The position numbers and the translations under genes are program-made. This document shows, piece after piece, positions 1 to 60,158 of a stretch of 60,158 nucleotides of DNA; position 1 is the stretch's first letter, and the number at the start of each line of letters is the position of its first letter. The stretch lies in NCBI GenBank assembly GCA_013202965.1, contig JABMQZ010000235.1:1-60158 (forward strand). Reading direction: 5' to 3'. Under the pieces are notes generated by a model. It made no database searches. It was not told the DNA's origin and worked only from the letters and a program-made list of their open reading frames with translations. The stretch comes from Bacteroidota bacterium (lineage in GTDB: Bacteria > Bacteroidota > Bacteroidia > Bacteroidales > B18-G4).

Positions 1-1958
1 CCCTCAACGGAATCCGGATGTTTCCGGTTCCGGCAGATGTCCGACAGCTGATGTTTAAAGTAAAAAATGCGCAGGGAACAAATATCTCCCGCTCATTCTG
101 TGGGCTGAATGATCACCGCAACCTGGAATTATCAGTGAAATATGCCAAGGAAGCCGGCATGATCTCACAGGCCTCCCTTTGTATCACCCATTCAAAGCTT
201 CACACAGTGGACTATTACATGGATGTGGTAGATAAAGTGGTAGAATATGGCTGTGATGAGATCTGCCTGAAAGATATGGCCGGCATTGGCCGCCCGGCGA
301 TGCTGGGTAAACTCACTGCTGCCATCAAGAAAAAATATCCTCATATCCTGGTACAATACCATGGCCATTCAGGCCCGGGCTTTTCGGTGGCTTCCATGCT
401 GGAAGTGGCCAGAGCAGGGGCCGACATTCTGGATGTTGCCATGGAACCCCTTTCCTGGGGAATGGTTCACCCGGATGTGATCACCATCAGGGATATGTTG
501 CTGGATGATGGCTTCGATGTGCCTGATATCAATATGAATGCATACATGGAAGCACGTGCCATGACCCAATCATTCATGGATGACTTCCTTGGGTATTGGA
601 TCAATCCCAAGAACCGCTTTACGTCTTCACTGATGATACAATCGGGGCTTCCCGGTGGGATGATGGGAAGTTTGATGGCCGACCTTAAGGGTGTACACGA
701 CAGCATCAACTTCTCCCTTAAATCAAGTGGTAAACCCGAACTGACTGAAGATGAGCTGCTCATCAAACTTTTCGATGAAGTAGAATATGTCTGGCCCAGG
801 CTTGGCTATCCACCACTGGTAACTCCTTACAGCCAGTATGTGAAGAACATCGCATTGCTGAACCTTATGCAGATGGCAAAAGGGGAAGACCGTTACTCCA
901 TGATGGACGATAATTCCTGGAACATGGTCCTTGGAAAAGCTGGTAAACTTCCCGGCCCACTGGCACCGGAAATCATTGAATTGGCCAAAAAGCAAGGCCG
1001 CGAATTCTATAAGGGAGTTCCACAGGATGCTTATCCTGATGCCCTTGACGCCTATCGCAAGGAGATGAAACAAAATGGCTGGGAAACTGGCGAGGATGAC
1101 GAAGAACTTCTTGAGTTTGCCATGCATGAAGACCAGTACCGTGACTATAAGTCCGGAGCAGCAAAAGAACGCTTCGAAGCTGATCTGCAAAAAATGAAAG
1201 CACAAAAATCAACAACCAAAACAAGTATAGCCGTGAATGAAAAAACAGCACCAAACCGGGATTCATACAACAAAGATGAAGTAAGCGCTGAAATAGCCAT
1301 GCTTGCTTACCTGCTCTTTACATTGAACGGGGAAAAGAAGGTAAATGAATATAAGCCCCGGAGTATTGATGTCTGGAATTCGATTGGATACTGGAGAAGC
1401 CAGCATAATGTAGAACTTACCTATGACGAAAAGGCCATTGAGATCCCTGTTAAGAAAGTGGATGAAAAGACATGGGAATTTGCCTTAAACGGGGAAAATA
1501 TTATCGCTTCGCTGGAATATCTTGACAAGGGCGAAATTGATTTTAAGACCGGTGATGAAAGCTATTTTGCACAAATCTCAAAAGGCGAAGGCGAATATGC
1601 GAAGGTGAGCATCAATGGAAGTGATTTCCAGATGTACAGGAATGATCTGCTTGACACTGAGCTTTCGGCCGGAACAGGGGATGATTCATTAGATGCCGGA
1701 AACCATATCGTTTCGCCAATACCGGGTAAGGTCTTTAAGATCAATGTGAAACCGGGAGGTAAGATGAAAAAAGGCCAGGTGGTGGTAGTGATCGATGCCA
1801 TGAAAATGGAGAATAATATCACCTCCAAGAGAAATGCGGTGGTAAAAAACATTCTTGTGAAAATCAATGAAATGGTGGAGGTGAACACTGCACTTATTGA
1901 ACTGGAAGAAGAAGTGAAGGAAGAAAAGAAAGAAAAAAAAGTAAAAAAAGTAAAATAA
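1..1958 (+). CDS. Biotin-dependent carboxyltransferase subunit with C-terminal biotinyl (BCCP) domain (pyruvate carboxylase subunit B / oxaloacetate decarboxylase alpha-like). The 5' end lies outside the window.
   Basis: ORF 18..1958 stays open to the window edge (codon phase of nt 3), so the N-terminus is missing. It has an HMGL-like carboxyltransferase core (EICLKDMAGIG, YHGHSGPG). The C-terminal biotinyl domain carries the biotin-lysine motif IDAMKMENNI. It ends in a Lys/Glu-rich tail. Confidence 0.85.
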   Translation, partial: LNGIRMFPVPADVRQLMFKVKNAQGTNISRSFCGLNDHRNLELSVKYAKEAGMISQASLCITHSKLHTVDYYMDVVDKVVEYGCDEICLKDMAGIGRPAMLGKLTAAIKKKYPHILVQYHGHSGPGFSVASMLEVARAGADILDVAMEPLSWGMVHPDVITIRDMLLDDGFDVPDINMNAYMEARAMTQSFMDDFLGYWINPKNRFTSSLMIQSGLPGGMMGSLMADLKGVHDSINFSLKSSGKPELTEDELLIKLFDEVEYVWPRLGYPPLVTPYSQYVKNIALLNLMQMAKGEDRYSMMDDNSWNMVLGKAGKLPGPLAPEIIELAKKQGREFYKGVPQDAYPDALDAYRKEMKQNGWETGEDDEELLEFAMHEDQYRDYKSGAAKERFEADLQKMKAQKSTTKTSIAVNEKTAPNRDSYNKDEVSAEIAMLAYLLFTLNGEKKVNEYKPRSIDVWNSIGYWRSQHNVELTYDEKAIEIPVKKVDEKTWEFALNGENIIASLEYLDKGEIDFKTGDESYFAQISKGEGEYAKVSINGSDFQMYRNDLLDTELSAGTGDDSLDAGNHIVSPIPGKVFKINVKPGGKMKKGQVVVVIDAMKMENNITSKRNAVVKNILVKINEMVEVNTALIELEEEVKEEKKEKKVKKVK

Positions 1959-1990
1959 CCCATAAACAATCAATCCAAAACCAATAATTA

Positions 1991-3136
1991 ATGAATTTCG
2001 AGCTTACTGAAGAACAGCAAATGATTCGCGACACAGTTCGGGATTTCGCTGAACGTGAGATCAAACCACTTGCACAGGAGTTGGATGAAAAAGCTGAGTT
2101 TTCCTACGACATTACGGCAAAAATGGGTGAACTTGGACTTTTTGGAATGTACCTTCCTGAAAAATACGGAGGCCAGGACCTGGATACCCTGTCCTATATC
2201 ATTGCCGTTGAAGAGCTGGCACGCATCGACAGTTCACAGGCAGCTACCCTTGCTGCCCATAATTCCCTGGGCATAGGCCCGATCTATTATTATGGCAACG
2301 AGGAGCAAAAGATGAAGTACCTGCCGCAGCTTTGTACCGGGAAAGCCCTCTGGGGTTTTGGCCTCACAGAAGCCAATGCCGGATCTGATTCCAGGGGTAC
2401 AAAAACAACAGCGAAGCAGGAAGGCGATGAATGGGTGATCGACGGCTCCAAGATCTTTATCACAAACGGATCAGCCGACATCAATATAGGAAGTGCAGTG
2501 CAGGTGGTGAGTGGGGAAGAAAATGGCAGGAAGATATTCTCTACTATACTTGTGGATAAAGGAACTCCCGGATTTAAAACCGTTTCCATGCATGGTAAGA
2601 TGATGTGGAGAGCCTCAGACACTGCCGAACTGTATTTTGATGATTGTCGTGTTCCAAAAGACAACCTTCTCGGTAAAATTGGCGAGGGCTCACATATCAT
2701 GCTCAGCACCCTTGATAACGGACGGCTATCTATTGCAGCAATGGGCCTCGGACTTGCACAGGGTGCCTTCGAACTTGCCCGTGATTATGGCAATGAAAGA
2801 AAACAATTCGGAAAAGCGGTTAATAAATTCCAGGTAAATGCTTTCAAGCTTGCTGATATGGCACTGAAGATAGAGCTGGCACGCAACCTGCTTTATAAAG
2901 CATGCTGGCTGAAAGATGAAGGCAAAGCCTTCGGCAAAGAATCTGCCATGGCTAAACTGTATTGCTCAGAGATCGCTAAAGAAGTGGCCGATGAAGCAGT
3001 GCAGATCCACGGGGGTTACGGTCTGATGAAAGACTATGATATCGAGCGCCATTATCGTGACCAGCGCCTGCTCCAGATCGGAGAAGGTACCTCGGAGATA
3101 CAGAGGCTGGTTATTGCCAGGTATGTGAATAGTTAA
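1991..3136 (+). CDS. Acyl-CoA dehydrogenase (short/butyryl-CoA dehydrogenase-like)
   Basis: 381 aa. Carries the ACAD signatures GLTEANAGSDS and QIHGGYG, and the C-terminal IGEGTSEIQRLVIAR. Confidence 0.9.
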   Translation: MNFELTEEQQMIRDTVRDFAEREIKPLAQELDEKAEFSYDITAKMGELGLFGMYLPEKYGGQDLDTLSYIIAVEELARIDSSQAATLAAHNSLGIGPIYYYGNEEQKMKYLPQLCTGKALWGFGLTEANAGSDSRGTKTTAKQEGDEWVIDGSKIFITNGSADINIGSAVQVVSGEENGRKIFSTILVDKGTPGFKTVSMHGKMMWRASDTAELYFDDCRVPKDNLLGKIGEGSHIMLSTLDNGRLSIAAMGLGLAQGAFELARDYGNERKQFGKAVNKFQVNAFKLADMALKIELARNLLYKACWLKDEGKAFGKESAMAKLYCSEIAKEVADEAVQIHGGYGLMKDYDIERHYRDQRLLQIGEGTSEIQRLVIARYVNS

Positions 3137-3193
3137 CTGGCTCGTCACAGACGAGCAGCTATCGGGCACGCGTTGCAAACGCGCGCCGGCTGT

Positions 3194-3335
3194 GTGCAGT
3201 ATCAGACGTTTGCAACTCCCCAGCTAGCGCACGACCGCTTGCTAGCGCGCGATTGCATCGCGTGCAGTATCAGGCGTTTGCAACTCCCCAGCTAGCGCAC
3301 GACTGCTTGCTATCGCGCGATTGCATCGCGTGCAA
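3194..3335. repeat. 68-bp tandem duplication (two full units plus about 6 nt of a third), rich in CGCG mini-palindromes
   Basis: Unit 1 (3194-3261) and unit 2 (3262-3329) both read GTGCAGTATCAG(A/G)CGTTTGCAACTCCCCAGCTAGCGCACGAC(C/T)GCTTGCTA(G/T)CGCGCGATTGCATCGC, with 3 mismatches. A third copy of ATTGCATCGCGTGC sits at 3391-3404. Confidence 0.9.
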
Positions 3336-3420
3336 ACATTACAGCGCGTTTGTAACGCGCAATAACCCTTAATAACTTGGCATACGCACAATTGCATCGC
3401 GTGCCCGTCTTTTAATATTT

Positions 3421-3490
3421 GAATTTTGAAATCTGGAGTTTTTTGGGATTTTGGTTCCTGGATTTTGGTTCCTGGAGTTTGTTTTTCCCC
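3421..3490. repeat. Heptamer-periodic word array (10 units), including TTTTGGT TCCTGGA x2
   Basis: In phase: GAATTTT GAAATCT GGAGTTT TTTGGGA TTTTGGT TCCTGGA TTTTGGT TCCTGGA GTTTGTT TTTCCCC. Confidence 0.8.
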
Positions 3491-3536
3491 TATCTTCGTG
3501 ATCCAATAAATTAATAAAGTAATTGGGAAAACCAAT

Positions 3537-5486
3537 ATGGATTACAAGAAATTATGGACCCCTTCTCCGGAGCGCTCGGAGCATTCCGGAATGAAGAACT
3601 ACATGGAGCATGTAAATGAGAAATACAATAAATCATTTAATGCCTATGATGAACTCTTCAGATGGAGCGTAGACAATATTGCGGATTTCTGGGGCTCATT
3701 CTGGCATTACAGTGGCATGGAGTATTCCAAAGACTTCACCACGGTGGTGGATGATCCGAAAAAGATGCCTGGGGCGAAGTGGTTTGAGGGGGCACGATTG
3801 AACTTTGCTGAAAATCTCTTATCCCGCAGGGATGAAAAAACTGCTATTATTTTCAGGGGTGAATCGGAAGTTGAACAAAGGATCAGCTACGCTGAACTAT
3901 ATGATCAGACACACAGGATAGCTGAAGGATTAAGAAAACTAGGTGTCAGGAAAGGAGACCGTGTGGCAGGCTTCATTCCCAATATGCCGGAAGCCATCAT
4001 TGCCATGCTGGCGGCATCCTCCATCGGTGCCATATGGTCTTCTTCATCTCCCGACTTTGGGATCAAGGGTGTGCTGGACCGCTTCAGCCAGATCGAACCA
4101 AAAGTGGTTTTTGCCGCCGACGGATATTATTATAAAGGGAAGATCTTCGATTCTCAGGAGAAGCTGAAAGGCATCCTGGATCAATTGCCTTCCGTTGAAA
4201 ATGTAGTGCTGATCAATTATACAGGTACAACAGAACCTGCTCTCGTACCCAATTCCATAACATGGGAAGACCTTGCCCAACCTGTTGAGGGAGAGATGGT
4301 CTTTGAGCAATTGCCCTTTGAGCATCCGCTCTATATTATGTATTCGTCCGGTACCACGGGCTTGCCGAAGAGCATCGTCCATTCGGCCGGGGGCACCCTG
4401 ATTCAACATCTAAAGGAATTAATGCTTCACAGTAACTTGCAGGAAGATGATGTGATCTTCTATTTCACTACCTGCGGGTGGATGATGTGGAACTGGTTTA
4501 TCAGTAGCCTGACGGTAGGATCTACCATTGTTTGCTTTGATGGCAATCCCTTCCATCCGGGCCCCGATGCCCTGCTGCACATGGCGAAAGAACTGGACGT
4601 TACCATCTTTGGTACCAGTGCAAAATACATTGCAAGCCTTGAAAATGCCGGGGTAGACCCAAAGAATATTTGTGCTTTCCCATCCTTGAAAGCAATTCTT
4701 TCCACCGGCTCTCCGCTTAGCGATGAGAGCTTCGAATATGTATATAAAAAATGGAAAGAGGATGTTCAGTTGTCTTCCATTGCCGGAGGTACCGACATCG
4801 TCTCCTGTTTTATGCTGGGAAACCCGATGCTTCCTGTTTTTATGGGAGAAATACAATGCCGCGGCCTTGGCATGGATGTCGACAGCTTCGATGATTACGG
4901 AAAGAGTATCGTCGGGAAGCAGGGGGAACTGGTGTGTAAATCTGCTTTTCCCTCTATGCCCATATATTTCTGGAACGATCCGGAAGGGAAAAAGTACCAC
5001 GATGCCTACTTTGATGTTTATGACGGTATCTGGCGGCATGGAGATTATATTTTACTCAGCGAACATGGTGGCGTTACCATGTTTGGGCGCTCCGATGCCA
5101 CCCTTAACCCGGGAGGTGTAAGAATTGGCACTGCCGAAATCTATAATGTGGTTGAGAATATGGATGAGATCGAAGACTCGGTGGTTATCGGCCAAAAGTG
5201 GGAAGGTGATGAACGCATATTGCTTTTCGCGAAACTCAATGAAGGATATACGCTGGATGATGAATTGAAGATCAGGATATCCAAACTGATCCGTAGCAGT
5301 TGCAGTCCCCGCCATGTGCCTGCCATCATCATGGAAACCAAAGGTATACCATATACCCTCAATGGCAAGAAGGTAGAGATTGCCGTAAAAAAGGCCTTTA
5401 TGGGGGAGGAGATCAAGAATAAGGATGCCCTGGCGAATCCGGAGGTGCTTGATTTCTATGAAGATATCGGGGAATTGAGCGATTGA
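3537..5486 (+). CDS. Acetoacetyl-CoA synthetase (acetoacetate-CoA ligase, AMP-forming)
   Basis: 649 aa. The N-terminus (LWTPS...FRWSVDNIADFW) is typical of the AACS family. Carries the AMP-binding motif YSSGTTGLPKSIVHS. Confidence 0.85.
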   Translation: MDYKKLWTPSPERSEHSGMKNYMEHVNEKYNKSFNAYDELFRWSVDNIADFWGSFWHYSGMEYSKDFTTVVDDPKKMPGAKWFEGARLNFAENLLSRRDEKTAIIFRGESEVEQRISYAELYDQTHRIAEGLRKLGVRKGDRVAGFIPNMPEAIIAMLAASSIGAIWSSSSPDFGIKGVLDRFSQIEPKVVFAADGYYYKGKIFDSQEKLKGILDQLPSVENVVLINYTGTTEPALVPNSITWEDLAQPVEGEMVFEQLPFEHPLYIMYSSGTTGLPKSIVHSAGGTLIQHLKELMLHSNLQEDDVIFYFTTCGWMMWNWFISSLTVGSTIVCFDGNPFHPGPDALLHMAKELDVTIFGTSAKYIASLENAGVDPKNICAFPSLKAILSTGSPLSDESFEYVYKKWKEDVQLSSIAGGTDIVSCFMLGNPMLPVFMGEIQCRGLGMDVDSFDDYGKSIVGKQGELVCKSAFPSMPIYFWNDPEGKKYHDAYFDVYDGIWRHGDYILLSEHGGVTMFGRSDATLNPGGVRIGTAEIYNVVENMDEIEDSVVIGQKWEGDERILLFAKLNEGYTLDDELKIRISKLIRSSCSPRHVPAIIMETKGIPYTLNGKKVEIAVKKAFMGEEIKNKDALANPEVLDFYEDIGELSD

Positions 5487-5552
5487 ACGATTGAACGATT
5501 GAACGATTGAGCGATTGAGCGATTGAACGATTGAACGATTGAACGATTTTGC
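5473..5552. repeat. Octamer tandem array GATTGA(A/G)C x10, overlapping the stop codon of the preceding gene
   Basis: Units start at 5473, 5481 ... 5545 in the pattern (AAC)3 (AGC)2 (AAC)3, with degenerate first and last units. The TGA stop of the acetoacetyl-CoA synthetase gene (5484-5486) lies inside unit 2. Confidence 0.95.
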
Positions 5553-5573
5553 GATGTATAATAAATATTTTAT

Positions 5574-7196
5574 ATGAAAAAGAAACATCTGCTTTTACTT
5601 TCGCTGCTTTCCGGTCTGCTCCTGGCGTTGGCCTGGCCCAGAGACGGATTTCCCGGGCTCTTGTTCGTGGCATTCATCCCCTTTCTTTATCTGGAGGACT
5701 ATATCAGCAATAACCGGCAAAACTTTCATCGTTTCAGCGTACTCATGTATTCCTGGCCGGGATTTTTGGTGTGGAATGTGCTTACGACCTGGTGGATATG
5801 GAATTCAACAGAAGGAGGAGCGCTGGGAGCTGTCATTGCCAATTCATTTTTCATGGCATTGGTGCTCAATATTTATTCCATCAGCAAAAAACATATTTAC
5901 GGAAAAAGTCACGGGTATTTTATCCTTCCTTTTTACTGGATCAGCTTTGAATACTGGCACCTGAACTGGGACATGAGCTGGCCCTGGCTGAACCTCGGCA
6001 ATGCTTTTGCTGCATACCCTGAATGGATACAGTGGTATGATTATACAGGGGTTTTTGGCGGGACTTTATGGATACTGCTGGTTAATATTATATTTTACAG
6101 GCTGATCGTCCTTGGATGGACAAAGCAAAAAACCGGCAGGAATAAGCTCATCTGGGGTTCCTTGTCAGCTGTGGCTTTGCTTATTCCCCTTATCATTTCA
6201 ATTATCATGTACACCGGATACAAGGAGGAAGACCGGCCGGTTGAGGTTATAATTACACAGCCCAATTTAAATCCCTATACCGAGCAGTACACACTTCCAC
6301 CCTTTGAGATCATTGACAAAAACTTTGACCTTGCCCGGACACTGATAGATGAAAATACCGATTTTGTAATTTGTCCGGAATCTTCCATCCAGGAAAATAT
6401 CTGGGAACACCGCCTGAATACCAGTCCCGGCTTGAATTATGTAAGGAAATTCATTGAGGAATATCCTCATGTGGGACTGCTTATCGGGGGATCTACCTTT
6501 AAGGAGTATTTTGATGGTGAAGAAGTATCGCCGACTGCGCGCAAATTCATGGATGCAGAAGCGTATTATGATGCATATAATACCGTATTTTTCATTGATT
6601 CATGCTATCAGTTTGAGGTTTACCATAAATCAAAACTTACTCCAGGAGTGGAAAAAATGCCTTTTCCCCAGTATTTTAAATTCCTTGAAAATTATGCCAT
6701 TGACCTTGGCGGGACTGTAGGCAGCCTTGGAACCGATGAAGAGCGGAAGGTTTTTATTACCCGGGATGATTCACTCGGGGTGGCAGCGGTGATCTGTTAT
6801 GAATCAATTTATGGTGAGTTTATCGGGCGCTTTGCAAGAAATGGAGCAGAGCTGATCTTCATTGTTACCAATGATGGCTGGTGGGGAAATACCCCCGGGC
6901 ACCGGCAGCATTTTATCTATTCACGCCTGCGCGCTGTTGAAACCCGCCGTAGCATAGCACGCTCAGCCAACACAGGTATTTCGGCCTTTATCAATCAAAG
7001 AGGGGATATTCTTCAGCAATCCGGATATTGGGTGCCTGCTGTCCTGAAACAAAGCATCAATGCCAATGACCGCATCACCTTTTATTCAATGTACGGGGAT
7101 TATCTTGCCCGGATCGCGGCATTCATATCAGTGATGCTCTTACTGATCACCATCAGCATGATCTTGCGGAAGCGGGGGATCAGAGGGATTCATTGA
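5574..7196 (+). CDS. lnt: Apolipoprotein N-acyltransferase
   Basis: 540 aa. Multi-pass membrane N-terminal half, then a CN-hydrolase domain (VICYESIYGEF, IVTNDGWWGNTPG). Confidence 0.85.
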   Translation: MKKKHLLLLSLLSGLLLALAWPRDGFPGLLFVAFIPFLYLEDYISNNRQNFHRFSVLMYSWPGFLVWNVLTTWWIWNSTEGGALGAVIANSFFMALVLNIYSISKKHIYGKSHGYFILPFYWISFEYWHLNWDMSWPWLNLGNAFAAYPEWIQWYDYTGVFGGTLWILLVNIIFYRLIVLGWTKQKTGRNKLIWGSLSAVALLIPLIISIIMYTGYKEEDRPVEVIITQPNLNPYTEQYTLPPFEIIDKNFDLARTLIDENTDFVICPESSIQENIWEHRLNTSPGLNYVRKFIEEYPHVGLLIGGSTFKEYFDGEEVSPTARKFMDAEAYYDAYNTVFFIDSCYQFEVYHKSKLTPGVEKMPFPQYFKFLENYAIDLGGTVGSLGTDEERKVFITRDDSLGVAAVICYESIYGEFIGRFARNGAELIFIVTNDGWWGNTPGHRQHFIYSRLRAVETRRSIARSANTGISAFINQRGDILQQSGYWVPAVLKQSINANDRITFYSMYGDYLARIAAFISVMLLLITISMILRKRGIRGIH

Positions 7197-7202
7197 TAAT
7201 TT

Positions 7203-7331
7203 CTAATTTTCTGTGACGATCAGCTTTCCTGCAGTAATAATGCCTGGTTCAGAAACCACCCTGTAATAATAAATGCCTGCGTGCAGATCACTAAGTCTGT
7301 GATGATCTGTAAGGGTAAAGGAAGTAATTTA
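7203..7331 (-). pseudogene. Relic of a T9SS C-terminal sorting domain: only the last ~40 codons, with no start codon
   Basis: The minus-strand frame reads ITSFTLTDHHRLSDLHAGIYYYRVVSEPGIITAGKLIVTEN*. The stop is TAG (plus CTA at 7203-7205). LxDLxxGIYYYRV...GKLIV is the canonical end of a T9SS type A sorting domain. An in-frame TAA at 7329-7331 closes it, and only about 70 nt remain before the next gene. Confidence 0.5.
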
Positions 7332-7404
7332 ACACTCAAAATTTAAAATTCAACACCCAACATTGTCCGCCGAAGCTTTAGCGTAGGTGGAACACTTAAA
7401 ACTC
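7331..7404. repeat. Heptamer word array interrupted by a conserved hairpin core (core 7362-7390, minus orientation)
   Basis: Left flank AACACTC AAAATTT AAAATTC AACACCC AACATTG. Core GTCCGCCGAAGCTTTAGCGTAGGTGG. Right flank AACACTT AAAACTC. The same word type occurs on both sides of the core. Confidence 0.8.
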
Positions 7405-9824
7405 TATTCATATTTAATCGCATTCACAGGGTTAGAAGATGCTACCTTGATAATATGGAAGCTGATACTGAGCATTCCTACGGCAAGTGACATCACTCCT
7501 CCAAGAATAAATGCGAATACCCCAATCTCAATATGAAATGCAAAATTTTCAAGCCACAGGTCCAGTACATACCATGCAACAGGAATGGCAAGAATAAAAG
7601 CAATTCCGATCAGGATGGCAAACTCTTTGTAAAGCAGCCTGATGATGTTGGCCATGGAAGCCCCAAAGATTTTCCTGAGGCCAATCTCTTTTGTACGTTG
7701 TTCGGCAATGAAAGATGAAAGTCCCAAAAGCCCGAGCAAGGCAATGAATATGGTTAGCATGGTGGCGATACTGAAGATCATCCCAAGGTTCTTTTCCGCC
7801 GTATACATTTCATCCCATGTTTCTTCAAGAAAACGATAGTTAAAGGGCCTGTTAGCACCAAAATCATTCCATTTTTCTTCAATGAAATCAATGGTTTCGC
7901 GCAAATTTTCGCCATTGATCCTTATACTTAAATCGCTTTTATTGAAATCAGCCATGAACATCATTTGCTTTTGGACCTTGTTATGCAGGGATCTGAAGTG
8001 GTAATCTTCAATTACCCCGATTACCTTCATCTTCCGGCCTCCACTGCCATCCAGTTCAAAACCCCAGTGTATGGTCTTTCCGATGGGATCATCTTCCCAG
8101 TCGTAAGTTTTTACCAGTGTTTCGTTTACGATCACAGCTTCCTCAGCATCCGTTCCCATGTTTTCGTCGAAAAACCTTCCCTGCTTTAGTTTAATATCAT
8201 ATAAGTCAAAATAATGATAATCGACAATGGTGATGATGCTCGCCTCATCGATCCAGCCGGTGTCTTTTTCCATCCTCACTACCTGTATCCAATTATTTCT
8301 GCCAGGAATACCTATTGAGTTTGTAACCCCAAGGATGTCAGGATTTTGTAACAATTCCTCACGAAACATAGGTGCTTTTGCTCTGAAAGCACTGTCCTGT
8401 AATTCCAGGATCATCATGTTTTCCATGTCAAAACCGAGGTCTTTATTCCTCAGGTAAGATAATTGTTGTGAAACGATGATGGTTCCAATGATCATTGCCG
8501 TGGCGATAAAAAACTGGAAAACCACCAGGATCTTTCTAAGTATACCGCTTCCTCCGGTTTTGGAAACAGCCCCTTTCACTACTGTTACAGGGTTAAAAGA
8601 TGAGAGGTAAAATGCTGGGTAGCTTCCTGAAATAATACCTATGATCGTAGCAATAATAATGATACCAATGATGAAGACAGGATTCAGGAAAATATCGTAA
8701 GTCACGCTTTTCCCGGCCAGCAGATTAAAATCAGGTAATAATAAATAAACAAAGGCCACAGCAATTACCAGCGAGATATAACTTAGCATAAGAGATTCGC
8801 CAAGGAACTGCCTGATAAGTTGTCCTTTGTAAGCCCCGGCGACCTTTCTGATACCTACTTCCCTTGCCCGTTTGGTAGAGCGTGCAGTTGCCATATTCAT
8901 ATAATTAATAGCGGCAATAAGCAGAATAAACATAGCTATAGCAATGAATATTAATATAAAAGCTTTGTTTCCTTTCGGCTGATCAGATGAAAGATTATCT
9001 GAAAAATGCTGTTCTGTCAATGGTGTAGACATCAATTCATAACCGGCATTGATCTGATCACCGATATCTCTCATATATTTATCATAGAACTCCGGAAACT
9101 TCTCATGAATACTTCCCATGTTGCTATTTTCATTAAGCATGAGGTAGGTGTATACGCCTATATTCCAGAATCTTGCGGGCTCCATGCTGTTGAATTCCTC
9201 TTCACCGGCTTCTGCGGCCAGGGTCGTTCCAGAGATCAGGGCATCAAACCTTAAATGAGAATTGCTTGGTACGTCTTCTATTACCCCGGTAACTTTGAAC
9301 TGCCTGCCGGATCCTGACTCAAGGATCTTCCCCATCGGGTCTTTATCGCCAAAATACTTTTCAGCAATTGATTTTGTAAGCACAATGGATAAAGGCTCAA
9401 CAAGGCACCTGTCCGGGTCTCCCATGATCATCTTATGGGTAAATACCTGAAAATAGGTGGAATCGGTGAAATAAAAATCTTCCTCATAAGATTCTTTCTC
9501 TTCGTTCCTGAACAAGGAGTTCCCTGCTCCAAAAATCCTGACGACAGATTCTACCTCCGGGTATTCCAATTGCAGTGCCGGTCCCATTGGGATCGGAACT
9601 ATCGCAAACAGTTCATCTTTCCCGGCAATGGTAAAGTTGGATTCGATACGATGAATTCTTGAAGCATTTTCATGATATTTATCGTAAGATCTTTCATCAT
9701 TTATGTATAAAAACAAAAAGATGAAAGCAATTAATCCCACAGATAATCCGAGGATATTCAGGAATGAATAAAACTTATTTTTTACAATATTCCTGAATGC
9801 GCTTTTAATATAATTACTAATCAT
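7404..9824 (-). CDS. ABC transporter permease, FtsX/MacB family
   Basis: 806 aa. Two 4-TM FtsX-type modules, each preceded by a large periplasmic domain. Paralog of 10661..13072, with the same N-terminus (IKxAFRxxxKxKxYSxxN) and C-terminal tail (NPVxxIKYE). Confidence 0.85.
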   Translation of the reverse strand: MISNYIKSAFRNIVKNKFYSFLNILGLSVGLIAFIFLFLYINDERSYDKYHENASRIHRIESNFTIAGKDELFAIVPIPMGPALQLEYPEVESVVRIFGAGNSLFRNEEKESYEEDFYFTDSTYFQVFTHKMIMGDPDRCLVEPLSIVLTKSIAEKYFGDKDPMGKILESGSGRQFKVTGVIEDVPSNSHLRFDALISGTTLAAEAGEEEFNSMEPARFWNIGVYTYLMLNENSNMGSIHEKFPEFYDKYMRDIGDQINAGYELMSTPLTEQHFSDNLSSDQPKGNKAFILIFIAIAMFILLIAAINYMNMATARSTKRAREVGIRKVAGAYKGQLIRQFLGESLMLSYISLVIAVAFVYLLLPDFNLLAGKSVTYDIFLNPVFIIGIIIIATIIGIISGSYPAFYLSSFNPVTVVKGAVSKTGGSGILRKILVVFQFFIATAMIIGTIIVSQQLSYLRNKDLGFDMENMMILELQDSAFRAKAPMFREELLQNPDILGVTNSIGIPGRNNWIQVVRMEKDTGWIDEASIITIVDYHYFDLYDIKLKQGRFFDENMGTDAEEAVIVNETLVKTYDWEDDPIGKTIHWGFELDGSGGRKMKVIGVIEDYHFRSLHNKVQKQMMFMADFNKSDLSIRINGENLRETIDFIEEKWNDFGANRPFNYRFLEETWDEMYTAEKNLGMIFSIATMLTIFIALLGLLGLSSFIAEQRTKEIGLRKIFGASMANIIRLLYKEFAILIGIAFILAIPVAWYVLDLWLENFAFHIEIGVFAFILGGVMSLAVGMLSISFHIIKVASSNPVNAIKYE

Positions 9825-9920
9825 GATTGCTGGACTTTAATGATGACAATGGTATTCATATATGGGCTTCATAATAAAAATGATTATGTGCAATGAGAAC
9901 ATCTGGACGAGACGCCCTCA

Positions 9921-10595
9921 TTACTTGATGTTCTCGGTGATGATCTGTCCGTCGAACAACCTGATAATACGCTGGGCATATTCGGCATCCCGTTGTGAGT
10001 GGGTTACAATAATGATGGTCGTTCCTTCATTATTGAGGGTCTCAAGCAGGTTCATTACTTCTTCCCCATTAGCAGAGTCGAGGTTTCCGGTAGGTTCATC
10101 AGCAAGGATCAGGTGTGGATTGGCAATCACTGCACGGGCTACTGCTACGCGCTGTTGCTGGCCGCCGGATAATTGCATTGGGAAATGCTTTCTGCGATGA
10201 ATGATCTTCATCTTTTCGAGCACTTCTGTTACTCGTTTTTTACGTTGAGAAGCAGGCATTCCTAAATAGATCAGGGGTAGCTCTACATTTTCCTGAACAT
10301 TCAGCTCGTCGATCAGGTTAAAACTCTGGAATACAAAGCCGATATTATTCTTTCTCAATCTTGCTCTCTGTCGCTCCTTGAAAGTTGATACCTCTTTGTC
10401 GTTGAAATAATAATCTCCCCCACTTGGATTATCAAGCAGGCCAAGAATGTTCAGCAAGGTGGATTTGCCACAACCGGAGGGCCCCATGATGGCAACAAAC
10501 TCACCTGGTTTGATTTCGAAACTGACTTGATCCAGAGCTGTGGTTTCCACCTCGTCGGCCCTGAATATTTTACTTAAATTTTCTGTTTTAATCAT
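9921..10595 (-). CDS. ABC transporter ATP-binding protein (MacB/LolD-like)
   Basis: Walker A GPSGCGKST, ABC signature LSGGQQQR and Walker B LILADEPT. Confidence 0.95.
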   Translation of the reverse strand: MIKTENLSKIFRADEVETTALDQVSFEIKPGEFVAIMGPSGCGKSTLLNILGLLDNPSGGDYYFNDKEVSTFKERQRARLRKNNIGFVFQSFNLIDELNVQENVELPLIYLGMPASQRKKRVTEVLEKMKIIHRRKHFPMQLSGGQQQRVAVARAVIANPHLILADEPTGNLDSANGEEVMNLLETLNNEGTTIIIVTHSQRDAEYAQRIIRLFDGQIITENIK

Positions 10596-10660
10596 TGCTG
10601 TATTATTTTGGTTTATTATTATATTTTTAAGACGATATGATTGTTTATTAGTTACATGGC

Positions 10661-13072
10661 TTATTCATATTTGATGGTATCAACAGGGTCTGCCCTGGCT
10701 GCAGTCCAGGCCTTCAGTGTTGTGATGATCAGGGCCAGAAGCATAGCTGTCATAGCTGAGATCAGGAATGTCAGCCAATTAATAGAAGTACGGTAGGCAA
10801 AGTGATCCAGCCAATTGGTGATCAACAGCCAGGAGATAATCCAGGCAAATACACTGGCAATGATGATGAGCCGGAAAAACTCAACAGAAAGCAAAATGAT
10901 GATGTGCAGCGTTCCGGCACCAAGTACTTTCCTGATCCCGATCTCTTTGGTTCTTTTCTCGGCCATGAATGATACCAAACCGAAAATGCCCAGCCCGGCA
11001 ATAAGCAGAATGAGAAATGTAAAGATCATCGACAGCAGGCTGAGATTGTCTTCATCATCATAAAGTTTGCGTAGCTCCTGATCCAGAAACGAGTATTCAA
11101 ATGGCCGTGATGGAGCATAATTCATCCATACCTGATTTACGAGATCGATGACCTCCTGTTCTTTTCCGGCCTGATATTTTATAGCTACATATTTGAGGAA
11201 CCATACGATCTCAGCAGGGTTTTCCTTCATATTAAGGACGAAGGGGCCTGCCGCTTCATGCAAAGAAGTTACATGAAAATTGCTGATCACACCTATCACT
11301 CTTTCTTCTCCGTTCAGGGACCTGAATTTCTTGCCAATGGCATCTTCATTGCTTCTCCATCCCATATGCTTTACCATGGCCTCATTGATCAGCATCCCTG
11401 TGACAGGATCGGACTTGTTCAACTCCTGGTAGCTCCTGCCCGCAAGGATCTTTATGTTAAATGTTTCCACGAAATTCCACATGACCACCATGGCAGGATA
11501 AAACTGCCATTTATTTTCAGGCAATCCTTCAGGACGGAACTCATGTGTATTATGGGCTCCTCCAAGAATGTCATCCATGGCCGTAACATTGAGGATCCTG
11601 GAATCCTGTAACAGCTCTTTGCTGAAAGCATCATAACTTTTGGCCACCGGTGTGTGGTTAACAGGAATAAGCATGATATTATCTTTTTTAAATCCGAGGT
11701 CTGCATTCTTCAGATAGTTCAGTTGGTTAAAGACTATCATGGTGCCGATGATCAGGGCAATGGAAATGGTAAATTGTATTACCACAAGCACTTTTCTGCC
11801 GAAACCACTGTTCCGAACCAGTCCGTGATCGCCCTTCAGCATGTTCAGTGGGCGAAAAGCCGACAGATAAAAGGCCGGATAGAGGCCTGAGAAAATACCG
11901 ACAAACAATCCAAGCAGGATCAGTCCGACGATATACTGCGGTTGGAGTAGAATAGCGAGCTTGAAATTTTTATCCGTGAACGTATTGAAAGAAGGGATGG
12001 CCAATTCTACGATGATAATGGCAAGTATCAGACCGATATATGTCAGGATCAGTGACTCACCCAAAAACTGGAAGATCAGTCTTCTTCTCGACACCCCAAT
12101 GGCTTTTTTGATCCCGATTTCCCTGGCTCGTTTACCTGAGGTGGCCGTTGAAAGATTCATAAAATTTATTCCGGCGATCACCAGTAAAAAAACAGCAATT
12201 GAAGTTAATATATATATGTATGATTTGTTGTTGTTCTGCTCTATTTCGTAATCCAGCCTGGATTCCAGGTGTATGTCTGTAAGAGCCTGAAGGTAGAGTG
12301 TGATGTTTTCCTTTTCGGCATCATAAAAATACTTTTCAATGAATTCAGGAAATTTTTCCTCCAGCATTTCCGGGCTTGCTCCTTTGGCCAGAAGCATATA
12401 GGTCCAGCAGGGATTCCACACCCAGGTAGCTGGAAGTCGGCCTCTGTAAACTGATTTCACAGTGGCCATCGACCCCATGAAATCAAAGATGAAATGGGAT
12501 TGTCCCGGCAGGTCTTCAATCACACCACTCACTTTCAGGGGGGCAACTTCTTCAAATTTAAGGATCTTCCCCATAGGATCTTCATCCCCGAAATATTTTT
12601 TTGCGGATGATGCTGTGATCACCACAGCGTTGATCTCATCAAGGGCAGTTTCAGGATCCCCCTGAATGAATTTATGCCTGAAGATCTCAAAGTAGGTTGA
12701 ATCTGCGAAAAAGAACCTGCGTTCATTGAATTTCTGTTCTCCATATTCTACAAGGCTGCGGGGAGCCTGGAAATTGAAGATACGGCAAATATTCTCAACA
12801 ATACCGGGGTACTCATCTTTCAGTGTAAAGGCAACAGGAAAAGGGAGACTGGCAGAATTTTCGCCCACACCCTCGAAATCATAGATCTGGGCCATGCGGT
12901 AAATATCCTCTGCACGCTCATGATGACGATCATAGCCCAGTTCATCCATCACGTAGATCATGATCAGGATGAAACTGGCAATGCCTATTGCCAGACCTGC
13001 AAGGTTTATCAGCGAATAAGTTCTTCGCTTGATAAGGTATCTGAAAGCAGTTTTAATGAAGTTGATGAACAT
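10661..13072 (-). CDS. ABC transporter permease, FtsX/MacB family
   Basis: 803 aa, with the same architecture as 7404..9824. Confidence 0.85.
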   Translation of the reverse strand: MFINFIKTAFRYLIKRRTYSLINLAGLAIGIASFILIMIYVMDELGYDRHHERAEDIYRMAQIYDFEGVGENSASLPFPVAFTLKDEYPGIVENICRIFNFQAPRSLVEYGEQKFNERRFFFADSTYFEIFRHKFIQGDPETALDEINAVVITASSAKKYFGDEDPMGKILKFEEVAPLKVSGVIEDLPGQSHFIFDFMGSMATVKSVYRGRLPATWVWNPCWTYMLLAKGASPEMLEEKFPEFIEKYFYDAEKENITLYLQALTDIHLESRLDYEIEQNNNKSYIYILTSIAVFLLVIAGINFMNLSTATSGKRAREIGIKKAIGVSRRRLIFQFLGESLILTYIGLILAIIIVELAIPSFNTFTDKNFKLAILLQPQYIVGLILLGLFVGIFSGLYPAFYLSAFRPLNMLKGDHGLVRNSGFGRKVLVVIQFTISIALIIGTMIVFNQLNYLKNADLGFKKDNIMLIPVNHTPVAKSYDAFSKELLQDSRILNVTAMDDILGGAHNTHEFRPEGLPENKWQFYPAMVVMWNFVETFNIKILAGRSYQELNKSDPVTGMLINEAMVKHMGWRSNEDAIGKKFRSLNGEERVIGVISNFHVTSLHEAAGPFVLNMKENPAEIVWFLKYVAIKYQAGKEQEVIDLVNQVWMNYAPSRPFEYSFLDQELRKLYDDEDNLSLLSMIFTFLILLIAGLGIFGLVSFMAEKRTKEIGIRKVLGAGTLHIIILLSVEFFRLIIIASVFAWIISWLLITNWLDHFAYRTSINWLTFLISAMTAMLLALIITTLKAWTAARADPVDTIKYE

Positions 13073-13106
13073 GGGCTTCTATTAGTTTCAGCTTCTGGCA
13101 GTGGAA

Positions 13107-13556
13107 TTATTCAGGAATTTTGTAATAGATTTTACTAACGATCTTCCATCCGTCTTCGAATTCATACAATGAAAGATAATCGGTAAAAATCTTTTTTCCT
13201 CCCTTGCTTAGATGAATCTTTGCTACAGCAGCATTACCCGTGATGTCGATAAATTCAAATTCACAGCTGGTGAGTTCGTCTTCTTTGAGGGGAGAAGGGT
13301 CTTTTTGCTTTTCCATTTCAGCATAGGTGATCCAGTTGTAAATGGGAAACTTGTTGATCATCCCGCGTTGAAACATGAGAAGATCAAATCCGGGATAGAA
13401 ACCATTGCGGGTCTGATCCAGATCTCCCTTGTTTTGCAGCCCGTCAACGTAAGCTGTAAGTATGAGTTTTTTAATTGCGTCATCTTCATCAGCACTCTGA
13501 GCTGTTACGAATATGCAAATCGATAGTGCTGCTAATAGTAGTGTAATTTTTTTCAT
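13107..13556 (-). CDS. Small secreted protein or lipoprotein, NTF2-like/SnoaL-like fold (putative)
   Basis: I trimmed the track ORF (13107..13691) to the ATG at 13554-13556, which gives a signal peptide (MKKITLLLAALSICIFVTAQS). The upstream 45 codons are a translation of the low-complexity array. The fold assignment is recall only. Confidence 0.55.
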   Translation of the reverse strand: MKKITLLLAALSICIFVTAQSADEDDAIKKLILTAYVDGLQNKGDLDQTRNGFYPGFDLLMFQRGMINKFPIYNWITYAEMEKQKDPSPLKEDELTSCEFEFIDITGNAAVAKIHLSKGGKKIFTDYLSLYEFEDGWKIVSKIYYKIPE

Positions 13557-13563
13557 AGCTATT

Positions 13564-13684
13564 AAGTTTTGAGTTTTAAGTTTTGAGTGTTTCTCCCCAC
13601 CTCTAATTTTCCATCTCTCTGATTCTCTGATTCTCTGATTCTCCCCGTACTCCAAGTCACAAAGTCTCCCCGTCTCCAATTCTC
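13564..13684. repeat. Word array inside the exporter operon: 7 heptamers (13564-13612), then 9 octamers (13613-13684)
   Basis: Heptamers: AAGTTTT GAGTTTT AAGTTTT GAGTGTT TCTCCCC ACCTCTA ATTTTCC. Octamers: ATCTCTCT GATTCTCT GATTCTCT GATTCTCC CCGTACTC CAAGTCAC AAAGTCTC CCCGTCTC CAATTCTC. The plus strand is pyrimidine-rich. Confidence 0.85.
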
Positions 13685-13947
13685 CTGCCACTACCTTTTT
13701 TCCTAAACATCAGAGGTATCCTCCCCTTCCCCGGTGCACCGATCTCCATCAGCTCCCAGCCCTTATCGTATTCAGCAAGTTTCTTTTTAAGAACTGAAAC
13801 CGGGTTAGTGGGTGGGTCATTGTTGCCTTCCCAGCTGAGTAATTCAACCCGGTATTGAATGGTCTTTTTCCTGCCATTGATCCTGACTTCTATTTCAATG
13901 TTTTGTTCCACATCAACATCAGGGATAAGGATGACTACTTCTTTCAT
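13657..13947 (-). CDS. Hypothetical small protein (96 aa) between the HlyD adaptor gene and the exporter genes
   Basis: ATG-initiated ORF 40 nt downstream of the HlyD gene, on the same strand. No family recognised. Its last ~9 codons overlap the octamer array, so the true C-terminus is uncertain. Confidence 0.45.
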   Translation of the reverse strand: MKEVVILIPDVDVEQNIEIEVRINGRKKTIQYRVELLSWEGNNDPPTNPVSVLKKKLAEYDKGWELMEIGAPGKGRIPLMFRKKGSGRRIGDGETL

Positions 13948-13987
13948 GCAAATAATTTTTTAAATGAATATATTTTGTTTTTACTGA

Positions 13988-15241
13988 TCAGTTTCTGAAT
14001 ATGAGTTTGTCTTTTCCTCCGAATGATCCGTAGGATGATACGATCACTTTTTCACCCGGATCCAGGCCTCCCTTAATTTCATAGTAGCGGGTATTCTGAC
14101 GGCCTATACGTATTTCCCTCTTAAGGGCAAACTCCCCGGAAGGATCCACAACATAAATCCAGTTGCCACCGGTTTCCTGGAAGAATCCCCCGCGCTTAAC
14201 AATGATGGCATCCTGAGCACTGCTGAAAATAACCCTGAGCTGAACGGTTTGTCCGCGCTTGATGGCTTTCGGAGAATCTCCTTCAAACAATAGATCTACC
14301 TCGAAGGTGCCATGGGTGACATTCGTATATATTTTATTGATGTACAGCCTGTAAGTTTTCTTGTTGAAAGTGAACTCTGCTTCCTGCCCGACATAGACCC
14401 TGGAAATATAGCGTTCATCAATCCGGGCTTTTAGCTTAAAGCCATCCATCATATCGATTTGCCCGAGGTGTTCGCCCACTTGCTTGATTTCACCGATCTC
14501 CGCACTGAAAGACGATAGTTTCCCATCAGCCGGTGCTTTAATGTTTAGGTTTTCAATGGTCTTCTTGAGCAGTTCCAGGTTTTGGCCCATCCGTAAGATT
14601 GAGCTGTTGATCTGCCTGATCTGGGAATAAGCAAATACTGAATCCAGTTTTTGCAGCTCCCTGCTTAACTCAAGTTGCCTTTTCAGTCCGAAAAATTCCC
14701 GTTCTGCATCTTCCCATTCCTTTTTGGTGATGACCTGATTGTCTATTAATTGCTTTTTACGGATGTAATCATTCTTTGCCTGCTGAAGACGATAGCTCAG
14801 ATCGGCAATTTCTTTTTCTCTGATGTATCTGCTTTGTTCAAGTTGTATTTTAGTGTTTTGAAGGTTGTTTATGGCATCAAGCATGCGTGTTTCCTGCTCC
14901 ATTGTGCTTAACTCCATGTTGGCATTCATCAACTTGAGTATCGGATCTCCCTTTTTAAGGATAGCACCGTCTTCCACATATACTGCTTCCACGATCCCAC
15001 CCTGAACAGCATCAATATATACTGTATTCTTCGGGTATACTACCCCGTCAACAGGGATAAACTCCTGGAATTTATCTTCCAGTACTGTTGCAATGCTGAG
15101 TTGGTCACTGTTCACATAATATCTGCTCTGCTTATCCCTGATAAATAAGAGGTAGATCAGGAAAAATAAAAATAAGGCAATGGCTCCGATCGTTAAGATC
15201 CTTTTCAAAGTCCATTTCTTTTTTTTAATTATTCGGTCCAT
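13988..15241 (-). CDS. HlyD-family efflux periplasmic adaptor (membrane fusion protein)
   Basis: 417 aa. N-terminal TM anchor, a long coiled-coil segment (QNTKIQLEQSRYIREKEIADLSYRLQQAKNDY) and a C-terminal beta-barrel. First gene of the exporter operon. Confidence 0.85.
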   Translation of the reverse strand: MDRIIKKKKWTLKRILTIGAIALFLFFLIYLLFIRDKQSRYYVNSDQLSIATVLEDKFQEFIPVDGVVYPKNTVYIDAVQGGIVEAVYVEDGAILKKGDPILKLMNANMELSTMEQETRMLDAINNLQNTKIQLEQSRYIREKEIADLSYRLQQAKNDYIRKKQLIDNQVITKKEWEDAEREFFGLKRQLELSRELQKLDSVFAYSQIRQINSSILRMGQNLELLKKTIENLNIKAPADGKLSSFSAEIGEIKQVGEHLGQIDMMDGFKLKARIDERYISRVYVGQEAEFTFNKKTYRLYINKIYTNVTHGTFEVDLLFEGDSPKAIKRGQTVQLRVIFSSAQDAIIVKRGGFFQETGGNWIYVVDPSGEFALKREIRIGRQNTRYYEIKGGLDPGEKVIVSSYGSFGGKDKLIFRN

Positions 15242-15264
15242 TTCAATATAATTTGGTTTAACAT

Positions 15265-15286
15265 TTTTTAACTAAATCTGTGCCAC
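15265..15286 (-). promoter_or_regulatory. Weak candidate sigma-54 (-24/-12) promoter for the exporter operon
   Basis: The minus strand reads GTGGCACAGATTTAGTTAAAAA. The -24 TGGCAC is perfect, but the -12 element is TTAGT rather than TTGC(A/T). It lies about 25-45 nt upstream of the HlyD ATG and next to a sigma-54-dependent activator gene. Confidence 0.25.
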
Positions 15287-15507
15287 TAATTTTAATAGAC
15301 ACTGAAACAGCGTGTTGCGAAGAAATTATTTTGCCAACTGCATGTGTATTGTTCATTATCGTTCATACGCTTGTACAAATACGAACAATATTCATAACTT
15401 TACCCTTTGATGACAGCAAAAGCATTTGACTTAATTTTTCTTTATTGATCTGACTTCTGTAATAACATGTGCTGCATAATTTTTCCTTTTCAATCAAAAT
15501 CTGATTT

Positions 15508-16887
15508 ATGAACAAACTAGAGGCAAAGATTCTTATAATTGATGACGACAAGGATGTACTGATGGCTGCCAGGCTGTTCCTGAAACAGCATTTTGCGATC
15601 GTTCATACCGAAGAAAACCCGAAAAATATTCCGGACCTGATACGCAATGAGACCTACGATGTTATCCTCCTTGATATGAACTTCTCGAGGGATGCTACCA
15701 GTGGAAAGGAAGGTTTTATGTGGCTGAACAAGATCCTTGAGATCGATCCTACTACAGTGGTGATCCTCATTACCGGATATGGCGATATTGAACTTGCAGT
15801 GCAAGGAATCAAGGAAGGCGCAACAAATTTCCTTCTTAAGCCATGGGACAATAAAAAGCTGGTTGCCACCATTACCACATCACTGCAATTAAGGAAGTCA
15901 AAAGTTGAACTTGAAGCTCTCAGGACAAAGCAAAAAGTAATGATTGCAGACCAGAACCGTATGCACAGGGAAATTGTTGGGGATTCTATAGCCATGCAGA
16001 AGGTGATGGAAACAGTAAGAAAGGTTGCTGTAACCGAAGCAAATGTGTTGATCCTCGGAGAAAATGGAACCGGAAAAGAGCTTGTGGCAAGGGCGATTCA
16101 TATGTCTTCTGCCAGAAAAGATGAAGTTTTTATAGGTGTTGACCTGGGAGCGATCAGCGAGTCACTTTTTGAAAGCGAATTGTTTGGTTTCAAAAAAGGT
16201 GCGTTTACAGATGCCAAAGAAGACCGTGCCGGTCGCTTCGAAGCTGCCAACAAGGGAACCATATTCCTGGATGAGATTGGAAATCTTTCCCTCTCACTGC
16301 AATCTAAACTCTTGAGTGTTTTGCAAAACCGGAAAGTTGTACGCCTGGGAACCAATAAGGAAATTTCCATTGATGTGAGACTGGTTTGTGCCACCAATAT
16401 GCCGCTTTACCAGATGGTAAATGAAAATAAATTCAGACAGGACCTCCTATACAGGATCAATACTGTGGAGGTTCATGTTCCGTCATTGCGTGAGCGGCCG
16501 GAAGACATTCCTGCCTTGCTTGAACACTTCCTGGAGATATATTGCAGGAAATACAAGATAACGTCAAAAAGAGTAAATGCTTCAACCCTTAAAAGGCTTG
16601 AAAAACATAATTGGCCCGGAAATATCCGGGAATTGCAGCATGCTGTGGAAAGAGCTGTGATCATGAGTGAATCAAATATTCTACAGACATCCGATTTTTT
16701 CCTTTCACCGGTTGAGGAGACTTCCTCAGATGTCATCAGCACCTCTAATATGAATCTGGAGGAAACTGAAAAAATGCTGATACGTAAGGTAGTGGATAAA
16801 CATGGGGGAAATATCAGCAAGGCAGCCAAAGAGCTTGGACTGACAAGGGCATCCCTTTACAGGAGAATAGAGAAATATGATATTTAG
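15508..16887 (+). CDS. Sigma-54-dependent response regulator (NtrC family)
   Basis: Receiver domain (ILIIDDD...LLDMNF), an AAA+ sigma-54 interaction domain (Walker A GENGTGKE, GAFTDA loop) and a C-terminal Fis-type HTH (AAKELGLTRASLYRRIEKY). Confidence 0.9.
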   Translation: MNKLEAKILIIDDDKDVLMAARLFLKQHFAIVHTEENPKNIPDLIRNETYDVILLDMNFSRDATSGKEGFMWLNKILEIDPTTVVILITGYGDIELAVQGIKEGATNFLLKPWDNKKLVATITTSLQLRKSKVELEALRTKQKVMIADQNRMHREIVGDSIAMQKVMETVRKVAVTEANVLILGENGTGKELVARAIHMSSARKDEVFIGVDLGAISESLFESELFGFKKGAFTDAKEDRAGRFEAANKGTIFLDEIGNLSLSLQSKLLSVLQNRKVVRLGTNKEISIDVRLVCATNMPLYQMVNENKFRQDLLYRINTVEVHVPSLRERPEDIPALLEHFLEIYCRKYKITSKRVNASTLKRLEKHNWPGNIRELQHAVERAVIMSESNILQTSDFFLSPVEETSSDVISTSNMNLEETEKMLIRKVVDKHGGNISKAAKELGLTRASLYRRIEKYDI

Positions 16888-18232
16888 ACGTTTTCGTATT
16901 CAGGTATTATTGAGATTGCTGCTGCTTGCGCTTTCTTTTTTCCTCTTGTTTTATCTGATCGATAAAACGAGATACAATGTTACCCCCATGATCCTGATCA
17001 TTATGATCATCATTCAGGTGATCTTCCTGATCAGATATGTTGAAAGAACCAATACCAGGCTCAGCCAGTTTTTGCAAAGCATCAGACATTCCGATTTTTC
17101 CAGTTCATTTTCAGACAAAGGGCTGGGAAAAAGTTTTGACGAACTGAATAGTTCCTTCACGGAAGTAATAGAAGAGTTCAAAAAACACAGGTCGGAAAAA
17201 GAAGAACATTTCAATTATCTCCAGACTGTAGTGCAGCATGTCAGCATGGGTATTATTGTTTTCACTCGTGACGGGAAAGTGGATATATTCAATCAAGCGG
17301 TTAAGCGTTTGCTGAAGGTCAGAAATATCAGGTTTATTTCAGAACTTGAAAAGGTTAAGGAAGAATTGCCGGAAATATTGCTAAAACTACGGGTAGGTGA
17401 CCGCACTCTGATCCGCTTATTTGTAGAAGATGAATTACTGCAAATTTCAGCGTATGCCACAGAATTCAGGATGAGGGGAGAAGATTATACATTGGTTTCT
17501 CTGCAGGATATCAGCTCTGAACTGGATGAGAAAGAAATTGAATCCTGGCAAAAACTGATCAGGGTTTTAACCCATGAGATTACCAACTCAATCACCCCGA
17601 TCTCATCCCTGGCATCTACAGTCAGGGAAATGCTGCTGGATGAAAAGAACGAAAAACCGCTTCTTAAGTCTTTGGATGCTGAAGACCTGGAAGGTATACA
17701 GGAAGCTATGAAGACCATCCAGAACAGGAGCCATGGTTTGCTGAATTTTGTGGAGGTTTACCGCAATCTGACCAGAATTCCCAAACCAAACTTCAGATAC
17801 TTCAAGGTGACAGAGATATTCACACGCTCCGAACATCTGCTGAAACCAAAAATGGATGAACTTGGCATTCAGTGTACCCATAAGGTATTCCCGCCTGACC
17901 TGATGATCACTGCTGATCCCGACCTTGTTGATCAGGTGGTCATTAATCTGATCCTGAATGCAATGGATGCCGTTAAGGGAAAAGAAGATGGACGGATCAG
18001 CATCCTTGCAACGGTCAACAGCTATAACAGGGTGGTCATCGATTTTAAGGACAATGGTTCAGGCATCAAGCCTGATATACTCGATAAGATCTTTATGCCT
18101 TTTTTTACTTCAAAGAAACAAGGTTCTGGCATTGGCCTGAGTTTATCACGGCAGATCATGTCTTTACATAAAGGCTCAATTGCTGTGAAATCAAAACCTG
18201 ATGAGGGAACTGTAATTACTTTAACTTTTTAA
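16877..18232 (+). CDS. Sensor histidine kinase
   Basis: Two N-terminal TM helices, H-box LTHEITNSITPI, and the ATPase boxes DNGSGI and GSGIGLSLSRQI. Overlaps the regulator gene by 11 nt. Confidence 0.9.
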   Translation: MIFRRFRIQVLLRLLLLALSFFLLFYLIDKTRYNVTPMILIIMIIIQVIFLIRYVERTNTRLSQFLQSIRHSDFSSSFSDKGLGKSFDELNSSFTEVIEEFKKHRSEKEEHFNYLQTVVQHVSMGIIVFTRDGKVDIFNQAVKRLLKVRNIRFISELEKVKEELPEILLKLRVGDRTLIRLFVEDELLQISAYATEFRMRGEDYTLVSLQDISSELDEKEIESWQKLIRVLTHEITNSITPISSLASTVREMLLDEKNEKPLLKSLDAEDLEGIQEAMKTIQNRSHGLLNFVEVYRNLTRIPKPNFRYFKVTEIFTRSEHLLKPKMDELGIQCTHKVFPPDLMITADPDLVDQVVINLILNAMDAVKGKEDGRISILATVNSYNRVVIDFKDNGSGIKPDILDKIFMPFFTSKKQGSGIGLSLSRQIMSLHKGSIAVKSKPDEGTVITLTF

Positions 18233-18240
18233 AAATATAT

Positions 18241-18843
18241 ATGGACAAAGAAGCAAAAACCGATTTTGAGATACATCCATTGCTAAAGAGCCGATGGAGT
18301 CCGCGTGCATTTGAGGACAGGCCTGTCGAGACTGAAAAGCTGCAACGCATGCTGGAGGCTTCCCGCTGGGCCCCTTCAGCATCAAATATTCAGCCCTGGA
18401 TTTTCTTTATCGGCCTGAAAGGAGATCCTGCCTATAACAAGATCTTTGAAACACTGGTAGAATTTAATCAGCTGTGGGCAGTAAATGCTCCGGTATTGAT
18501 TCTCAGCTGCGGCAAGATCACCACCGGGGATAATGAAACACCTAATGGAATATGGCAATATGATGTTGGCCAGTCCGTTGCATATATGACATTACAAGCC
18601 ATGGAAGATGAACTGTATGTTCATCAGATGACAGGTTTTGATGCACTCAAAGCTGCCGAACTTTTTAGTTTGCATGAAGATATACGAGCTGTTTCAGTGG
18701 TGGCTGTGGGCTCCCTTGGCGATCCTGCTATGTTGCACCCCAGGATGCAAAAATCGGAGTTGGCTGAAAGGGAAAGAAAAGGAATGGATACCTTTGTATT
18801 TTCGGAGAAATATGGTACAGCATCAGATATTGTTGAAATATAG
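18241..18843 (+). CDS. Nitroreductase family protein
   Basis: 200 aa, with RWSPRAF and RWAPSASNIQPW motifs. Confidence 0.8.
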   Translation: MDKEAKTDFEIHPLLKSRWSPRAFEDRPVETEKLQRMLEASRWAPSASNIQPWIFFIGLKGDPAYNKIFETLVEFNQLWAVNAPVLILSCGKITTGDNETPNGIWQYDVGQSVAYMTLQAMEDELYVHQMTGFDALKAAELFSLHEDIRAVSVVAVGSLGDPAMLHPRMQKSELAERERKGMDTFVFSEKYGTASDIVEI

Positions 18844-18897
18844 AAGGCAAATGAATGCCTGCTCCGGATTTTTTCTGGGAATTTGATATTAGAACAC

Positions 18898-19902
18898 ATG
18901 AAATACAAAACAAGATACATGATCATTGCTGTAGGGATCACCCTTGCTTCCTGCGGCAGCAGTGACAAAGCTGAAAAGAATACCAATAAACCAGTGGAGG
19001 TGATGGTCAATATGTCACATTTCAACAGCGATTCGGCCTATGCATACATAGAAAAGCAGCTTTCATTCGGCCCGAGGGTTCCCGGAAGTAAAGCGCATGC
19101 TGCATGTGCCGGCTGGCTTGAAAAATCCTTGAAACGCTTTACGCCTGATGTGCAGGTTCAGCATGTCAGGGCAAGAGCATATAATGGAAATGTTCTGAGA
19201 GGAAAAAACATCATTGCTTCCTTCAATATTGAAAACAAAAAGCGCATTCTGCTATGTGCCCACTGGGATTCCAGGCCTTATGCAGATCATGACCCTGACA
19301 TCAACAAGCACAGGACTCCTATCGACGGCGCTAACGACGGTGCCAGTGGTGTTGGTGTGCTGATAGAAACAGCAAGACAATTTAGTATGGAGCAGCCTGA
19401 AATTGGTGTGGACTTCATTTTATTCGACCTGGAAGACTACGGGCCTCCCCAGGATGCACAGCGATCCCGTGGTGAGGATAATTGGGGGCTGGGCTCACAA
19501 TTCTGGGCAAATAATCCGCATAAAACAAATTACAGGGCCAGGTACGGTATTCTGCTCGATATGGTCGGGGTGAAAGACGCTACCTTCCTGAAGGAAGGAT
19601 ATTCCATGATGTATGCCCCCTCGAAAGTAAAAAAAGTATGGGGCATAGCGGATGAGCTGGGATATGGAAAGTATTTTGTAGATGAGCGGGGTGGATATAT
19701 CATCGATGACCACTATTATATCAATAAGATCATGAACCTTCCAACCATCAATATTATCCACCTCGATACACAATCAGCCAATGGAAGTTTTTTTGATCAC
19801 TGGCATACAATGAACGATAATCTTGAAAATATTGACAAGGCTACATTGCATGTTGTTGGTGATGTAGTGCTAAATGTGGTATACAGGGAAAGAGGTTTAT
19901 AA
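18898..19902 (+). CDS. Glutaminyl-peptide cyclotransferase / M28-family zinc enzyme (lipoprotein)
   Basis: I trimmed the ORF to the ATG at 18898. Lipobox LASC. Carries HWDSRPYADHD and GANDGASGVGVLIE motifs. Confidence 0.8.
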   Translation: MKYKTRYMIIAVGITLASCGSSDKAEKNTNKPVEVMVNMSHFNSDSAYAYIEKQLSFGPRVPGSKAHAACAGWLEKSLKRFTPDVQVQHVRARAYNGNVLRGKNIIASFNIENKKRILLCAHWDSRPYADHDPDINKHRTPIDGANDGASGVGVLIETARQFSMEQPEIGVDFILFDLEDYGPPQDAQRSRGEDNWGLGSQFWANNPHKTNYRARYGILLDMVGVKDATFLKEGYSMMYAPSKVKKVWGIADELGYGKYFVDERGGYIIDDHYYINKIMNLPTINIIHLDTQSANGSFFDHWHTMNDNLENIDKATLHVVGDVVLNVVYRERGL

Positions 19903-21234
19903 TAATTCATTCGCAAGGTTAGCCAACTCCGATCGCTCACCTTTCTCCAGTCTTATATGGGCATAGATGTCATGATGTTTGATCTTATCGATGAGATAGG
20001 AGAGTCCGTTGCTCTGTGAGTCAAGATAAGGGGTGTCAATCTGGAAAATATCTCCGGTTAAAATGATCTTGGTATTTTCCCCGGCCCGTGTGATGATGGT
20101 TTTCACTTCATGCGGGGTCAGGTTCTGCGCTTCATCCACGATGAAACAAACATTGGAAATGCTTCTTCCCCTGATATACGCAAGGGGAGTGATCACCAGC
20201 TTTTCCTGCTCCAAAGCATCGCTGATTTTTTTGAACTCCCTGTCCTTTTCGTTAAACTGATTCTGAATGAATTTCAGGTTATCCCATAGAGGCTCCATAT
20301 AAGGATTGAGCTTGGAAGCAATATCACCCGGAAGATAGCCGATATCTTTATTGCTGAGCGGAACGATAGGCCTTGCCAGGTAGATCTGTTTGAAATTCTT
20401 CTTCTGATCAAGGGCACCGGCCAGGGCCAGTAATGTCTTTCCTGTTCCTGCCACCCCTTGCAATGTAACAAGTTTTACCTTGGGATTCCTGATGGCATGC
20501 AGTGCGAATACCTGTTCAGCATTTCTGGGTGTGATCCGGTAGGCCGGCTGTTTTTCAATACGCTCAATTCTTTCCAGTATAGGATTATAATATGTTAGCG
20601 CAGAAGTTTTATTGTTTTTCAGAATGAAATAATGATTTGGGATGGGCTTTGAAATCCCGATATCTTCCGGCATACAAAAGCCATTGGCATAAACGGCATC
20701 AATCACTTCCTTTGGCAGTCCTTCCACAATTGTTTTTCCGATATACAGAGATTCAAGGTCCTTGATCTTGCCGGTTTCAAAATCCTCAGCAGGTATATTG
20801 AGAGATTTGGCCTTCAAGCGCAAGTTAATGTCTTTCGTTACGAGGATCACTTTTTTATCAGGATGTTCTTCTCCCATGCTCAGGGCAGCATTCAAAATAC
20901 GATGGTCTGGCTTATTTTCACCAAATACTTTGGTTGCATCCAATTTTCCTGTGTGCTCCTGCATGATCACCTTGAAGTGTCCGTGCTCAGGCCGGTCAAT
21001 GGGAATCCAGTTCTGAAGTGAATTATTTATCGAAAGCCTGTCCATGATCCTGATAAACTCCCTGGTTTCAAAGTTCTTGCTATCATTGCCTTTTTTGAAA
21101 TTATCGAGTTCCTCCAGTACGGTTATCGGAATAGCTACATCGTTATCCTCGAAACTGTAAATGGCATCGTGAGTATAAAGGATAACGGAGGTGTCTAAGA
21201 CGAAAATCTTCTTCTTCTTTTTCTTTCTTGGCAT
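19897..21234 (-). CDS. PIN-domain / PhoH-like ATPase (PhoH2/YlaK type)
   Basis: N-terminal PIN (FVLDTSVIL), then a PhoH ATPase with Walker A GVAGTGKT. Confidence 0.9.
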   Translation of the reverse strand: MPRKKKKKKIFVLDTSVILYTHDAIYSFEDNDVAIPITVLEELDNFKKGNDSKNFETREFIRIMDRLSINNSLQNWIPIDRPEHGHFKVIMQEHTGKLDATKVFGENKPDHRILNAALSMGEEHPDKKVILVTKDINLRLKAKSLNIPAEDFETGKIKDLESLYIGKTIVEGLPKEVIDAVYANGFCMPEDIGISKPIPNHYFILKNNKTSALTYYNPILERIERIEKQPAYRITPRNAEQVFALHAIRNPKVKLVTLQGVAGTGKTLLALAGALDQKKNFKQIYLARPIVPLSNKDIGYLPGDIASKLNPYMEPLWDNLKFIQNQFNEKDREFKKISDALEQEKLVITPLAYIRGRSISNVCFIVDEAQNLTPHEVKTIITRAGENTKIILTGDIFQIDTPYLDSQSNGLSYLIDKIKHHDIYAHIRLEKGERSELANLANELL

Positions 21235-21408
21235 GGGCGCTTAGTTTATACTATAAAGCAACAATAATTTCGGGAAAATATTACAAGAAGATGAAAGAAT
21301 TTATCAAGTGGAGGATGTTCATAAAATATTTATTCCCATGACAGGAACCATTTGGTCTCTTCACGAATGGATACAGCATTGTGTCCTTGCACCCGCCGGA
21401 TAAAATAT

Positions 21409-21416
21409 TACTTTTG
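21409..21416 (+). promoter_or_regulatory. Candidate Bacteroidetes-type -7 promoter box (TAnnTTTG) for polA
   Basis: TACTTTTG lies 19 nt upstream of the polA ATG. No clean -33 TTTG is present. Confidence 0.35.
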
Positions 21417-21434
21417 TGGTAAAGCTTATTTATT

Positions 21435-24221
21435 ATGCCTGAACAAAAGAAACTCTTCCTCCTTGATGCCATGGCTTTAATATACAGGGCATTTTTTGCG
21501 CTGAATAAAAACCCAAGGATCAATTCCAGGGGACTCAATACATCTGCTATATTGGGTTTTGCCAACACCCTTTTGGATGTGCTTAAAAATGAGCGGCCTA
21601 CCCATATAGGTGTGGCTTTTGATACCAGGGCACCAACAGTCAGGGTTGAGCAATATGCCGAATATAAAGCCAACAGGGAAAAGATGCCTGAAGATATTTC
21701 CCTGGCTATTCCATATATTATTAAACTTATTGAAGCTTTTAACATTCCTATCCTGGCAGTTGATGGTTATGAGGCGGATGATGTGATTGGAACGCTTGCC
21801 AAAAAAGCAGAACAGCAAGATTTTAAAGTTTTTATGATGACTCCTGACAAGGACTTCGGGCAGTTGGTATCAGATAATATATTTATGTTTAAACCGGCCA
21901 GAATGGGGAACAAGCCGGAAGTGCTCGGTGTGCAAGAAATTTGTAAAAAGTATAAAATCAATCTTCCTGAACAGTTTATTGACATCCTTGGTTTATGGGG
22001 TGATGCTTCTGATAATATTCCCGGTGTCCCCGGCATCGGGGAGAAAACAGCATCAAAACTGATAGCGGAATTCGGAAGCCTGGAGAATCTTTTGCTGAAT
22101 ACAGATAAACTGAAGGGAAAACAGAAGGAAAACCTCGAGGCTTTTGCAGAGCAGGCCATGATGTCAAAACAACTGGCAACCATCATCCTTGATGTTCCCA
22201 TTCAGCTTGAAACTGATGCCTTGAAATATAGGGAACCTGATGAAGGAGCCTTGAGACAATTGTTGTCAGAACTTGAATTCAGAAATTTTGCGAAAAGGAT
22301 TTTCGGTGAACAGGCTTCTTCGGCTGACACTTCTGTTGAAGTTAAGGAATCCGTTGACAGGAACGATCTTTTTAGCAGTGCAGGGGTGGAAATCCCGGAA
22401 AAGAAGTTGATGTGTATGCATGATGTGCCTAATGATTATCACCTGCAGGATACGGCAGATAAGCGAAGGCAGCTGATTGCACGTCTGAAAGCAGCCGACT
22501 CTTTTTGCTTCGACACAGAAACAACAGGCCTGAATGCAAATGATACGGAATTGGTTGGGATCTCTTTTGCCTTGAAAAAAGGTGAAGCTTTTTATGTTCC
22601 CGTTCCGGAAAATTATAGTGAAGCATTAGAGCTTGTTTCTGAGTTCAAACCCTTGTTTGAAAATGATCTTATTGGGAAAACAGGACAGAACCTGAAATTT
22701 GATATGTCTGTGCTCAGGTGGTATGATGTAGAAGTGAAAGGAGATATATTCGATACCATGATCGCCCATTATTTGATTGAGCCCGACCTCAGGCATAACA
22801 TGGATTTTCTGGCAGAGACCTACCTGGACTATAAGCCGGTATCTATCGAAAGTCTCATCGGGAAAAAAGGGAAAAATCAACTCAGTATGCGGATGGTGAG
22901 GAGTGAACAAGTGAAGGATTATGCTTGTGAGGATGCAGATATCACCCTGCAATTGAGGGAGGTTTTTGAACCCATGCTTGCTCAGACCAACACCCTGGAA
23001 TTATTCAGGAAGATTGAAATGCCCCTTGTTCCCGTACTTACTTCCATGGAGGCTGTGGGTATAAACCTTAAAGTTTCTACACTGGAGGAATTTTCTGCTG
23101 AGCTGGATAAAGATATAGTTCAGCTTCAAAAGGAAATCCATGAGAAGGCAGGAATTGAATTTAATATCGCTTCCCCCAAACAGATGGGTGAAATATTATT
23201 TGAAAAACTGAAGATCACGGATAAACCCAAATTAACCAAAACCAGACAATATTCTACAAGTGAAGATGTGCTTATCCGGCTTACGGATAAACACCCGATC
23301 ATTAATTACATACTTGACTACCGCTCACTCGCCAAACTAAAATCTACCTATGTTGATGCGCTGCCAAAGTTGATCAATCCCCGTGATCATCGTATCCATA
23401 CCTCATATAACCAAGCTGTTGCTGCCACCGGTAGGCTGAGTTCCAATAATCCTAATTTGCAGAATATTCCTATCCGCACCCCACGTGGCCGTGAGATCAG
23501 GAGGGCTTTTGTCCCAAGAAATGATGACTACACCCTGCTGGCAGCCGACTATTCCCAGATAGAACTCAGGATCATTGCTGAACTAAGTGAAGACCCGGGC
23601 CTGATTGAAACTTTTGTCGATGGACTGGATGTGCATACTGCAACTGCTTCCAGGATTTACGGAATCCCCCTGGAAGAGGTAAGTACCGATATGAGAAGAA
23701 ACGCCAAAATGGTTAACTTTGGAATTGTATACGGCATATCAGCTTTTGGCCTGTCGGAAAGACTTAACATTCCCCGGAAAGATGCTGCAGAGATCATTGA
23801 TCAATATTTCTCGAAATACCCGGGAGTGAAGTCCTATATGGAAAGCACCATTGGTTTCGCAAGGGCAAATGGATATGTTGAAACCATGATGGGCCGGCGC
23901 AGGTATCTGCGCGACATTAATTCGGCGAATGCGACACTAAGAGGATTTGCTGAACGAACTGCCATTAATGCTCCGGTGCAGGGCTCCTCAGCAGATATGA
24001 TCAAGATCGCCATGATCAATATCTATGATAGCATGAAATTGCAGGGACTGAAATCAAAAATGATATTACAGGTACATGATGAACTCGTCTTCGATACCCT
24101 GAAAAGTGAAGTGGAGATACTGAAAAATATAGTGGAAGAAAAAATGAAATCTGCGATACCCATGACTGTTCCTGTTGTGGTGGATATGAATACCGGCGAT
24201 AACTGGCTGCAGGCCCACTAA
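21435..24221 (+). CDS. polA: DNA polymerase I
   Basis: 928 aa. 5'-nuclease N-terminus, a 3'-5' exonuclease-like domain, and polymerase motifs A (LLAADYSQIELRI), B (RRNAKMVNFGIVYG) and C (QVHDELVF). Confidence 0.97.
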   Translation: MPEQKKLFLLDAMALIYRAFFALNKNPRINSRGLNTSAILGFANTLLDVLKNERPTHIGVAFDTRAPTVRVEQYAEYKANREKMPEDISLAIPYIIKLIEAFNIPILAVDGYEADDVIGTLAKKAEQQDFKVFMMTPDKDFGQLVSDNIFMFKPARMGNKPEVLGVQEICKKYKINLPEQFIDILGLWGDASDNIPGVPGIGEKTASKLIAEFGSLENLLLNTDKLKGKQKENLEAFAEQAMMSKQLATIILDVPIQLETDALKYREPDEGALRQLLSELEFRNFAKRIFGEQASSADTSVEVKESVDRNDLFSSAGVEIPEKKLMCMHDVPNDYHLQDTADKRRQLIARLKAADSFCFDTETTGLNANDTELVGISFALKKGEAFYVPVPENYSEALELVSEFKPLFENDLIGKTGQNLKFDMSVLRWYDVEVKGDIFDTMIAHYLIEPDLRHNMDFLAETYLDYKPVSIESLIGKKGKNQLSMRMVRSEQVKDYACEDADITLQLREVFEPMLAQTNTLELFRKIEMPLVPVLTSMEAVGINLKVSTLEEFSAELDKDIVQLQKEIHEKAGIEFNIASPKQMGEILFEKLKITDKPKLTKTRQYSTSEDVLIRLTDKHPIINYILDYRSLAKLKSTYVDALPKLINPRDHRIHTSYNQAVAATGRLSSNNPNLQNIPIRTPRGREIRRAFVPRNDDYTLLAADYSQIELRIIAELSEDPGLIETFVDGLDVHTATASRIYGIPLEEVSTDMRRNAKMVNFGIVYGISAFGLSERLNIPRKDAAEIIDQYFSKYPGVKSYMESTIGFARANGYVETMMGRRRYLRDINSANATLRGFAERTAINAPVQGSSADMIKIAMINIYDSMKLQGLKSKMILQVHDELVFDTLKSEVEILKNIVEEKMKSAIPMTVPVVVDMNTGDNWLQAH

Positions 24222-24533
24222 AGCTGATAATCCCCTATGGGTAAATATTCTGCTTTCGCCTGATAATAAAGCTGTTATAAAAAAGTGAATGGCTTGCCAA
24301 AGATTAATCTATCATTAAAAAATTATTAATAATTTGTTAATAAGTCATTATATTGAAGCTACAGATAGAACGCTCAACGCTTTATAATTTTTCAACGGCT
24401 TCATGTTAATAAAAAATTGATTCAGCCCATATATTATAACGTATCTTGGTAAGCATATTCCGCAAGCCCTTCTCAATTTTAAGCCGTTGAATTCTAAGGG
24501 CATGGAAGTATAAAAATTTTCAAAAGTAAACGA

Positions 24534-27257
24534 ATGGAGACGAATAACGATCTTTTTATCAATATTGATAAAGAAACAGAGCAGGAAAAAGAAAATTTTT
24601 ACGAAGAGGTGCTTGAAGCAAGATCAAAACCGGAGGTGAAACCCGATGGCAAAGAAATTGCTGTTAAGGAAGCTGTAAAAGCCGATCCGGTTTTAGAAGG
24701 AAAGAAGCAGGCCGGGTCATTGAAAACGTATTCTTCAGAGAAAGTATTATTAAAATCCACAGAATATTTTAAGGGAGATACCCTGGCAGCCAATGTCTGG
24801 ATGAATAAGTACGCACTCAAGGACAGTGACGGGAATATCTATGAGCAGACTCCTGATGACATGCACTGGCGAATAGCAAATGAAATTGCCAGGATTGAAC
24901 AAAAATATCCGAATCCTCTGAGTGCTGAAGAGGTTTATGAGTTGATCAGGGAATTCAAATATATTGTGCCGCAAGGAAGCCCCATGTCGGGCATCGGCAA
25001 TAATTTGCAGGTGTCATCCCTGTCAAATTGTTTTGTTATCGGCAATGAAGGCAATTCAGATTCTTACGGTGGTATCATGAAGATCGACCAGGAGCAGGTT
25101 CAGCTAATGAAGCGAAGGGGAGGGGTAGGCCACGACCTTTCACATATACGCCCTACAGGAAGCCCTGTGAAAAATTCAGCCTTGACATCCACCGGCATCG
25201 TTCCCTTTATGGAACGTTATTCCAATTCAACACGGGAAGTGGCCCAGGACGGCAGAAGAGGTGCACTCATGCTCTCCATCTCCAGCAAGCACCCGGATGC
25301 TGAGAGTTTTATAGATGCAAAACTGGAATCCGGCAAAGTTACCGGAGCCAATATCTCGGTGAAGATCGATGATGAATTCATGCGGGCTGTAATTGAAAAA
25401 AAGCCTTATGTACAGCAATATCCGGTCGATTCTCCAAATCCCAAAATTGTGAAGGAGATAGATGCCGGACAACTCTGGGGAAAGATCATCCACAATGCCT
25501 GGTCATCAGCCGAACCCGGTGTGCTATTCTGGGACACCATCAGCAGGGAAGCAATTCCCGATTGCTATGCTGACCTTGGATTTAAAACAGTATCGACAAA
25601 TCCCTGCGGAGAAATTCCACTCTGTCCGTACGACAGTTGCCGCCTGCTGGCCATGAACCTATACAGCTATGTTGATGAACCTTTTACGAGTAATGCCATA
25701 TTCAATTCAGATCTTTTTACAAAGCATGCCAGGTTGGCACTCAGGATAATGGATGACATCATCGATCTTGAAGCCGAAAAGATCGATGCCATCATTACCA
25801 AGATCGACAACGATCCGGAAGCATATGATATTAAAATGGTGGAAAGGAATATGTGGGAGAACATCCGCAAGAAAACCCTCGAGGGAAGAAGGACCGGTAT
25901 CGGTATAACCGCAGAAGGAGATATGCTTGCAGCATTGGGTTGCAGGTATGGTTCAGAATCCGGCATCGACTTCTCAACAGAGGTTCATAAATTGCTCGCC
26001 ATCGAGGTTTACCGCTCCTCAGTCGACCTGGCAAGGGAAAGAGGCCCTTTCCCCATTTTTGATTTGGAAAGGGAAAAAAACAATCCGTTCATCAACAGGA
26101 TAAAAGAGAGTGCTCCAAGGGTTTATGAAAATATGCAGAAGTATGGCAGAAGAAATATTGCCACCCTGACTATTGCCCCTACCGGCAGTGTGAGTATCTG
26201 TACTCAGACAAGCTCCGGGATTGAACCTGTCTTCAGTGTAAATTATAAGCGGAGAAGAAAAGTAAACCCAAACGATAAAAATGTTACGGTTTCATTTACC
26301 GATGAACTTGGCGATACCTGGGAAGAATACACCGTGTTCCATCCGAAGTTTGAGATCTGGTTGGAGAAAAACGGCTATGATAAGGAAAAAGTGAAAACAT
26401 ACCCGGACAAAGAATTTCAAAAGATCATTAAAAAGTCTCCTTATTATGAAGCCACATCAGCTGATATTGACTGGCTGAGTAAAGTCAGGATGCAGGGTGC
26501 AGTACAAAAATGGGTTGATCATTCTATTAGTGTGACTGTGAACATACCTGAAGATGCAAGCGAAGAACTGGTGAGTAAAATATACCAGACTGCATGGGAA
26601 AGTGGTTGTAAGGGAATGACCATATATCGTGAGGGATCCCGTGCGGGTGTGTTGATACGTAAGAGTAAAATGGATCAAAAGGATTCAAGTCAATTTCCAG
26701 AAACAACAGCTCCGTCAAGGCCACAGAAACTGGATGCTGATGTGGTTCGGTTTATGAATGACAATGAAGAGTGGGTAGCTGTTGTTGGTGTGCTCAACAA
26801 TAAACCCTACGAGATTTTTACCGGTAAAGCCGAAGGCTTTTTTGTGCCGGAATGGGTGAAAAAAGGCCAGGTAGTCAAGAACAAAAAACATGATAAGAAC
26901 AAACCGGGTACCCGATACGATTTCCACTTTGAAGATAAAGACGGTTACAAGGTTATCATGGAAGGATTGTCCAGGCAATTTAACAAAGAGTTCTGGAACT
27001 ATGCCAAATTGATCTCCGGAATTCTAAGACATGGCATGCCCATGCATTTTGTCGTTGACCTGGTTGACAATCTGATCCTCGACAGCCGGTCCATAAACAC
27101 CTGGAAAAATGGGGTGGTCAGGGCATTGAAGAAATATATTCCTGACGGAACCAAAGCCAAGGATGCAGTATGTCCTGAATGTGAAAACGTAGGTACTTTG
27201 ATGTACAAGGAAGGCTGCCTTATCTGTTCAAACTGTGGTTATTCGCAGTGTGGATAA
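24534..27257 (+). CDS. nrdJ: Adenosylcobalamin-dependent (class II) ribonucleotide reductase
   Basis: 907 aa. Active-site TNPCGEIPL and the RNR barrel. C-terminal CxxC...CxxC zinc ribbon (CPECEN...CLICSNCG). No ATP-cone. The first ~70 aa form a charged extension. Confidence 0.9.
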   Translation: METNNDLFINIDKETEQEKENFYEEVLEARSKPEVKPDGKEIAVKEAVKADPVLEGKKQAGSLKTYSSEKVLLKSTEYFKGDTLAANVWMNKYALKDSDGNIYEQTPDDMHWRIANEIARIEQKYPNPLSAEEVYELIREFKYIVPQGSPMSGIGNNLQVSSLSNCFVIGNEGNSDSYGGIMKIDQEQVQLMKRRGGVGHDLSHIRPTGSPVKNSALTSTGIVPFMERYSNSTREVAQDGRRGALMLSISSKHPDAESFIDAKLESGKVTGANISVKIDDEFMRAVIEKKPYVQQYPVDSPNPKIVKEIDAGQLWGKIIHNAWSSAEPGVLFWDTISREAIPDCYADLGFKTVSTNPCGEIPLCPYDSCRLLAMNLYSYVDEPFTSNAIFNSDLFTKHARLALRIMDDIIDLEAEKIDAIITKIDNDPEAYDIKMVERNMWENIRKKTLEGRRTGIGITAEGDMLAALGCRYGSESGIDFSTEVHKLLAIEVYRSSVDLARERGPFPIFDLEREKNNPFINRIKESAPRVYENMQKYGRRNIATLTIAPTGSVSICTQTSSGIEPVFSVNYKRRRKVNPNDKNVTVSFTDELGDTWEEYTVFHPKFEIWLEKNGYDKEKVKTYPDKEFQKIIKKSPYYEATSADIDWLSKVRMQGAVQKWVDHSISVTVNIPEDASEELVSKIYQTAWESGCKGMTIYREGSRAGVLIRKSKMDQKDSSQFPETTAPSRPQKLDADVVRFMNDNEEWVAVVGVLNNKPYEIFTGKAEGFFVPEWVKKGQVVKNKKHDKNKPGTRYDFHFEDKDGYKVIMEGLSRQFNKEFWNYAKLISGILRHGMPMHFVVDLVDNLILDSRSINTWKNGVVRALKKYIPDGTKAKDAVCPECENVGTLMYKEGCLICSNCGYSQCG

Positions 27258-27274
27258 AATAAATACCTTAAATC

Positions 27275-27303
27275 AAAGCCGGTTATTTGCCGGCTTTTTT
27301 TTT
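27275..27303 (+). terminator. Intrinsic terminator of nrdJ
   Basis: Stem AAAGCCGG / CCGGCTTT (27275-27282 and 27290-27297), followed by a T-run. Confidence 0.8.
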
Positions 27304-27304
27304 G

Positions 27305-27331
27305 AAAAAAAAAGCCGTTCCAAAGAACGGC
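27305..27331 (-). terminator. Intrinsic terminator of the tonB-like gene
   Basis: Stem GCCGTTC / GAACGGC with loop CAAA. On the minus strand it is followed by a T-run (the plus-strand A-run at 27305-27313). Confidence 0.75.
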
Positions 27332-27355
27332 TGGATATTATTTTAAGGGAATTTC

Positions 27356-28033
27356 TTATTGTAGTGTGAATCTTACCGGAAGGTTATACTGAACCCTGAC
27401 AGGTTTACCTCTTTGCTTCCCGGGCTTCCATTTGGGCATCGCAGCAACAACCCTGATGGCTTCTTCATCACAACCGCCACCAATGCCCCTGAGCACCTTT
27501 ACGTCGGTGATCGAACCGTTTCTCTCAACCACGAAGGTTACATATACTTTCCCTTGGATGCCGCTTTCTTTGGCCATTACAGGGTATTTGATGTTATTCC
27601 CAAGATAAACATACAACTCCTTCATTCCATTTGGAAATTCAGGCATGGATTCTACCACGGTGAAAATCGGTGCTTCATCTAAAACTTCTTCATCAATATC
27701 AATTGGGATATATTCATCCATTTCGGTAGTTTCATCTGCTTCGGCATCAATCATCAGATCATCTTCTACTTCAACATCATCTTTAACAATATTGATCTGA
27801 ACCACTCTCTGTGGAGGTGGAGGTGGAGGTGGTTTGACTTTTTGTTCGGTGATCGGAATGATCTCTTCAAGAACGTCATCGACTATCCTTTCGCCAAAAC
27901 CTTCCACGGATTTGTCATAGGATTTCCATTCGAAGGCAAGCAGAATCAGAGCCAGGGCTAAAATAAGGCCCAGCTGTGTAAAAATGATCTTTTTGCTTTC
28001 CAGATCTGCCTTTGGTGACTTTTTTGATTCCAT
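27356..28033 (-). CDS. tonB: Energy transducer TonB
   Basis: N-terminal TM anchor, proline stretch KPPPPPPPQ, and a TonB C-terminal domain (YPVMAKESGIQGKVYVTFVVERNGSITDVKVLRG). Confidence 0.85.
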   Translation of the reverse strand: MESKKSPKADLESKKIIFTQLGLILALALILLAFEWKSYDKSVEGFGERIVDDVLEEIIPITEQKVKPPPPPPPQRVVQINIVKDDVEVEDDLMIDAEADETTEMDEYIPIDIDEEVLDEAPIFTVVESMPEFPNGMKELYVYLGNNIKYPVMAKESGIQGKVYVTFVVERNGSITDVKVLRGIGGGCDEEAIRVVAAMPKWKPGKQRGKPVRVQYNLPVRFTLQ

Positions 28034-28084
28034 GGTATTTATTTTTTGATTTGTGATTCAGCCTCTTAGAACAGGATGGCTAAA

Positions 28085-28498
28085 TTAATTATAATTTTTA
28101 GAAGAATGCAAATTTTTCTTTTCATTTCTTCTGATGATATACCAGCTTAAATATCCGAGAGCGCATCCGGCCGTATCTGCAAAAAAATCATAATAATTTC
28201 CGTTACGCCCGGGGATGATAAACTTTTGCATCATCTCTGTAAAAAAAGCAAAAACTATGCCAAGTAAAAGACTCAGGACTACGGTGTTTTTAAGGAGGAA
28301 GGGGTATTTTGTCTGCCTCTGAAATCCTTCAAGTAAAAGGTAGGTGTAAATTCCGAAAAGGAATAAATGTATTAGTTTATCAAGCCCGATCCAGTCAGGA
28401 AAAGTAGTGACCCTTGGAATATAATTACCCGGAGTAAGCGTAAGCAGGACAATAAAGAATGTCCAGATGAGTCCCGGGAGTAAAGGTTTTTTGAACAT
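28085..28498 (-). CDS. VanZ-like family membrane protein
   Basis: 137 aa with 4 TM helices. The DKLIHLFLFG motif is typical of VanZ-like proteins. Confidence 0.7.
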   Translation of the reverse strand: MFKKPLLPGLIWTFFIVLLTLTPGNYIPRVTTFPDWIGLDKLIHLFLFGIYTYLLLEGFQRQTKYPFLLKNTVVLSLLLGIVFAFFTEMMQKFIIPGRNGNYYDFFADTAGCALGYLSWYIIRRNEKKNLHSSKNYN

Positions 28499-28506
28499 GA
28501 GGAAAC

Positions 28507-28887
28507 TTAAGCTTCTACCAGTTCCTTATAGCTGTCAGCATCGAGTAGTTCATCCAGTCCGGAGGGATCAGCGAATTTGATCTTAATGATCCATCCTTCG
28601 CCATAAGGGTCTTTATTGACAATTTCCGGGTTGGCTTCAAGCTCTTCATTAAACTCAAGCACCTCAGCGGCAATAGGCATAAATAGATCGGAAACAGTTT
28701 TTACTGCTTCAATGGTGCCGAAAGCTTCTCCCGCATCCAGGCTTTCCCCTTCCGTTTCAACTTCGATAAAAACAATATCACCCAGTTCTTTTTGGGCAAA
28801 TTCAGTAATGCCGATCAAGGCCTCATCACCATCAATTTTCAACCATTCATGGTCTTTGGTGTACTTTAAATTGTCAGGAATGTTCAT
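28507..28887 (-). CDS. gcvH: Glycine cleavage system protein H
   Basis: 126 aa. Lipoyl-lysine motif [12 protein letters not shown]. Confidence 0.95.
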
Positions 28888-29103
28888 CTTGTTCTGGTTT
28901 TATTTTGAAGGCTCAAAAATACATTATTTTGTGAAATCGTGCGAATAAAGATTTGTTTTTTTAGTTTTTATCCGAAGTTCTGTAAAACCGCCTTGTTTGA
29001 TAAAATCAAAATGGGTTTTCTTGACATTGTGACGAAAGTTGATTAAATTGGTTCGCTAATAACCCCTGTTCTTTTGAAACGCTCACTTTAAATAATTATT
29101 AAG

Positions 29104-30021
29104 ATGAATAAATATCCACTATTAATTCTTATCGGAATAGTTCTTTTTCTTTTACAAAATACTACGAAGGCACAGGAATATATTCCATTTCCTGATTCGA
29201 ACGCAATATGGAGTGAGGTATTTACAAGTCTACAACCTTTTGAAATTTATACCTACCAATATGGAGTTTCAGGAGATACATTATTGAGTTCGAAATTGTA
29301 TAATAAAGTATACTTGTTAAATGATACATTATATCCTTTAAACATTGGTCAATATTGCGGCAGTATTAGGGAAGATAGTTTAAAAAGGGTATATGCTATA
29401 AACTGTATTTGTGTGTATCCAGGTGCAGGGAATGAAGAAGTATTATTGTACGATTTTTCTAAATCTATCGGAGATACTGTTTTTGTTGGCATGGATAGTA
29501 TTGGCCCTATGGGATTTATGGTTATTGATCATATTGATTCAATCCTTATTGATAACAACTACAGAAAAACATTTCATTTTGCTTATGATGATTATTGGAT
29601 TGAAGGAATAGGTAGTACACGCGGATTGTTTTCTCCCATTGTTGCTCAACCAACAGGTTTTCAGGATTGGGATTTAATATGTTTTAATCAAGACAATATG
29701 GGTATGTATTTAAATCCTGAATACAATAGCTGCTTTCCAATTCTTACCGGGATAAACGATTATATCCCTCAGAAAAACAATGTAAAAATCTACCCTCATC
29801 CGGTATGGGATATTAGCACACTTGATTTCAGTAAAATGGAAGCTGATTACTCTATTATGGAGATATTCAACATACATGGCAAAAAAGTAAAACATATCAA
29901 TCTTCATGGTGAAAACTACGTAAAAATATTCAACTATGAATATAAACCAGGTATGTATATATTCAAACTGTCAGGGGATAATTCGGAAATAATTAAAGGG
30001 AAAATGATCATCATACAATAA
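29104..30021 (+). CDS. Secreted protein with a T9SS C-terminal sorting domain; function unknown
   Basis: Signal peptide, and a C-terminal ~80 aa ending ...KPGMYIFKLSGDNSEIIKGKMIIIQ (T9SS type A CTD pattern). Confidence 0.7.
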   Translation: MNKYPLLILIGIVLFLLQNTTKAQEYIPFPDSNAIWSEVFTSLQPFEIYTYQYGVSGDTLLSSKLYNKVYLLNDTLYPLNIGQYCGSIREDSLKRVYAINCICVYPGAGNEEVLLYDFSKSIGDTVFVGMDSIGPMGFMVIDHIDSILIDNNYRKTFHFAYDDYWIEGIGSTRGLFSPIVAQPTGFQDWDLICFNQDNMGMYLNPEYNSCFPILTGINDYIPQKNNVKIYPHPVWDISTLDFSKMEADYSIMEIFNIHGKKVKHINLHGENYVKIFNYEYKPGMYIFKLSGDNSEIIKGKMIIIQ

Positions 30022-30054
30022 AAAACAATATCTGGTTTCAGGCTGCCGGTTTTC

Positions 30055-30118
30055 CCACAGTCTCAAAGTCCCACAGTCAAATAGTCTCTTAGTCCCCCAA
30101 TCTCCCAGTCTCTAAACT
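30055..30118. repeat. Octamer word array (8 units), NNNNAGTC on plus and GACTNNNN on minus
   Basis: CCACAGTC TCAAAGTC CCACAGTC AAATAGTC TCTTAGTC CCCCAATC TCCCAGTC TCTAAACT. It abuts and overlaps the sprA stop codon. Confidence 0.9.
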
Positions 30119-33100
30119 ACTGCGACAGCGAGAACCTCAAGCTAATCCCACCGTTTGTAGTTGAGTTTTTGTATTGGTTAGAAACAAAGGGATTGTTGAT
30201 GATCTTGTCGAAGAAAAAGCGGATGTTCAGGTTTTGGTTGAGCATATAATCAATGGAAGCATTGATGGATATGATTTTTTGTCCGGCGGAGACCTGGTTA
30301 ATCTCTTCATCGATCCTCCGAAGAATTGTTTTGTTGCTCCTGATGGAAAAATCAAGTTTAATGTTTACATCGCTTTCCATCCGGGTCTTCCGGCCTCCTC
30401 CTCCCATGGCGCGTACTGAAAATCCAAGGCTTTTGATCCGGTATCCGAGGCCCACCACAAATTCATTGCTCTTTACTTCGGTAACCTGGTTGTTGGCGAA
30501 ACTCAGGTTAAGGTTCCGTGATTTTTTGTACTCTATCTTAGTAGATAAGCTGTTATGCCAGGTCATATCTATTCCGATTAAAGGTGCGAACTGCTCCGTA
30601 ATAGTAATTTGCCCCATATCGTACCTGGGAATGTAATCGGTAGAGTATTGCTGGGTTTGTATTGGGTAGCCATTTGCATCCACATAGTTTATGTTTGACC
30701 TGAAGGAATTGATGGAATAAGTAGACCGGTAACTATGAGAGAGCGTAAGCTTCTTAAGAAAGCTTGAAATAAACTCTATCTTTGACAGCCCTGAATAGGT
30801 CACCCTCCAATTCGGCAGAGGGATGCTTGGGAAGTACCTCATATCAGCTTTGTTTGCACTTTTCCCGGAATAGGCTGCAAGGAAAGCGGGCCGCAATACT
30901 TCCGGCGAGGTTGGCCCGTATCCTTCAGGATAATAATCACCTGTTATGGAATCATATATATATTGTCCGTTCCAGTTCGGGTTCTCCCTGGCCAGTTGTT
31001 CTGCAATTTCCGGCCGCATATTCTTCATTTTCTCAAAGGTGGCAGAGATATTATCTTTCGAATCATTTTCAAATGCAGTTGCCCAGGTAATATGGGAAAT
31101 GCTGAAACTGCCTGCATCCATGGGAGAGAACGCCTGAAAGGAAGCCAGGGAATCAGAATAACGAAAATATTCCTGGTGGTTTTCAGAGTAATTCCTGTCA
31201 GCAGTTATCTCGATCTTGAAGTCGGGAAAAGGTTCTAAGTTGGTTCGGAACACAAAGGCGTCCTGATATTTTTTCAGATAAGGTTGGTTCAGTGTTGAAT
31301 CTTGCGTTATCCAGCCTTTATCAGCGGCTTCCTGTCTGATGTCTTTCTGGCTTCCAAATGTAAATCCCAGTCCGGGTGCCCCGTCACTCCACCTGCTTCC
31401 AAGGATATTCGGTTGAGGAATAAAGCCGGGCAAAGTGGTACCACTGCTCTGAGAGTATGTAAAGTTTGCTTTCTTCACACTCAGGAGGATCTTAAGCACG
31501 CCTTCTCCAATAACCTTAAAGTAATTTACCCCTGGTTTATCGGTACTATCTGCTTCAGCACCATCCTGGGCCTGCTGGTCATCCTGTCTGCCACCTCTCC
31601 TTGGGGCAGGCCCTCCTCTTTGTCTTTGATTTTTGGGCCGCAACAACTGTTTCAGGTATTTCGACTTGTTATATAGCTTGTCGAAGGCTAGGTTGCCGTT
31701 TAATTGCACTGTCCTGGAGTTTTCGATTTGATTTCCGAAACGGTCCTGAATAGAGAGAGGCGAAGCGGTCCAACTGTATCCCGACTGGTAAGTAAAATTT
31801 GCAGTTACCCATTCGAGGAATGGGAGCTTATCAATCGGGATAGCATAATTCAGCGTAAAATTTTGAACATACCTGTCCATAATTCCAAAGTTGAAAATCT
31901 GGCTTCTTACATCGATTGAATCGCGGGCTTTATCGTCATACCACTCACTGTTTTTGTTTTTACTGCCGGGGGCTTCATTAATAAAAGTGTTTGCAAGCGC
32001 ATTGAATTGCAGCGTGAGTGATTTGGCCAGATCAAACTTCAGGTCATATTTACGATCCCAATTCCAGCTTTTGTTATATGTTGGCCTGATCTTGATGTCT
32101 CCCACGCTTTTATCCCTGAGTTTCATCTCACCATATGCTTTGTTCATTTCGGTGGTGAAACTGAATGATTTAGGCAGAAAATAAAAGTTGAAATCCTTTA
32201 TGATGGTCAGGGCTTTGGTTTTGGAAATGAACCCGATCTTTTCAAGCGGCCTTACATTTTTAGGGGAAAGCGCAAAGTTATACCCGAAACCACCCCGGTA
32301 TTCCTGGAGCAGGTCATATTCTATGTCAACATTCCTGGCATATACCTCAGAATAGGCATAAGTAAAATTGAAGTTTTCAATGTCGTAAACCCTGGGTTTC
32401 TTGCTGCTTCCAACCCTGTCTTTCCGTATATTCATGAAATTGATATTCTTCCTCTGCGTATAGTCGACTACCAATCGTTTAACAGAATCCTGCTTGTCTT
32501 TAGCCACATAGGAATTCAGATCATCTTGCAGCAAAATATCCGGATCGAGCGGGTTGTATTCAGGTGTGATATGAGTTTCGGAATAGTCGAAATGCATGGG
32601 TATTCTGATCCCGGCTTTTTCCGGGAAGAACTTACCCAGTTCAAGGTCGGTGGAAACATCAAACTGGCTTATTGATTCCAGGTTCACATCACTGATCTTG
32701 CTGTCGAGGCTGGCAAATCCTGCCGAGCTGTGCATGCCGGATACAGTCAGCTGTCCGAAGTCAGCAAGTTGTGCCTGCAGCGTAGTGGTTGCTGCCCATC
32801 CTCCCTTTTTATTGAAATCAGTTAAGCGCAACTCATTCACCCAAACTTCCGCACACACCGGTTCCATTTCTACAACTCCCGGCTTTTTAGGGTTCCTGAC
32901 TCCGATCATAATGGTTTTTACATCACTGATAGTGGGAGAGCCAAGAACAGTGATCTTACGGTCACCTGAATATTCTACGTAGGGAAATGTCAGTTGCACT
33001 TCTGAACCGGGTTCACGCATGGCAATGTTTCTGCGGTGTTTCACACTCACAAGGTGAATCAGGTCAATTTCAAAATTATTGGCAATTGGCCAAATGGCAT

Positions 33101-36100
33101 CAGGATCAGTAGCCGGAGTTCCCCAGGGAGTAAAAGTCAGCGGGACCTCAAATTCATAATAGTTTTCAGTAAAATCAGTTCCTATCCTGATAAAGCAGCT
33201 AAGGTCGCCGTATTCCAGTTCCTGCGATTCAATTGATTTCTCAGCGTGAACAAACATCTTCAGATTCTTGTACTGACGAAAGTCGAAATCCGTAGTTTTA
33301 AATGCTGCACGGGCATCTCCGTCAACAAGGCCACACACATTCAGTACCATGGCTTGCTCATTGAGTCGGATCAGGTTGGTGGTACCAAGATTGATCTCTC
33401 TTTCAATACCGGGTGGAATCACATAAGGGACCGGTTGTCTGAATCCATTTTCCTCAATATTGAGTGTGGAAATATCGAAGGTTGTGAGGGCCTGAATGTC
33501 ATCAGGGATATATTCACCGGCTGCCAGCAGGTCATGCTGATATTTACGCCATTCGCCCCTGACCAGTTCAAAAGTGGCAAACCTGAGCACTACCGGGCGT
33601 TCAAAATCTTTCATAAAAATACGCATAAAGCGAATAGATCTGAAATCTTTAATACCCCCGATTGCTCGGTCCGGCTGGCTGACCGGAATCTTAAACTGGT
33701 ACCATTTTGTACTGGTCACTTTATTGTTGGGAAGCTGAATTCCCTGGGCCGTGAAAACATCAGTGATATATTGGTTTCCCACCTCCATTTTTTGGGGGTC
33801 CAATTCGATCTCATATTGGAAATAACGCTCTGATTCACTCAGGGTATTATCACGGTTGAGGTCTTCAATATCTGGCAGGGTGGTTGCGGCTGTAGGGTAA
33901 TTTTCCTGATTCTGCGCATCGGTGGGGGAGTTCCCATCAGGCCCGTTAAAGTTTTTATAACGTTCCAGAACGCTTGAATAAAAAGGATTTCCGTCAAAAT
34001 CGCTACCCCTGAAATAATGATAGTTATCCGCAGAAGGATCAAGGAATGCATCCTGGTATGCCTCGGAGTTAGGTCCGAATATTGCAGCAATGGTGTCGAG
34101 GTAAGGATGCATTCCTGCACTCGAGTAGAAAGACCTTTCATCATTGTCGCCCAGTCCATCGTAACCCACATCCTGGTAAGGCCTGGATCCCTCCTCGTTA
34201 TCAAATGATTCTACAAGGGCCTGCACATTGGGCACCCTCCCCCATCCTGTAGTGTCCACGTTCTTTACTTCTGAAGTTGTGGGAAGTCCGTTCTCATATG
34301 ATTTCCTGGAGTCGCGTAGAACGTCTTCAGAAACATCCCCCAGGTTGAAATACAGTTTTCCTTTATTGGTGGAGTCTTCCGAAAACGGATCCATCAGCCA
34401 GAACTCAATGTATTCCACATTGGTAGCTTCAAAGTCAGTTGATTCGATCTTTCGCATGATACCGCCCCATCGGGTTTCCGGATCAGCCAGGCTACCATCT
34501 GTATTGATACCGCTGGTGTAGGGCCCGGGTACCACATCAAAGTTATATGGTCCGCGTTCCGAAGGATAATATGCCAGGTTGAACACGGCAATGTTGGTAG
34601 GGGTTCCGCTTGGAATATCCTTATTTGGGAAAACCTCAGTTTCAAGAACCTGCCTGACAACATCTTTCGACAATTCATCCTTGGTAACATTGGACGGCAC
34701 CAATGTGCTGTTTCTGTCGTAGAAGAGGGGGTCAATGATATACCATGCAAGCTTGGCCCTGTTCATGCCATAGTCGATCTGTGTTTTAAAGTTAAATGCC
34801 CCTGCAATGTATGTTTCGGGGAACAGATCCGGCTGACCCTGGGGAGTACTGGCGTTAAACCAGGTTCCGTAGTTTTTAAGATCTATGGTAGATTTGGCGC
34901 CTTCAAAGTCATCAATATAGGAAGTTCCAGTTTTTCCAATGGCTTTAGAATGCCCTGGTAGAAAATGAGCAAATTCCGCTGTAATACTGACCATCGAAGG
35001 TGCTTTGGTCTCTATGAGCGGGATTTTGTCGACCATTTTGGTCAGGAATCTTGATTCTGCCTGATAGTTCAGGTCCAGTCCCCAGATGGTGTTGTTGATA
35101 GGATCATTTCCATAACTTACCTTTTGGGTAAGAGGCCTTTCGCGAAGATTCAGGATGGTGCCGCCAATAAGGAAGTTAGGATTGATGGTATGCTCAATAC
35201 GGGATCCCATCAGGCGTTTGGTTTGAATGTTGAACAAGGTGTTATTCTCCATGGAAACGTGGATAGGTGTGCCCGAATTCAGGATTCCTTCGTTGATGAT
35301 CCTGACACGTCCGAGTGTGTAATCCACCGTATAATCCACATTTTCTGTCAGCGTGCGTCCACCGGCCGTAACTTTTACAGATCCCCTGGGCACATTGAAG
35401 GCATTCAGGCTGATCTCTGATCCGGAAGAAGATTGATAAAAGCCTTCGAGAATGTATCTGTTTTTATCCGGGAATTGCTCTGCCCCGGTTTTTGTGAGGG
35501 TATACAACGAATCGTAGCAATACCTGTTGGCCAGTGCTGAGTCCCCGCCATTTGAGATAATCTCGTTTCTCAGGTAGCTGCCGAATGGCTCCAGTACTGT
35601 AAAAAATATCTTACCATTTGATGCTTGTATAGTACCTCCATTAGTAGCAGCACCATCCAGGAAATCAAAGAGACCGTCATCCGGAGGGTTCATCTGCTGG
35701 TTCAAATTATCGAGATTAAAGACATGCAGCAGGGGAACACCCTTAATATTATCCGGGCCTTCTTCAAAATATCCTGTCGGCACCCCATTATCATTCCCTG
35801 AATACAGAATATTCATGATGAATTTTTCCCTGCTGACCTGGTATGCGCCGATAGAGTATATGTTTTTCATCATGAGGTTCCACATCGGCACACTGATGTC
35901 CAATGTGGGGCTTTTCAAAAGTTTAACAAGCAGGCAGGAAGGAGACACAATACCCTGGTCAGAAAATTCCCCAACCTGGAAAACAGAGCTGTCTTGTCCG
36001 ATCACAGTGAACTGGTATGAAACAGCGAGTGTCTGGTCTGAATTCAGTGTAGTATTCAATGAAATAAATCCGAGCCTGCTGTTCAGTGTATATTCACTCC

Positions 36101-37502
36101 GATCAAGTTTTCTGGCCACTTCCACTTTCTCGAAATCAATGCCGGGATTATAACCCAGGCTTTTAAGGTAGTTTGATGCCGTATTGATATCCCGGATATT
36201 GTTGGTATCCAGGTTTTCGAGCAGGGTATTGGAATTATTCGACGGATAAACCCTTCCCGGGTTTGGCAGTACAGCGGCGTTGTATATCACCTTGTTTTCT
36301 CCAAGGTCCTGGAACGCAACAATATTTCTGTTTTCCGTAACAGCTGCACCGATATTTGTTACCCATACTTCTATCCTTGTTATGTTGATATCGGAAATAA
36401 CAAGGGGCAGTTCAGAAAGTACTGATTCATAATGATCCCTGAAATAATGAGAGAGAAAGAAGTGCTTGTTTTCGTCATAATCCAATGCGGTGAGGTAAAA
36501 ATCATTTGACTGTGCTCCTCCCTGAACGGTAACCGATGAGATTTCACTCTGCTGTTCAGAGTATACGGCAGTGACCATGGTTCGCCCAAACTGCAGTTTC
36601 GTTTTGATCCCGAACAAGCTCTGGTTTCCTGTGATCAGGCTTGTGTTCAGTGGCAGTGAAACATTACCTGCTTCGATGAGTTTGATGATCTCATCCTCCT
36701 TCCCTTCATATTTCAGTTGCAGTTTGTTTTCAAAGTCGAAAGTGGCTTCCGTATTGTAATTTGTCCTGAACTCGATCTTGTCACCAATCTTTGCAACTAC
36801 GTTCATCTGTATCTTCATATCGAAGTCGAAGTTGGTGGTCCTTCGCTGGCGAACGTTCAGTGTTGGGTTGTCAGTTTTGTTATTCATGATACCGAAGATC
36901 AGCTCAGCTGATCCCTGCGGACGTATGTCGATGGTATTGTTCCCGAAAATGGTTTCAAAGAATTTACCTCCGATATAAATTTTTGGGATGATGCCATCTC
37001 CACGGTCAAGGCCTGCAGATCCCATGGAGCGCTCTTTCCAGTAACTTCTTACCGAATTTTTTAGTTCGAATTCCTGGTACTCATCGAAAGACATATAGGT
37101 TGGATTACGGTAATTCAGGTCTCCGATCTTGTTTTGGAATAAGTATTGATTGGTTTCAGGATCGTATTCGATCTCTGTTTGCAGGTTGGAAGGGTTGCCC
37201 AGGAAAAGACCATGGGTGTCGGCCGGAACAAATAATAATTCACCATTGTCCTGGAAATTGTATATCAGGCTTACAGGCGGGATGCTGTCTTCTTCAGGAA
37301 TAGTATCAGGAGGAAGCCAGGGAACAACAATGGTTCCATCCCCGTAACCACCGGCAGATGTTTCCCAGACAATGACGAAAAAGGAAACAAATAAAATAAA
37401 AGTGAACAGATATTTTATTACCCGTATCAAATACCATTTTTTATGTCCGCCCGGAGGCAGAATTGTGCAAAAATTTATAGCTCGCAGATTTGGTGGAAAC
37501 AA
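30117..37502 (-). CDS. sprA: T9SS translocon / cell-surface gliding protein SprA (Sov family)
   Basis: 2461 aa. N-terminal hydrophobic anchor or signal and a beta-rich sequence. Assigned by family-level recall of SprA. The track start is a TTG codon 6 nt after ruvA, so the exact start is uncertain. Confidence 0.85.
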   Translation of the reverse strand: MFPPNLRAINFCTILPPGGHKKWYLIRVIKYLFTFILFVSFFVIVWETSAGGYGDGTIVVPWLPPDTIPEEDSIPPVSLIYNFQDNGELLFVPADTHGLFLGNPSNLQTEIEYDPETNQYLFQNKIGDLNYRNPTYMSFDEYQEFELKNSVRSYWKERSMGSAGLDRGDGIIPKIYIGGKFFETIFGNNTIDIRPQGSAELIFGIMNNKTDNPTLNVRQRRTTNFDFDMKIQMNVVAKIGDKIEFRTNYNTEATFDFENKLQLKYEGKEDEIIKLIEAGNVSLPLNTSLITGNQSLFGIKTKLQFGRTMVTAVYSEQQSEISSVTVQGGAQSNDFYLTALDYDENKHFFLSHYFRDHYESVLSELPLVISDINITRIEVWVTNIGAAVTENRNIVAFQDLGENKVIYNAAVLPNPGRVYPSNNSNTLLENLDTNNIRDINTASNYLKSLGYNPGIDFEKVEVARKLDRSEYTLNSRLGFISLNTTLNSDQTLAVSYQFTVIGQDSSVFQVGEFSDQGIVSPSCLLVKLLKSPTLDISVPMWNLMMKNIYSIGAYQVSREKFIMNILYSGNDNGVPTGYFEEGPDNIKGVPLLHVFNLDNLNQQMNPPDDGLFDFLDGAATNGGTIQASNGKIFFTVLEPFGSYLRNEIISNGGDSALANRYCYDSLYTLTKTGAEQFPDKNRYILEGFYQSSSGSEISLNAFNVPRGSVKVTAGGRTLTENVDYTVDYTLGRVRIINEGILNSGTPIHVSMENNTLFNIQTKRLMGSRIEHTINPNFLIGGTILNLRERPLTQKVSYGNDPINNTIWGLDLNYQAESRFLTKMVDKIPLIETKAPSMVSITAEFAHFLPGHSKAIGKTGTSYIDDFEGAKSTIDLKNYGTWFNASTPQGQPDLFPETYIAGAFNFKTQIDYGMNRAKLAWYIIDPLFYDRNSTLVPSNVTKDELSKDVVRQVLETEVFPNKDIPSGTPTNIAVFNLAYYPSERGPYNFDVVPGPYTSGINTDGSLADPETRWGGIMRKIESTDFEATNVEYIEFWLMDPFSEDSTNKGKLYFNLGDVSEDVLRDSRKSYENGLPTTSEVKNVDTTGWGRVPNVQALVESFDNEEGSRPYQDVGYDGLGDNDERSFYSSAGMHPYLDTIAAIFGPNSEAYQDAFLDPSADNYHYFRGSDFDGNPFYSSVLERYKNFNGPDGNSPTDAQNQENYPTAATTLPDIEDLNRDNTLSESERYFQYEIELDPQKMEVGNQYITDVFTAQGIQLPNNKVTSTKWYQFKIPVSQPDRAIGGIKDFRSIRFMRIFMKDFERPVVLRFATFELVRGEWRKYQHDLLAAGEYIPDDIQALTTFDISTLNIEENGFRQPVPYVIPPGIEREINLGTTNLIRLNEQAMVLNVCGLVDGDARAAFKTTDFDFRQYKNLKMFVHAEKSIESQELEYGDLSCFIRIGTDFTENYYEFEVPLTFTPWGTPATDPDAIWPIANNFEIDLIHLVSVKHRRNIAMREPGSEVQLTFPYVEYSGDRKITVLGSPTISDVKTIMIGVRNPKKPGVVEMEPVCAEVWVNELRLTDFNKKGGWAATTTLQAQLADFGQLTVSGMHSSAGFASLDSKISDVNLESISQFDVSTDLELGKFFPEKAGIRIPMHFDYSETHITPEYNPLDPDILLQDDLNSYVAKDKQDSVKRLVVDYTQRKNINFMNIRKDRVGSSKKPRVYDIENFNFTYAYSEVYARNVDIEYDLLQEYRGGFGYNFALSPKNVRPLEKIGFISKTKALTIIKDFNFYFLPKSFSFTTEMNKAYGEMKLRDKSVGDIKIRPTYNKSWNWDRKYDLKFDLAKSLTLQFNALANTFINEAPGSKNKNSEWYDDKARDSIDVRSQIFNFGIMDRYVQNFTLNYAIPIDKLPFLEWVTANFTYQSGYSWTASPLSIQDRFGNQIENSRTVQLNGNLAFDKLYNKSKYLKQLLRPKNQRQRGGPAPRRGGRQDDQQAQDGAEADSTDKPGVNYFKVIGEGVLKILLSVKKANFTYSQSSGTTLPGFIPQPNILGSRWSDGAPGLGFTFGSQKDIRQEAADKGWITQDSTLNQPYLKKYQDAFVFRTNLEPFPDFKIEITADRNYSENHQEYFRYSDSLASFQAFSPMDAGSFSISHITWATAFENDSKDNISATFEKMKNMRPEIAEQLARENPNWNGQYIYDSITGDYYPEGYGPTSPEVLRPAFLAAYSGKSANKADMRYFPSIPLPNWRVTYSGLSKIEFISSFLKKLTLSHSYRSTYSINSFRSNINYVDANGYPIQTQQYSTDYIPRYDMGQITITEQFAPLIGIDMTWHNSLSTKIEYKKSRNLNLSFANNQVTEVKSNEFVVGLGYRIKSLGFSVRAMGGGGRKTRMESDVNIKLDFSIRSNKTILRRIDEEINQVSAGQKIISINASIDYMLNQNLNIRFFFDKIINNPFVSNQYKNSTTNGGISLRFSLSQ

Positions 37503-37508
37503 GGGGAA

Positions 37509-38111
37509 TCATAGGAGTTTCAAGGTTTCCCTGATGAGCTCCTCAACCGTAAGCGCAGAATCTGGGTTATGTTCTTTTCTACTGGTAAATGCTTTATCCA
37601 AGGCCTTCTCTGCTTGTTTCCTGTTAAACCCTAACGAGCTTAATCCTGTTAACGCATCATTAAAGAGTGTATTGTGCGACATAGTATATTTATCTTCTAA
37701 TATATAGCCGTCTTTTTCTACCTTATCTTTAAGGTCAATAACGATTCTCTGAGCTGATTTGGCCCCAATCCCTTTAATGGATTTAAGTAAGTTTACATTT
37801 TCAGAGCTAATGGCCGTGCTGATCTCATCCGGAGAATATGAAGAAAGGATGAGCCTTGCTGTATTTGCCCCGACACCTGAAACAGAGATCAGATTGCGAA
37901 ATAACTGCCTTTCCTGCAAGCTTGAAAACCCGAACAGCATATGGGCATCTTCCCTCACAATAAGGTGTGTATACAGTTTGGAAACCTGATCTTTCTCAAG
38001 ATGTGAATATGTAAAAACAGAAATGTTTATAAAATAACCTACTCCATGAACATCAACAACTGCGTAAGCAGGATTTACTTCGCTTATCTTACCTTCAATA
38101 TATGCATACAT
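37509..38111 (-). CDS. ruvA: Holliday junction branch migration complex subunit RuvA
   Basis: 200 aa. N-terminus MYAYIEGKI...VVDVHGVGYFINIS. HhH motifs (VSGVGANTARLIL, IKGIGAKSAQRIV). Confidence 0.92.
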   Translation of the reverse strand: MYAYIEGKISEVNPAYAVVDVHGVGYFINISVFTYSHLEKDQVSKLYTHLIVREDAHMLFGFSSLQERQLFRNLISVSGVGANTARLILSSYSPDEISTAISSENVNLLKSIKGIGAKSAQRIVIDLKDKVEKDGYILEDKYTMSHNTLFNDALTGLSSLGFNRKQAEKALDKAFTSRKEHNPDSALTVEELIRETLKLL

Positions 38112-38232
38112 AAAGCCGTCTGATAATTATTATTACATAAATGTTGCAAATCTAATAAATATAATAAATCCGAATTCACTAAAACTTTATCAACTGATCA
38201 TGGGTTTGTGTATTGAGACGGCGGGGAGCGGG

Positions 38233-38332
38233 GTGACTATGAGACTATGAGACCAGGAGACTGAGGGACCAGCAACCAGTACACCTATGCTAAAGCTTCG
38301 GCGTACGAAGTAACCAGCAACCAGCAGCCAGT
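38233..38332. repeat. Octamer array (38235-38282, GAC(T/C)NNNN) and ACCAGCA/AACCAGC heptamers flanking a conserved hairpin core (38282-38310)
   Basis: Octamers: GACTATGA GACTATGA GACCAGGA GACTGAGG GACCAGCA ACCAGTAC. Core: ACACCTATGCTAAAGCTTCGGCGTACGAAG. Then AACCAGC AACCAGC AGCCAGT. ACCAGCAACCAG occurs on both sides of the core. Confidence 0.85.
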
Positions 38333-38406
38333 TTGATTTTTGATAATCCAATATTTAGAAACAATAAAAATTAAGGATTATGCTATAGAAAAAATCTAAA
38401 TATTTG

Positions 38407-38414
38407 TAGATTTG
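38407..38414 (+). promoter_or_regulatory. Candidate -7 promoter box (TAnnTTTG) for maeB
   Basis: TAGATTTG lies 39 nt upstream of the ATG. Confidence 0.4.
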
Positions 38415-38452
38415 CGAAATCTTGTTAATCAATTAACAATCCCTTAAAACCC

Positions 38453-40747
38453 ATGGACAACCTATTTCGCAAAGATGCATTGATTTACCATTCGGAAGGC
38501 CGACCCGGTAAAATTGAAGTAATTCCCACAAAACCTTATTCAACACAGAGAGACTTGTCTCTTGCATACACTCCCGGAGTGGCAGACCCTTGTTTGGAAA
38601 TTCAGAAGAATCCTGAGGATGTTTACAAATATACGGCCAAAGGTAACCTTGTAGCTGTTATTTCCAATGGCACTGCCGTGCTGGGCCTTGGCGATATTGG
38701 CGCAGCTGCCGGTAAACCCGTAATGGAAGGGAAGGGCTTGTTGTTTAAGATCTTTGCCGACATTGATGTGTTCGATATTGAGATCGATGAAAAAGATGTG
38801 GACAAGCTCGTGGAAACGGTGATTGCCATTGCCCCAACTTTTGGTGGAATTAACCTGGAAGATATTAAGGCACCGGAATGTTTTGAAATAGAAGACCGTA
38901 TCAAGGCAGCCTTGGATATTCCTGTCATGCATGACGATCAGCATGGAACAGCGATCATCACATCAGCTGCTTTGCTGAATACACTTGAATTGACCGGCAA
39001 AAAGATAGAGGAGATGAAGATCGTGGTGAACGGAGCCGGTGCTTCAGCTATTTCTTGTACCAAACTATATGTTGCTCTTGGTATGAAGAAAGAAAATATC
39101 ATTATGCTTGATAGCAAAGGAGTCCTCAATAGGAGTCGCAAAGACTTGAATCCCGTGAAACAGCAATTTGTTACAGAACGGGATATTAATACCCTTGAGG
39201 AGGCTATCAAAGGAGCAGATATGTTTCTCGGACTTTCAGTTGCCGGTGCCCTTAAGAAGGAATACCTGAAAACGATGGCTAAAAACCCTGTTGTTTTTGC
39301 CCTTGCTAATCCGGTTCCGGAGATCGGATATGAAGAAGCCATGAGCACAAGGGATGATATTATTATGGGAACCGGACGTTCCGACTTTCCCAACCAGATC
39401 AATAACGTATTAGGCTTTCCTTTTATCTTTCGCGGAGCGATGGATGTTCATGCAAGCACCATCAATGAGGAGATGAAACTGGCTGCATCAAAAGCGCTCG
39501 CTGGGCTTGCAAAAGAACCGGTTCCTGAGGAAGTGAATATTGCTTATCATGAAAAGAACCTGAAATTCGGAACCGATTACATCATTCCGAAACCAACGGA
39601 TCCGAGGCTTATTATAAATGTAGCACCTGCTGTTGCAAAAGCCGCCATGGATACAGGTGTGGCAAAAAAACCTATTGAGGACTGGGATGCTTATCGCGAG
39701 GAGCTAAGCAAAAGACTCGGGCTCAGCAATCCCTTGATGCGGCAGATCAAAGGACGTGCGAGAAGAGATATACAGCGTGTGGTATTTGGAGAAGCAGAAG
39801 ATTATAATATGCTGAAAGCAGCAGAGATCGTGCTGAATGACAAAACCGCCATTCCGGTTCTTCTCGGAAATGTAGCTGAAATAAATAAGATCATAAAGGA
39901 AAATAGCCTGGAGCTGGATGGAGTGGAGATAATAGATCCGAAATCAGAAAAAGTAACAAAGCTGCGTGAAAATTTTGCTGAATTGTTATACAAGAAAAGA
40001 CAAAGAAAAGGGATCACTTTAAAGGCTGCCAATGACCTGCTCCTGCATCGCAATTATTTTGCCCCGATGCTGGTGGAAAATGCTTATGCGGATGCAATGA
40101 TATCAGGGATTACACGGAACTATCCCTCTACCATTAAACCTGCCCTGGAAGTCATTGGTAAAAAAGATGAATCGGGCCTGGTTTCAGGTATGTATATTAT
40201 CAATACCAAGCGAGGGCCTTATTTCTTTGCAGATTGTACGGTAAATAAAAATCCGAGCATGGAGGACCTGGTTGAAATTACCTTGCAAACCAAATATGCT
40301 GTAGAGCAATTCAAGATACAGCCGAGGATTGCCTTTGTTTCTTATTCTAATTTTGGTTCTAACCCGGGCAATATCCCGAATAAACAGCGCGAAGCAATTG
40401 CCTATCTCCATAATAATTATCCGGATATGATCGTAGATGGAGAAATGCAGGCCAACGTTGCATTGAACCAGGAGATACTGGAAAAAAACTTCCCCTTTTC
40501 AAAACTTGTTGGCGGAACTGCAAATACACTGATCTTCCCCTATCTTACAGCGGGTAATATAGCCTATAAGCTGCTGCAGGAACTTGCGGATGTAGAAGTG
40601 ATAGGACCTGTTTTAAATGGACTCAAAAAATCGGTACATGTTTTGCCTATCGGCAGCACTGTGAAAGAAATCGTTAATATGGTTATGATCGCAGCCCTTG
40701 ATGCCCAATGTGTCCATCGCCGTGAGCGTGGTGAAAGTTGTCCATAA
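38453..40747 (+). CDS. maeB: NADP-dependent malic enzyme with C-terminal phosphotransacetylase-like domain
   Basis: 764 aa. Malic enzyme N-terminal and NAD(P)-binding domains ([12 protein letters not shown]), then a PTA-like C-terminal half. Confidence 0.92.
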
Positions 40748-40838
40748 TTTATAATTTCCGGCATATATTTTTTAATAGCTTTTTTGTTTTAGTTCTTTTT
40801 CAGGAACCATTGCCTGGTTCTTGATATCTGAATTTGTG

Positions 40839-40846
40839 TATATTTG
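40839..40846 (+). promoter_or_regulatory. Candidate -7 promoter box (TAnnTTTG) for mdh
   Basis: TATATTTG lies 75 nt upstream of the ATG. Confidence 0.35.
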
Positions 40847-40921
40847 TAAGCTTTTCAGACTAAAAACCGAATAATATTTGTTATCATCGTTGCGAAGAAA
40901 CATAAACTTAAAGACTTCATT

Positions 40922-41863
40922 ATGAAAAAAATAACTGTTATCGGGGCAGGTAATGTTGGTGCGACATGCGCCAATGTAATTGCTCATAAAGACCTCTGCC
41001 GGGAAGTAGTCATCGTAGATATTAAAGAAGGCGTTGCTGAAGGTAAAGCACTCGATATCTGGCAAACTTCTTCCATCAATGATTTTAATACCAGGATTAC
41101 AGGGGTGACGAATAATTATCTTGCAACCAAAGGCTCCGGGGTGATCGTGATCACTTCAGGTATTCCGCGAAAACCTGGTATGTCGCGTGACGACCTGATC
41201 AAAACAAATGCAAGCATCGTTAAGGATGTTACTGAAAAGGCAATCAGGTATTCACCCGATGCCATTATAATCGTTGTATCAAATCCCCTTGATGTCATGA
41301 CATATGCGGCCTACCAGGCGGCCAACAAGGATCACAAGAAGGTATTCGGAATGGCCGGGATTCTCGATACGGGACGCTACAAAGCATTCATTGCACAGGC
41401 ACTGGATGTATCTCCCAAAGATATTCATGCCATGCTTATGGGTGGGCATGGCGACAGCATGGTACCACTGAGAAGGTATACATCTGTTGCAGGGGTTCCG
41501 ATTACGGAATTGCTGAATGACGAAGAACTTGATAAAATTGATGAGCGTACCAGAAAGGGTGGAGGTGAGCTGGTCAACCTGATGGGAACTTCGGCATGGT
41601 ATGCTCCCGGTGCTGCAGCCGCAATGATGGTTGAAGCGATTGTGGATGATGAACATAGGATTTATCCGGTTTGTGCTTACCTTAACGGAGAATATAACCT
41701 GAAAGATATTTATATGGGAGTCCCCGTAAAGCTTGGCAAGAACGGGATCGAAGAAGTGATAGAATTGGACATGAATGACAGGGAGAAAGACATGGTGCAG
41801 GAATCGGCGAAATCTATCAGAGAGGCTATGGTCGTACTCGATAAAATGAAATTATTTGAATAA
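40922..41863 (+). CDS. mdh: Malate dehydrogenase (LDH-like type)
   Basis: 313 aa. Carries KITVIGAGNVGAT and GGHGDSMVP. Confidence 0.92.
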   Translation: MKKITVIGAGNVGATCANVIAHKDLCREVVIVDIKEGVAEGKALDIWQTSSINDFNTRITGVTNNYLATKGSGVIVITSGIPRKPGMSRDDLIKTNASIVKDVTEKAIRYSPDAIIIVVSNPLDVMTYAAYQAANKDHKKVFGMAGILDTGRYKAFIAQALDVSPKDIHAMLMGGHGDSMVPLRRYTSVAGVPITELLNDEELDKIDERTRKGGGELVNLMGTSAWYAPGAAAAMMVEAIVDDEHRIYPVCAYLNGEYNLKDIYMGVPVKLGKNGIEEVIELDMNDREKDMVQESAKSIREAMVVLDKMKLFE

Positions 41864-41886
41864 AACTTTCTTTATAATCAAAGCAG

Positions 41887-41919
41887 GGCAGCCCCGATCC
41901 AAGGGCTGCCTTTTTTTTT
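41887..41919 (+). terminator. Intrinsic terminator of mdh
   Basis: Stem GGCAGCCC / GGGCTGCC, followed by a T9 run. Confidence 0.85.
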
Positions 41920-41998
41920 AATCCGGATTGTATTATATTTACATTTGATTAATGGTCAATATTGTGCTGCACATGATAAAACATATAATTCTAATACA

Positions 41999-42685
41999 AT
42001 GCAACAACGAATAGTGGTGCTGACAGGTGCTGGTATGAGTGCCGAAAGCGGGATCAAAACATTTCGTGATAATGACGGCCTGTGGAATAATTACAGGGTT
42101 GAGGAGGTTGCAACACCGGAAGCCTGGGATGCAAACATGGAACTAGTTCTGGAATTTTATAATCAACGACGTAAACAATTGCTCGAATGCAGCCCCAATC
42201 CTGCCCACTTCGCACTGGTTCAACTGGAAGATAAATATGATGTACGTATCATCACACAGAATGTGGATGATCTCCATGAAAGAGCAGGTTCTTCCAATGT
42301 CCTTCATCTTCATGGTGAGCTGAAAAAAGTAAGAAGTACAGCCGATCCTCAGCTTGTGTTCGAATTGGACGGATGGGAATTAAAGGTCCGGGATACATGC
42401 CCCAGGGGCTCACAACTCAGGCCGCATATTGTATGGTTCGGTGAAGCAGTGCCTAATATTACGATAGCTTCAGAAATTGCCGCTACTGCAAATATTCTCA
42501 TTGTAATAGGCACCTCAATGCAGGTGTATCCTGCCGCCGGATTGGTGCATTATGCACCCCGCGAAAGCACAAAATATTATATTGACCCTGCCGCTGCTGA
42601 TAACAGTATGCTGGCAAAACTGACGGTGATCCGTGAAAAGGCCGGGAAAGCTGTTCCTGAACTGGTAAAAGTATTACTTAGATAA
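41999..42685 (+). CDS. cobB: NAD-dependent protein deacylase, Sir2 family
   Basis: I trimmed the ORF to the ATG at 41999 (MQQRIVVLTGAGMSAESGIKTFRD). Carries QNVDDLHERAGS...LHG. Confidence 0.88.
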   Translation: MQQRIVVLTGAGMSAESGIKTFRDNDGLWNNYRVEEVATPEAWDANMELVLEFYNQRRKQLLECSPNPAHFALVQLEDKYDVRIITQNVDDLHERAGSSNVLHLHGELKKVRSTADPQLVFELDGWELKVRDTCPRGSQLRPHIVWFGEAVPNITIASEIAATANILIVIGTSMQVYPAAGLVHYAPRESTKYYIDPAAADNSMLAKLTVIREKAGKAVPELVKVLLR

Positions 42686-42691
42686 TATATT

Positions 42692-43150
42692 TTGGACAAA
42701 AAAAAGCACATAGAATCCAGTTATATCTTTGAAAAGGCAAAGCATTATTGCGCATATCAGGAGAGATGTGTGTTTGAACTGAAAAATAAACTGCATGAAT
42801 GGAATGTCAGGCCCGAAGTGGCGGATAAGATCATCCTTAGCCTCGAAGCAGAAAATTATCTCGATGAAGAACGCTTTGCAAGAGTATTTGCAGGAGGAAA
42901 GTTCAGAATGAAGAAATGGGGAAAGAACAAGATTATTGCAGAACTGAGAATAAGGAAATTACCGGAACTGATCATTCAGATTGGATTAGATGAAATCAAT
43001 GAATTTGAATATTTAAAAACACTCAGAAAAATTATTGAAAAGAAAAAAGCTGAATATAGTGAGCCGGATAGCTTCATAAATCGAAATAAAATTTATAATT
43101 TCGTTGTATCAAGAGGTTATGAAAAACATCTTATCTTTAAATACCTTTAA
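42692..43150 (+). CDS. recX: Regulatory protein RecX
   Basis: 152 aa. Carries the YCAYQERCVFELKNKL motif. The track start is TTG, and no ATG lies near the N-terminus. Confidence 0.8.
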   Translation: MDKKKHIESSYIFEKAKHYCAYQERCVFELKNKLHEWNVRPEVADKIILSLEAENYLDEERFARVFAGGKFRMKKWGKNKIIAELRIRKLPELIIQIGLDEINEFEYLKTLRKIIEKKKAEYSEPDSFINRNKIYNFVVSRGYEKHLIFKYL

Positions 43151-43179
43151 TATTAATAATCACTCAAAAATGTTTTGTT

Positions 43180-44592
43180 ATGAAAAATTTTAAGTACTTA
43201 CTTCTTCTCTTTATAAGTTTTGCCCTTGTGATAAGCGCATGTAAAAAAGATGATGATAATGATAATCCGCCTGCGCCTTCAGGTGATTATAAAATAAGCG
43301 GTTACAGCCAGGATGCGATTAGCTTTAGCGGTATTGCCGGAGCCCTGGTCGTTATAACTGATATGAACGGAGCCGCAATAACCCAGGCAACCACTGATGC
43401 TGCAGGTAACTATGTAGTGACCGCTATTGCTCCCGGAACTTATAATATGACAGTTACCAAAGATGGGTATCAGAACCAGATAGCATCAGCTGTGGTAGTT
43501 GGCAATGTTAACATCCCCGATGTGTTTGTTGGCTTCATGCCTGTCGATAATTCAATAACAGTACCGGTAGGCGCCATTTGCGGCATTGTACTCGATGCAA
43601 ACGGAAATCCGGTAGCAAATGCAACCATTGCGATCAGCGCTGAAGATGCGTCATTGACCAACGGATATTTTGCAAGCGGTGTTACTGATGCAATGGGTAA
43701 ATATGCCATTGGAGCCGTGCCTATTGAATCTGCTGTTAGCGGCGGGGTTATCCCGGCATTTAAGATCAAAGCAATTAAAGACAATTTTGTTGATGTAAAA
43801 CATAATGTGAACATCGTTCAGAATTCCCTGGTGGTTGGCAATGTAGACCTTGTCAATCAGAATGTTCCCGGTAATACAGTATTTACAGAAGGTTTTGAAG
43901 CAAAAGCCGAGTGGACATGGGAAGGATTCTGGCATCTGCAGGGGAATGCAAGCATCTTGAACAGCAATGTTACGTCGGAATATGTCAAACTTGCGCCGAA
44001 CGATAATTCTGCAGGATACATTCCCAGTGCCTATGCAGGCATGTACTGTGCATGGTATGGACAGGAATCTACGGGTAGTTTTATTGGTGAAGCTTCAGCC
44101 GGACAGTCGCAGTGGTCAGGCGGTACCAGTACTTCCAGTAATATGGGTACGCTTGTATCACCTCCGGTCGATCTTGCCGGTCTGGACCAGGCCTCGCTGT
44201 CATTCTGGACATGGTTCGAGATCGAAAGTGTGAACCCCAATGCATCAGGCTTTGATATCATGGAAATCTATGTCATTGATGTGGCAACACAGATTGAAAC
44301 TTCCATAGGGAGGCTAAATCCATATAGCGATCCTGTACTTGATGACAGGGCTGCATTGCCTTTCACCTCAGGTGGGTTCAATAAAGCTCCTTTATGGACG
44401 CTTGCTGAATATGACCTTACTGCATTTGCCGGCGCAAACATTCAGCTTAAGTTTGAGTTCAGAACTGTTGACGGCTTGTATAACGGCTTCCGTGGATGGT
44501 TTCTCGATAATGTCCTTGTTACCGACAAAGCTCCGCTGAAATCAATGAACACTAACACAGTATACGGCCCGGACCCAAAACCAAGGGACTAA
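43180..44592 (+). CDS. Lipoprotein with carboxypeptidase-regulatory-like beta-sandwich repeats and a C-terminal jelly-roll-like domain; function unknown
   Basis: Lipobox VISAC. Repeats of the type DAAGNYVVTAIAPGTYNMTVTKDGY. The C-terminal domain ends GFRGWFLDNVLVTDK. Domain names are recall-level inference. Confidence 0.6.
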   Translation: MKNFKYLLLLFISFALVISACKKDDDNDNPPAPSGDYKISGYSQDAISFSGIAGALVVITDMNGAAITQATTDAAGNYVVTAIAPGTYNMTVTKDGYQNQIASAVVVGNVNIPDVFVGFMPVDNSITVPVGAICGIVLDANGNPVANATIAISAEDASLTNGYFASGVTDAMGKYAIGAVPIESAVSGGVIPAFKIKAIKDNFVDVKHNVNIVQNSLVVGNVDLVNQNVPGNTVFTEGFEAKAEWTWEGFWHLQGNASILNSNVTSEYVKLAPNDNSAGYIPSAYAGMYCAWYGQESTGSFIGEASAGQSQWSGGTSTSSNMGTLVSPPVDLAGLDQASLSFWTWFEIESVNPNASGFDIMEIYVIDVATQIETSIGRLNPYSDPVLDDRAALPFTSGGFNKAPLWTLAEYDLTAFAGANIQLKFEFRTVDGLYNGFRGWFLDNVLVTDKAPLKSMNTNTVYGPDPKPRD

Positions 44593-44633
44593 GCCGGGAA
44601 TGATAAAAGGATTTTAATCCCGTAAAATCAAAG

Positions 44634-44668
44634 AAGGTTGCCTGTTCCGGCAGCCTTCTTTTTTTTTA
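44634..44668 (+). terminator. Intrinsic terminator of the lipoprotein gene
   Basis: Stem AAGGTTGCC / GGCAGCCTT (one G-U pair), followed by a long T-run. Confidence 0.8.
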
Positions 44669-44674
44669 TCTTTG
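44667..44674 (+). promoter_or_regulatory. Candidate -7 promoter box (TAnnTTTG) for prfB
   Basis: TATCTTTG lies 16 nt upstream of the ATG at 44690. It overlaps the T-run of the preceding terminator. Confidence 0.3.
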
Positions 44675-44689
44675 CCGAAAACAATATTT

Positions 44690-45782
44690 ATGGTTTCACA
44701 GGAAGATATAAAAGCATTGAATAAGAGGATTGAAGCCTTGAGGAGGTTCCTTTGACATTGACAGCAAAAAAAGCCTGATTGAAGAAAAGGAAAAGATTAC
44801 CTTCATGCCTGAGTTCTGGAATGACCCAAAAAAAGCTGAGGAAGTTCTGAAAGAGATAAAGTCAATAAAATTCTGGACAGAAGCGTATAAGAAGGTAAGT
44901 AATGTATTTGATGATCTGCAGGTCATCTTTGAGTTTTTCGGCGAGGGAGAGGGAAGCGAAGCAGAGCTTGAAAATCAGTATGCCAAAGCCCTTAAGGCTG
45001 TTGAAGATCTTGAGTTTACAAATATGCTCAGCGGTGAGGAAGACAAACTGGGAGCCATATTGCAGATCAATGCCGGAGCCGGAGGTACTGAAAGCCAGGA
45101 TTGGGCTGAAATGCTCATGCGCATGTATTATCGCTGGGGGGAACGCAATAATTATAAAGTGAAAGAACTTGAAATGAGTGAAGGGGAAGTGGCCGGGATC
45201 AAGTCTGTATCCCTTGAATTTGAAGGAGATTTTGCTTTCGGTTACCTGAAAGCCGAGAACGGTGTCCACCGTCTGGTTCGCCTGTCTCCCTTTGATTCCG
45301 CGAGTCGCCGGCACACTTCCTTTGCCTCGGTTTATGTTTACCCTGTGGTAGATGAGAGTATTAAAATTGAAATAAATACATCCGATATCACATGGGATAC
45401 ATTTCGGGCAAGCGGGCCCGGTGGGCAGAATGTGAACAAAGTGGAAACTGCAGTCCGCTTGCGGCATGGACCTTCCGGACTGGTCATTGAATGCCAGGAA
45501 ACACGATCCCAGGGACAAAACAGGGAAAAAGCATTGCGCATGCTGAAATCTCAGCTTTATGAAATTGAAATGAGAAAGAAAAAAGAAGCCCAGGCTGAGA
45601 TCGAAGGGAATAAGAAAAAAATAGAATGGGGATCACAGATCAGGTCTTATGTGATGCATCCTTATAAAATGGTCAAAGACGTACGTACCGGGCATGAAAC
45701 CGGGAATGTCCAGGCCGTAATGGATGGCGACCTGAATGATTTTATTAAAAGCTATTTGATGCAGTTTGGGCAAAACCAGTAG
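44690..45782 (+). CDS. prfB: Peptide chain release factor 2, with programmed +1 ribosomal frameshift: join(44690..44752, 44754..45782)
   Basis: Frame 0 reads [21 protein letters not shown], then in-frame TGA at 44753-44755. The +1 frame continues [22 protein letters not shown]... into track ORF 44805..45782. SPF (VRLSPFDS) and GGQ (GPGGQNVNK) motifs are present. Confidence 0.93.
44741..44756 (+). promoter_or_regulatory. prfB +1 frameshift cassette
   Basis: AGGAGG TTC CTT TGA C: an SD-like element, a 3-nt spacer, then the slippery CTT followed by TGA C. The layout matches the classical AGGGGG TAT CTT TGA C. Confidence 0.9.
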
Positions 45783-45935
45783 AATAAAGAACATGGAATA
45801 ACGAACAAGGAATGAATTTTAGATAATACTTCGAACTTCGTGCCCCCTCCATTCTCGAAGGGGAGCCTGTCCCGCCACAGGCGGGAGGGACAGGGGGTGG
45901 GTAAAAGGAACAAGGAACAAGGAAGAAACCAGAAC
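45783..45935. repeat. Heptamer arrays (45783-45817 and 45901-45935) flanking a GC-rich hairpin block (about 45866-45894)
   Basis: Left: AATAAAG AACATGG AATAACG AACAAGG AATGAAT. Right: GTAAAAG GAACAAG GAACAAG GAAGAAA CCAGAAC. Between them: CCTGT CCCGCC ACA GGCGGG AGGG ACAGG. Confidence 0.85.
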
Positions 45936-45936
45936 A

Positions 45937-46278
45937 ATGTATAAAATTTATCACAATCCAAGATGTAAGAAGTCAAGGGCAGGGCTGCAATATCTGAAGG
46001 AGAAAGGAGTGAATCCGGAAGTTATAGAATATCTGAAAACACCCTTGGATGAATCAGAGTTAAAAGATATTCTGGTGAGGTTGCATAAAAAACCTACTGA
46101 GATTATCCGCACACAGGAATCCATTTACAAATCTGATTTTAAGGGGAAGAACTTCACCGATGAGGAGTGGATGAAAATTCTTTTGGAAAATCCTAAACTC
46201 ATTCAACGCCCGATTGTGGTGAAAGGACCCAAGGCAATCATAGGTGATCCTGCTGATGAAATAGAGGCCTTGTTTTAA
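45937..46278 (+). CDS. ArsC/Spx-family reductase-like protein (YffB type)
   Basis: 113 aa. N-terminus IYHNPRCKKSR. Confidence 0.85.
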   Translation: MYKIYHNPRCKKSRAGLQYLKEKGVNPEVIEYLKTPLDESELKDILVRLHKKPTEIIRTQESIYKSDFKGKNFTDEEWMKILLENPKLIQRPIVVKGPKAIIGDPADEIEALF

Positions 46279-46351
46279 GTTTTATCCAATGCTGCTTCCT
46301 GCCGGCATAGGCTTTATAAGTTTGAATAAGAACCATTAATATATATTACTG

Positions 46352-47749
46352 ATGAGCTACAGAATAGAAAAAGACACCATGGGAAATGTTGAGGTTCCCG
46401 CCGAAAAGTACTGGGGTGCACAAACCCAGCGCTCAAAAAACAATTTTAAGATCGGAGAAGAAGGATCCATGCCGAAAGAGATCATCAAAGCTTTTGCATA
46501 TCTGAAAAAGGCTGCTGCAATGGCAAATAACGAGCTGGGCGTTTTAGCTGATGAAAAGAAAAACCTGATCGCGCAGGCCTGTGATGAAATCCTGGATGGA
46601 AAACTGGATAATAATTTTCCACTGGTCATCTGGCAAACCGGCTCCGGAACACAATCAAACATGAATATGAATGAGGTGGTCGCCAATAGGGCCCATGTCC
46701 TCAATGGCGGAAAACTTGGTGAAGGGACGCAATTCATTCATCCCAACGATGATGTGAATAAATCACAATCTTCCAATGACACATTTCCTACTGCCATGCA
46801 TATTGCGGCTTATAAGATGATCGTTGAAACCACCATTCCCGGCCTTGAGCTTTTACGCAATACCCTCGAAACAAAAGCAGAGGCTTTTAAGGATGTTGTA
46901 AAAACGGGCCGTACCCATCTGATGGATGCCACCCCGCTGACCCTTGGACAGGAGTTTTCGGGCTATGTATCACAGCTTGATCATGGCCTGGTCGCACTAA
47001 AGAACACCCTGCCCCATCTCACTGAACTTGCCCTTGGGGGCACAGCAGTTGGAACGGGGCTGAATACACCGAAAGGATATGATCAGCTCGTTGCTTCAAA
47101 AATTGCTGAATTGACCGGATTTCCCTTTGTTACTGCTGTAAATAAGTTCGAGTCGCTCTCGGCACACGATGCCATGCTTGAAACATCCGGTGCATTGAAA
47201 ACCCTTGCTGTAAGCCTGATGCATATTGCCAATAATCTGCGTTTACTGGCTTCAGGCCCGCGTTGTGGCATTGGTGAGATCATATTTCCTTCTAACGAAC
47301 CCGGCTCTTCCATTATGCCCGGCAAGGTAAACCCAACACAGGCAGAAGCGCTGACGATGGTGTGTGCCCAGGTGATCGGAAACGATGCCGCCATTACTAT
47401 AGGAGGAATGCAGGGGCATTTCCAGCTGAATGTTTTCAAACCCGTGATGGTGTATAATCTGCTTGCTTCAGCACGCTTGTTGGGAGATGCCTGCGTTTCA
47501 TTTAATGATAATTGTGCCATTGGTATCGAGCCCAATCTGCCTTACATTAAGAATAACCTGGAGAATTCATTGATGCTCGTTACTGCACTCAATACACATA
47601 TAGGATACGAAAATGCGGCTGCCATCGCAAAAAAAGCACATGCGGAAGGCATCACGCTGAAAGAATCAGCCCTGGCACTTGCCTTGCTTACCGAAGAACA
47701 ATTTGATGAGTGGGTTGACCCTGCTAAGATGATAGGGCCCAGATCGTAA
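46352..47749 (+). CDS. fumC: Class II fumarate hydratase
   Basis: 465 aa. Signature [16 protein letters not shown]. Confidence 0.95.
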
Positions 47750-47770
47750 AACTTCGTATCTTTGGCTTAT

Positions 47771-48973
47771 ATGAACATCCTGAAAGACAGAATAAAATCC
47801 CTGGCGGCAGACTATGCAAAGGAAGTGATTGGTATACGCCGTCATCTGCACAGGCATCCCGAATTATCGTTTAAGGAGTTTGAAACGGCAGCCTTTATTG
47901 CCGGAAAACTTCGGGAGTACGGGATTGCATATAAAGATAAGATAGCACAGACCGGTATTGTAGCAGAGATCCGGGGCAATGATCCGGAAAGCAAAACAGT
48001 GGCCTTACGTGCTGATATGGATGCCCTGGCTATTAATGAGCAGAACGATGTTGATTACCGTTCAATGAACAATGGGGTGATGCATGCCTGCGGACATGAT
48101 GTTCATATGGCCTGCCTGCTTGGAGCAGCCCGGATCCTTTCTGAGATTAAAAGCGAATTCAAGGGTACTATCCGGCTGATCTTTCAGCCATCGGAAGAGA
48201 GTTATCCCGGCGGTGCAAAAGTGATGATAGCAGAAGGGGTGCTTGAAAATCCTAAACCTGAGGCTATTTTCGGCCAACATGTTTTTCCTGAACTTGAAGC
48301 TGGCATGATCGGAATGAAGCCGGGGAAATACATGGCTTCAACCGACGAAGTGTTCATTACTGTGAAAGGAAAGGGCGGGCATGCGGCAATTCCTGATAAA
48401 GTCGTTGACCCGGTATTGATCGCATCCCATATTGTGATTGCCTTACAGCAAATTGTCAGCCGGAAATCAAAGCCGGTTATGCCCACGGTAGTTTCTTTTG
48501 GGAAAATCTCGTCGGAGGGCAAAACAAATATCATTCCCGATGAAGTGAAATTGGAAGGCATCATCAGGACATTTGATGAAGATTGGCGGGAGGAGATCAA
48601 AACGCAGATTAGAAAGATTTCCTCCGGCATTGCAGAAAGCATGGGCGGAAGTTGTGAGGTCTTTATTGATCCTGGTTATCCGGCATTGGAAAATGATGAT
48701 ATGCTGACTGCGAATGTCCGCGAATATGCGATTGAGTTTCTGGGCGAAGGACGTGTGTTCGACCTTGAGATGAGAATGACAGCAGAAGACTTTTCTTATT
48801 ATGCCCGGGAGATACCGGGATGTTTTTTCCGTCTTGGAACGCGAAATGAAGAACAGGGGATCACATCAAATCTTCATTCAGCCACTTTCGATATAGATGA
48901 AACCAGCATTGAAACCGGGATGGGGATCATGGCATGGTTTGCTGTATGTGAACTCTCTTTGGAGGATAAATAA
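47771..48973 (+). CDS. M20-family amidohydrolase (N-acyl-amino-acid amidohydrolase-like)
   Basis: I trimmed the ORF to the ATG at 47771; the track start at 47762 is TTG. Carries the MHACGHDVH metal-binding motif. Confidence 0.85.
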   Translation: MNILKDRIKSLAADYAKEVIGIRRHLHRHPELSFKEFETAAFIAGKLREYGIAYKDKIAQTGIVAEIRGNDPESKTVALRADMDALAINEQNDVDYRSMNNGVMHACGHDVHMACLLGAARILSEIKSEFKGTIRLIFQPSEESYPGGAKVMIAEGVLENPKPEAIFGQHVFPELEAGMIGMKPGKYMASTDEVFITVKGKGGHAAIPDKVVDPVLIASHIVIALQQIVSRKSKPVMPTVVSFGKISSEGKTNIIPDEVKLEGIIRTFDEDWREEIKTQIRKISSGIAESMGGSCEVFIDPGYPALENDDMLTANVREYAIEFLGEGRVFDLEMRMTAEDFSYYAREIPGCFFRLGTRNEEQGITSNLHSATFDIDETSIETGMGIMAWFAVCELSLEDK

Positions 48974-49061
48974 GAATGTACATAATGAAGGATTAAATTT
49001 CCTGCTGGAATATTTATGCTGAATCCGTATATTCACCTGAACAAATTTTTACATTATTATT

Positions 49062-50114
49062 ATGCAGGTTAATGGAAGGGAATACAGGGCTGTTTGGATG
49101 GAAGGCTCCACTGTTTTCATGATTGATCAGAATGAACTGCCCTTTGAGTTTAAAATTGTTGAAGCACATCAGTACCAGGATACCTGCCATGCAATACGTA
49201 CAATGCTGATCAGGGGGGCAGGTGCTATTGGTGCCGCTGCCGGCTTTGCTATGGCACAGGCGTTTCTTCAGGCCCCCAAAAAGGGTACAAAGGAGTTCAT
49301 TTTGAATGCACGTTATGAAATCGAAGCTACCAGGCCTACAGCACGTAATCTGTTTTATGCCGTTGATCGTGTATTCAGGGCTGGAAGCGGATCATCAGAA
49401 CATGCAGTGATCGAAGCACAGGATATCGCAGATGAAGATGCCAGGGATTCGCGGAATATTGGCAAATATGGCAATGAATTGATCAAAGACGGATACAGTA
49501 TTTGCACGCATTGCAATGCCGGCTGGCTTGCTTTCGTTGATTATGGAACCGCCCTTTCACCGGTCTACCGGGCTCATAAGAAAGGCAAAAATGTTTTTGT
49601 ATATGTGGATGAAACACGTCCACGGGGACAAGGAGCTAGGCTCACGGCCTGGGAGCTTTTTCATGCCGGCATCCCACATGTGATCATCCCCGACAACGCA
49701 ACGGCTTCCCTCATGTCACAGGGCAAGATCAATATTATGATTGTTGGTGCCGACAGGGTGGCTGCAAATGGAGACCTTGCCAATAAGATCGGAACGCTTG
49801 AAAAGGCCATCATTGCACGTACATTTAATGTTCCATTCTATGTAGCAGCTCCCTGTTCTACCATCGACCTGGACTGCGAATCTGGCAGCCATATTACTAT
49901 TGAGGAAAGGGAAGAAGATGAGGTCCTTTACCAGAAAGGGATCGACAGGGAGGGGGAAATACATGAAATATTGGTATGTTCTCCCGGGTCCCATGCTTTC
50001 AATCCTGCATTTGATATCACACCTGCCCACCTGATCACCGGGATCATTACGGAGAAAGGCATTATAAAACCAGATGAAAGAAGCATTCTTTCATTATTCA
50101 CTGAAAATAAATAA
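49062..50114 (+). CDS. mtnA: S-methyl-5-thioribose-1-phosphate isomerase (eIF-2B alpha/beta/delta-like family)
   Basis: 350 aa. Carries IDQNELPFE and IRGAGAIGAAAG, in an MtnA-like layout. Confidence 0.85.
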   Translation: MQVNGREYRAVWMEGSTVFMIDQNELPFEFKIVEAHQYQDTCHAIRTMLIRGAGAIGAAAGFAMAQAFLQAPKKGTKEFILNARYEIEATRPTARNLFYAVDRVFRAGSGSSEHAVIEAQDIADEDARDSRNIGKYGNELIKDGYSICTHCNAGWLAFVDYGTALSPVYRAHKKGKNVFVYVDETRPRGQGARLTAWELFHAGIPHVIIPDNATASLMSQGKINIMIVGADRVAANGDLANKIGTLEKAIIARTFNVPFYVAAPCSTIDLDCESGSHITIEEREEDEVLYQKGIDREGEIHEILVCSPGSHAFNPAFDITPAHLITGIITEKGIIKPDERSILSLFTENK

Positions 50115-50247
50115 TCCACCTATGGAACTGACGATCAAAGCAGTACAGGCTACCGTAATGGTTGTCACCACTTCAGGGGTAACTGCTACCAGCTAAGGAT
50201 TTAAAATAAAAAGACAGGATTCAAAAATGGCAATTAATTGTTTCAGT

Positions 50248-50303
50248 TCGCTTCTCGATATTCGATATTCGTTTCTCGATATTCGATTCGTGTCTCGATT
50301 CTC
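50248..50303. repeat. Heptamer array (8 units) built on TCGATAT
   Basis: TCGCTTC TCGATAT TCGATAT TCGTTTC TCGATAT TCGATTC GTGTCTC GATTCTC. It abuts the stop codon of the gene ending at 50302. Confidence 0.9.
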
Positions 50304-50700
50304 AGAAGTGTATTTTATGATAATCAAAAGTTTGATTATCCCTGAATTTCTTGATCTTCTGTGCCAGAAAAATAAAAACATCCAGTTTATTCTTTGCCAG
50401 CCATGCCAATGCGGGTTCCTTCCCATTGCAGGCATCCGCAAAAACGATCAGAAAATCCATCTTGTGCTTTTTTAACCATTCGTAGGCTTTAACATTTCTG
50501 TCGATAGCACCATCAAGTGCAGCTAAATCAGGGTGTTTGTTGGCCATCAGCCAGTTAAAAGCTTCTTCGCTGCCGCGAATGGCACTGGAAAGTGCAGCCA
50601 ACTCAGGATATCCGTTTTTAAGCAGCCAGTTGTAGATCTTTTCGTTTTCATTAAAGGTTTCTCCAAAAGCAACCAATATCTTTGCTGGATAATTAAGCAT
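50302..50700 (-). CDS. Hypothetical protein with four ~25-aa internal repeats (xA(Y/F)xWLxxNxxPxLAAL)
   Basis: Repeats: KIYNWLLKNGYPELAALSSAI, EAFNWLMANKHPDLAALDGAI, KAYEWLKKHKMDFLIVFADAC and PALAWLAKNKLDVFIFLAQKI. I prefer the start at 50700 (28 nt after the radical SAM stop). The alternative ATG at 50763 would overlap that gene by 35 nt. Confidence 0.5.
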   Translation of the reverse strand: MLNYPAKILVAFGETFNENEKIYNWLLKNGYPELAALSSAIRGSEEAFNWLMANKHPDLAALDGAIDRNVKAYEWLKKHKMDFLIVFADACNGKEPALAWLAKNKLDVFIFLAQKIKKFRDNQTFDYHKIHF

Positions 50701-50728
50701 GATGCTCTGGTTTAAAAATGATACAAAT

Positions 50729-51508
50729 TTAGCCGAAAACTTTTGTTCTGATACCGGCTTCATTCACCCTGGCAGCTATCCGGTTCAGCTCCTCAAAGGA
50801 TATTTTTTCAATATTTTGTTCAGGTGTTGGGCGGTCAATGGGATAGATCATGACATATTCCGGCTTGATCTTTTTCAGGCGGAGAATCCAGGCTGTCACT
50901 TCTTCTTCAGATGAGTTGTCAATAACAGAGCCATTGTCCGTACCCCTGAGGAAAAGGCTTTGAATGATCAGCTTCCCATTAAAGCTGCATAGCATTTCTG
51001 TTAGCCTGTCGAGACTAAGTTTTCCTGAAGGCCGATTGATCCGTTGAAAGGTATCTTCCGTACCGGCATCAAGCTTTTGTATATTATTATCAATTTGCAT
51101 GAGGGCCTTGAAAACCTTTTCATGATGAAGCGTGGAGGCATTGGAAAGTACTGTAATGTTCACTTCCGGAAAATATTTATTCCTGAGCCTGATGGTGTCA
51201 TCTATAATTTCGGGAAATTCAGGATGAATTGTTGGTTCGCCATTGCCTGCAAAGGTTATCGCATCCGGAATTTTGCCTTCCTTCTGCAATATTGCGAGTT
51301 TCTTCTCAAGTAGCTTTCTGACAGTCCCCCGTCCCGGTAAGCCTGTATTATTTGCGGGTTTCTTATGCGTCCATCCACACTCACAATAAATACAGTTGAA
51401 GGTGCAGTATTTGTAATCCACAGGAAGCAGGTTCACTCCGAGTGAAACCCCGAGCCTTCTGCTCATTACAGGTCCGAAAACCGTTTCGTGAAATAAAAAT
51501 CCAGCCAT
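50729..51508 (-). CDS. Radical SAM protein of unknown specificity
   Basis: 259 aa. CxxxCxxC cluster motif CTFNCIYCECG, preceded by FGPVMSRRLGVSLGVNLLP. Confidence 0.85.
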   Translation of the reverse strand: MAGFLFHETVFGPVMSRRLGVSLGVNLLPVDYKYCTFNCIYCECGWTHKKPANNTGLPGRGTVRKLLEKKLAILQKEGKIPDAITFAGNGEPTIHPEFPEIIDDTIRLRNKYFPEVNITVLSNASTLHHEKVFKALMQIDNNIQKLDAGTEDTFQRINRPSGKLSLDRLTEMLCSFNGKLIIQSLFLRGTDNGSVIDNSSEEEVTAWILRLKKIKPEYVMIYPIDRPTPEQNIEKISFEELNRIAARVNEAGIRTKVFG

Positions 51509-51613
51509 GGCAAAGCATTTTGATAAAAGTAGTAAAAATTATATTATCACCGATCACTCATTTTTTCTATTTCAGCGAATAAAATATTTACTAATTTTGT
51601 TGATCGCGCTAAA

Positions 51614-52588
51614 ATGATATCCCTCGTTCAAATAAAGGAACCTGTAAAGGAACATATTGTTGAGTTTGAGAAGCACTTCCGTGCTTCCATGAAGAGCAAT
51701 GTACCCCTTCTCGACAGGGTGACAGGGTTCATCGTAAAACGAAAAGGTAAACAGATACGGCCTTTATTCGTTTTCCTGTCGGCTGAGATCGCCGGAGGTG
51801 TGAATGAATCCACATACCGGGGGGCTTCCCTCGTTGAATTGTTACATACGGCAACACTTGTTCATGATGATGTGGTTGACGATTCCAATGAGAGGAGGGG
51901 ATTTTTTTCCATCAATGCTTTATGGAAAAACAAGATCTCTGTACTTGTCGGAGATTATCTGTTGTCAAAGGGCTTGCTGTTATCGCTTGACAACAACGAT
52001 TTCGAACTGCTGAAGATTGTTTCCGATGCAGTCAGGGAAATGAGTGAAGGGGAACTTCTTCAGATTGAAAAAGCCAGAAAACTGGATATTAAAGAAGATA
52101 TCTATTACGAAATCATTCGCAAGAAAACGGCCTCACTGATCGCATCATGCTGTGCCTGTGGAGCGTATTCTGCCGAAGGTGATGAAATTGTTAGCGGGCA
52201 GATGAAACTTTTTGGAGAGAAAGTCGGCATGGCTTTTCAGATCAAGGATGACCTGTTCGACTATCAGAAGCTTAACAATACAGGCAAACCTTCCGGGATA
52301 GATATTCGCGACAAGAAAATGACACTTCCACTGATTTATCTGCTCAATAATTCTGACAGATCCGGAAAGCGCCGGATCATCAATACGATCAATAATCACA
52401 ATACGGATCCGGATAAGGTCGCCGAACTGATCAAAAAGGTAATCGATGGCGGAGGGATAGATTATGCCCACGATAAAATGCTGAAATATCGTGAAGAGGC
52501 CATCAGCATTCTGAATACCCTGCCGGAGTCCCCTGCCCGAAAATCCATGGCTGACCTGGTTATATTCACCACGGAAAGAGACAAATGA
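51614..52588 (+). CDS. Polyprenyl diphosphate synthase (long-chain, IspB-like)
   Basis: 324 aa. Two Asp-rich motifs, LVHDDVVDDS and FQIKDDLFDY. Confidence 0.9.
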   Translation: MISLVQIKEPVKEHIVEFEKHFRASMKSNVPLLDRVTGFIVKRKGKQIRPLFVFLSAEIAGGVNESTYRGASLVELLHTATLVHDDVVDDSNERRGFFSINALWKNKISVLVGDYLLSKGLLLSLDNNDFELLKIVSDAVREMSEGELLQIEKARKLDIKEDIYYEIIRKKTASLIASCCACGAYSAEGDEIVSGQMKLFGEKVGMAFQIKDDLFDYQKLNNTGKPSGIDIRDKKMTLPLIYLLNNSDRSGKRRIINTINNHNTDPDKVAELIKKVIDGGGIDYAHDKMLKYREEAISILNTLPESPARKSMADLVIFTTERDK

Positions 52589-52686
52589 TTGTCGATTGTT
52601 GATTTCGATATTCGTTATTCGATATTCACCTCACCCCCCCCATCCCCCCATCCCCTCTTCCAGCATCCAGCATCCAGCATGCAATT
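52589..52686. repeat. Heptamer word array (14 units) starting immediately after the stop codon
   Basis: TTGTCGA TTGTTGA TTTCGAT ATTCGTT ATTCGAT ATTCACC TCACCCC CCCCATC CCCCCAT CCCCTCT TCCAGCA TCCAGCA TCCAGCA TGCAATT. Confidence 0.9.
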
Positions 52687-52727
52687 TTTCCCAGCTGCCT
52701 GAGTTATTTATGAGATAGCTCTTCCTT

Positions 52728-53294
52728 ATGTACAAGACTTTGCTTATAGCTTTTTTATTGTTAATGAACGTAGCCCATAGTCAGGATTCCTATGACAATC
52801 AGGCTTGTGTGACTGATGAGGAATACCGTCTTTACCGACTTGTGAACCACTACAGGATAGAAAAAGGCCTACCTGCAATTCATTTGTCTGCCTCACTTTC
52901 TTATGTGGCGGGTGCGCATGTCTGGGATTTGCAGACCAACCATGCTGATCAGGGGAAATGCAATATGCACAGCTGGTCGGACTGCTGTTATAGCGAAGAT
53001 CATGAGAATGCACAATGTGTCTGGCTAAAACCGGAAGAGCTTAGCGTTTATGATGATTATGGTTATGAGGTCGCTTATTTCAACTCACGCACAGTCGGGG
53101 AGTATAAAGGAATGGCAGAAGCAGCCCTGGAAGGATGGAAGGGAAGTCCGGGTCATGATCAGATGATCATTAACAAATATGCCTGGAAACGAATGAAATG
53201 GAATGCCATGGGTGTGGGGATCTATGGTAATTATGCGGTTGTCTGGTTCGGTGAGATGCATGATCCTGCCGGGAAAGCTGAAAGATGCCACTAG
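52728..53294 (+). CDS. CAP (SCP/PR1-like) domain secreted protein
   Basis: Signal peptide. Carries GWKGSPGHDQMI and a C-terminal VVWFG pattern. Confidence 0.75.
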   Translation: MYKTLLIAFLLLMNVAHSQDSYDNQACVTDEEYRLYRLVNHYRIEKGLPAIHLSASLSYVAGAHVWDLQTNHADQGKCNMHSWSDCCYSEDHENAQCVWLKPEELSVYDDYGYEVAYFNSRTVGEYKGMAEAALEGWKGSPGHDQMIINKYAWKRMKWNAMGVGIYGNYAVVWFGEMHDPAGKAERCH

Positions 53295-53358
53295 GAAGTG
53301 CCTGATGCCTGGGGAAGAATTAATCCCGATTTCTGTTATCTTTGGAAAAAATATTAAT

Positions 53359-53973
53359 ATGAAGAAATCCATCCTCTCAATATTCTTAATATCCTTTTTC
53401 ATTATTGGATATGCACAAAAATTTGATGGCGGTGCAATGATCGGTATGGCGGCCAGCCAGGTTGCAGGCGACCGGTATTCAGGTTTTAATAAAGTTGGGC
53501 CGCTTGCAGGATTCTTTGTTAATTTCCAACCGGCCGAACGCTCATCTTTCCAGTTTGAGTTGTACTATGTTCAGAAAGGCAGTAAGAAAAATGCCAACTA
53601 TGCTAAAGGTGATGATGAATCCTACCTGCTGCGCCTGAATTATGTTGAAATGCCTTTGCTGTATAAACTTCATTTCGGCCGCTTTGCCATTGAAGCAGGA
53701 CCTTCACTGGCTTTTTTTATGGGTGGATATGAAGAAACAAACAGTGAGGACGTAAAGGCAGATGATTTTGCAGCAATGACATTCCAGCTTAACCTGGGTG
53801 TGGCTTTCAATATTACGGAAAACTGGATGGTCGACCTACGAACGAATAATTCTTTCACCAACCTCAGGAATGAGAGCCACACCGGGCATGTTTACCGTCT
53901 TGGCTCCTATGGGCAGTTCAATGATGTGCTCATGATAAGCCTGGTCTACCAGTTTTTTCATTTCGGAAAATAG
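53359..53973 (+). CDS. Outer-membrane beta-barrel (porin-family) protein
   Basis: I trimmed the ORF to the ATG at 53359 (MKKSILSIFLISFFIIGYAQ). Alternating beta-strand pattern, and an aromatic residue close to the C-terminus (...SLVYQFFHFGK). Confidence 0.7.
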   Translation: MKKSILSIFLISFFIIGYAQKFDGGAMIGMAASQVAGDRYSGFNKVGPLAGFFVNFQPAERSSFQFELYYVQKGSKKNANYAKGDDESYLLRLNYVEMPLLYKLHFGRFAIEAGPSLAFFMGGYEETNSEDVKADDFAAMTFQLNLGVAFNITENWMVDLRTNNSFTNLRNESHTGHVYRLGSYGQFNDVLMISLVYQFFHFGK

Positions 53974-54038
53974 GGAGGCAGAATTAGTTGAAATGGTTAA
54001 ATCAGTGACACTGGCTGAGGGTGTAAGCCGCCCACCGC

Positions 54039-54974
54039 CTACTGCCCAATGCCTTGTTCAATATTCCTTTTCAGTCTCTCATACCCTGTTCTTTCAACAG
54101 CAGTACCCTTAAAAAGTTCAGTAAAAGAGTCTTCATTCAGCCTTTCCCAGCCCGGGTCGTCCATGTCAAGGAATGCTTGTTTAGCTTTGAAAGCTGCTTC
54201 CTTATGAGGGAGGGAAAAACGGTTCCATGGGCATACATCCTGGCATATGTCGCAACCGAATACCCAGCCGTGAAGACTGTTTCCATTTTTATCCGGAAGC
54301 TCACCTTTATGTTCAATGCTAAGATAGGATATGCATTTCCCAGCATCAATAATTCCGGGGCTGATGATGGCCTGGGTAGGGCAGGCATCCACACAGCGCT
54401 TGCAATTGCCGCAATAATCATTCATTTCAGGCTCATCATAGGATAGATCGAGCCCGGTGATAATTACTCCTATAAAGAAGAAAGAACCCTTATCCCTGTT
54501 TATCAGACAGCCATTTTTCCCTATCCACCCCAGGCCGCATTTTTTCGCCCATGCTTTTTCCAAAACAGGCGCAGAGTCTACAAAAACACGGGCAGAGATC
54601 TCCCCGATCTCATCTTCAATCCTGAAAACGATCTGCCTTAGCTTTTCTTTGATCACATCATGATAATCCTTGCCGTATGCATATTTTGCAAATTTGTATT
54701 GGGTGTCGGGATTTTGAGTTTCTGCAGGGAAATAATTATAAAGTACGATGATCACCGAGCGCGCCCAATCATTTAACAAAACCGGATTCAGGCGTTTCTC
54801 AACATTCCTGTTCATATAACTCATCGTGGCATGATAATCCTTGCTAAGCCAGTCTTTCAGGATAGCAGATTCTGCATCCAGATGTGCGGCAGGGGCAATA
54901 CCACATGCATCAAAGCCATTTTCTTTAGCAGAATCTTTGATTAGTTTACTGATCTTATCCTTGATTTCAGACAT
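54039..54974 (-). CDS. queG: tRNA epoxyqueuosine(34) reductase
   Basis: 311 aa. Two ferredoxin-type clusters, CGNCKRCVDACP and CDICQDVCPWN. Confidence 0.9.
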   Translation of the reverse strand: MSEIKDKISKLIKDSAKENGFDACGIAPAAHLDAESAILKDWLSKDYHATMSYMNRNVEKRLNPVLLNDWARSVIIVLYNYFPAETQNPDTQYKFAKYAYGKDYHDVIKEKLRQIVFRIEDEIGEISARVFVDSAPVLEKAWAKKCGLGWIGKNGCLINRDKGSFFFIGVIITGLDLSYDEPEMNDYCGNCKRCVDACPTQAIISPGIIDAGKCISYLSIEHKGELPDKNGNSLHGWVFGCDICQDVCPWNRFSLPHKEAAFKAKQAFLDMDDPGWERLNEDSFTELFKGTAVERTGYERLKRNIEQGIGQ

Positions 54975-54982
54975 GGCTGTTG

Positions 54983-56008
54983 CTAGTCGAAGAGATCAGG
55001 ATGACTGCCTCCTTTGATCCTTCCCAGGTGCTTATATGCATTTTCAGTGGCTTCACGTCCACGCGGTGTCCGCATCAGGTAGCCTTCCTGTATAAGGAAA
55101 GGTTCATAAACCTCCTCTATCGTACCCCTTTCTTCTCCAACGGCAGTGGCAATGGTACTGATCCCCACCGGGCCTCCCTTGAACTTGTCAATGATAGTTA
55201 GCAGGATTCTGTTGTCCATTTCATCCAGGCCGTTCTTGTCGACATTGAGCGCCAGGAGGGCAATGCGTGCAATTTCCAGGTCAATCACACCACTGCCTTT
55301 TATTTGTGCAAAGTCTCTTACTCTTCGCAGAAGAAGATTCGCTATTCGGGGTGTTCCCCTGCTGCGCCTTGAAATTTCTATGGCTGCATCATTTTCCATG
55401 TGGACCTTCAGGATGCCTGACGATCTGTTCAGTATCTTTTCCAGGGTCGGGGAGTCATAATATGATAATCTGAGGTTGATCCCGAAACGGCTTCGGAGAG
55501 GAGCCGTTAGCAATCCTGAACGGGTTGTTGCTCCAATCAGTGTAAAAGGATTGAGTGCAATCTGAACACTGCGTGCATTAGGGCCGGATTCAATCATGAT
55601 ATCGATCTTGAAATCCTCCATGGCGGCGTAAAGATATTCTTCCACGACCGGGCTCAGGCGATGGATCTCATCAATGAACAGTACATCATGTTCCTCAAGG
55701 CTGGTAAGCAATCCGGCCAGGTCTCCGGGCTTGTCGATCACCGGACCGGAGGTGATCCTGATACTCGCACCAAGCTCATTGGCAATGATATGGGAAAGGG
55801 TGGTTTTTCCCAGTCCTGGTGGCCCATGTAACAATACGTGGTCAAGTGCCTCGTCTCTTTGTTTTGCTGCTTCGACAAAGATCTTCAGGTTTGCCACCAC
55901 TTTGGCCTGTCCTGAAAATTCAATGAATTCGGCCGGCCTCAGGACTTTTTCTAATTCAAGCTCTGCCTGACTGAGATGCTCTCCCCCCGGATCAAGATTT
56001 TCGTTCAT
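54983..56008 (-). CDS. ruvB: Holliday junction DNA helicase RuvB
   Basis: 341 aa. Walker [10 protein letters not shown] and Walker [11 protein letters not shown]. Confidence 0.97.
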
Positions 56009-56156
56009 GAATGAATAATTAATTCTAGATATACAAAACTACAAAATCCATTGTTGTATGCCTAAAATTGAAAATATTTTGCAATAAAAGCCTTGCGAAA
56101 TTAGTTTAATTTATGTATTTTTATTATTTTAGCATGGGATAGTGAATTCTTAAGTC

Positions 56157-56990
56157 ATGAAAAACCTGCTGGTAGCCATCGATTTTTCCAGAAATGCGAT
56201 CCAAGCTCTTGAGTATGCCCTCATGTATGCAGATCGTTTTAATGCAGATATATCACTGATCTGGGTGGATAATTGTATCGGACCCGACCTGATGGTAGAA
56301 AGAGCAGATGGTGAATCCCGCTATGAATCCCGTGAACTTTTAAAGGAGATCATAGATAAATATCAAAGCAAATTCCAGAAAAGGAACATCAACTTTAAGC
56401 TCAGGAAAGGAAAGGTGTACGAGGAAATTTCAAAGCAGGCCAAAAAAAATGGTTCTGATCTGATCTTTGCAGGAACACACGGAATTACCGGTTTTGAAGA
56501 ATATTGGATTGGCAGCAATGCCTACCGTATTGTTACACATGCTCCTTGTCCTGTGGTTACCCTCCGTCAGGATTTTAAGTTTGGCAAGACTGTCAAAAAC
56601 ATACTTATGCCTATTGATGGCTCGATGCAGTCAAGCAATAAAGTGAAAATTACTGCTGATATTGCAGAAGCGTTTGGGGCAGAAGTTCAGGTGTTGGCTT
56701 TACATACATCCAAACTTGGCTCATTGAGAAGACAGGTAGATAAACACCTGGGCATTGTAAAGGAGCATCTGGATAAAAATAACATAAATCATACTATTAG
56801 TGAAGTCAGCACTAAAAACCTGACACAGGATACCATTGATTTTGCCGCCAAAAATAAGGTTGACCTGATTACCATCATGACAGAACAGGAAACAACACAG
56901 GCCAATGTTTTTCTGGGAACTTTTGCGAGGCAACTGGTCAATAATTGCCCGGTGCCGGTTCTGAGTATCCGGACATCGGTGGTGGGTTAA
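56157..56990 (+). CDS. Universal stress protein (tandem UspA domains)
   Basis: 277 aa. Carries LIFAGTHGITGFEEYWIGSNAYRIVTHAPCPVVTL. Paralog of 57453..58301. Confidence 0.85.
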   Translation: MKNLLVAIDFSRNAIQALEYALMYADRFNADISLIWVDNCIGPDLMVERADGESRYESRELLKEIIDKYQSKFQKRNINFKLRKGKVYEEISKQAKKNGSDLIFAGTHGITGFEEYWIGSNAYRIVTHAPCPVVTLRQDFKFGKTVKNILMPIDGSMQSSNKVKITADIAEAFGAEVQVLALHTSKLGSLRRQVDKHLGIVKEHLDKNNINHTISEVSTKNLTQDTIDFAAKNKVDLITIMTEQETTQANVFLGTFARQLVNNCPVPVLSIRTSVVG

Positions 56991-57006
56991 ATTTAATATC
57001 AACAGC

Positions 57007-57441
57007 ATGCGTTTATCCGGACTTATATTGATATTTATCTTAAGTGCAATGTCTGTGAATTTATTCTCGCAGGCAGATGGGAATGGCCATGTCGTAATCG
57101 TTCAGGATCCCAGGATTGACACCATACTGACTAAGCACCTTGAGATGAATGAGGCTCTCTTGTTGAATGCTGATAACTATGCAATTGATGGATACAGGAT
57201 CCAGATATTTGAGGAATCAGGCAATAAATCCAGTACCAGGGCCCGTGAAGTAATGTCAGAGTTTTCCTCCAAATACACCGATATGCCCATCTACCTGACC
57301 TGGCAGGCACCAAATTTCAAGGTCAGGGTGGGAGATTTCAGGACAAGGATGGAGGCAGAAGGCTTTCTAAGGAAAATTAAAAGAGATTACCCCATCGCGT
57401 GGGTGATCAGAGATAAAATAAAATTTCCGAGTATCAACTAA
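57007..57441 (+). CDS. SPOR domain-containing protein
   Basis: Signal peptide. C-terminal GYRIQIF...FKVRVGDFRTRMEAEGFLRKIK, which is a SPOR-like pattern. Confidence 0.75.
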   Translation: MRLSGLILIFILSAMSVNLFSQADGNGHVVIVQDPRIDTILTKHLEMNEALLLNADNYAIDGYRIQIFEESGNKSSTRAREVMSEFSSKYTDMPIYLTWQAPNFKVRVGDFRTRMEAEGFLRKIKRDYPIAWVIRDKIKFPSIN

Positions 57442-57452
57442 AACATACGGTT

Positions 57453-58301
57453 ATGAAAAAAATATTAGTTGCCATCGATTTTCTTGACTGCTCAATCAAT
57501 GCCCTGGCACATGCTGTTTCCATTGCAGAAAAAGCGGGGGCTGATATCGAAATGGTTTGGGTAAACATGCCCGATCATTCCAAAGAAATATTTAAATGCG
57601 ATCCTGATTCCCTGCTCATTGAGGTTGAAAAACGCTTCCATGAACTGATCGAAGATTTTGCTCCTGAAATGGGCAAAGGGAAGATGAGCTTTAAGATCAA
57701 AGACGGGAAAGTATATCGTGAAATTGTTAATGAATCTGAGGAGTACGGAGCTGATCTGATCGTTGTTGGAACCCATGGCTCTTCCGGTTTTGAAGAGTTT
57801 TGGATTGGCAGCAATGCCAATAAGATCGTTTCTGCTACTGACAAGCCGATCATCACAATCAGGGGAGGGATAGATATACAGCGGCCATTGAACAAGATCG
57901 TGCTGCCGCTCGACAGCACTGTTGAAACACGGCAAAAGCTACCCTTCACTACTGAACTGGCAAAAATTCACGATGCAGAAATTCATGCTGTTTCTATTTA
58001 TACTGCCAAAGTATCCGACATTCGGTACAGGGTGGATACCTATACCGACCAGGTAATTGAATATCTGGAAGAAGTTGGAGTTAAGTACGTGAGGACTGCC
58101 ATTGAAACCAGCAATCTGACCAAGGCAACCATTGGTTATGCTGAAAAGATCGATGCCAATATGATCTCCATCATGACCGAACAGGAACGGACCACCGCCA
58201 ATCTCTGGCTCGGCCCATTTGCCCAGCAGATGGTGAATCATTCGCCATTCCCGGTGCTCAGCATCCATCCCAGGGAGCTGATAAGGTCATTGACCAGATA
58301 G
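57453..58301 (+). CDS. Universal stress protein (tandem UspA domains)
   Basis: 282 aa. Carries LIVVGTHGSSGFEEFWIGSNANKIV. Confidence 0.85.
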   Translation: MKKILVAIDFLDCSINALAHAVSIAEKAGADIEMVWVNMPDHSKEIFKCDPDSLLIEVEKRFHELIEDFAPEMGKGKMSFKIKDGKVYREIVNESEEYGADLIVVGTHGSSGFEEFWIGSNANKIVSATDKPIITIRGGIDIQRPLNKIVLPLDSTVETRQKLPFTTELAKIHDAEIHAVSIYTAKVSDIRYRVDTYTDQVIEYLEEVGVKYVRTAIETSNLTKATIGYAEKIDANMISIMTEQERTTANLWLGPFAQQMVNHSPFPVLSIHPRELIRSLTR

Positions 58302-58336
58302 GCCGCTTGTTGAATGTGTGGTAATTGAAAATTAAA

Positions 58337-58372
58337 AAGGGATGCCATCCTTATAGGGATGGCATCCCTTTT
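58337..58372. terminator. Bidirectional intrinsic terminator between usp (+) and fba (-)
   Basis: 14-bp stem AAGGGATGCCATCC / GGATGGCATCCCTT, flanked by an A-run and a T-run. Confidence 0.85.
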
Positions 58373-58392
58373 ATTAAAGTGGTGAATATCAG

Positions 58393-59466
58393 TTAATTCC
58401 TGTTTATGCAATTCAGATCCTCAAAAGCGACTTTAAGTCTTTCAATAATGCTGATTTCGCCTTCACGCAGCCATTTGCGCGGATCATAATACTTTTTGTT
58501 CGGTTTATCTTCACCTTCAGGGTTGCCGATCTGGCTCTGCAGGAAGTCATTGTATTTCTTTGCATACCCATGCACCCCATCCCAGAATGCCCATTGGGTG
58601 TCAGTGTCGATGTTCATCTTGATCACCCCATAGGAGATGGCTTCACGGATTTTTTCCGGGGCAGAGCCGGAGCCACCATGGAAAACAAAATCCAAAGGTT
58701 TTGGCCCGGTACCATATTTTTCCTCAACATATTTCTGGGAATTGTGAAGGATGAGCGGCTCAAGTTTCACATTACCAGGCTTATAAACACCATGAACATT
58801 CCCGAATGAAGCAGCAATGGTAAAGCGATCACTGACTTCTCTCAACTGTTCAAATGCATAGGCCACATCTTCCGGTTGGGTATACAGTTTGGAGCTGTCA
58901 ATATCTGTATTGTCAACACCATCTTCTTCCCCACCGGTAATGCCCAATTCAATTTCTAATGTCATGCCCAGCTTTTCCATCCTGATAAAATATTCTTTAC
59001 AAGTTGCGATATTTTCTTCCAGTGGTTCTTCGGAGAGGTCGAGCATATGGGAAGAAAACAATGGTTTGCCATGGGCTTCAAAAAATTCTTCTCCGGCTTC
59101 CATCAGCCCGTCGATCCAGGGGAGAAGCTTGCGTGCTGCATGGTCGGTATGCAAGATCACAGGCACGCCGTAATAATCGGCCATCTGATGTATATGCATG
59201 GCCCCGGAAATGGTTCCTGCAATGGCGGCTTCCATTCCGGAAACCCCTTTGCCGGCATAAAAAGCACCACCGCCGTTAGAGAATTGTATGATCACCGGAG
59301 AATTCACGATTTTGGCTGCTTCCAACACGGCGTTGATGGAATTGCTTCCCACCACATTCACTGCCGGAATGGCAAATTCATTGGCTTTTGCGATACGGAA
59401 TATTTCCTGGACATCGTCTCCTGTCACTACGCCCGGACTGACTTTATCAAAGATCTTTTCTGACAT
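58393..59466 (-). CDS. fbaA: Class II fructose-bisphosphate aldolase
   Basis: I trimmed the ORF to the ATG at 59466 (MSEKIFDKV...). Carries HTDHA and FHGGSG motifs. Confidence 0.93.
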   Translation of the reverse strand: MSEKIFDKVSPGVVTGDDVQEIFRIAKANEFAIPAVNVVGSNSINAVLEAAKIVNSPVIIQFSNGGGAFYAGKGVSGMEAAIAGTISGAMHIHQMADYYGVPVILHTDHAARKLLPWIDGLMEAGEEFFEAHGKPLFSSHMLDLSEEPLEENIATCKEYFIRMEKLGMTLEIELGITGGEEDGVDNTDIDSSKLYTQPEDVAYAFEQLREVSDRFTIAASFGNVHGVYKPGNVKLEPLILHNSQKYVEEKYGTGPKPLDFVFHGGSGSAPEKIREAISYGVIKMNIDTDTQWAFWDGVHGYAKKYNDFLQSQIGNPEGEDKPNKKYYDPRKWLREGEISIIERLKVAFEDLNCINRN

Positions 59467-59564
59467 GATTTTTAGCTGTTTATTTGTTAGCAAATTGAAG
59501 GGGTAAAGGTAGTAAAATCCTTTCAGATTGACGAGGCTGCTTATTGGGGTTTATTCGTTTAGTT

Positions 59565-59725
59565 GTCAGGTATGAGGTACGGGGGACGGGGGACGGGGGA
59601 CGGGGTTAAGGAGTTCCGAGTGCCTAGTTCCGAGTTCCTGGTGAAGAATTTAAGTGTGGAGTGATCAGTATCGAATGTAGAATTCATTTAAAATTTAAAA
59701 TTCAAAACTTAAAACTGCAATTTAC
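59565..59725. repeat. Heptamer word array, 23 consecutive units
   Basis: GTCAGGT ATGAGGT ACGGGGG x3 ACGGGGT TAAGGAG TTCCGAG TGCCTAG TTCCGAG TTCCTGG TGAAGAA TTTAAGT GTGGAGT GATCAGT ATCGAAT GTAGAAT TCATTTA AAATTTA AAATTCA AAACTTA AAACTGC AATTTAC. The periodicity is obvious for units 1-11 and 18-23 and weaker for units 12-17. Confidence 0.85.
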
Positions 59726-59733
59726 TATCTTTG
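59726..59733 (+). promoter_or_regulatory. Candidate -7 promoter box (TAnnTTTG) upstream of tRNA-Arg
   Basis: TATCTTTG lies 104 nt upstream of the mature tRNA 5' end. Confidence 0.3.
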
Positions 59734-59780
59734 CACTCACCTATCGAAAATCGTCAATCACATCGAAAATCGACAACCGA

Positions 59781-59810
59781 CCCGCCTTCGCTAAAGCTAC
59801 GGCGGACAGG
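59781..59810 (+). repeat. Conserved hairpin core (third copy), embedded in ATCGACA-type words
   Basis: CCCGCCTTCGCTAAAGCTACGGCGGACAGG. It aligns with 38282-38310 (+) and 7362-7390 (-) around the invariant GCTAAAGCT. Confidence 0.8.
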
Positions 59811-59837
59811 CAATCGACAATCGACAATTTCCGAATG

Positions 59838-59910
59838 GGCCCCGTAGTTCAATGGATAGAACGTCAGATTCCGGTTCTGAAGGTTGTGGGTTCGACTCCC
59901 GCCGGGGTCA
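59838..59910 (+). tRNA. tRNA-Arg (anticodon CCG)
   Basis: Hand-folded cloverleaf. Acceptor GGCCCCG/CGGGGTC, D arm GTTC-AATGGATA-GAAC, anticodon arm TCAGA-TTCCGGT-TCTGA, variable AGGTT, T arm GTGGG-TTCGACT-CCCGC, discriminator A. No encoded CCA. Confidence 0.9.
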
Positions 59911-59950
59911 CAAAATCAAATAGCCGCTCTCGAGCGGCTATTTGATTTTG
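59911..59950 (+). terminator. Perfect 19-bp hairpin immediately after the tRNA (putative terminator or processing structure)
   Basis: CAAAATCAAATAGCCGCTC TC GAGCGGCTATTTGATTTTG. The 3' arm is U-rich. Confidence 0.6.
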
Positions 59951-60028
59951 TCCTTCTCCTATCTTATATCGCCTTCACCCATCGCCTTCTATTGTTGGTA
60001 AGAGTGTCCAAATTTCAATCAAATGATT

Positions 60029-60141
60029 CCTCGTGGCTTTCCGCGAGGTTTCCTAATAAGCTCCCCTGATTTTCAGGGGAGATGTGCCGCTTTTGCGGGA
60101 CAGAGGGGTATTATAAAAATCTGGTTCCGCCTTTGGCGGAA
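60029..60141. repeat. Cluster of four short hairpins with T-rich 3-5 nt loops
   Basis: CCTCGTGG-CTTT-CCGCGAGG (60029-60048). CTCCCCTG-ATTTT-CAGGGGAG (60061-60081). CCGC-TTTT-GCGG followed by GACAG (60087-60104). TTCCGCC-TTT-GGCGGAA (60125-60141). Confidence 0.8.
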
Positions 60142-60158
60142 TGAAATTGGGTTAATAC

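Follow-up and report, generated by a model that had tools for sequence, protein, structure and literature searches.

The intergenic gaps of the window (the whole 60,158-nt stretch of DNA analysed here) carry tandem arrays of 7- and 8-nt units, which are probably hypermutable repeats of the prokaryotic 'long simple sequence repeat' or STRR-like kind, gained and lost by slipped-strand mispairing and tolerated mainly downstream of genes. Intergenic heptamer repeats have been reported from many bacteria before, and the window adds to this class a member from an uncultured Bacteroidales lineage. The initial annotation rightly considered the tracts to be neither CRISPR arrays nor MITEs, but its view that no described element class has such properties does not hold in light of STRR, long simple sequence repeats, the TAACTGA type and the heptamers surveyed in PMC6344855.

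In the 6,002 nt of gaps of at least 40 nt, self-similarity exceeded that of 200 dinucleotide shuffles at lags 7 (z 5.8) and 8 (z 5.3), at lags 14 (z 4.5) and 21 (z 3.0) and likewise at lags 3 (z 4.5) and 4 (z 4.1), with lags 5 and 9-13 flat; the coding DNA gave a 3-nt signal only. Non-coding DNA makes up about 10% of the window, yet a sliding scan (28-nt frame, lag match of at least 68%) placed there all 8 tracts at lag 7 and all 5 at lag 8, so that octamers are nearly as common as heptamers. Other periods gave one tract each at lags 4, 9, 11 and 12 and none at lags 5, 6 or 10. TRF independently found the array cores, and the tracts are real, of period 7 or 8 and intergenic, as first described. 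When each of the 14 listed tracts was compared with its own shuffles (corrected for the best of lags 4-12), 12 had P <= 0.03, whereas 7391-7404 (P 0.11) and 45783-45817 (P 0.09) were not significant alone. The count of about 10 array-bearing gaps also stands, although out of 31 gaps of at least 40 nt (a crude ORF call counts 41 gaps of any length, rather than 45).

Table 1. Repeat tracts and hairpin copies in the window.
Feature	Position	Strand	Context and support
Weak heptamer tract	3421-3490	none	47 nt upstream of acetoacetate-CoA ligase start; lag-7 match 0.49, P 0.02 (best-of-lags corrected)
Core of this tract, 14-nt unit GGATTTTGGTTCCT x2.6	3446-3481		TRF score 65
GATTGARC octamer x10	5473-5552	none	TRF 9.4 copies, 95% matches; lag-8 match 0.90; family D1
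AACAYYY/AAAAYTY heptamers	7331-7404	none	Convergent gap, abutting ABC permease gene stop (7404); 7331-7365 lag-7 match 0.64, P 0.003
Hairpin copy 1	7362-7395	+	Inserted in 7331-7404 array; model R1, 47 bits
AAGTTTT/GAGTTTT heptamers	13564-13612	none	Between two minus-strand genes; TRF; P 0.03
Octamers TCTCTGAT x3.5, then degenerate	13613-13684	none	Directly after the preceding heptamers; TRF; P 0.0005
Octamers NNNNAGTC x8	30055-30118	none	Convergent gap, running into sprA stop (30117); lag-8 match 0.62
GACYNNGA octamers and ACCAGCA heptamers	38235-38332	none	Divergent ruvA / malic-enzyme gap; P 0.0025 and 0.0065
Hairpin copy 2	38276-38309	-	In 38235-38332 array; 46.4 bits
Spacer repeats	45783-45935	none	Between prfB stop (45782) and arsC-family start (45937); TRF
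TCGATAT/TCGTTTC heptamers	50248-50303	none	Convergent gap, abutting stop at 50302; TRF period 7 and period 21; P 0.001
Chain of four arrays: GATTGTC, TTCGATA, CCCCCCAT (period 8), TCCAGCA	52587-52686	none	TRF
Chain of arrays: ACGGGGG x4, GAGTTCC x4, ATTTAAA x4, AATCGAA/AATCGAC	59565-59830	none	TRF; lag-7 match 0.61
Hairpin copy 3	59777-59810	-	In 59565-59830 chain; 45.4 bits

The arrays had been described as gap-free, and their heptamer and octamer units are indeed found; however, the long '7 x 23' (59565-59725) and '7 x 14' (52589-52686) tracts each string together short arrays of 3-4 units that are unrelated to one another. Their similarity has decayed to background by lag 28 (from a lag-7 match of 0.61 in the 59565-59830 chain), and positions 52636-52655 have period 8. 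Higher-order units of 14, 16 and 21 nt found by TRF show that multi-unit duplications occurred. Strand asymmetry, previously listed as a special property, is a trivial by-product of short-word repetition, because the skew of the arrays (|GC skew| 0.50; 0.23 in ordinary intergenic DNA) is no greater than that of random intergenic 7/8-mers repeated in tandem (0.56 in simulation).

The cleanest array of the window, the octamers at 5473-5552, begins within the last acetoacetate-CoA ligase codons, provides the TGA stop (5484-5486) and occupies the spacer before lnt (start 5574). The 52587-52686 chain begins at the polyprenyl synthase stop (52588), and the 59565-59830 chain lies between the fba start and a confirmed tRNA-Arg (59838-59911). 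Between prfB and the arsC-family gene, the 14-nt unit GAATAAAGAACAAG x2.3 occupies the 5' end of the spacer and AAGGAAC x2.9 the 3' end, with a lag-7 match of 0.75 (P 0.0005) over 45901-45935. For the octamers at 30055-30118 the match stays at 0.50-0.62 out to lag 48. The array at 50248-50303 has a 21-nt higher-order unit, and its word is also present at 52604-52627 (families D10 and D19). A further 6 period-7 tracts were found in the 8 kb upstream of the window. The GGATTTT word of the 3421-3490 tract recurs 8 kb upstream (L167 3772-3810), and the AATCGAA word of the 59565-59830 chain recurs at L167 688-770.

Short-read contigs often break at the arrays: one (L168) terminates at 5554, and others end at 38285 and 38306 and at 52580, 52654 and 52716. 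Nevertheless, contigs from JGI 3300032608, JGI 3300032737, Logan SRR28106079 and Logan SRR28106059 are 99.9-100% identical across the arrays, and because independent assemblies from four samples carry them, the arrays are no assembly artefact. At 52604, a contig from another sample (L082) carries a single additional TTCGATA, the rest of its 7.6 kb being identical. This copy-number polymorphism was seen once only, with the arrays otherwise identical across the four samples, which counts against slippage. The 13564-13684 array is identical in L172 and kept in a different MAG (L001, 92% nt identity) with a 7-nt and a 17-nt indel, both in the array gap, and 17.4 kb of comparison contains no other multi-nt intergenic indel; the 30055-30118 array is identical in L083 and L084. 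In contrast, a 74%-identical relative (L003) keeps the gaps orthologous to both arrays, and the arrays are absent. The extra TTCGATA and the confined indels reveal gain and loss of units, and the empty gaps reveal turnover of whole arrays.

Is the preference for 7 and 8 nt a common feature of this clade? The same scan of 2.3 Mb of related Bacteroidota loci found 126 period-7 and 54 period-8 tracts: 91 and 47 came from the first 1.46 Mb, where other lags gave 1-6, and 35 and 7 from another 0.84 Mb. Tracts of other periods were scarce save 20 at lag 14, a harmonic of 7; 50 kb of E. coli yielded no tracts. The spectrum of 7 and 8 nt is thus clade-wide. The initial annotation placed the arrays in every context, but their distribution among contexts is uneven. 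Observed and expected numbers were 87 and 76 in co-directional, 27 and 17 in convergent and 16 and 37 in divergent gaps (P 7e-5), and 63 tracts abut a stop codon (38 expected), compared with 25 abutting a start (25 expected). This divergent depletion and stop-codon enrichment suggest that placement is limited by tolerance. Nor are periods of 7 and 8 nt strictly incompatible with coding: in relatives, arrays lie inside polA and lnt in frame-preserving blocks translated as 7- or 8-residue repeats, situated in disordered or loop regions and composed of that genome's own words, which fits a context-blind mutational process. The unusual mutational process that was one of two origins initially offered is favoured by these arrays in protein linkers together with the one-unit copy difference, the unit-sized indels and the turnover.

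We propose that an array starts when a short word is duplicated in DNA that is not essential, after which slipped-strand mispairing in replication or repair would add or remove whole units or blocks of 2-3 units. Old units would decay by point mutation and variant units would be re-amplified, leaving in each gap a patchwork of short young arrays beside decayed ones. Only units of 7-8 nt would amplify efficiently in this clade; the published idea is that this size is set, as by a molecular ruler, by how much DNA the replicative polymerase holds (PMC4679880, PMC4692102). Selection would purge arrays from coding and promoter DNA, and arrays would pile up in operon spacers and downstream of genes, where they may reach the stop codon itself. 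We saw no evidence of a dedicated function, and the arrays probably lack one, although length changes may incidentally alter expression. Plain slippage leaves unexplained the sharp 7-8 nt optimum, with periods 5, 6 and 9 nearly absent, and the recurrence of words, identical ones at separate gaps being about 10 times commoner within one genome than between genomes and having no flanks in common.

Alternatively, though this appears unlikely, the arrays could be functional multivalent binding sites at which a protein of the cold-shock-domain or S1 type, covering about 7 nt of single-stranded nucleic acid, tunes translation, mRNA stability or termination. Such a role has been proposed for TAACTGA repeats, with CSP, S1 or Csr binding (PMC4679880), and for Nostoc heptamers, of which TTTTGAA/TTCAAAA repeats are reported to have reporter effects (preprint 10.1101/2022.06.06.494920). 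Such sites would agree with the position at gene boundaries and the excess at stop codons, with the recurrence of words within a genome and with a predicted folding slightly weaker than that of other intergenic DNA (-0.119 versus -0.152 kcal/mol/nt). Strong hairpin terminators are rarer in array-bearing 3' gaps (4/87 versus 91/758, P about 0.04), a hint that the arrays may act at 3' ends, and arrays right after the polA stop persist in many divergent genomes with differing words, where a function could exist. However, one 60-kb window holds many unrelated words, and the arrays have no consistent sense-strand orientation in co-directional gaps, their orientation to transcription being weakly biased (53:34 purine, P 0.05). 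The excess of G over C at stop-abutting arrays (51:12) is confounded by stop-codon ascertainment and non-independent polA orthologues, and is opposite to a Rho-utilisation site. The depletion of arrays in divergent, promoter-bearing gaps, the loss of arrays in the 74%-identical relative and the same arrays inside ORFs of relatives likewise speak against binding sites.

Within three of the window arrays we found a conserved 30-nt hairpin element (GTnCGCC-GNA-GC-TTTA-GC-NNN-GGYGnAC), copies of which split '7331-7365 plus 7391-7404' and '38235-38282 plus 38312-38332'. The heptamers at 7331-7404 are in phase once 7366-7390 is removed, ACCAGCA x5 runs in phase again once the 31 nt at 38282-38312 are taken out, and AATCGAA/AATCGAC flank the third copy on both sides. 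The same word on both sides, seen again in L133, L173, L177, L180 and L185, would be expected of a target-site-duplication ratchet, in which a small element repeatedly moves in and out and a 7-8-bp target is duplicated on every occasion; a sequence-specific nicking or templated-addition enzyme amplifying preferred words is a related idea. We give little credence to such a dedicated or mobile-element process, even though it would account for discrete unit lengths and genome-specific word families without shared flanks. An insertion into an existing array would itself leave flanking words, and copies outside arrays, read by eye, have no consistent 7-8-nt flanking duplication. Moreover, the element is absent from most arrays, the sole observed polymorphism is a clean unit gain without it, and neither a transposase nor a candidate enzyme was identified; the 14-, 16- and 21-nt units and the 10-copy near-perfect array suit slippage better than single-target duplications. 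Chance similarity or an assembly or polishing artefact, for which the two individually non-significant tracts and the frequent contig breaks might be cited, is practically inconceivable and is refuted by the shuffle and lag-scan controls, with the signal exclusive to lags 7 and 8 and intergenic DNA, by arrays that are identical between four independent samples and between two assembly pipelines, and by the orthologous array in L001.

Slippage of short units has been proposed for similar repeats elsewhere. Long simple sequence repeats with 5-11 nt units are attributed to prokaryotes by Mrazek, Guo and Shah (2007), as summarised with the slippage and polymerase-footprint proposal in PMC4679880 and PMC4692102, and the SPADE survey of 7,006 prokaryotic genomes (PMC6344855) ranks heptamers first in abundance among intergenic tandem repeats, with no known function. 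Both resemble the window arrays in their head-to-tail 7-nt units, mostly intergenic position, many loci per genome and patchy distribution across phyla; the window differs in its host, an uncultured Bacteroidales lineage, and in octamers that are almost as frequent as heptamers. [quoted passage not shown] The GGGGAYT and TTTTGAA repeats of Nostoc (PMC4692102, 10.1101/2022.06.06.494920) belong here too, and the word TTCAAAA is common to several Bacteroidota loci. The phylum is a different one, however; in the window neither the STRR1-3 words nor GGGGATT form tandem repeats, there is no HIP1 site, and sigma-54-dependent regulators are encoded. Heptamer direct repeats (TAACTGA and others) of Beggiatoaceae, cyanobacteria and five Bacteroidetes (MacGregor 2015, PMC4679880) are likewise intergenic, adjoin start or stop codons, are missing from close relatives and terminate contigs. 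Unlike these, the window has no dominant word, TAACTGA is never tandem in it or in 160 related loci, and stop-proximal placement dominates, with no preference just upstream of start codons. Xanthomonas also has tandem heptamers between its genes.

In other contigs, the hairpin element often occurs in inverted doublets. It may be compared with the small dispersed repeats reportedly described in cyanobacteria by Elhai in 2008. REP and REPIN elements (PMC3116915) are also short, dispersed, extragenic and palindromic, but resemble the hairpin element only, the arrays themselves being non-palindromic and without shared flanks. Its conservation spans contigs of 42-71% GC, and such a spread is unusual for REPs.

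The intergenic arrays of 7- and 8-nt words, which the initial annotation had picked out from the sequence alone, are real, periodic and intergenic. Read in phase, the listed tracts show a lag-7 or lag-8 match fraction (self-similarity at that offset) of 0.49-0.90, while about 0.3 is expected. When lag autocorrelation was compared with dinucleotide shuffles, the gaps of at least 40 nt (6,002 nt) were in excess at lag 7 (z 5.8), lag 8 (5.3), lag 14 (4.5) and lag 21 (3.0), with lags 3 and 4 somewhat raised too and lags 5 and 9-13 flat, whereas the coding DNA of the window carries the codon period alone. A sliding scan of the window returned eight lag-7 and five lag-8 tracts, 13 of 13 intergenic, and zero or one tract for each other lag between 4 and 12; Tandem Repeats Finder (TRF) yielded the same array cores. 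Tested one by one, with the best of nine lags corrected for, 12 of the 14 tracts reach significance and two (7391-7404 and 45783-45817) do not; about 10 of the 31 gaps of at least 40 nt bear arrays. Six further lag-7 tracts, and none at other lags, lie in the 8 kb of the same genome upstream of the window (contig L167). An assembly artefact, raised at the outset as a possible explanation, is rejected, as independent contigs from four samples and two pipelines carry matching arrays, with 99.9-100% identity to the window across them.

The finer structure differs from the first description. The supposed arrays of 23 and 14 units are chains of 3-4-unit arrays whose words are unrelated: in phase, similarity is down to background by four units, which rejects a single in-phase 23-unit array, and the period is 8 in the segment 52636-52655. 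Strong strand asymmetry is a by-product expected of any repeated 7- or 8-mer and is rejected as a genuine property of the arrays, since |GC skew| is 0.50 in arrays, 0.56 in simulated tandem random intergenic words and 0.23 in ordinary intergenic DNA.

Is this periodicity common among related genomes? In 80 Bacteroidota loci fetched via PolA (1.46 Mb) we found 91 lag-7 and 47 lag-8 tracts, with 1-6 tracts for each of lags 4-6 and 9-12, and 80 more loci fetched via polyprenyl synthase (0.84 Mb) held 35 lag-7 and 7 lag-8 tracts; the same scan of a 50-kb stretch of E. coli gave none. Array density is patchy: many 22-kb loci have no tract, and others reach 4-7 per 10 kb, Draconibacterium orientale (L070) among them. 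A metagenome scan with the polyprenyl synthase found a closest relative at 81%, with no downstream synteny conserved.

The arrays change in ways that point to their origin. A contig from another sample (L082) has exactly one extra TTCGATA at 52604 within 7.6 kb that match in every other respect; this is the single case of copy-number variation seen within the population. The relative L001 (92% identical) keeps the 13564-13684 array with 7-nt and 17-nt indels, the sole multi-nucleotide intergenic indels in a 17.4 kb alignment, and in the 74%-identical relative L003 the gaps remain and the arrays are absent. Block duplications of two or three units are visible as higher-order units of 14, 16 and 21 nt. 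Taken together, unit gain, indels, loss and block duplication are the behaviour of slippage-prone tandem repeats that undergo birth, expansion, decay and loss. Slippage-driven tandem repeats, limited by what each site tolerates and with an unexplained ruler of 7-8 nt, are the best-supported explanation and probably the correct one. Short-read contigs of other samples repeatedly stop in, at or beside arrays (5554, 38285, 38306, 52580, 52654, 52716 and ~60040-60080), and arrays therefore fragment metagenome assemblies.

Periods of 7 and 8 nt had been considered incompatible with coding, but intact polA and lnt frames of relatives translate arrays. In ten loci the polA frame is intact and 35-86 codons longer than that of the window, and the arrays in its linker translate to 7- or 8-residue repeats (FTISPSND x6, SEIRNLK x6, LTNLPTYQ x3); in several genomes they reuse that genome's own intergenic array words. 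The word family found within lnt is also arrayed in ORF-called sequence of seven further loci. Thus, these periods do not strictly rule out coding. Array formation appears to take no account of context, and this speaks for a mutational origin over a site-specific regulatory role.

Arrays inside genes of relatives, and copies of the hairpin element in the window
Feature	Location	Strand	Sequence or remarks
polA-internal arrays	~10.87-11.15 kb of L034, L036, L037, L040, L043, L044, L049, L050, L070, L078		linker, 5' nuclease to 3'-5' exonuclease domain
lnt-internal arrays	L070 4877-4983; L040 1977-2038		TTCAAAA/TTCAATA; KIQNSKF-type repeats (KIQNSKF x2)
Hairpin element copy 1	window 7362-7395	+	sequence of the element: GTnCGCC-GNA-GC-TTTA-GC-NNN-GGYGnAC, 30 nt
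Hairpin element copy 2	window 38276-38309	-	
Hairpin element copy 3	window 59777-59810	-	next to tRNA-Arg

That the arrays instead function as binding arrays is an unlikely reading, and their placement and surroundings bear on it. They do occupy several gap contexts, as first described, but unevenly: among 130 intergenic tracts of the window and related loci, 16 lie in divergent gaps compared with 37 expected, a depletion, and 27 in convergent gaps compared with 17 (chi-square P 7e-5 for the gap-context distribution), while 63 tracts abut a stop codon against 38 under uniform placement and 25 abut a start codon against 25. In L033-L053, L070 and L078, arrays begin right after the polA stop (...GCGCATTGA followed by the array) at ~12.7-13.0 kb. 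This position is conserved across many divergent genomes, and the array words differ between genomes. Orientation to transcription is weak in co-directional gaps (purine-rich sense strand 53:34, P 0.05). A rut-like tract, i.e. C-rich and G-poor RNA downstream of a gene, is rejected, as 51 of the 63 stop-abutting arrays have G > C on the sense strand, a 51:12 figure that is itself confounded because stop-containing arrays define the abutted stop and many of the cases, those downstream of polA, are orthologues. Folding of arrays is slightly weaker than that of other intergenic DNA. In the window, all four strong hairpin-plus-T terminators are in array-free gaps, and across all loci strong terminators are rarer with arrays (4 of 87 array-bearing 3' gaps vs 91 of 758, P ~0.04), a marginal negative association that fits arrays filling gaps lacking other elements equally well. 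Sigma-70 promoter and terminator scans of the window gave no enrichment overall; in Rfam no family overlapped the arrays, a tRNA-Arg being the sole match at the gathering threshold, and permissive Rfam scans of two array gaps returned chance-level matches alone. Simple repeats that drive phase variation sit in a promoter or frame, where a change in unit number switches the gene on or off, and the genes concerned are typically surface or virulence genes. The genes flanking the arrays here are housekeeping genes; the arrays themselves are scarce in divergent gaps and over-represented after stops.

Plain slippage gives no account of the sharp period spectrum or of the recurrence of words within a genome without shared flanks. 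The spectrum peaks at 7, then 8, with next to nothing at 5, 6 and 9. Array pairs more than 300 nt apart in one locus have an identical word in 10-11% of cases vs 0.6-1.3% between loci. L078 has seven arrays of the octamer GGGTRACA within 23 kb, on both strands and with no flanks in common, and in the window's genome TCGATAT, CCAGCA, TTTTAAG, TTYAAAA, GGATTTT and AATCGAM each occur in at least two gaps. A bolder reading, to which we give little credence, is that a specific molecular machine, working with a fixed ruler, would make the arrays, which would then not be passive debris of slippage. Such a machine might be a variant repair or replication enzyme, a nickase that recognises a particular sequence or a small mobile hairpin with target duplication, and it would seed each genome's preferred words at unrelated sites, polA and lnt included. 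If it exists, its identification would account for the dominance of period 7 among tandem repeats in the intergenic DNA of prokaryotes.

A conserved 30-nt hairpin element lies within some of the arrays. Its outer stem, 6-7 bp long, encloses a 3 x 3 internal loop and an inner GC/GC stem with a TTTA loop, and all three window copies split heptamer or octamer arrays, with the same word on both sides; two of them are the interruptions in tract pairs that the initial annotation had listed as split, the third lies next to tRNA-Arg, and with the 31 nt of 38282-38312 taken out, ACCAGCA x5 runs on in phase as one array. Searches with a covariance model gave no further copy in the PolA-fetched loci and a few in the polyprenyl synthase-fetched set, of which one (L133 2404-2437) is likewise within an array. 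In IMG/VR, an exact-pattern scan gave 21 matches in 19 stretches of 42-71% G+C, often as inverted doublets, and four cases are flanked by heptamer arrays. Across 36 copies from 23 sources (the window, L133 and L173-L191 included; G+C 42-71%), standard pairs fill 94.8% of the stem's pair cells vs 31-43% with the partner slid, and four of nine pairs show compensatory changes. The element matched nothing in Rfam, nothing above chance among PLSDB plasmids and no sequence in the literature. With REP/REPIN it shares the short extragenic palindromic form, dispersal and frequent inverted doublets (L184, L178, L182, L186). It resembles a small mobile hairpin of the REP/REPIN type with a preference for arrays as targets. 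The element could in principle be part of how arrays arise, and each of the three window copies sitting in an array with one word on both sides speaks for a dedicated or element-driven generator. Such a generator is nevertheless improbable, since most arrays are without the hairpin and the one polymorphism seen is the clean gain of a single unit. CRISPR (repeats of 23-50 nt with unique spacers of similar length) and MITE-like carriage, both dismissed from the start, stay rejected: the units are contiguous and 7-8 nt long, with no Rfam CRISPR match at the gathering threshold in the window, no shared flanks or terminal inverted repeats surround the seven same-word arrays of L078, and a window-wide repeat search returned the arrays themselves and the hairpin element alone.

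The observation is thus confirmed; the claim of an undescribed class is not, as intergenic heptamer repeats have already been published in several phyla. Like long simple sequence repeats (LSSR) and cyanobacterial short tandemly repeated repetitive heptamers (STRR), the arrays have a head-to-tail unit within 5-11 nt that runs longer than chance (TRF, shuffles, sliding scan), are chiefly intergenic at many dispersed loci (13/13 tracts, ~10/31 gaps, six more upstream) and differ in copy number between relatives (one unit in L082; 7-nt and 17-nt indels in L001). Work by Mrazek, as summarised in PMC4679880 and PMC4692102, describes heptanucleotide repeats as the most abundant LSSR in most genomes and proposes slippage tied to the length of DNA held by the polymerase. 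TAACTGA and other heptamer direct repeats occur in Beggiatoaceae, 15 cyanobacteria and 5 Bacteroidetes, with close relatives free of arrays, and Elizabethkingia contigs likewise end at heptamer repeats (MacGregor 2015, PMC4679880). Further cases are GGGAATC in Xanthomonas and GGGGAYT in Nostoc (PMC4692102), the TTTTGAA/TTCAAAA repeats of Nostoc, which had reporter effects (preprint 10.1101/2022.06.06.494920), and, by a title cited in PMC2858038, STRR inside a cyanobacterial RNase P RNA gene. The window differs from STRR sensu stricto in that its closest relatives are Bacteroidales MAGs and CCCCAGT, TTGGTCA and CAACAGT are not tandem, and from TAACTGA repeats in having three single copies and no doublets, with no doublets in the 160 loci either. 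None of the heptamer words named in the literature is tandem in the window, which therefore joins the class by unit length and not any word-defined family. The main documented difference from known heptamer repeats is the near-equal share of octamers; our literature search for octamer or heptamer repeats in Bacteroidota, which covered Mrazek 2007 through summaries, found nothing beyond MacGregor 2015.

Intergenic heptamers are the most abundant tandem-repeat period of prokaryotes in surveys (PMC6344855), and despite this abundance their cause and function have been open since 1990. The window adds no new class; it adds an uncultured Bacteroidales member and many related Bacteroidota rich in such repeats, with a sharp 7/8-nt spectrum. 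Any mechanism is constrained by genome-specific words without shared flanks, by the entry of arrays into tolerant parts of essential genes, where they are translated, and by a conserved hairpin element that inserts into arrays. In practice, arrays break short-read assemblies, can move stop codons and alter spacer lengths, and as indel hot spots serve strain typing.

The window has a G+C content of ~43% and is ~90% coding; among its products are sigma-54-dependent regulators, ADOP-type permeases, PolA, a B12-dependent ribonucleotide reductase, SprA and other housekeeping proteins. The PolA of L001, a Bacteroidales MAG, is 92% identical to that of the window; identity is 77-78% with two more MAGs and 60-68% with many Bacteroidales and Marinilabiliales MAGs. 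With these best matches, no HIP1 site in the window and the sigma-54-dependent regulators, a cyanobacterial origin is rejected, and the host is thus an uncultured Bacteroidales bacterium.

At 1933, close to the 3' end of a carboxylase-subunit gene, the window and L167 differ by 1 nt in the length of an A-run, through either a true homopolymer polymorphism or an error in sequencing. At 3194-3334, on the upstream side of the gene for acetoacetate-CoA ligase, a 68-nt unit with internal palindromes is repeated 2.1 times (95% identical); it is found in every independent assembly and may be a duplicated regulator-binding region. A tRNA-Arg (CCG) at 59838-59911 comes directly after the last array, and beyond it is a hairpin (AAATAGCCGCTCTCGAGCGGCTATTT). 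The release factor 2 gene prfB (44690-45782) contains a programmed +1 frameshift site of the classical kind, CTT TGA C (44750-44756), with GGAGG ahead of it, and its main ORF, called from 44805, is the downstream frame alone.

Follow-up and report, generated by a model that had tools for sequence, protein, structure and literature searches.

A REP-like palindrome family of probable selfish character, found in the word arrays of a Bacteroidota contig and in many other bacterial phyla

Three short hairpins in the spacers of a Bacteroidota contig are probably diverged members of a widespread family of REP-like palindromes of about 30 nt that persist as selfish single-strand-DNA hairpins. That the three copies in the window (the entire 60,158-nt stretch of DNA analyzed here) are dispersed REP-like repeats added secondarily to tandem word arrays is well supported and very likely. 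The behavior of the family is best read as that of selfish or mobile DNA, not as that of a gene-linked RNA signal, because its copies are scattered in any orientation through spacers, along the flanks of tRNA and tmRNA genes, and in frame within genes, and because their presence is patchy among relatives.

The window has a G+C content of 43%, encodes SprA of the type IX secretion system, carries TAnnTTTG-type -7 boxes, and is represented in freshwater and sediment metagenomes. Its three hairpins lie where the initial annotation had put them, as a check of the sequence and a covariance model both bear out; their limits were set by the family logo. The copy at 59781-59810 (c59, plus strand; CCCG-CC-TTC-GCTAAAGC-TAC-GG-CGGA-CAGG; 46.5 bits with the covariance model) sits between fbaA and tRNA-Arg(CCG), in the predicted leader of the tRNA, which starts 27 nt downstream and occupies 59838-59911 on the plus strand (an Rfam tRNA match). 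The copy at 38280-38309 (c38, plus strand; (G)TACA-CC-TAT-GCTAAAGC-TTC-GG-CGTA(C)-GAA; 34.8 bits) lies in the divergent ruvA/maeB-pta spacer, and that at 7362-7391 (c7, minus strand; TCCA-CC-TAC-GCTAAAGC-TTC-GG-CGGA-CAAT; 44.4 bits) lies in the convergent lnt/macB-ftsX spacer, starting 12 nt past the stop codon of the minus-strand gene 7404-9824. All three copies are intergenic, and they differ in sequence among themselves, so there is no sign of recent activity in the window. Outside the element, TATCTTTG at 59727-59734 (plus strand), conserved in the closest orthologous locus, is assigned as a promoter box on the strength of TAnnTTTG, the known -7 box consensus of Bacteroidota; box, c59, and tRNA-Arg follow one another in that order, just as first described. 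Contig depth in metagenomes is raised 5-20x over the hairpins, and 10-20x over 38255-38328 (c38) in four metagenomes, a pile-up that is expected for a repeat.

Similar words stand on both sides of each copy, as the initial annotation had noted: AACCAGC-type words at 38.3 kb, AATCGAC-type words at 59.8 kb, and AACACTYAAAAYT, found on either side of c7, at 7.4 kb. Upstream of c59, a heptamer array of the ATCGAAA/ATCGTCA/ATCGACA type fills 59742-59780 (plus strand) of the tRNA-Arg leader and continues downstream at 59811-59832 (plus strand) with two copies of AATCGAC. Arrays of GGCGGGGA, GAGACTAT, and ACCAGCA precede c38 (38215-38279, plus strand), and an AACCAGC array follows it (38310-38331, plus strand); c7 has an AACAC/AAAAT word stretch on one side (7330-7361) and a related word, AACACTTAAAACT, on the other (7392-7404). 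The array beside c38 is polymorphic in length, a related strain having a 44-nt deletion of 38223-38266.

The heptamer arrays appear from sequence comparison to be the older feature, conserved in place, to which the element was added secondarily. A metagenome scan with FbaA as the query yielded 80 related Bacteroidota loci (377 kb in all), and a convincing copy of the element was found in none of them. The closest of these loci, L122, whose FbaA is 86% identical, keeps the fbaA/tRNA-Arg(CCG) order and the TATCTTTG box and has (ATTGACA)n heptamers arrayed in its tRNA leader; this leader lacks the hairpin. Compared with it, the leader in the window holds 49 extra nt, which comprise additional words and the element, and the boundary of the insertion within the array is approximate because even the best relative is only 86% identical at the protein level. 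Since the L122 leader has the array without the hairpin, the element was added to an array that already stood there rather than giving rise to it, although the difference could possibly reflect a deletion in the relative.

Of the two origins first offered for this arrangement, insertion into the arrays is therefore supported, and seeding of the arrays by the hairpin is not. We consider seeding very improbable, even though similar words lie on both sides of every window copy, one locus (L095) repeats element and words jointly in tandem, and some viral contigs (L217, L230) present the same picture. The words vary from locus to locus and are not derived from the element, many arrays in the window lack a hairpin, and a flanking tandem array of 6-9-nt words accompanies only 3-5% of family copies elsewhere, as against about 1% of random sites; the array without a hairpin in L122 largely refutes the idea.

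Word arrays are common in this DNA, also in spacers that hold no copy of the element. Tandem arrays of 7-8-nt words take up many spacers in the window (5487-5560, 30060-30116, 50255-50301, 52589-52680, 45783-45936, 59570-59720, and 3400-3490), and the words include ACGATTGA in eight copies, GACGGGG in four, ATTCGAT, and CCAGCAT. L122 has arrays at the same positions, sometimes built from other words, such as GGGTACC where the window has GACGGGG. On viral contigs, L217 and L230 (one IMG/VR contig) and L212 carry full-length copies of the element inside arrays of AATATTC or GGCAGAA words.

Could the three hairpins merely resemble one another by chance, as GC-rich palindromes? Short hairpins of this kind are common, and two weak matches to the covariance model, at 45863-45893 and 60118-60148, have just the stem in common with the family; still, the data already exclude this reading, to which we give a negligible probability. 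The 9-mer GCTAAAGCT occurs four times in the window, against 0.34 expected, a number reached by none of 100 shuffles. Its fourth occurrence, at 43321-43329 on the minus strand, lies within the open reading frame (ORF) 43180-44592 and has surroundings without similarity, and we therefore attribute it to chance. With filters off, the covariance model recovers exactly the three copies in the window, with E values of 1e-7 to 4e-5. Positions that were left free by the pattern used to search other genomes are conserved as well among the matches listed, with C at -3 in 109 of 122 copies, C at -2 in 115, C at +5 in 117, and G at +21 in 100.

Searching beyond the window, as the initial annotation had proposed, brought out the motif in many phyla. 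A scan with the pattern CCTNNGCTAAAGCTNCGGCG of a 596-Gb collection, one genome per species, gave at least 120 loci in more than eight phyla; by our own calculation, about 70 chance matches to this pattern are expected in the entire collection. Among the matches listed are Alphaproteobacteria (including isolate genomes of Bradyrhizobium and Maricaulis), Bacteroidota (including the isolates Terrimonas and Flaviaesturariibacter), Acidobacteriota, Patescibacteria (CPR), Verrucomicrobiota, Planctomycetota, Nitrospirota, and others, and a family model built from the listed copies picks up further members with a differing apical part. The family consensus is tCCGCC-TNC-GCTAAAGC-TNC-GGCGGa-CAAG, and the logo resolves a 30-nt unit, [T/C]CCG-CC-TNC-GCTAAAGC-TNC-GG-CGG[A/G]-CAAG, whose 5' edge is sharp and whose 3' tail fades. 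Carrier loci have about one additional copy per 20 kb, and the window has three in 60 kb. The family is also carried by 44 uncultivated viral contigs (46 matches, 31 of them full-length); a screen of 5,426 E. coli genomes did not turn it up, nor did PLSDB plasmids or INPHARED phages yield any genuine match. Six matches to Thermus plasmids were rejected as chance identities of 22/23 within coding sequence. A full-text literature search with the DNA core and the encoded peptides returned no match.

Inverted dimers with a sister hairpin occur in Acidobacteriota and Bradyrhizobium loci and in L229, and none occurs in the window. In Acidobacteriota and Bradyrhizobium, this sister hairpin, with the apical part GCCAAGGC (ccgcc-gaa-gccttggc-gaa-ggcgg), is often the immediate neighbor of an inverted GCTAAAGC form, and such neighbors form REPIN-like doublets and triplets (L009, L025, L003, L046, L023, L024, L037, and others).

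The element folds into a 6-bp basal stem, a 3x3 internal loop, an apical stem of 2-3 bp, and a small loop, which replaces the 10-bp stem drawn at first. The internal loop, TNC/TNC on one strand and GNA/GNA on the opposite one, is conserved as non-pairing. Covariation had been proposed for the outermost pair and for "pair 7," and the two fared differently. At the outermost pair, which lies outside the search pattern, T-A (43 copies), C-G (39), G-C (6), and U.G (9) are found among the matches listed, and the covariation score of 0.109, compared with 0.053 in shuffled alignments, was reached by none of 500 shuffles. The presumed pair 7 falls in the center of the internal loop. Of 122 copies among the matches listed, 31 have T.T there, 31 T-A, 13 A-T, 11 C.T, and the rest other combinations, and because it is mostly mismatched it is not a maintained pair. 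With its pairing backed by the test on the outer pair, the element is a genuine small hairpin-forming repeat, as originally claimed.

The core GCTAAAGCT, thought invariant from three copies, varies in the wider family; apical variants seen include GCCAAGGC, GCTGAAGC, GACAAAGTC, GCCCTTCGGGC, and GCTTGCTTCGCAAGC, and 61 of 277 variants are self-complementary over at least 2 bp, as against 19.6 in shuffles, which lends the hairpin further support. The two commonest, GCTAAAGC and GCCAAGGC, differ by a compensatory change from T-A to C-G, and both encode Ala-Lys-Ala because the changed bases fall at third codon positions in the commonest insertion frame. The tail at +23 to +26 reads C/T, A/C/G, A/G, and G/A with 0.26-0.55 bits per position, CTTG-like on the other strand. 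Whether taken as RNA or as DNA, the GNA strand has a somewhat more stable fold than the TNC strand; the energies are ordinary, z-scores ranging from +0.9 to -2.0. That the internal loop is kept mismatched across phyla suggests that it is a folded single strand that matters, and not a symmetrical duplex site.

Placement was counted at loci with less than 55% G+C, where simple ORF calling is reliable. Spacer classes are about evenly occupied (12 same/same, 10 divergent, 9 convergent, and 8 opposite/opposite), and no orientation bias toward flanking genes was found over these four classes. About 23 of 75 copies (about 30%) lie inside long ORFs, a figure that includes the copy in L035, an apparent chance match. 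Insertions into coding sequence are in frame; either orientation occurs, all four stop-free frames are used, and the genes hit include those for ValRS, LigA (in two organisms), Tgt (in two organisms), ThyA, TrmD (twice), RlmN, HsdM, a SpoU methyltransferase, a radical-SAM protein, and others. In the sense orientation, the element encodes ..SFAKATAGK.. or ..PPSLKLRRT.., and in the antisense orientation, ..AEALAKAG.. or ..RRSFSEGG... Against solved homologs of ThyA and TrmD, the repeat-encoded residues appear as gaps of 6-9 amino acids, and SpoU homologs at 70-80% identity do without the repeat-encoded segment. The flanks had been suggested to behave as target-site duplications; when checked, direct repeats at the limits of the element did not exceed chance. 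In CPR SpoU/TrmH methyltransferases (alignment A4, P0001-P0120), two hypervariable hot spots of insertion hold inserts of which some resemble products of related hairpins (LLRQGYGGQ, GGSAFGGK) and others resemble translated word arrays (NSKQVPNSKLQIQNS); from these, short repeat-derived inserts seem to be common in CPR proteins.

A tRNA or tmRNA gene lies within 100 nt of 18 of 126 copies, where random placement in the same loci gives 2.0; with a null model restricted to spacers, about 11 are expected and the enrichment is about 1.6-fold by our own estimate. Eight copies abut or overlap the end of a tRNA gene, at either end and in either orientation. At tRNA-abutting copies (L004, L050, L116, L102, L057, L028, L118, L048, L083, and L051), the terminal 3-6 nt of the tRNA also serve in the basal stem of the hairpin, namely GCGGG/CGGG at the 5' end and ...CCGCC or CCA at the 3' end, and in two unrelated cases the stem CCAGCC/GGCTGG begins exactly at the CCA of the tRNA. 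At L048 757-900, from a Rikenellaceae metagenome-assembled genome, two copies bracket tRNA-Ala beside tRNA-Ile, one oriented alike and immediately upstream, the other inverted and immediately downstream; this pair of tRNA genes is in an arrangement typical of the 16S-23S rRNA spacer.

A transcript-level hairpin at tRNA or mRNA ends is the main rival to our reading. A structured RNA element of this sort would act as a processing, stability, or termination signal in transcripts such as the tRNA-Arg leader or the macB-like 3' UTR. The covariation of the hairpin, some changes on the GNA strand that are compatible with G.U pairing, the position of c59 in a predicted tRNA leader and of c7 just past a stop codon, and the proximity to tRNA and tmRNA genes would all fit such a role, yet we hold it to be unlikely. 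Copies show no orientation bias relative to flanking genes or tRNAs and occupy both strands of coding sequences; the orthologous tRNA-Arg leader of L122 works without the hairpin; fold z-scores are ordinary; and the tRNA enrichment dwindles under the intergenic-only null. Searches of Rfam 15 in gathering and E-value modes returned the tRNA as the sole match in the window and nothing in eight carrier loci. The same absence of orientation bias, occurrence of both orientations in coding sequences, and lack of an Rfam match speak against reading the motif as a strand-specific small RNA. Only one metatranscriptome shares words with the region, and it leaves the hairpin uncovered. Two narrower RNA candidates were also set aside. 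An intrinsic terminator was rejected, there being no orientation bias and no T-run behind any window copy (the copies are followed by ACAGGCAATC, ACGAAGTAAC, and ACAATGTTGG), and mimicry of a K-turn, loop-E, rRNA, or tmRNA was dropped, the motif being symmetrical and having no match in E. coli, which carries all universal RNAs.

How might a selfish DNA hairpin of this size spread? The strand on which the initial annotation wrote the motif coincides with the local G-rich strand in 72 cases versus 37 (p = 0.001), the direction expected if that strand is exposed on the lagging-strand template, with a bias that is modest and confounded by gene orientation. This skew, the lack of target duplication, and the analogy with known mobile hairpins lead us to suggest, tentatively, that the copies may act and move as folded single-stranded DNA that is copied in trans by an HUH/Y1-type enzyme, a possible mechanism that falls well short of a probable one. 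The active form would be the folded single strand, as the conserved mismatched internal loop hints; the lagging-strand template would present it, and its duplication in trans would fall to an HUH/Y1-type (RAYT-like) enzyme or to another single-stranded DNA process encoded elsewhere. In this genome, the older heptamer arrays to which copies were added secondarily would be permissive "junk" spacers. A tblastn search with 12 RAYT/TIRYT query sequences found no homolog in 1.68 Mb of window and loci, none was seen among 18 window proteins scanned, and no transposase was linked to the element. A shared neighbor gene was sought by all-against-all clustering of 3024 ORFs from carrier loci and rejected, the clusters being just response regulators and ABC transporters; in L036, two copies enclose a housekeeping ORF that resembles threonine dehydratase.

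The hairpin could instead be a host-recruited DNA structure or protein-binding site, kept for chromosome organization or replication and not spread, by analogy with E. coli, where binding of gyrase, IHF, and Pol I has been reported for REP/BIME clusters. Conservation of the basal stem and internal loop across phyla and the orientation bias with GC skew are consistent with such a site, as is the fact that four Bradyrhizobium species (L037, L043, L072, and L073) have kept the element at orthologous positions. We nonetheless think it quite unlikely: presence is patchy between relatives, the insertions into essential genes are at places where such a role is implausible, and the half-sites are asymmetrical as duplex DNA. 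The last point, together with conservation of the mismatched loop, argues against a classical dimer operator, and we know of no binding protein for the element.

Mobile, selfish DNA remains our preferred reading. Against it stands the reach of the family: a core that is nearly the same in one phylum after another, tiny CPR genomes among them, fits poorly with the co-evolution of REPs and RAYTs, which so far is known only within lineages. A bolder version, which we rate as rather unlikely, is that most bacterial phyla, reduced CPR genomes included, harbor one and the same active family of mobile hairpins, its core of 26-30 nt nearly unchanged, and that this family has no transposase of its own. 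It would rely for its copying on a general single-stranded DNA process at the replication fork or on some widely shared enzyme, would prefer the feet of structured DNA (tRNA gene ends and other hairpins), and would routinely remodel surface loops of essential enzymes.

Other repeats share the window. A stretch of about 110 nt at 60012-60123 has three small hairpins, CTCCCCTGATTTTCAGGGGAG, GTGCCGCTTTTGCGGGAC, and TTCCGCCTTTGGCGGAA, the last of which has a TCCGCC/GGCGGA stem in common with the element; in the metagenomes containing this genome, contig words over this stretch reach a depth of 800-2500, against 7-13 around it, and the stretch is on that account a very high-copy repeat, far commoner than the element represented by c7, c38, and c59. 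Between the genes for acyl-CoA dehydrogenase and acetyl-CoA synthetase, a GC-rich block at 3137-3400 contains a unit of about 100 nt twice and several GCGC-type palindromes (GCGCGTTGCAAACGCGC, GCGATTGCATCGCGTGC). At 45830-45900, nested GC-rich hairpins (CCCCCTCC...GGAGGG; GTCCCGCCACAGGCGGGAGGGAC) are surrounded by GGAACAA word arrays, and the inner hairpin matches the element model weakly (16.8 bits, E 0.19) because it shares a CCCGCC/GGCGGG stem.

For annotation, these hairpins should be masked as repeats and not called small RNAs, riboswitches, or terminators, and the peptides FAKATAGK, PSLKLRRT, AEALAKAG, and RRSFSEGG in many metagenomic proteins should be recognized as repeat-encoded insertions. 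For a REP-like element the family has an uncommonly wide range, and no mobilizing enzyme was found for it; its abutment of tRNA ends and frequent in-frame insertion into essential genes of CPR bacteria make it a good handle on how very small palindromes spread. Since copies are present on viral contigs, it may also show how such palindromes cross phyla.

Several known systems resemble the family in part. Elhai and colleagues reportedly described in 2008 cyanobacterial SDR elements, hairpins of 21-27 nt with compensatory changes that often lie within heptamer STRR arrays. The tiny hairpins nested in heptamer arrays of our window recall these, a likeness of context, by description, but the phylum is another one, and the association of our family with arrays is local rather than general. 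Rickettsia palindromic elements (RPE), which Ogata and colleagues are said to have reported in 2000 and of which the classic RPE-1 reportedly measures about 100-150 nt, are likewise selfish palindromic DNA tolerated in frame in conserved protein genes, to which they add a short surface peptide. Our element, in contrast, has 30 nt instead of about 100-150 nt, occurs in many phyla instead of Rickettsia alone, and in the window lies outside genes in every copy, although family members elsewhere are in frame. RPE-4 and RPE-6 have been classed as CGTC REPs (PMC3733652). Unlike a MITE, the element has no target-site duplication at its limits.

In IS200/IS605 and REPIN-RAYT systems, the hairpin is recognized as folded single-stranded DNA, target duplication is absent, insertion is biased to the lagging-strand template, and inverted doublets occur; REPIN-RAYT pairs are lineage-specific and vertically inherited (PMC3116915, PMC3479197). 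The present family shares with IS200/IS605 elements and REPs the lack of a target-site duplication, and with IS200/IS605 and REPIN-RAYT the inverted doublets and a skew bias of the lagging-strand-template type, whereas its core is common to many phyla and a cognate enzyme was not found. In REP families, non-complementary di- or trinucleotides separate the stem from a small loop flanked by GC, and there is a short tail; the families form inverted dimers, occur in distant phyla, and sit in frame within genes, tRNA synthetase and DNA ligase genes among them (Di Nocera et al. 2013, PMC3733652). The GTAG-3/GTAG-14 architecture comes closest to ours: REPs are imperfect palindromes of 20-40 nt with a GC-rich stem of 6-9 bp (PMC3733652), and our 30-nt element with its 6-bp stem falls within these ranges, having likewise mismatched trinucleotides inside, GC residues around a small loop, and an unpaired short tail at one end. 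The family, like REPs, comprises singletons and inverted dimers, inserts in frame into genes, and recurs in distant taxa (PMC3733652). It departs from REPs in its tail, which is CAAG (CTTG on the other strand), weakly conserved, and neither GTAG nor CGTC; in its lack of preference for sites downstream of ORFs, the four spacer classes being about equal; in an intragenic share that is much higher in low-GC genomes, at about 30%; in having no RAYT near it in the 1.68 Mb of window and loci; and in its encoded peptides, which match none in the supplement of PMC3733652. The CGTC REPs, too, have no known dedicated transposase. We file the family as a REP-like kind that stands outside the GTAG and CGTC superfamilies.
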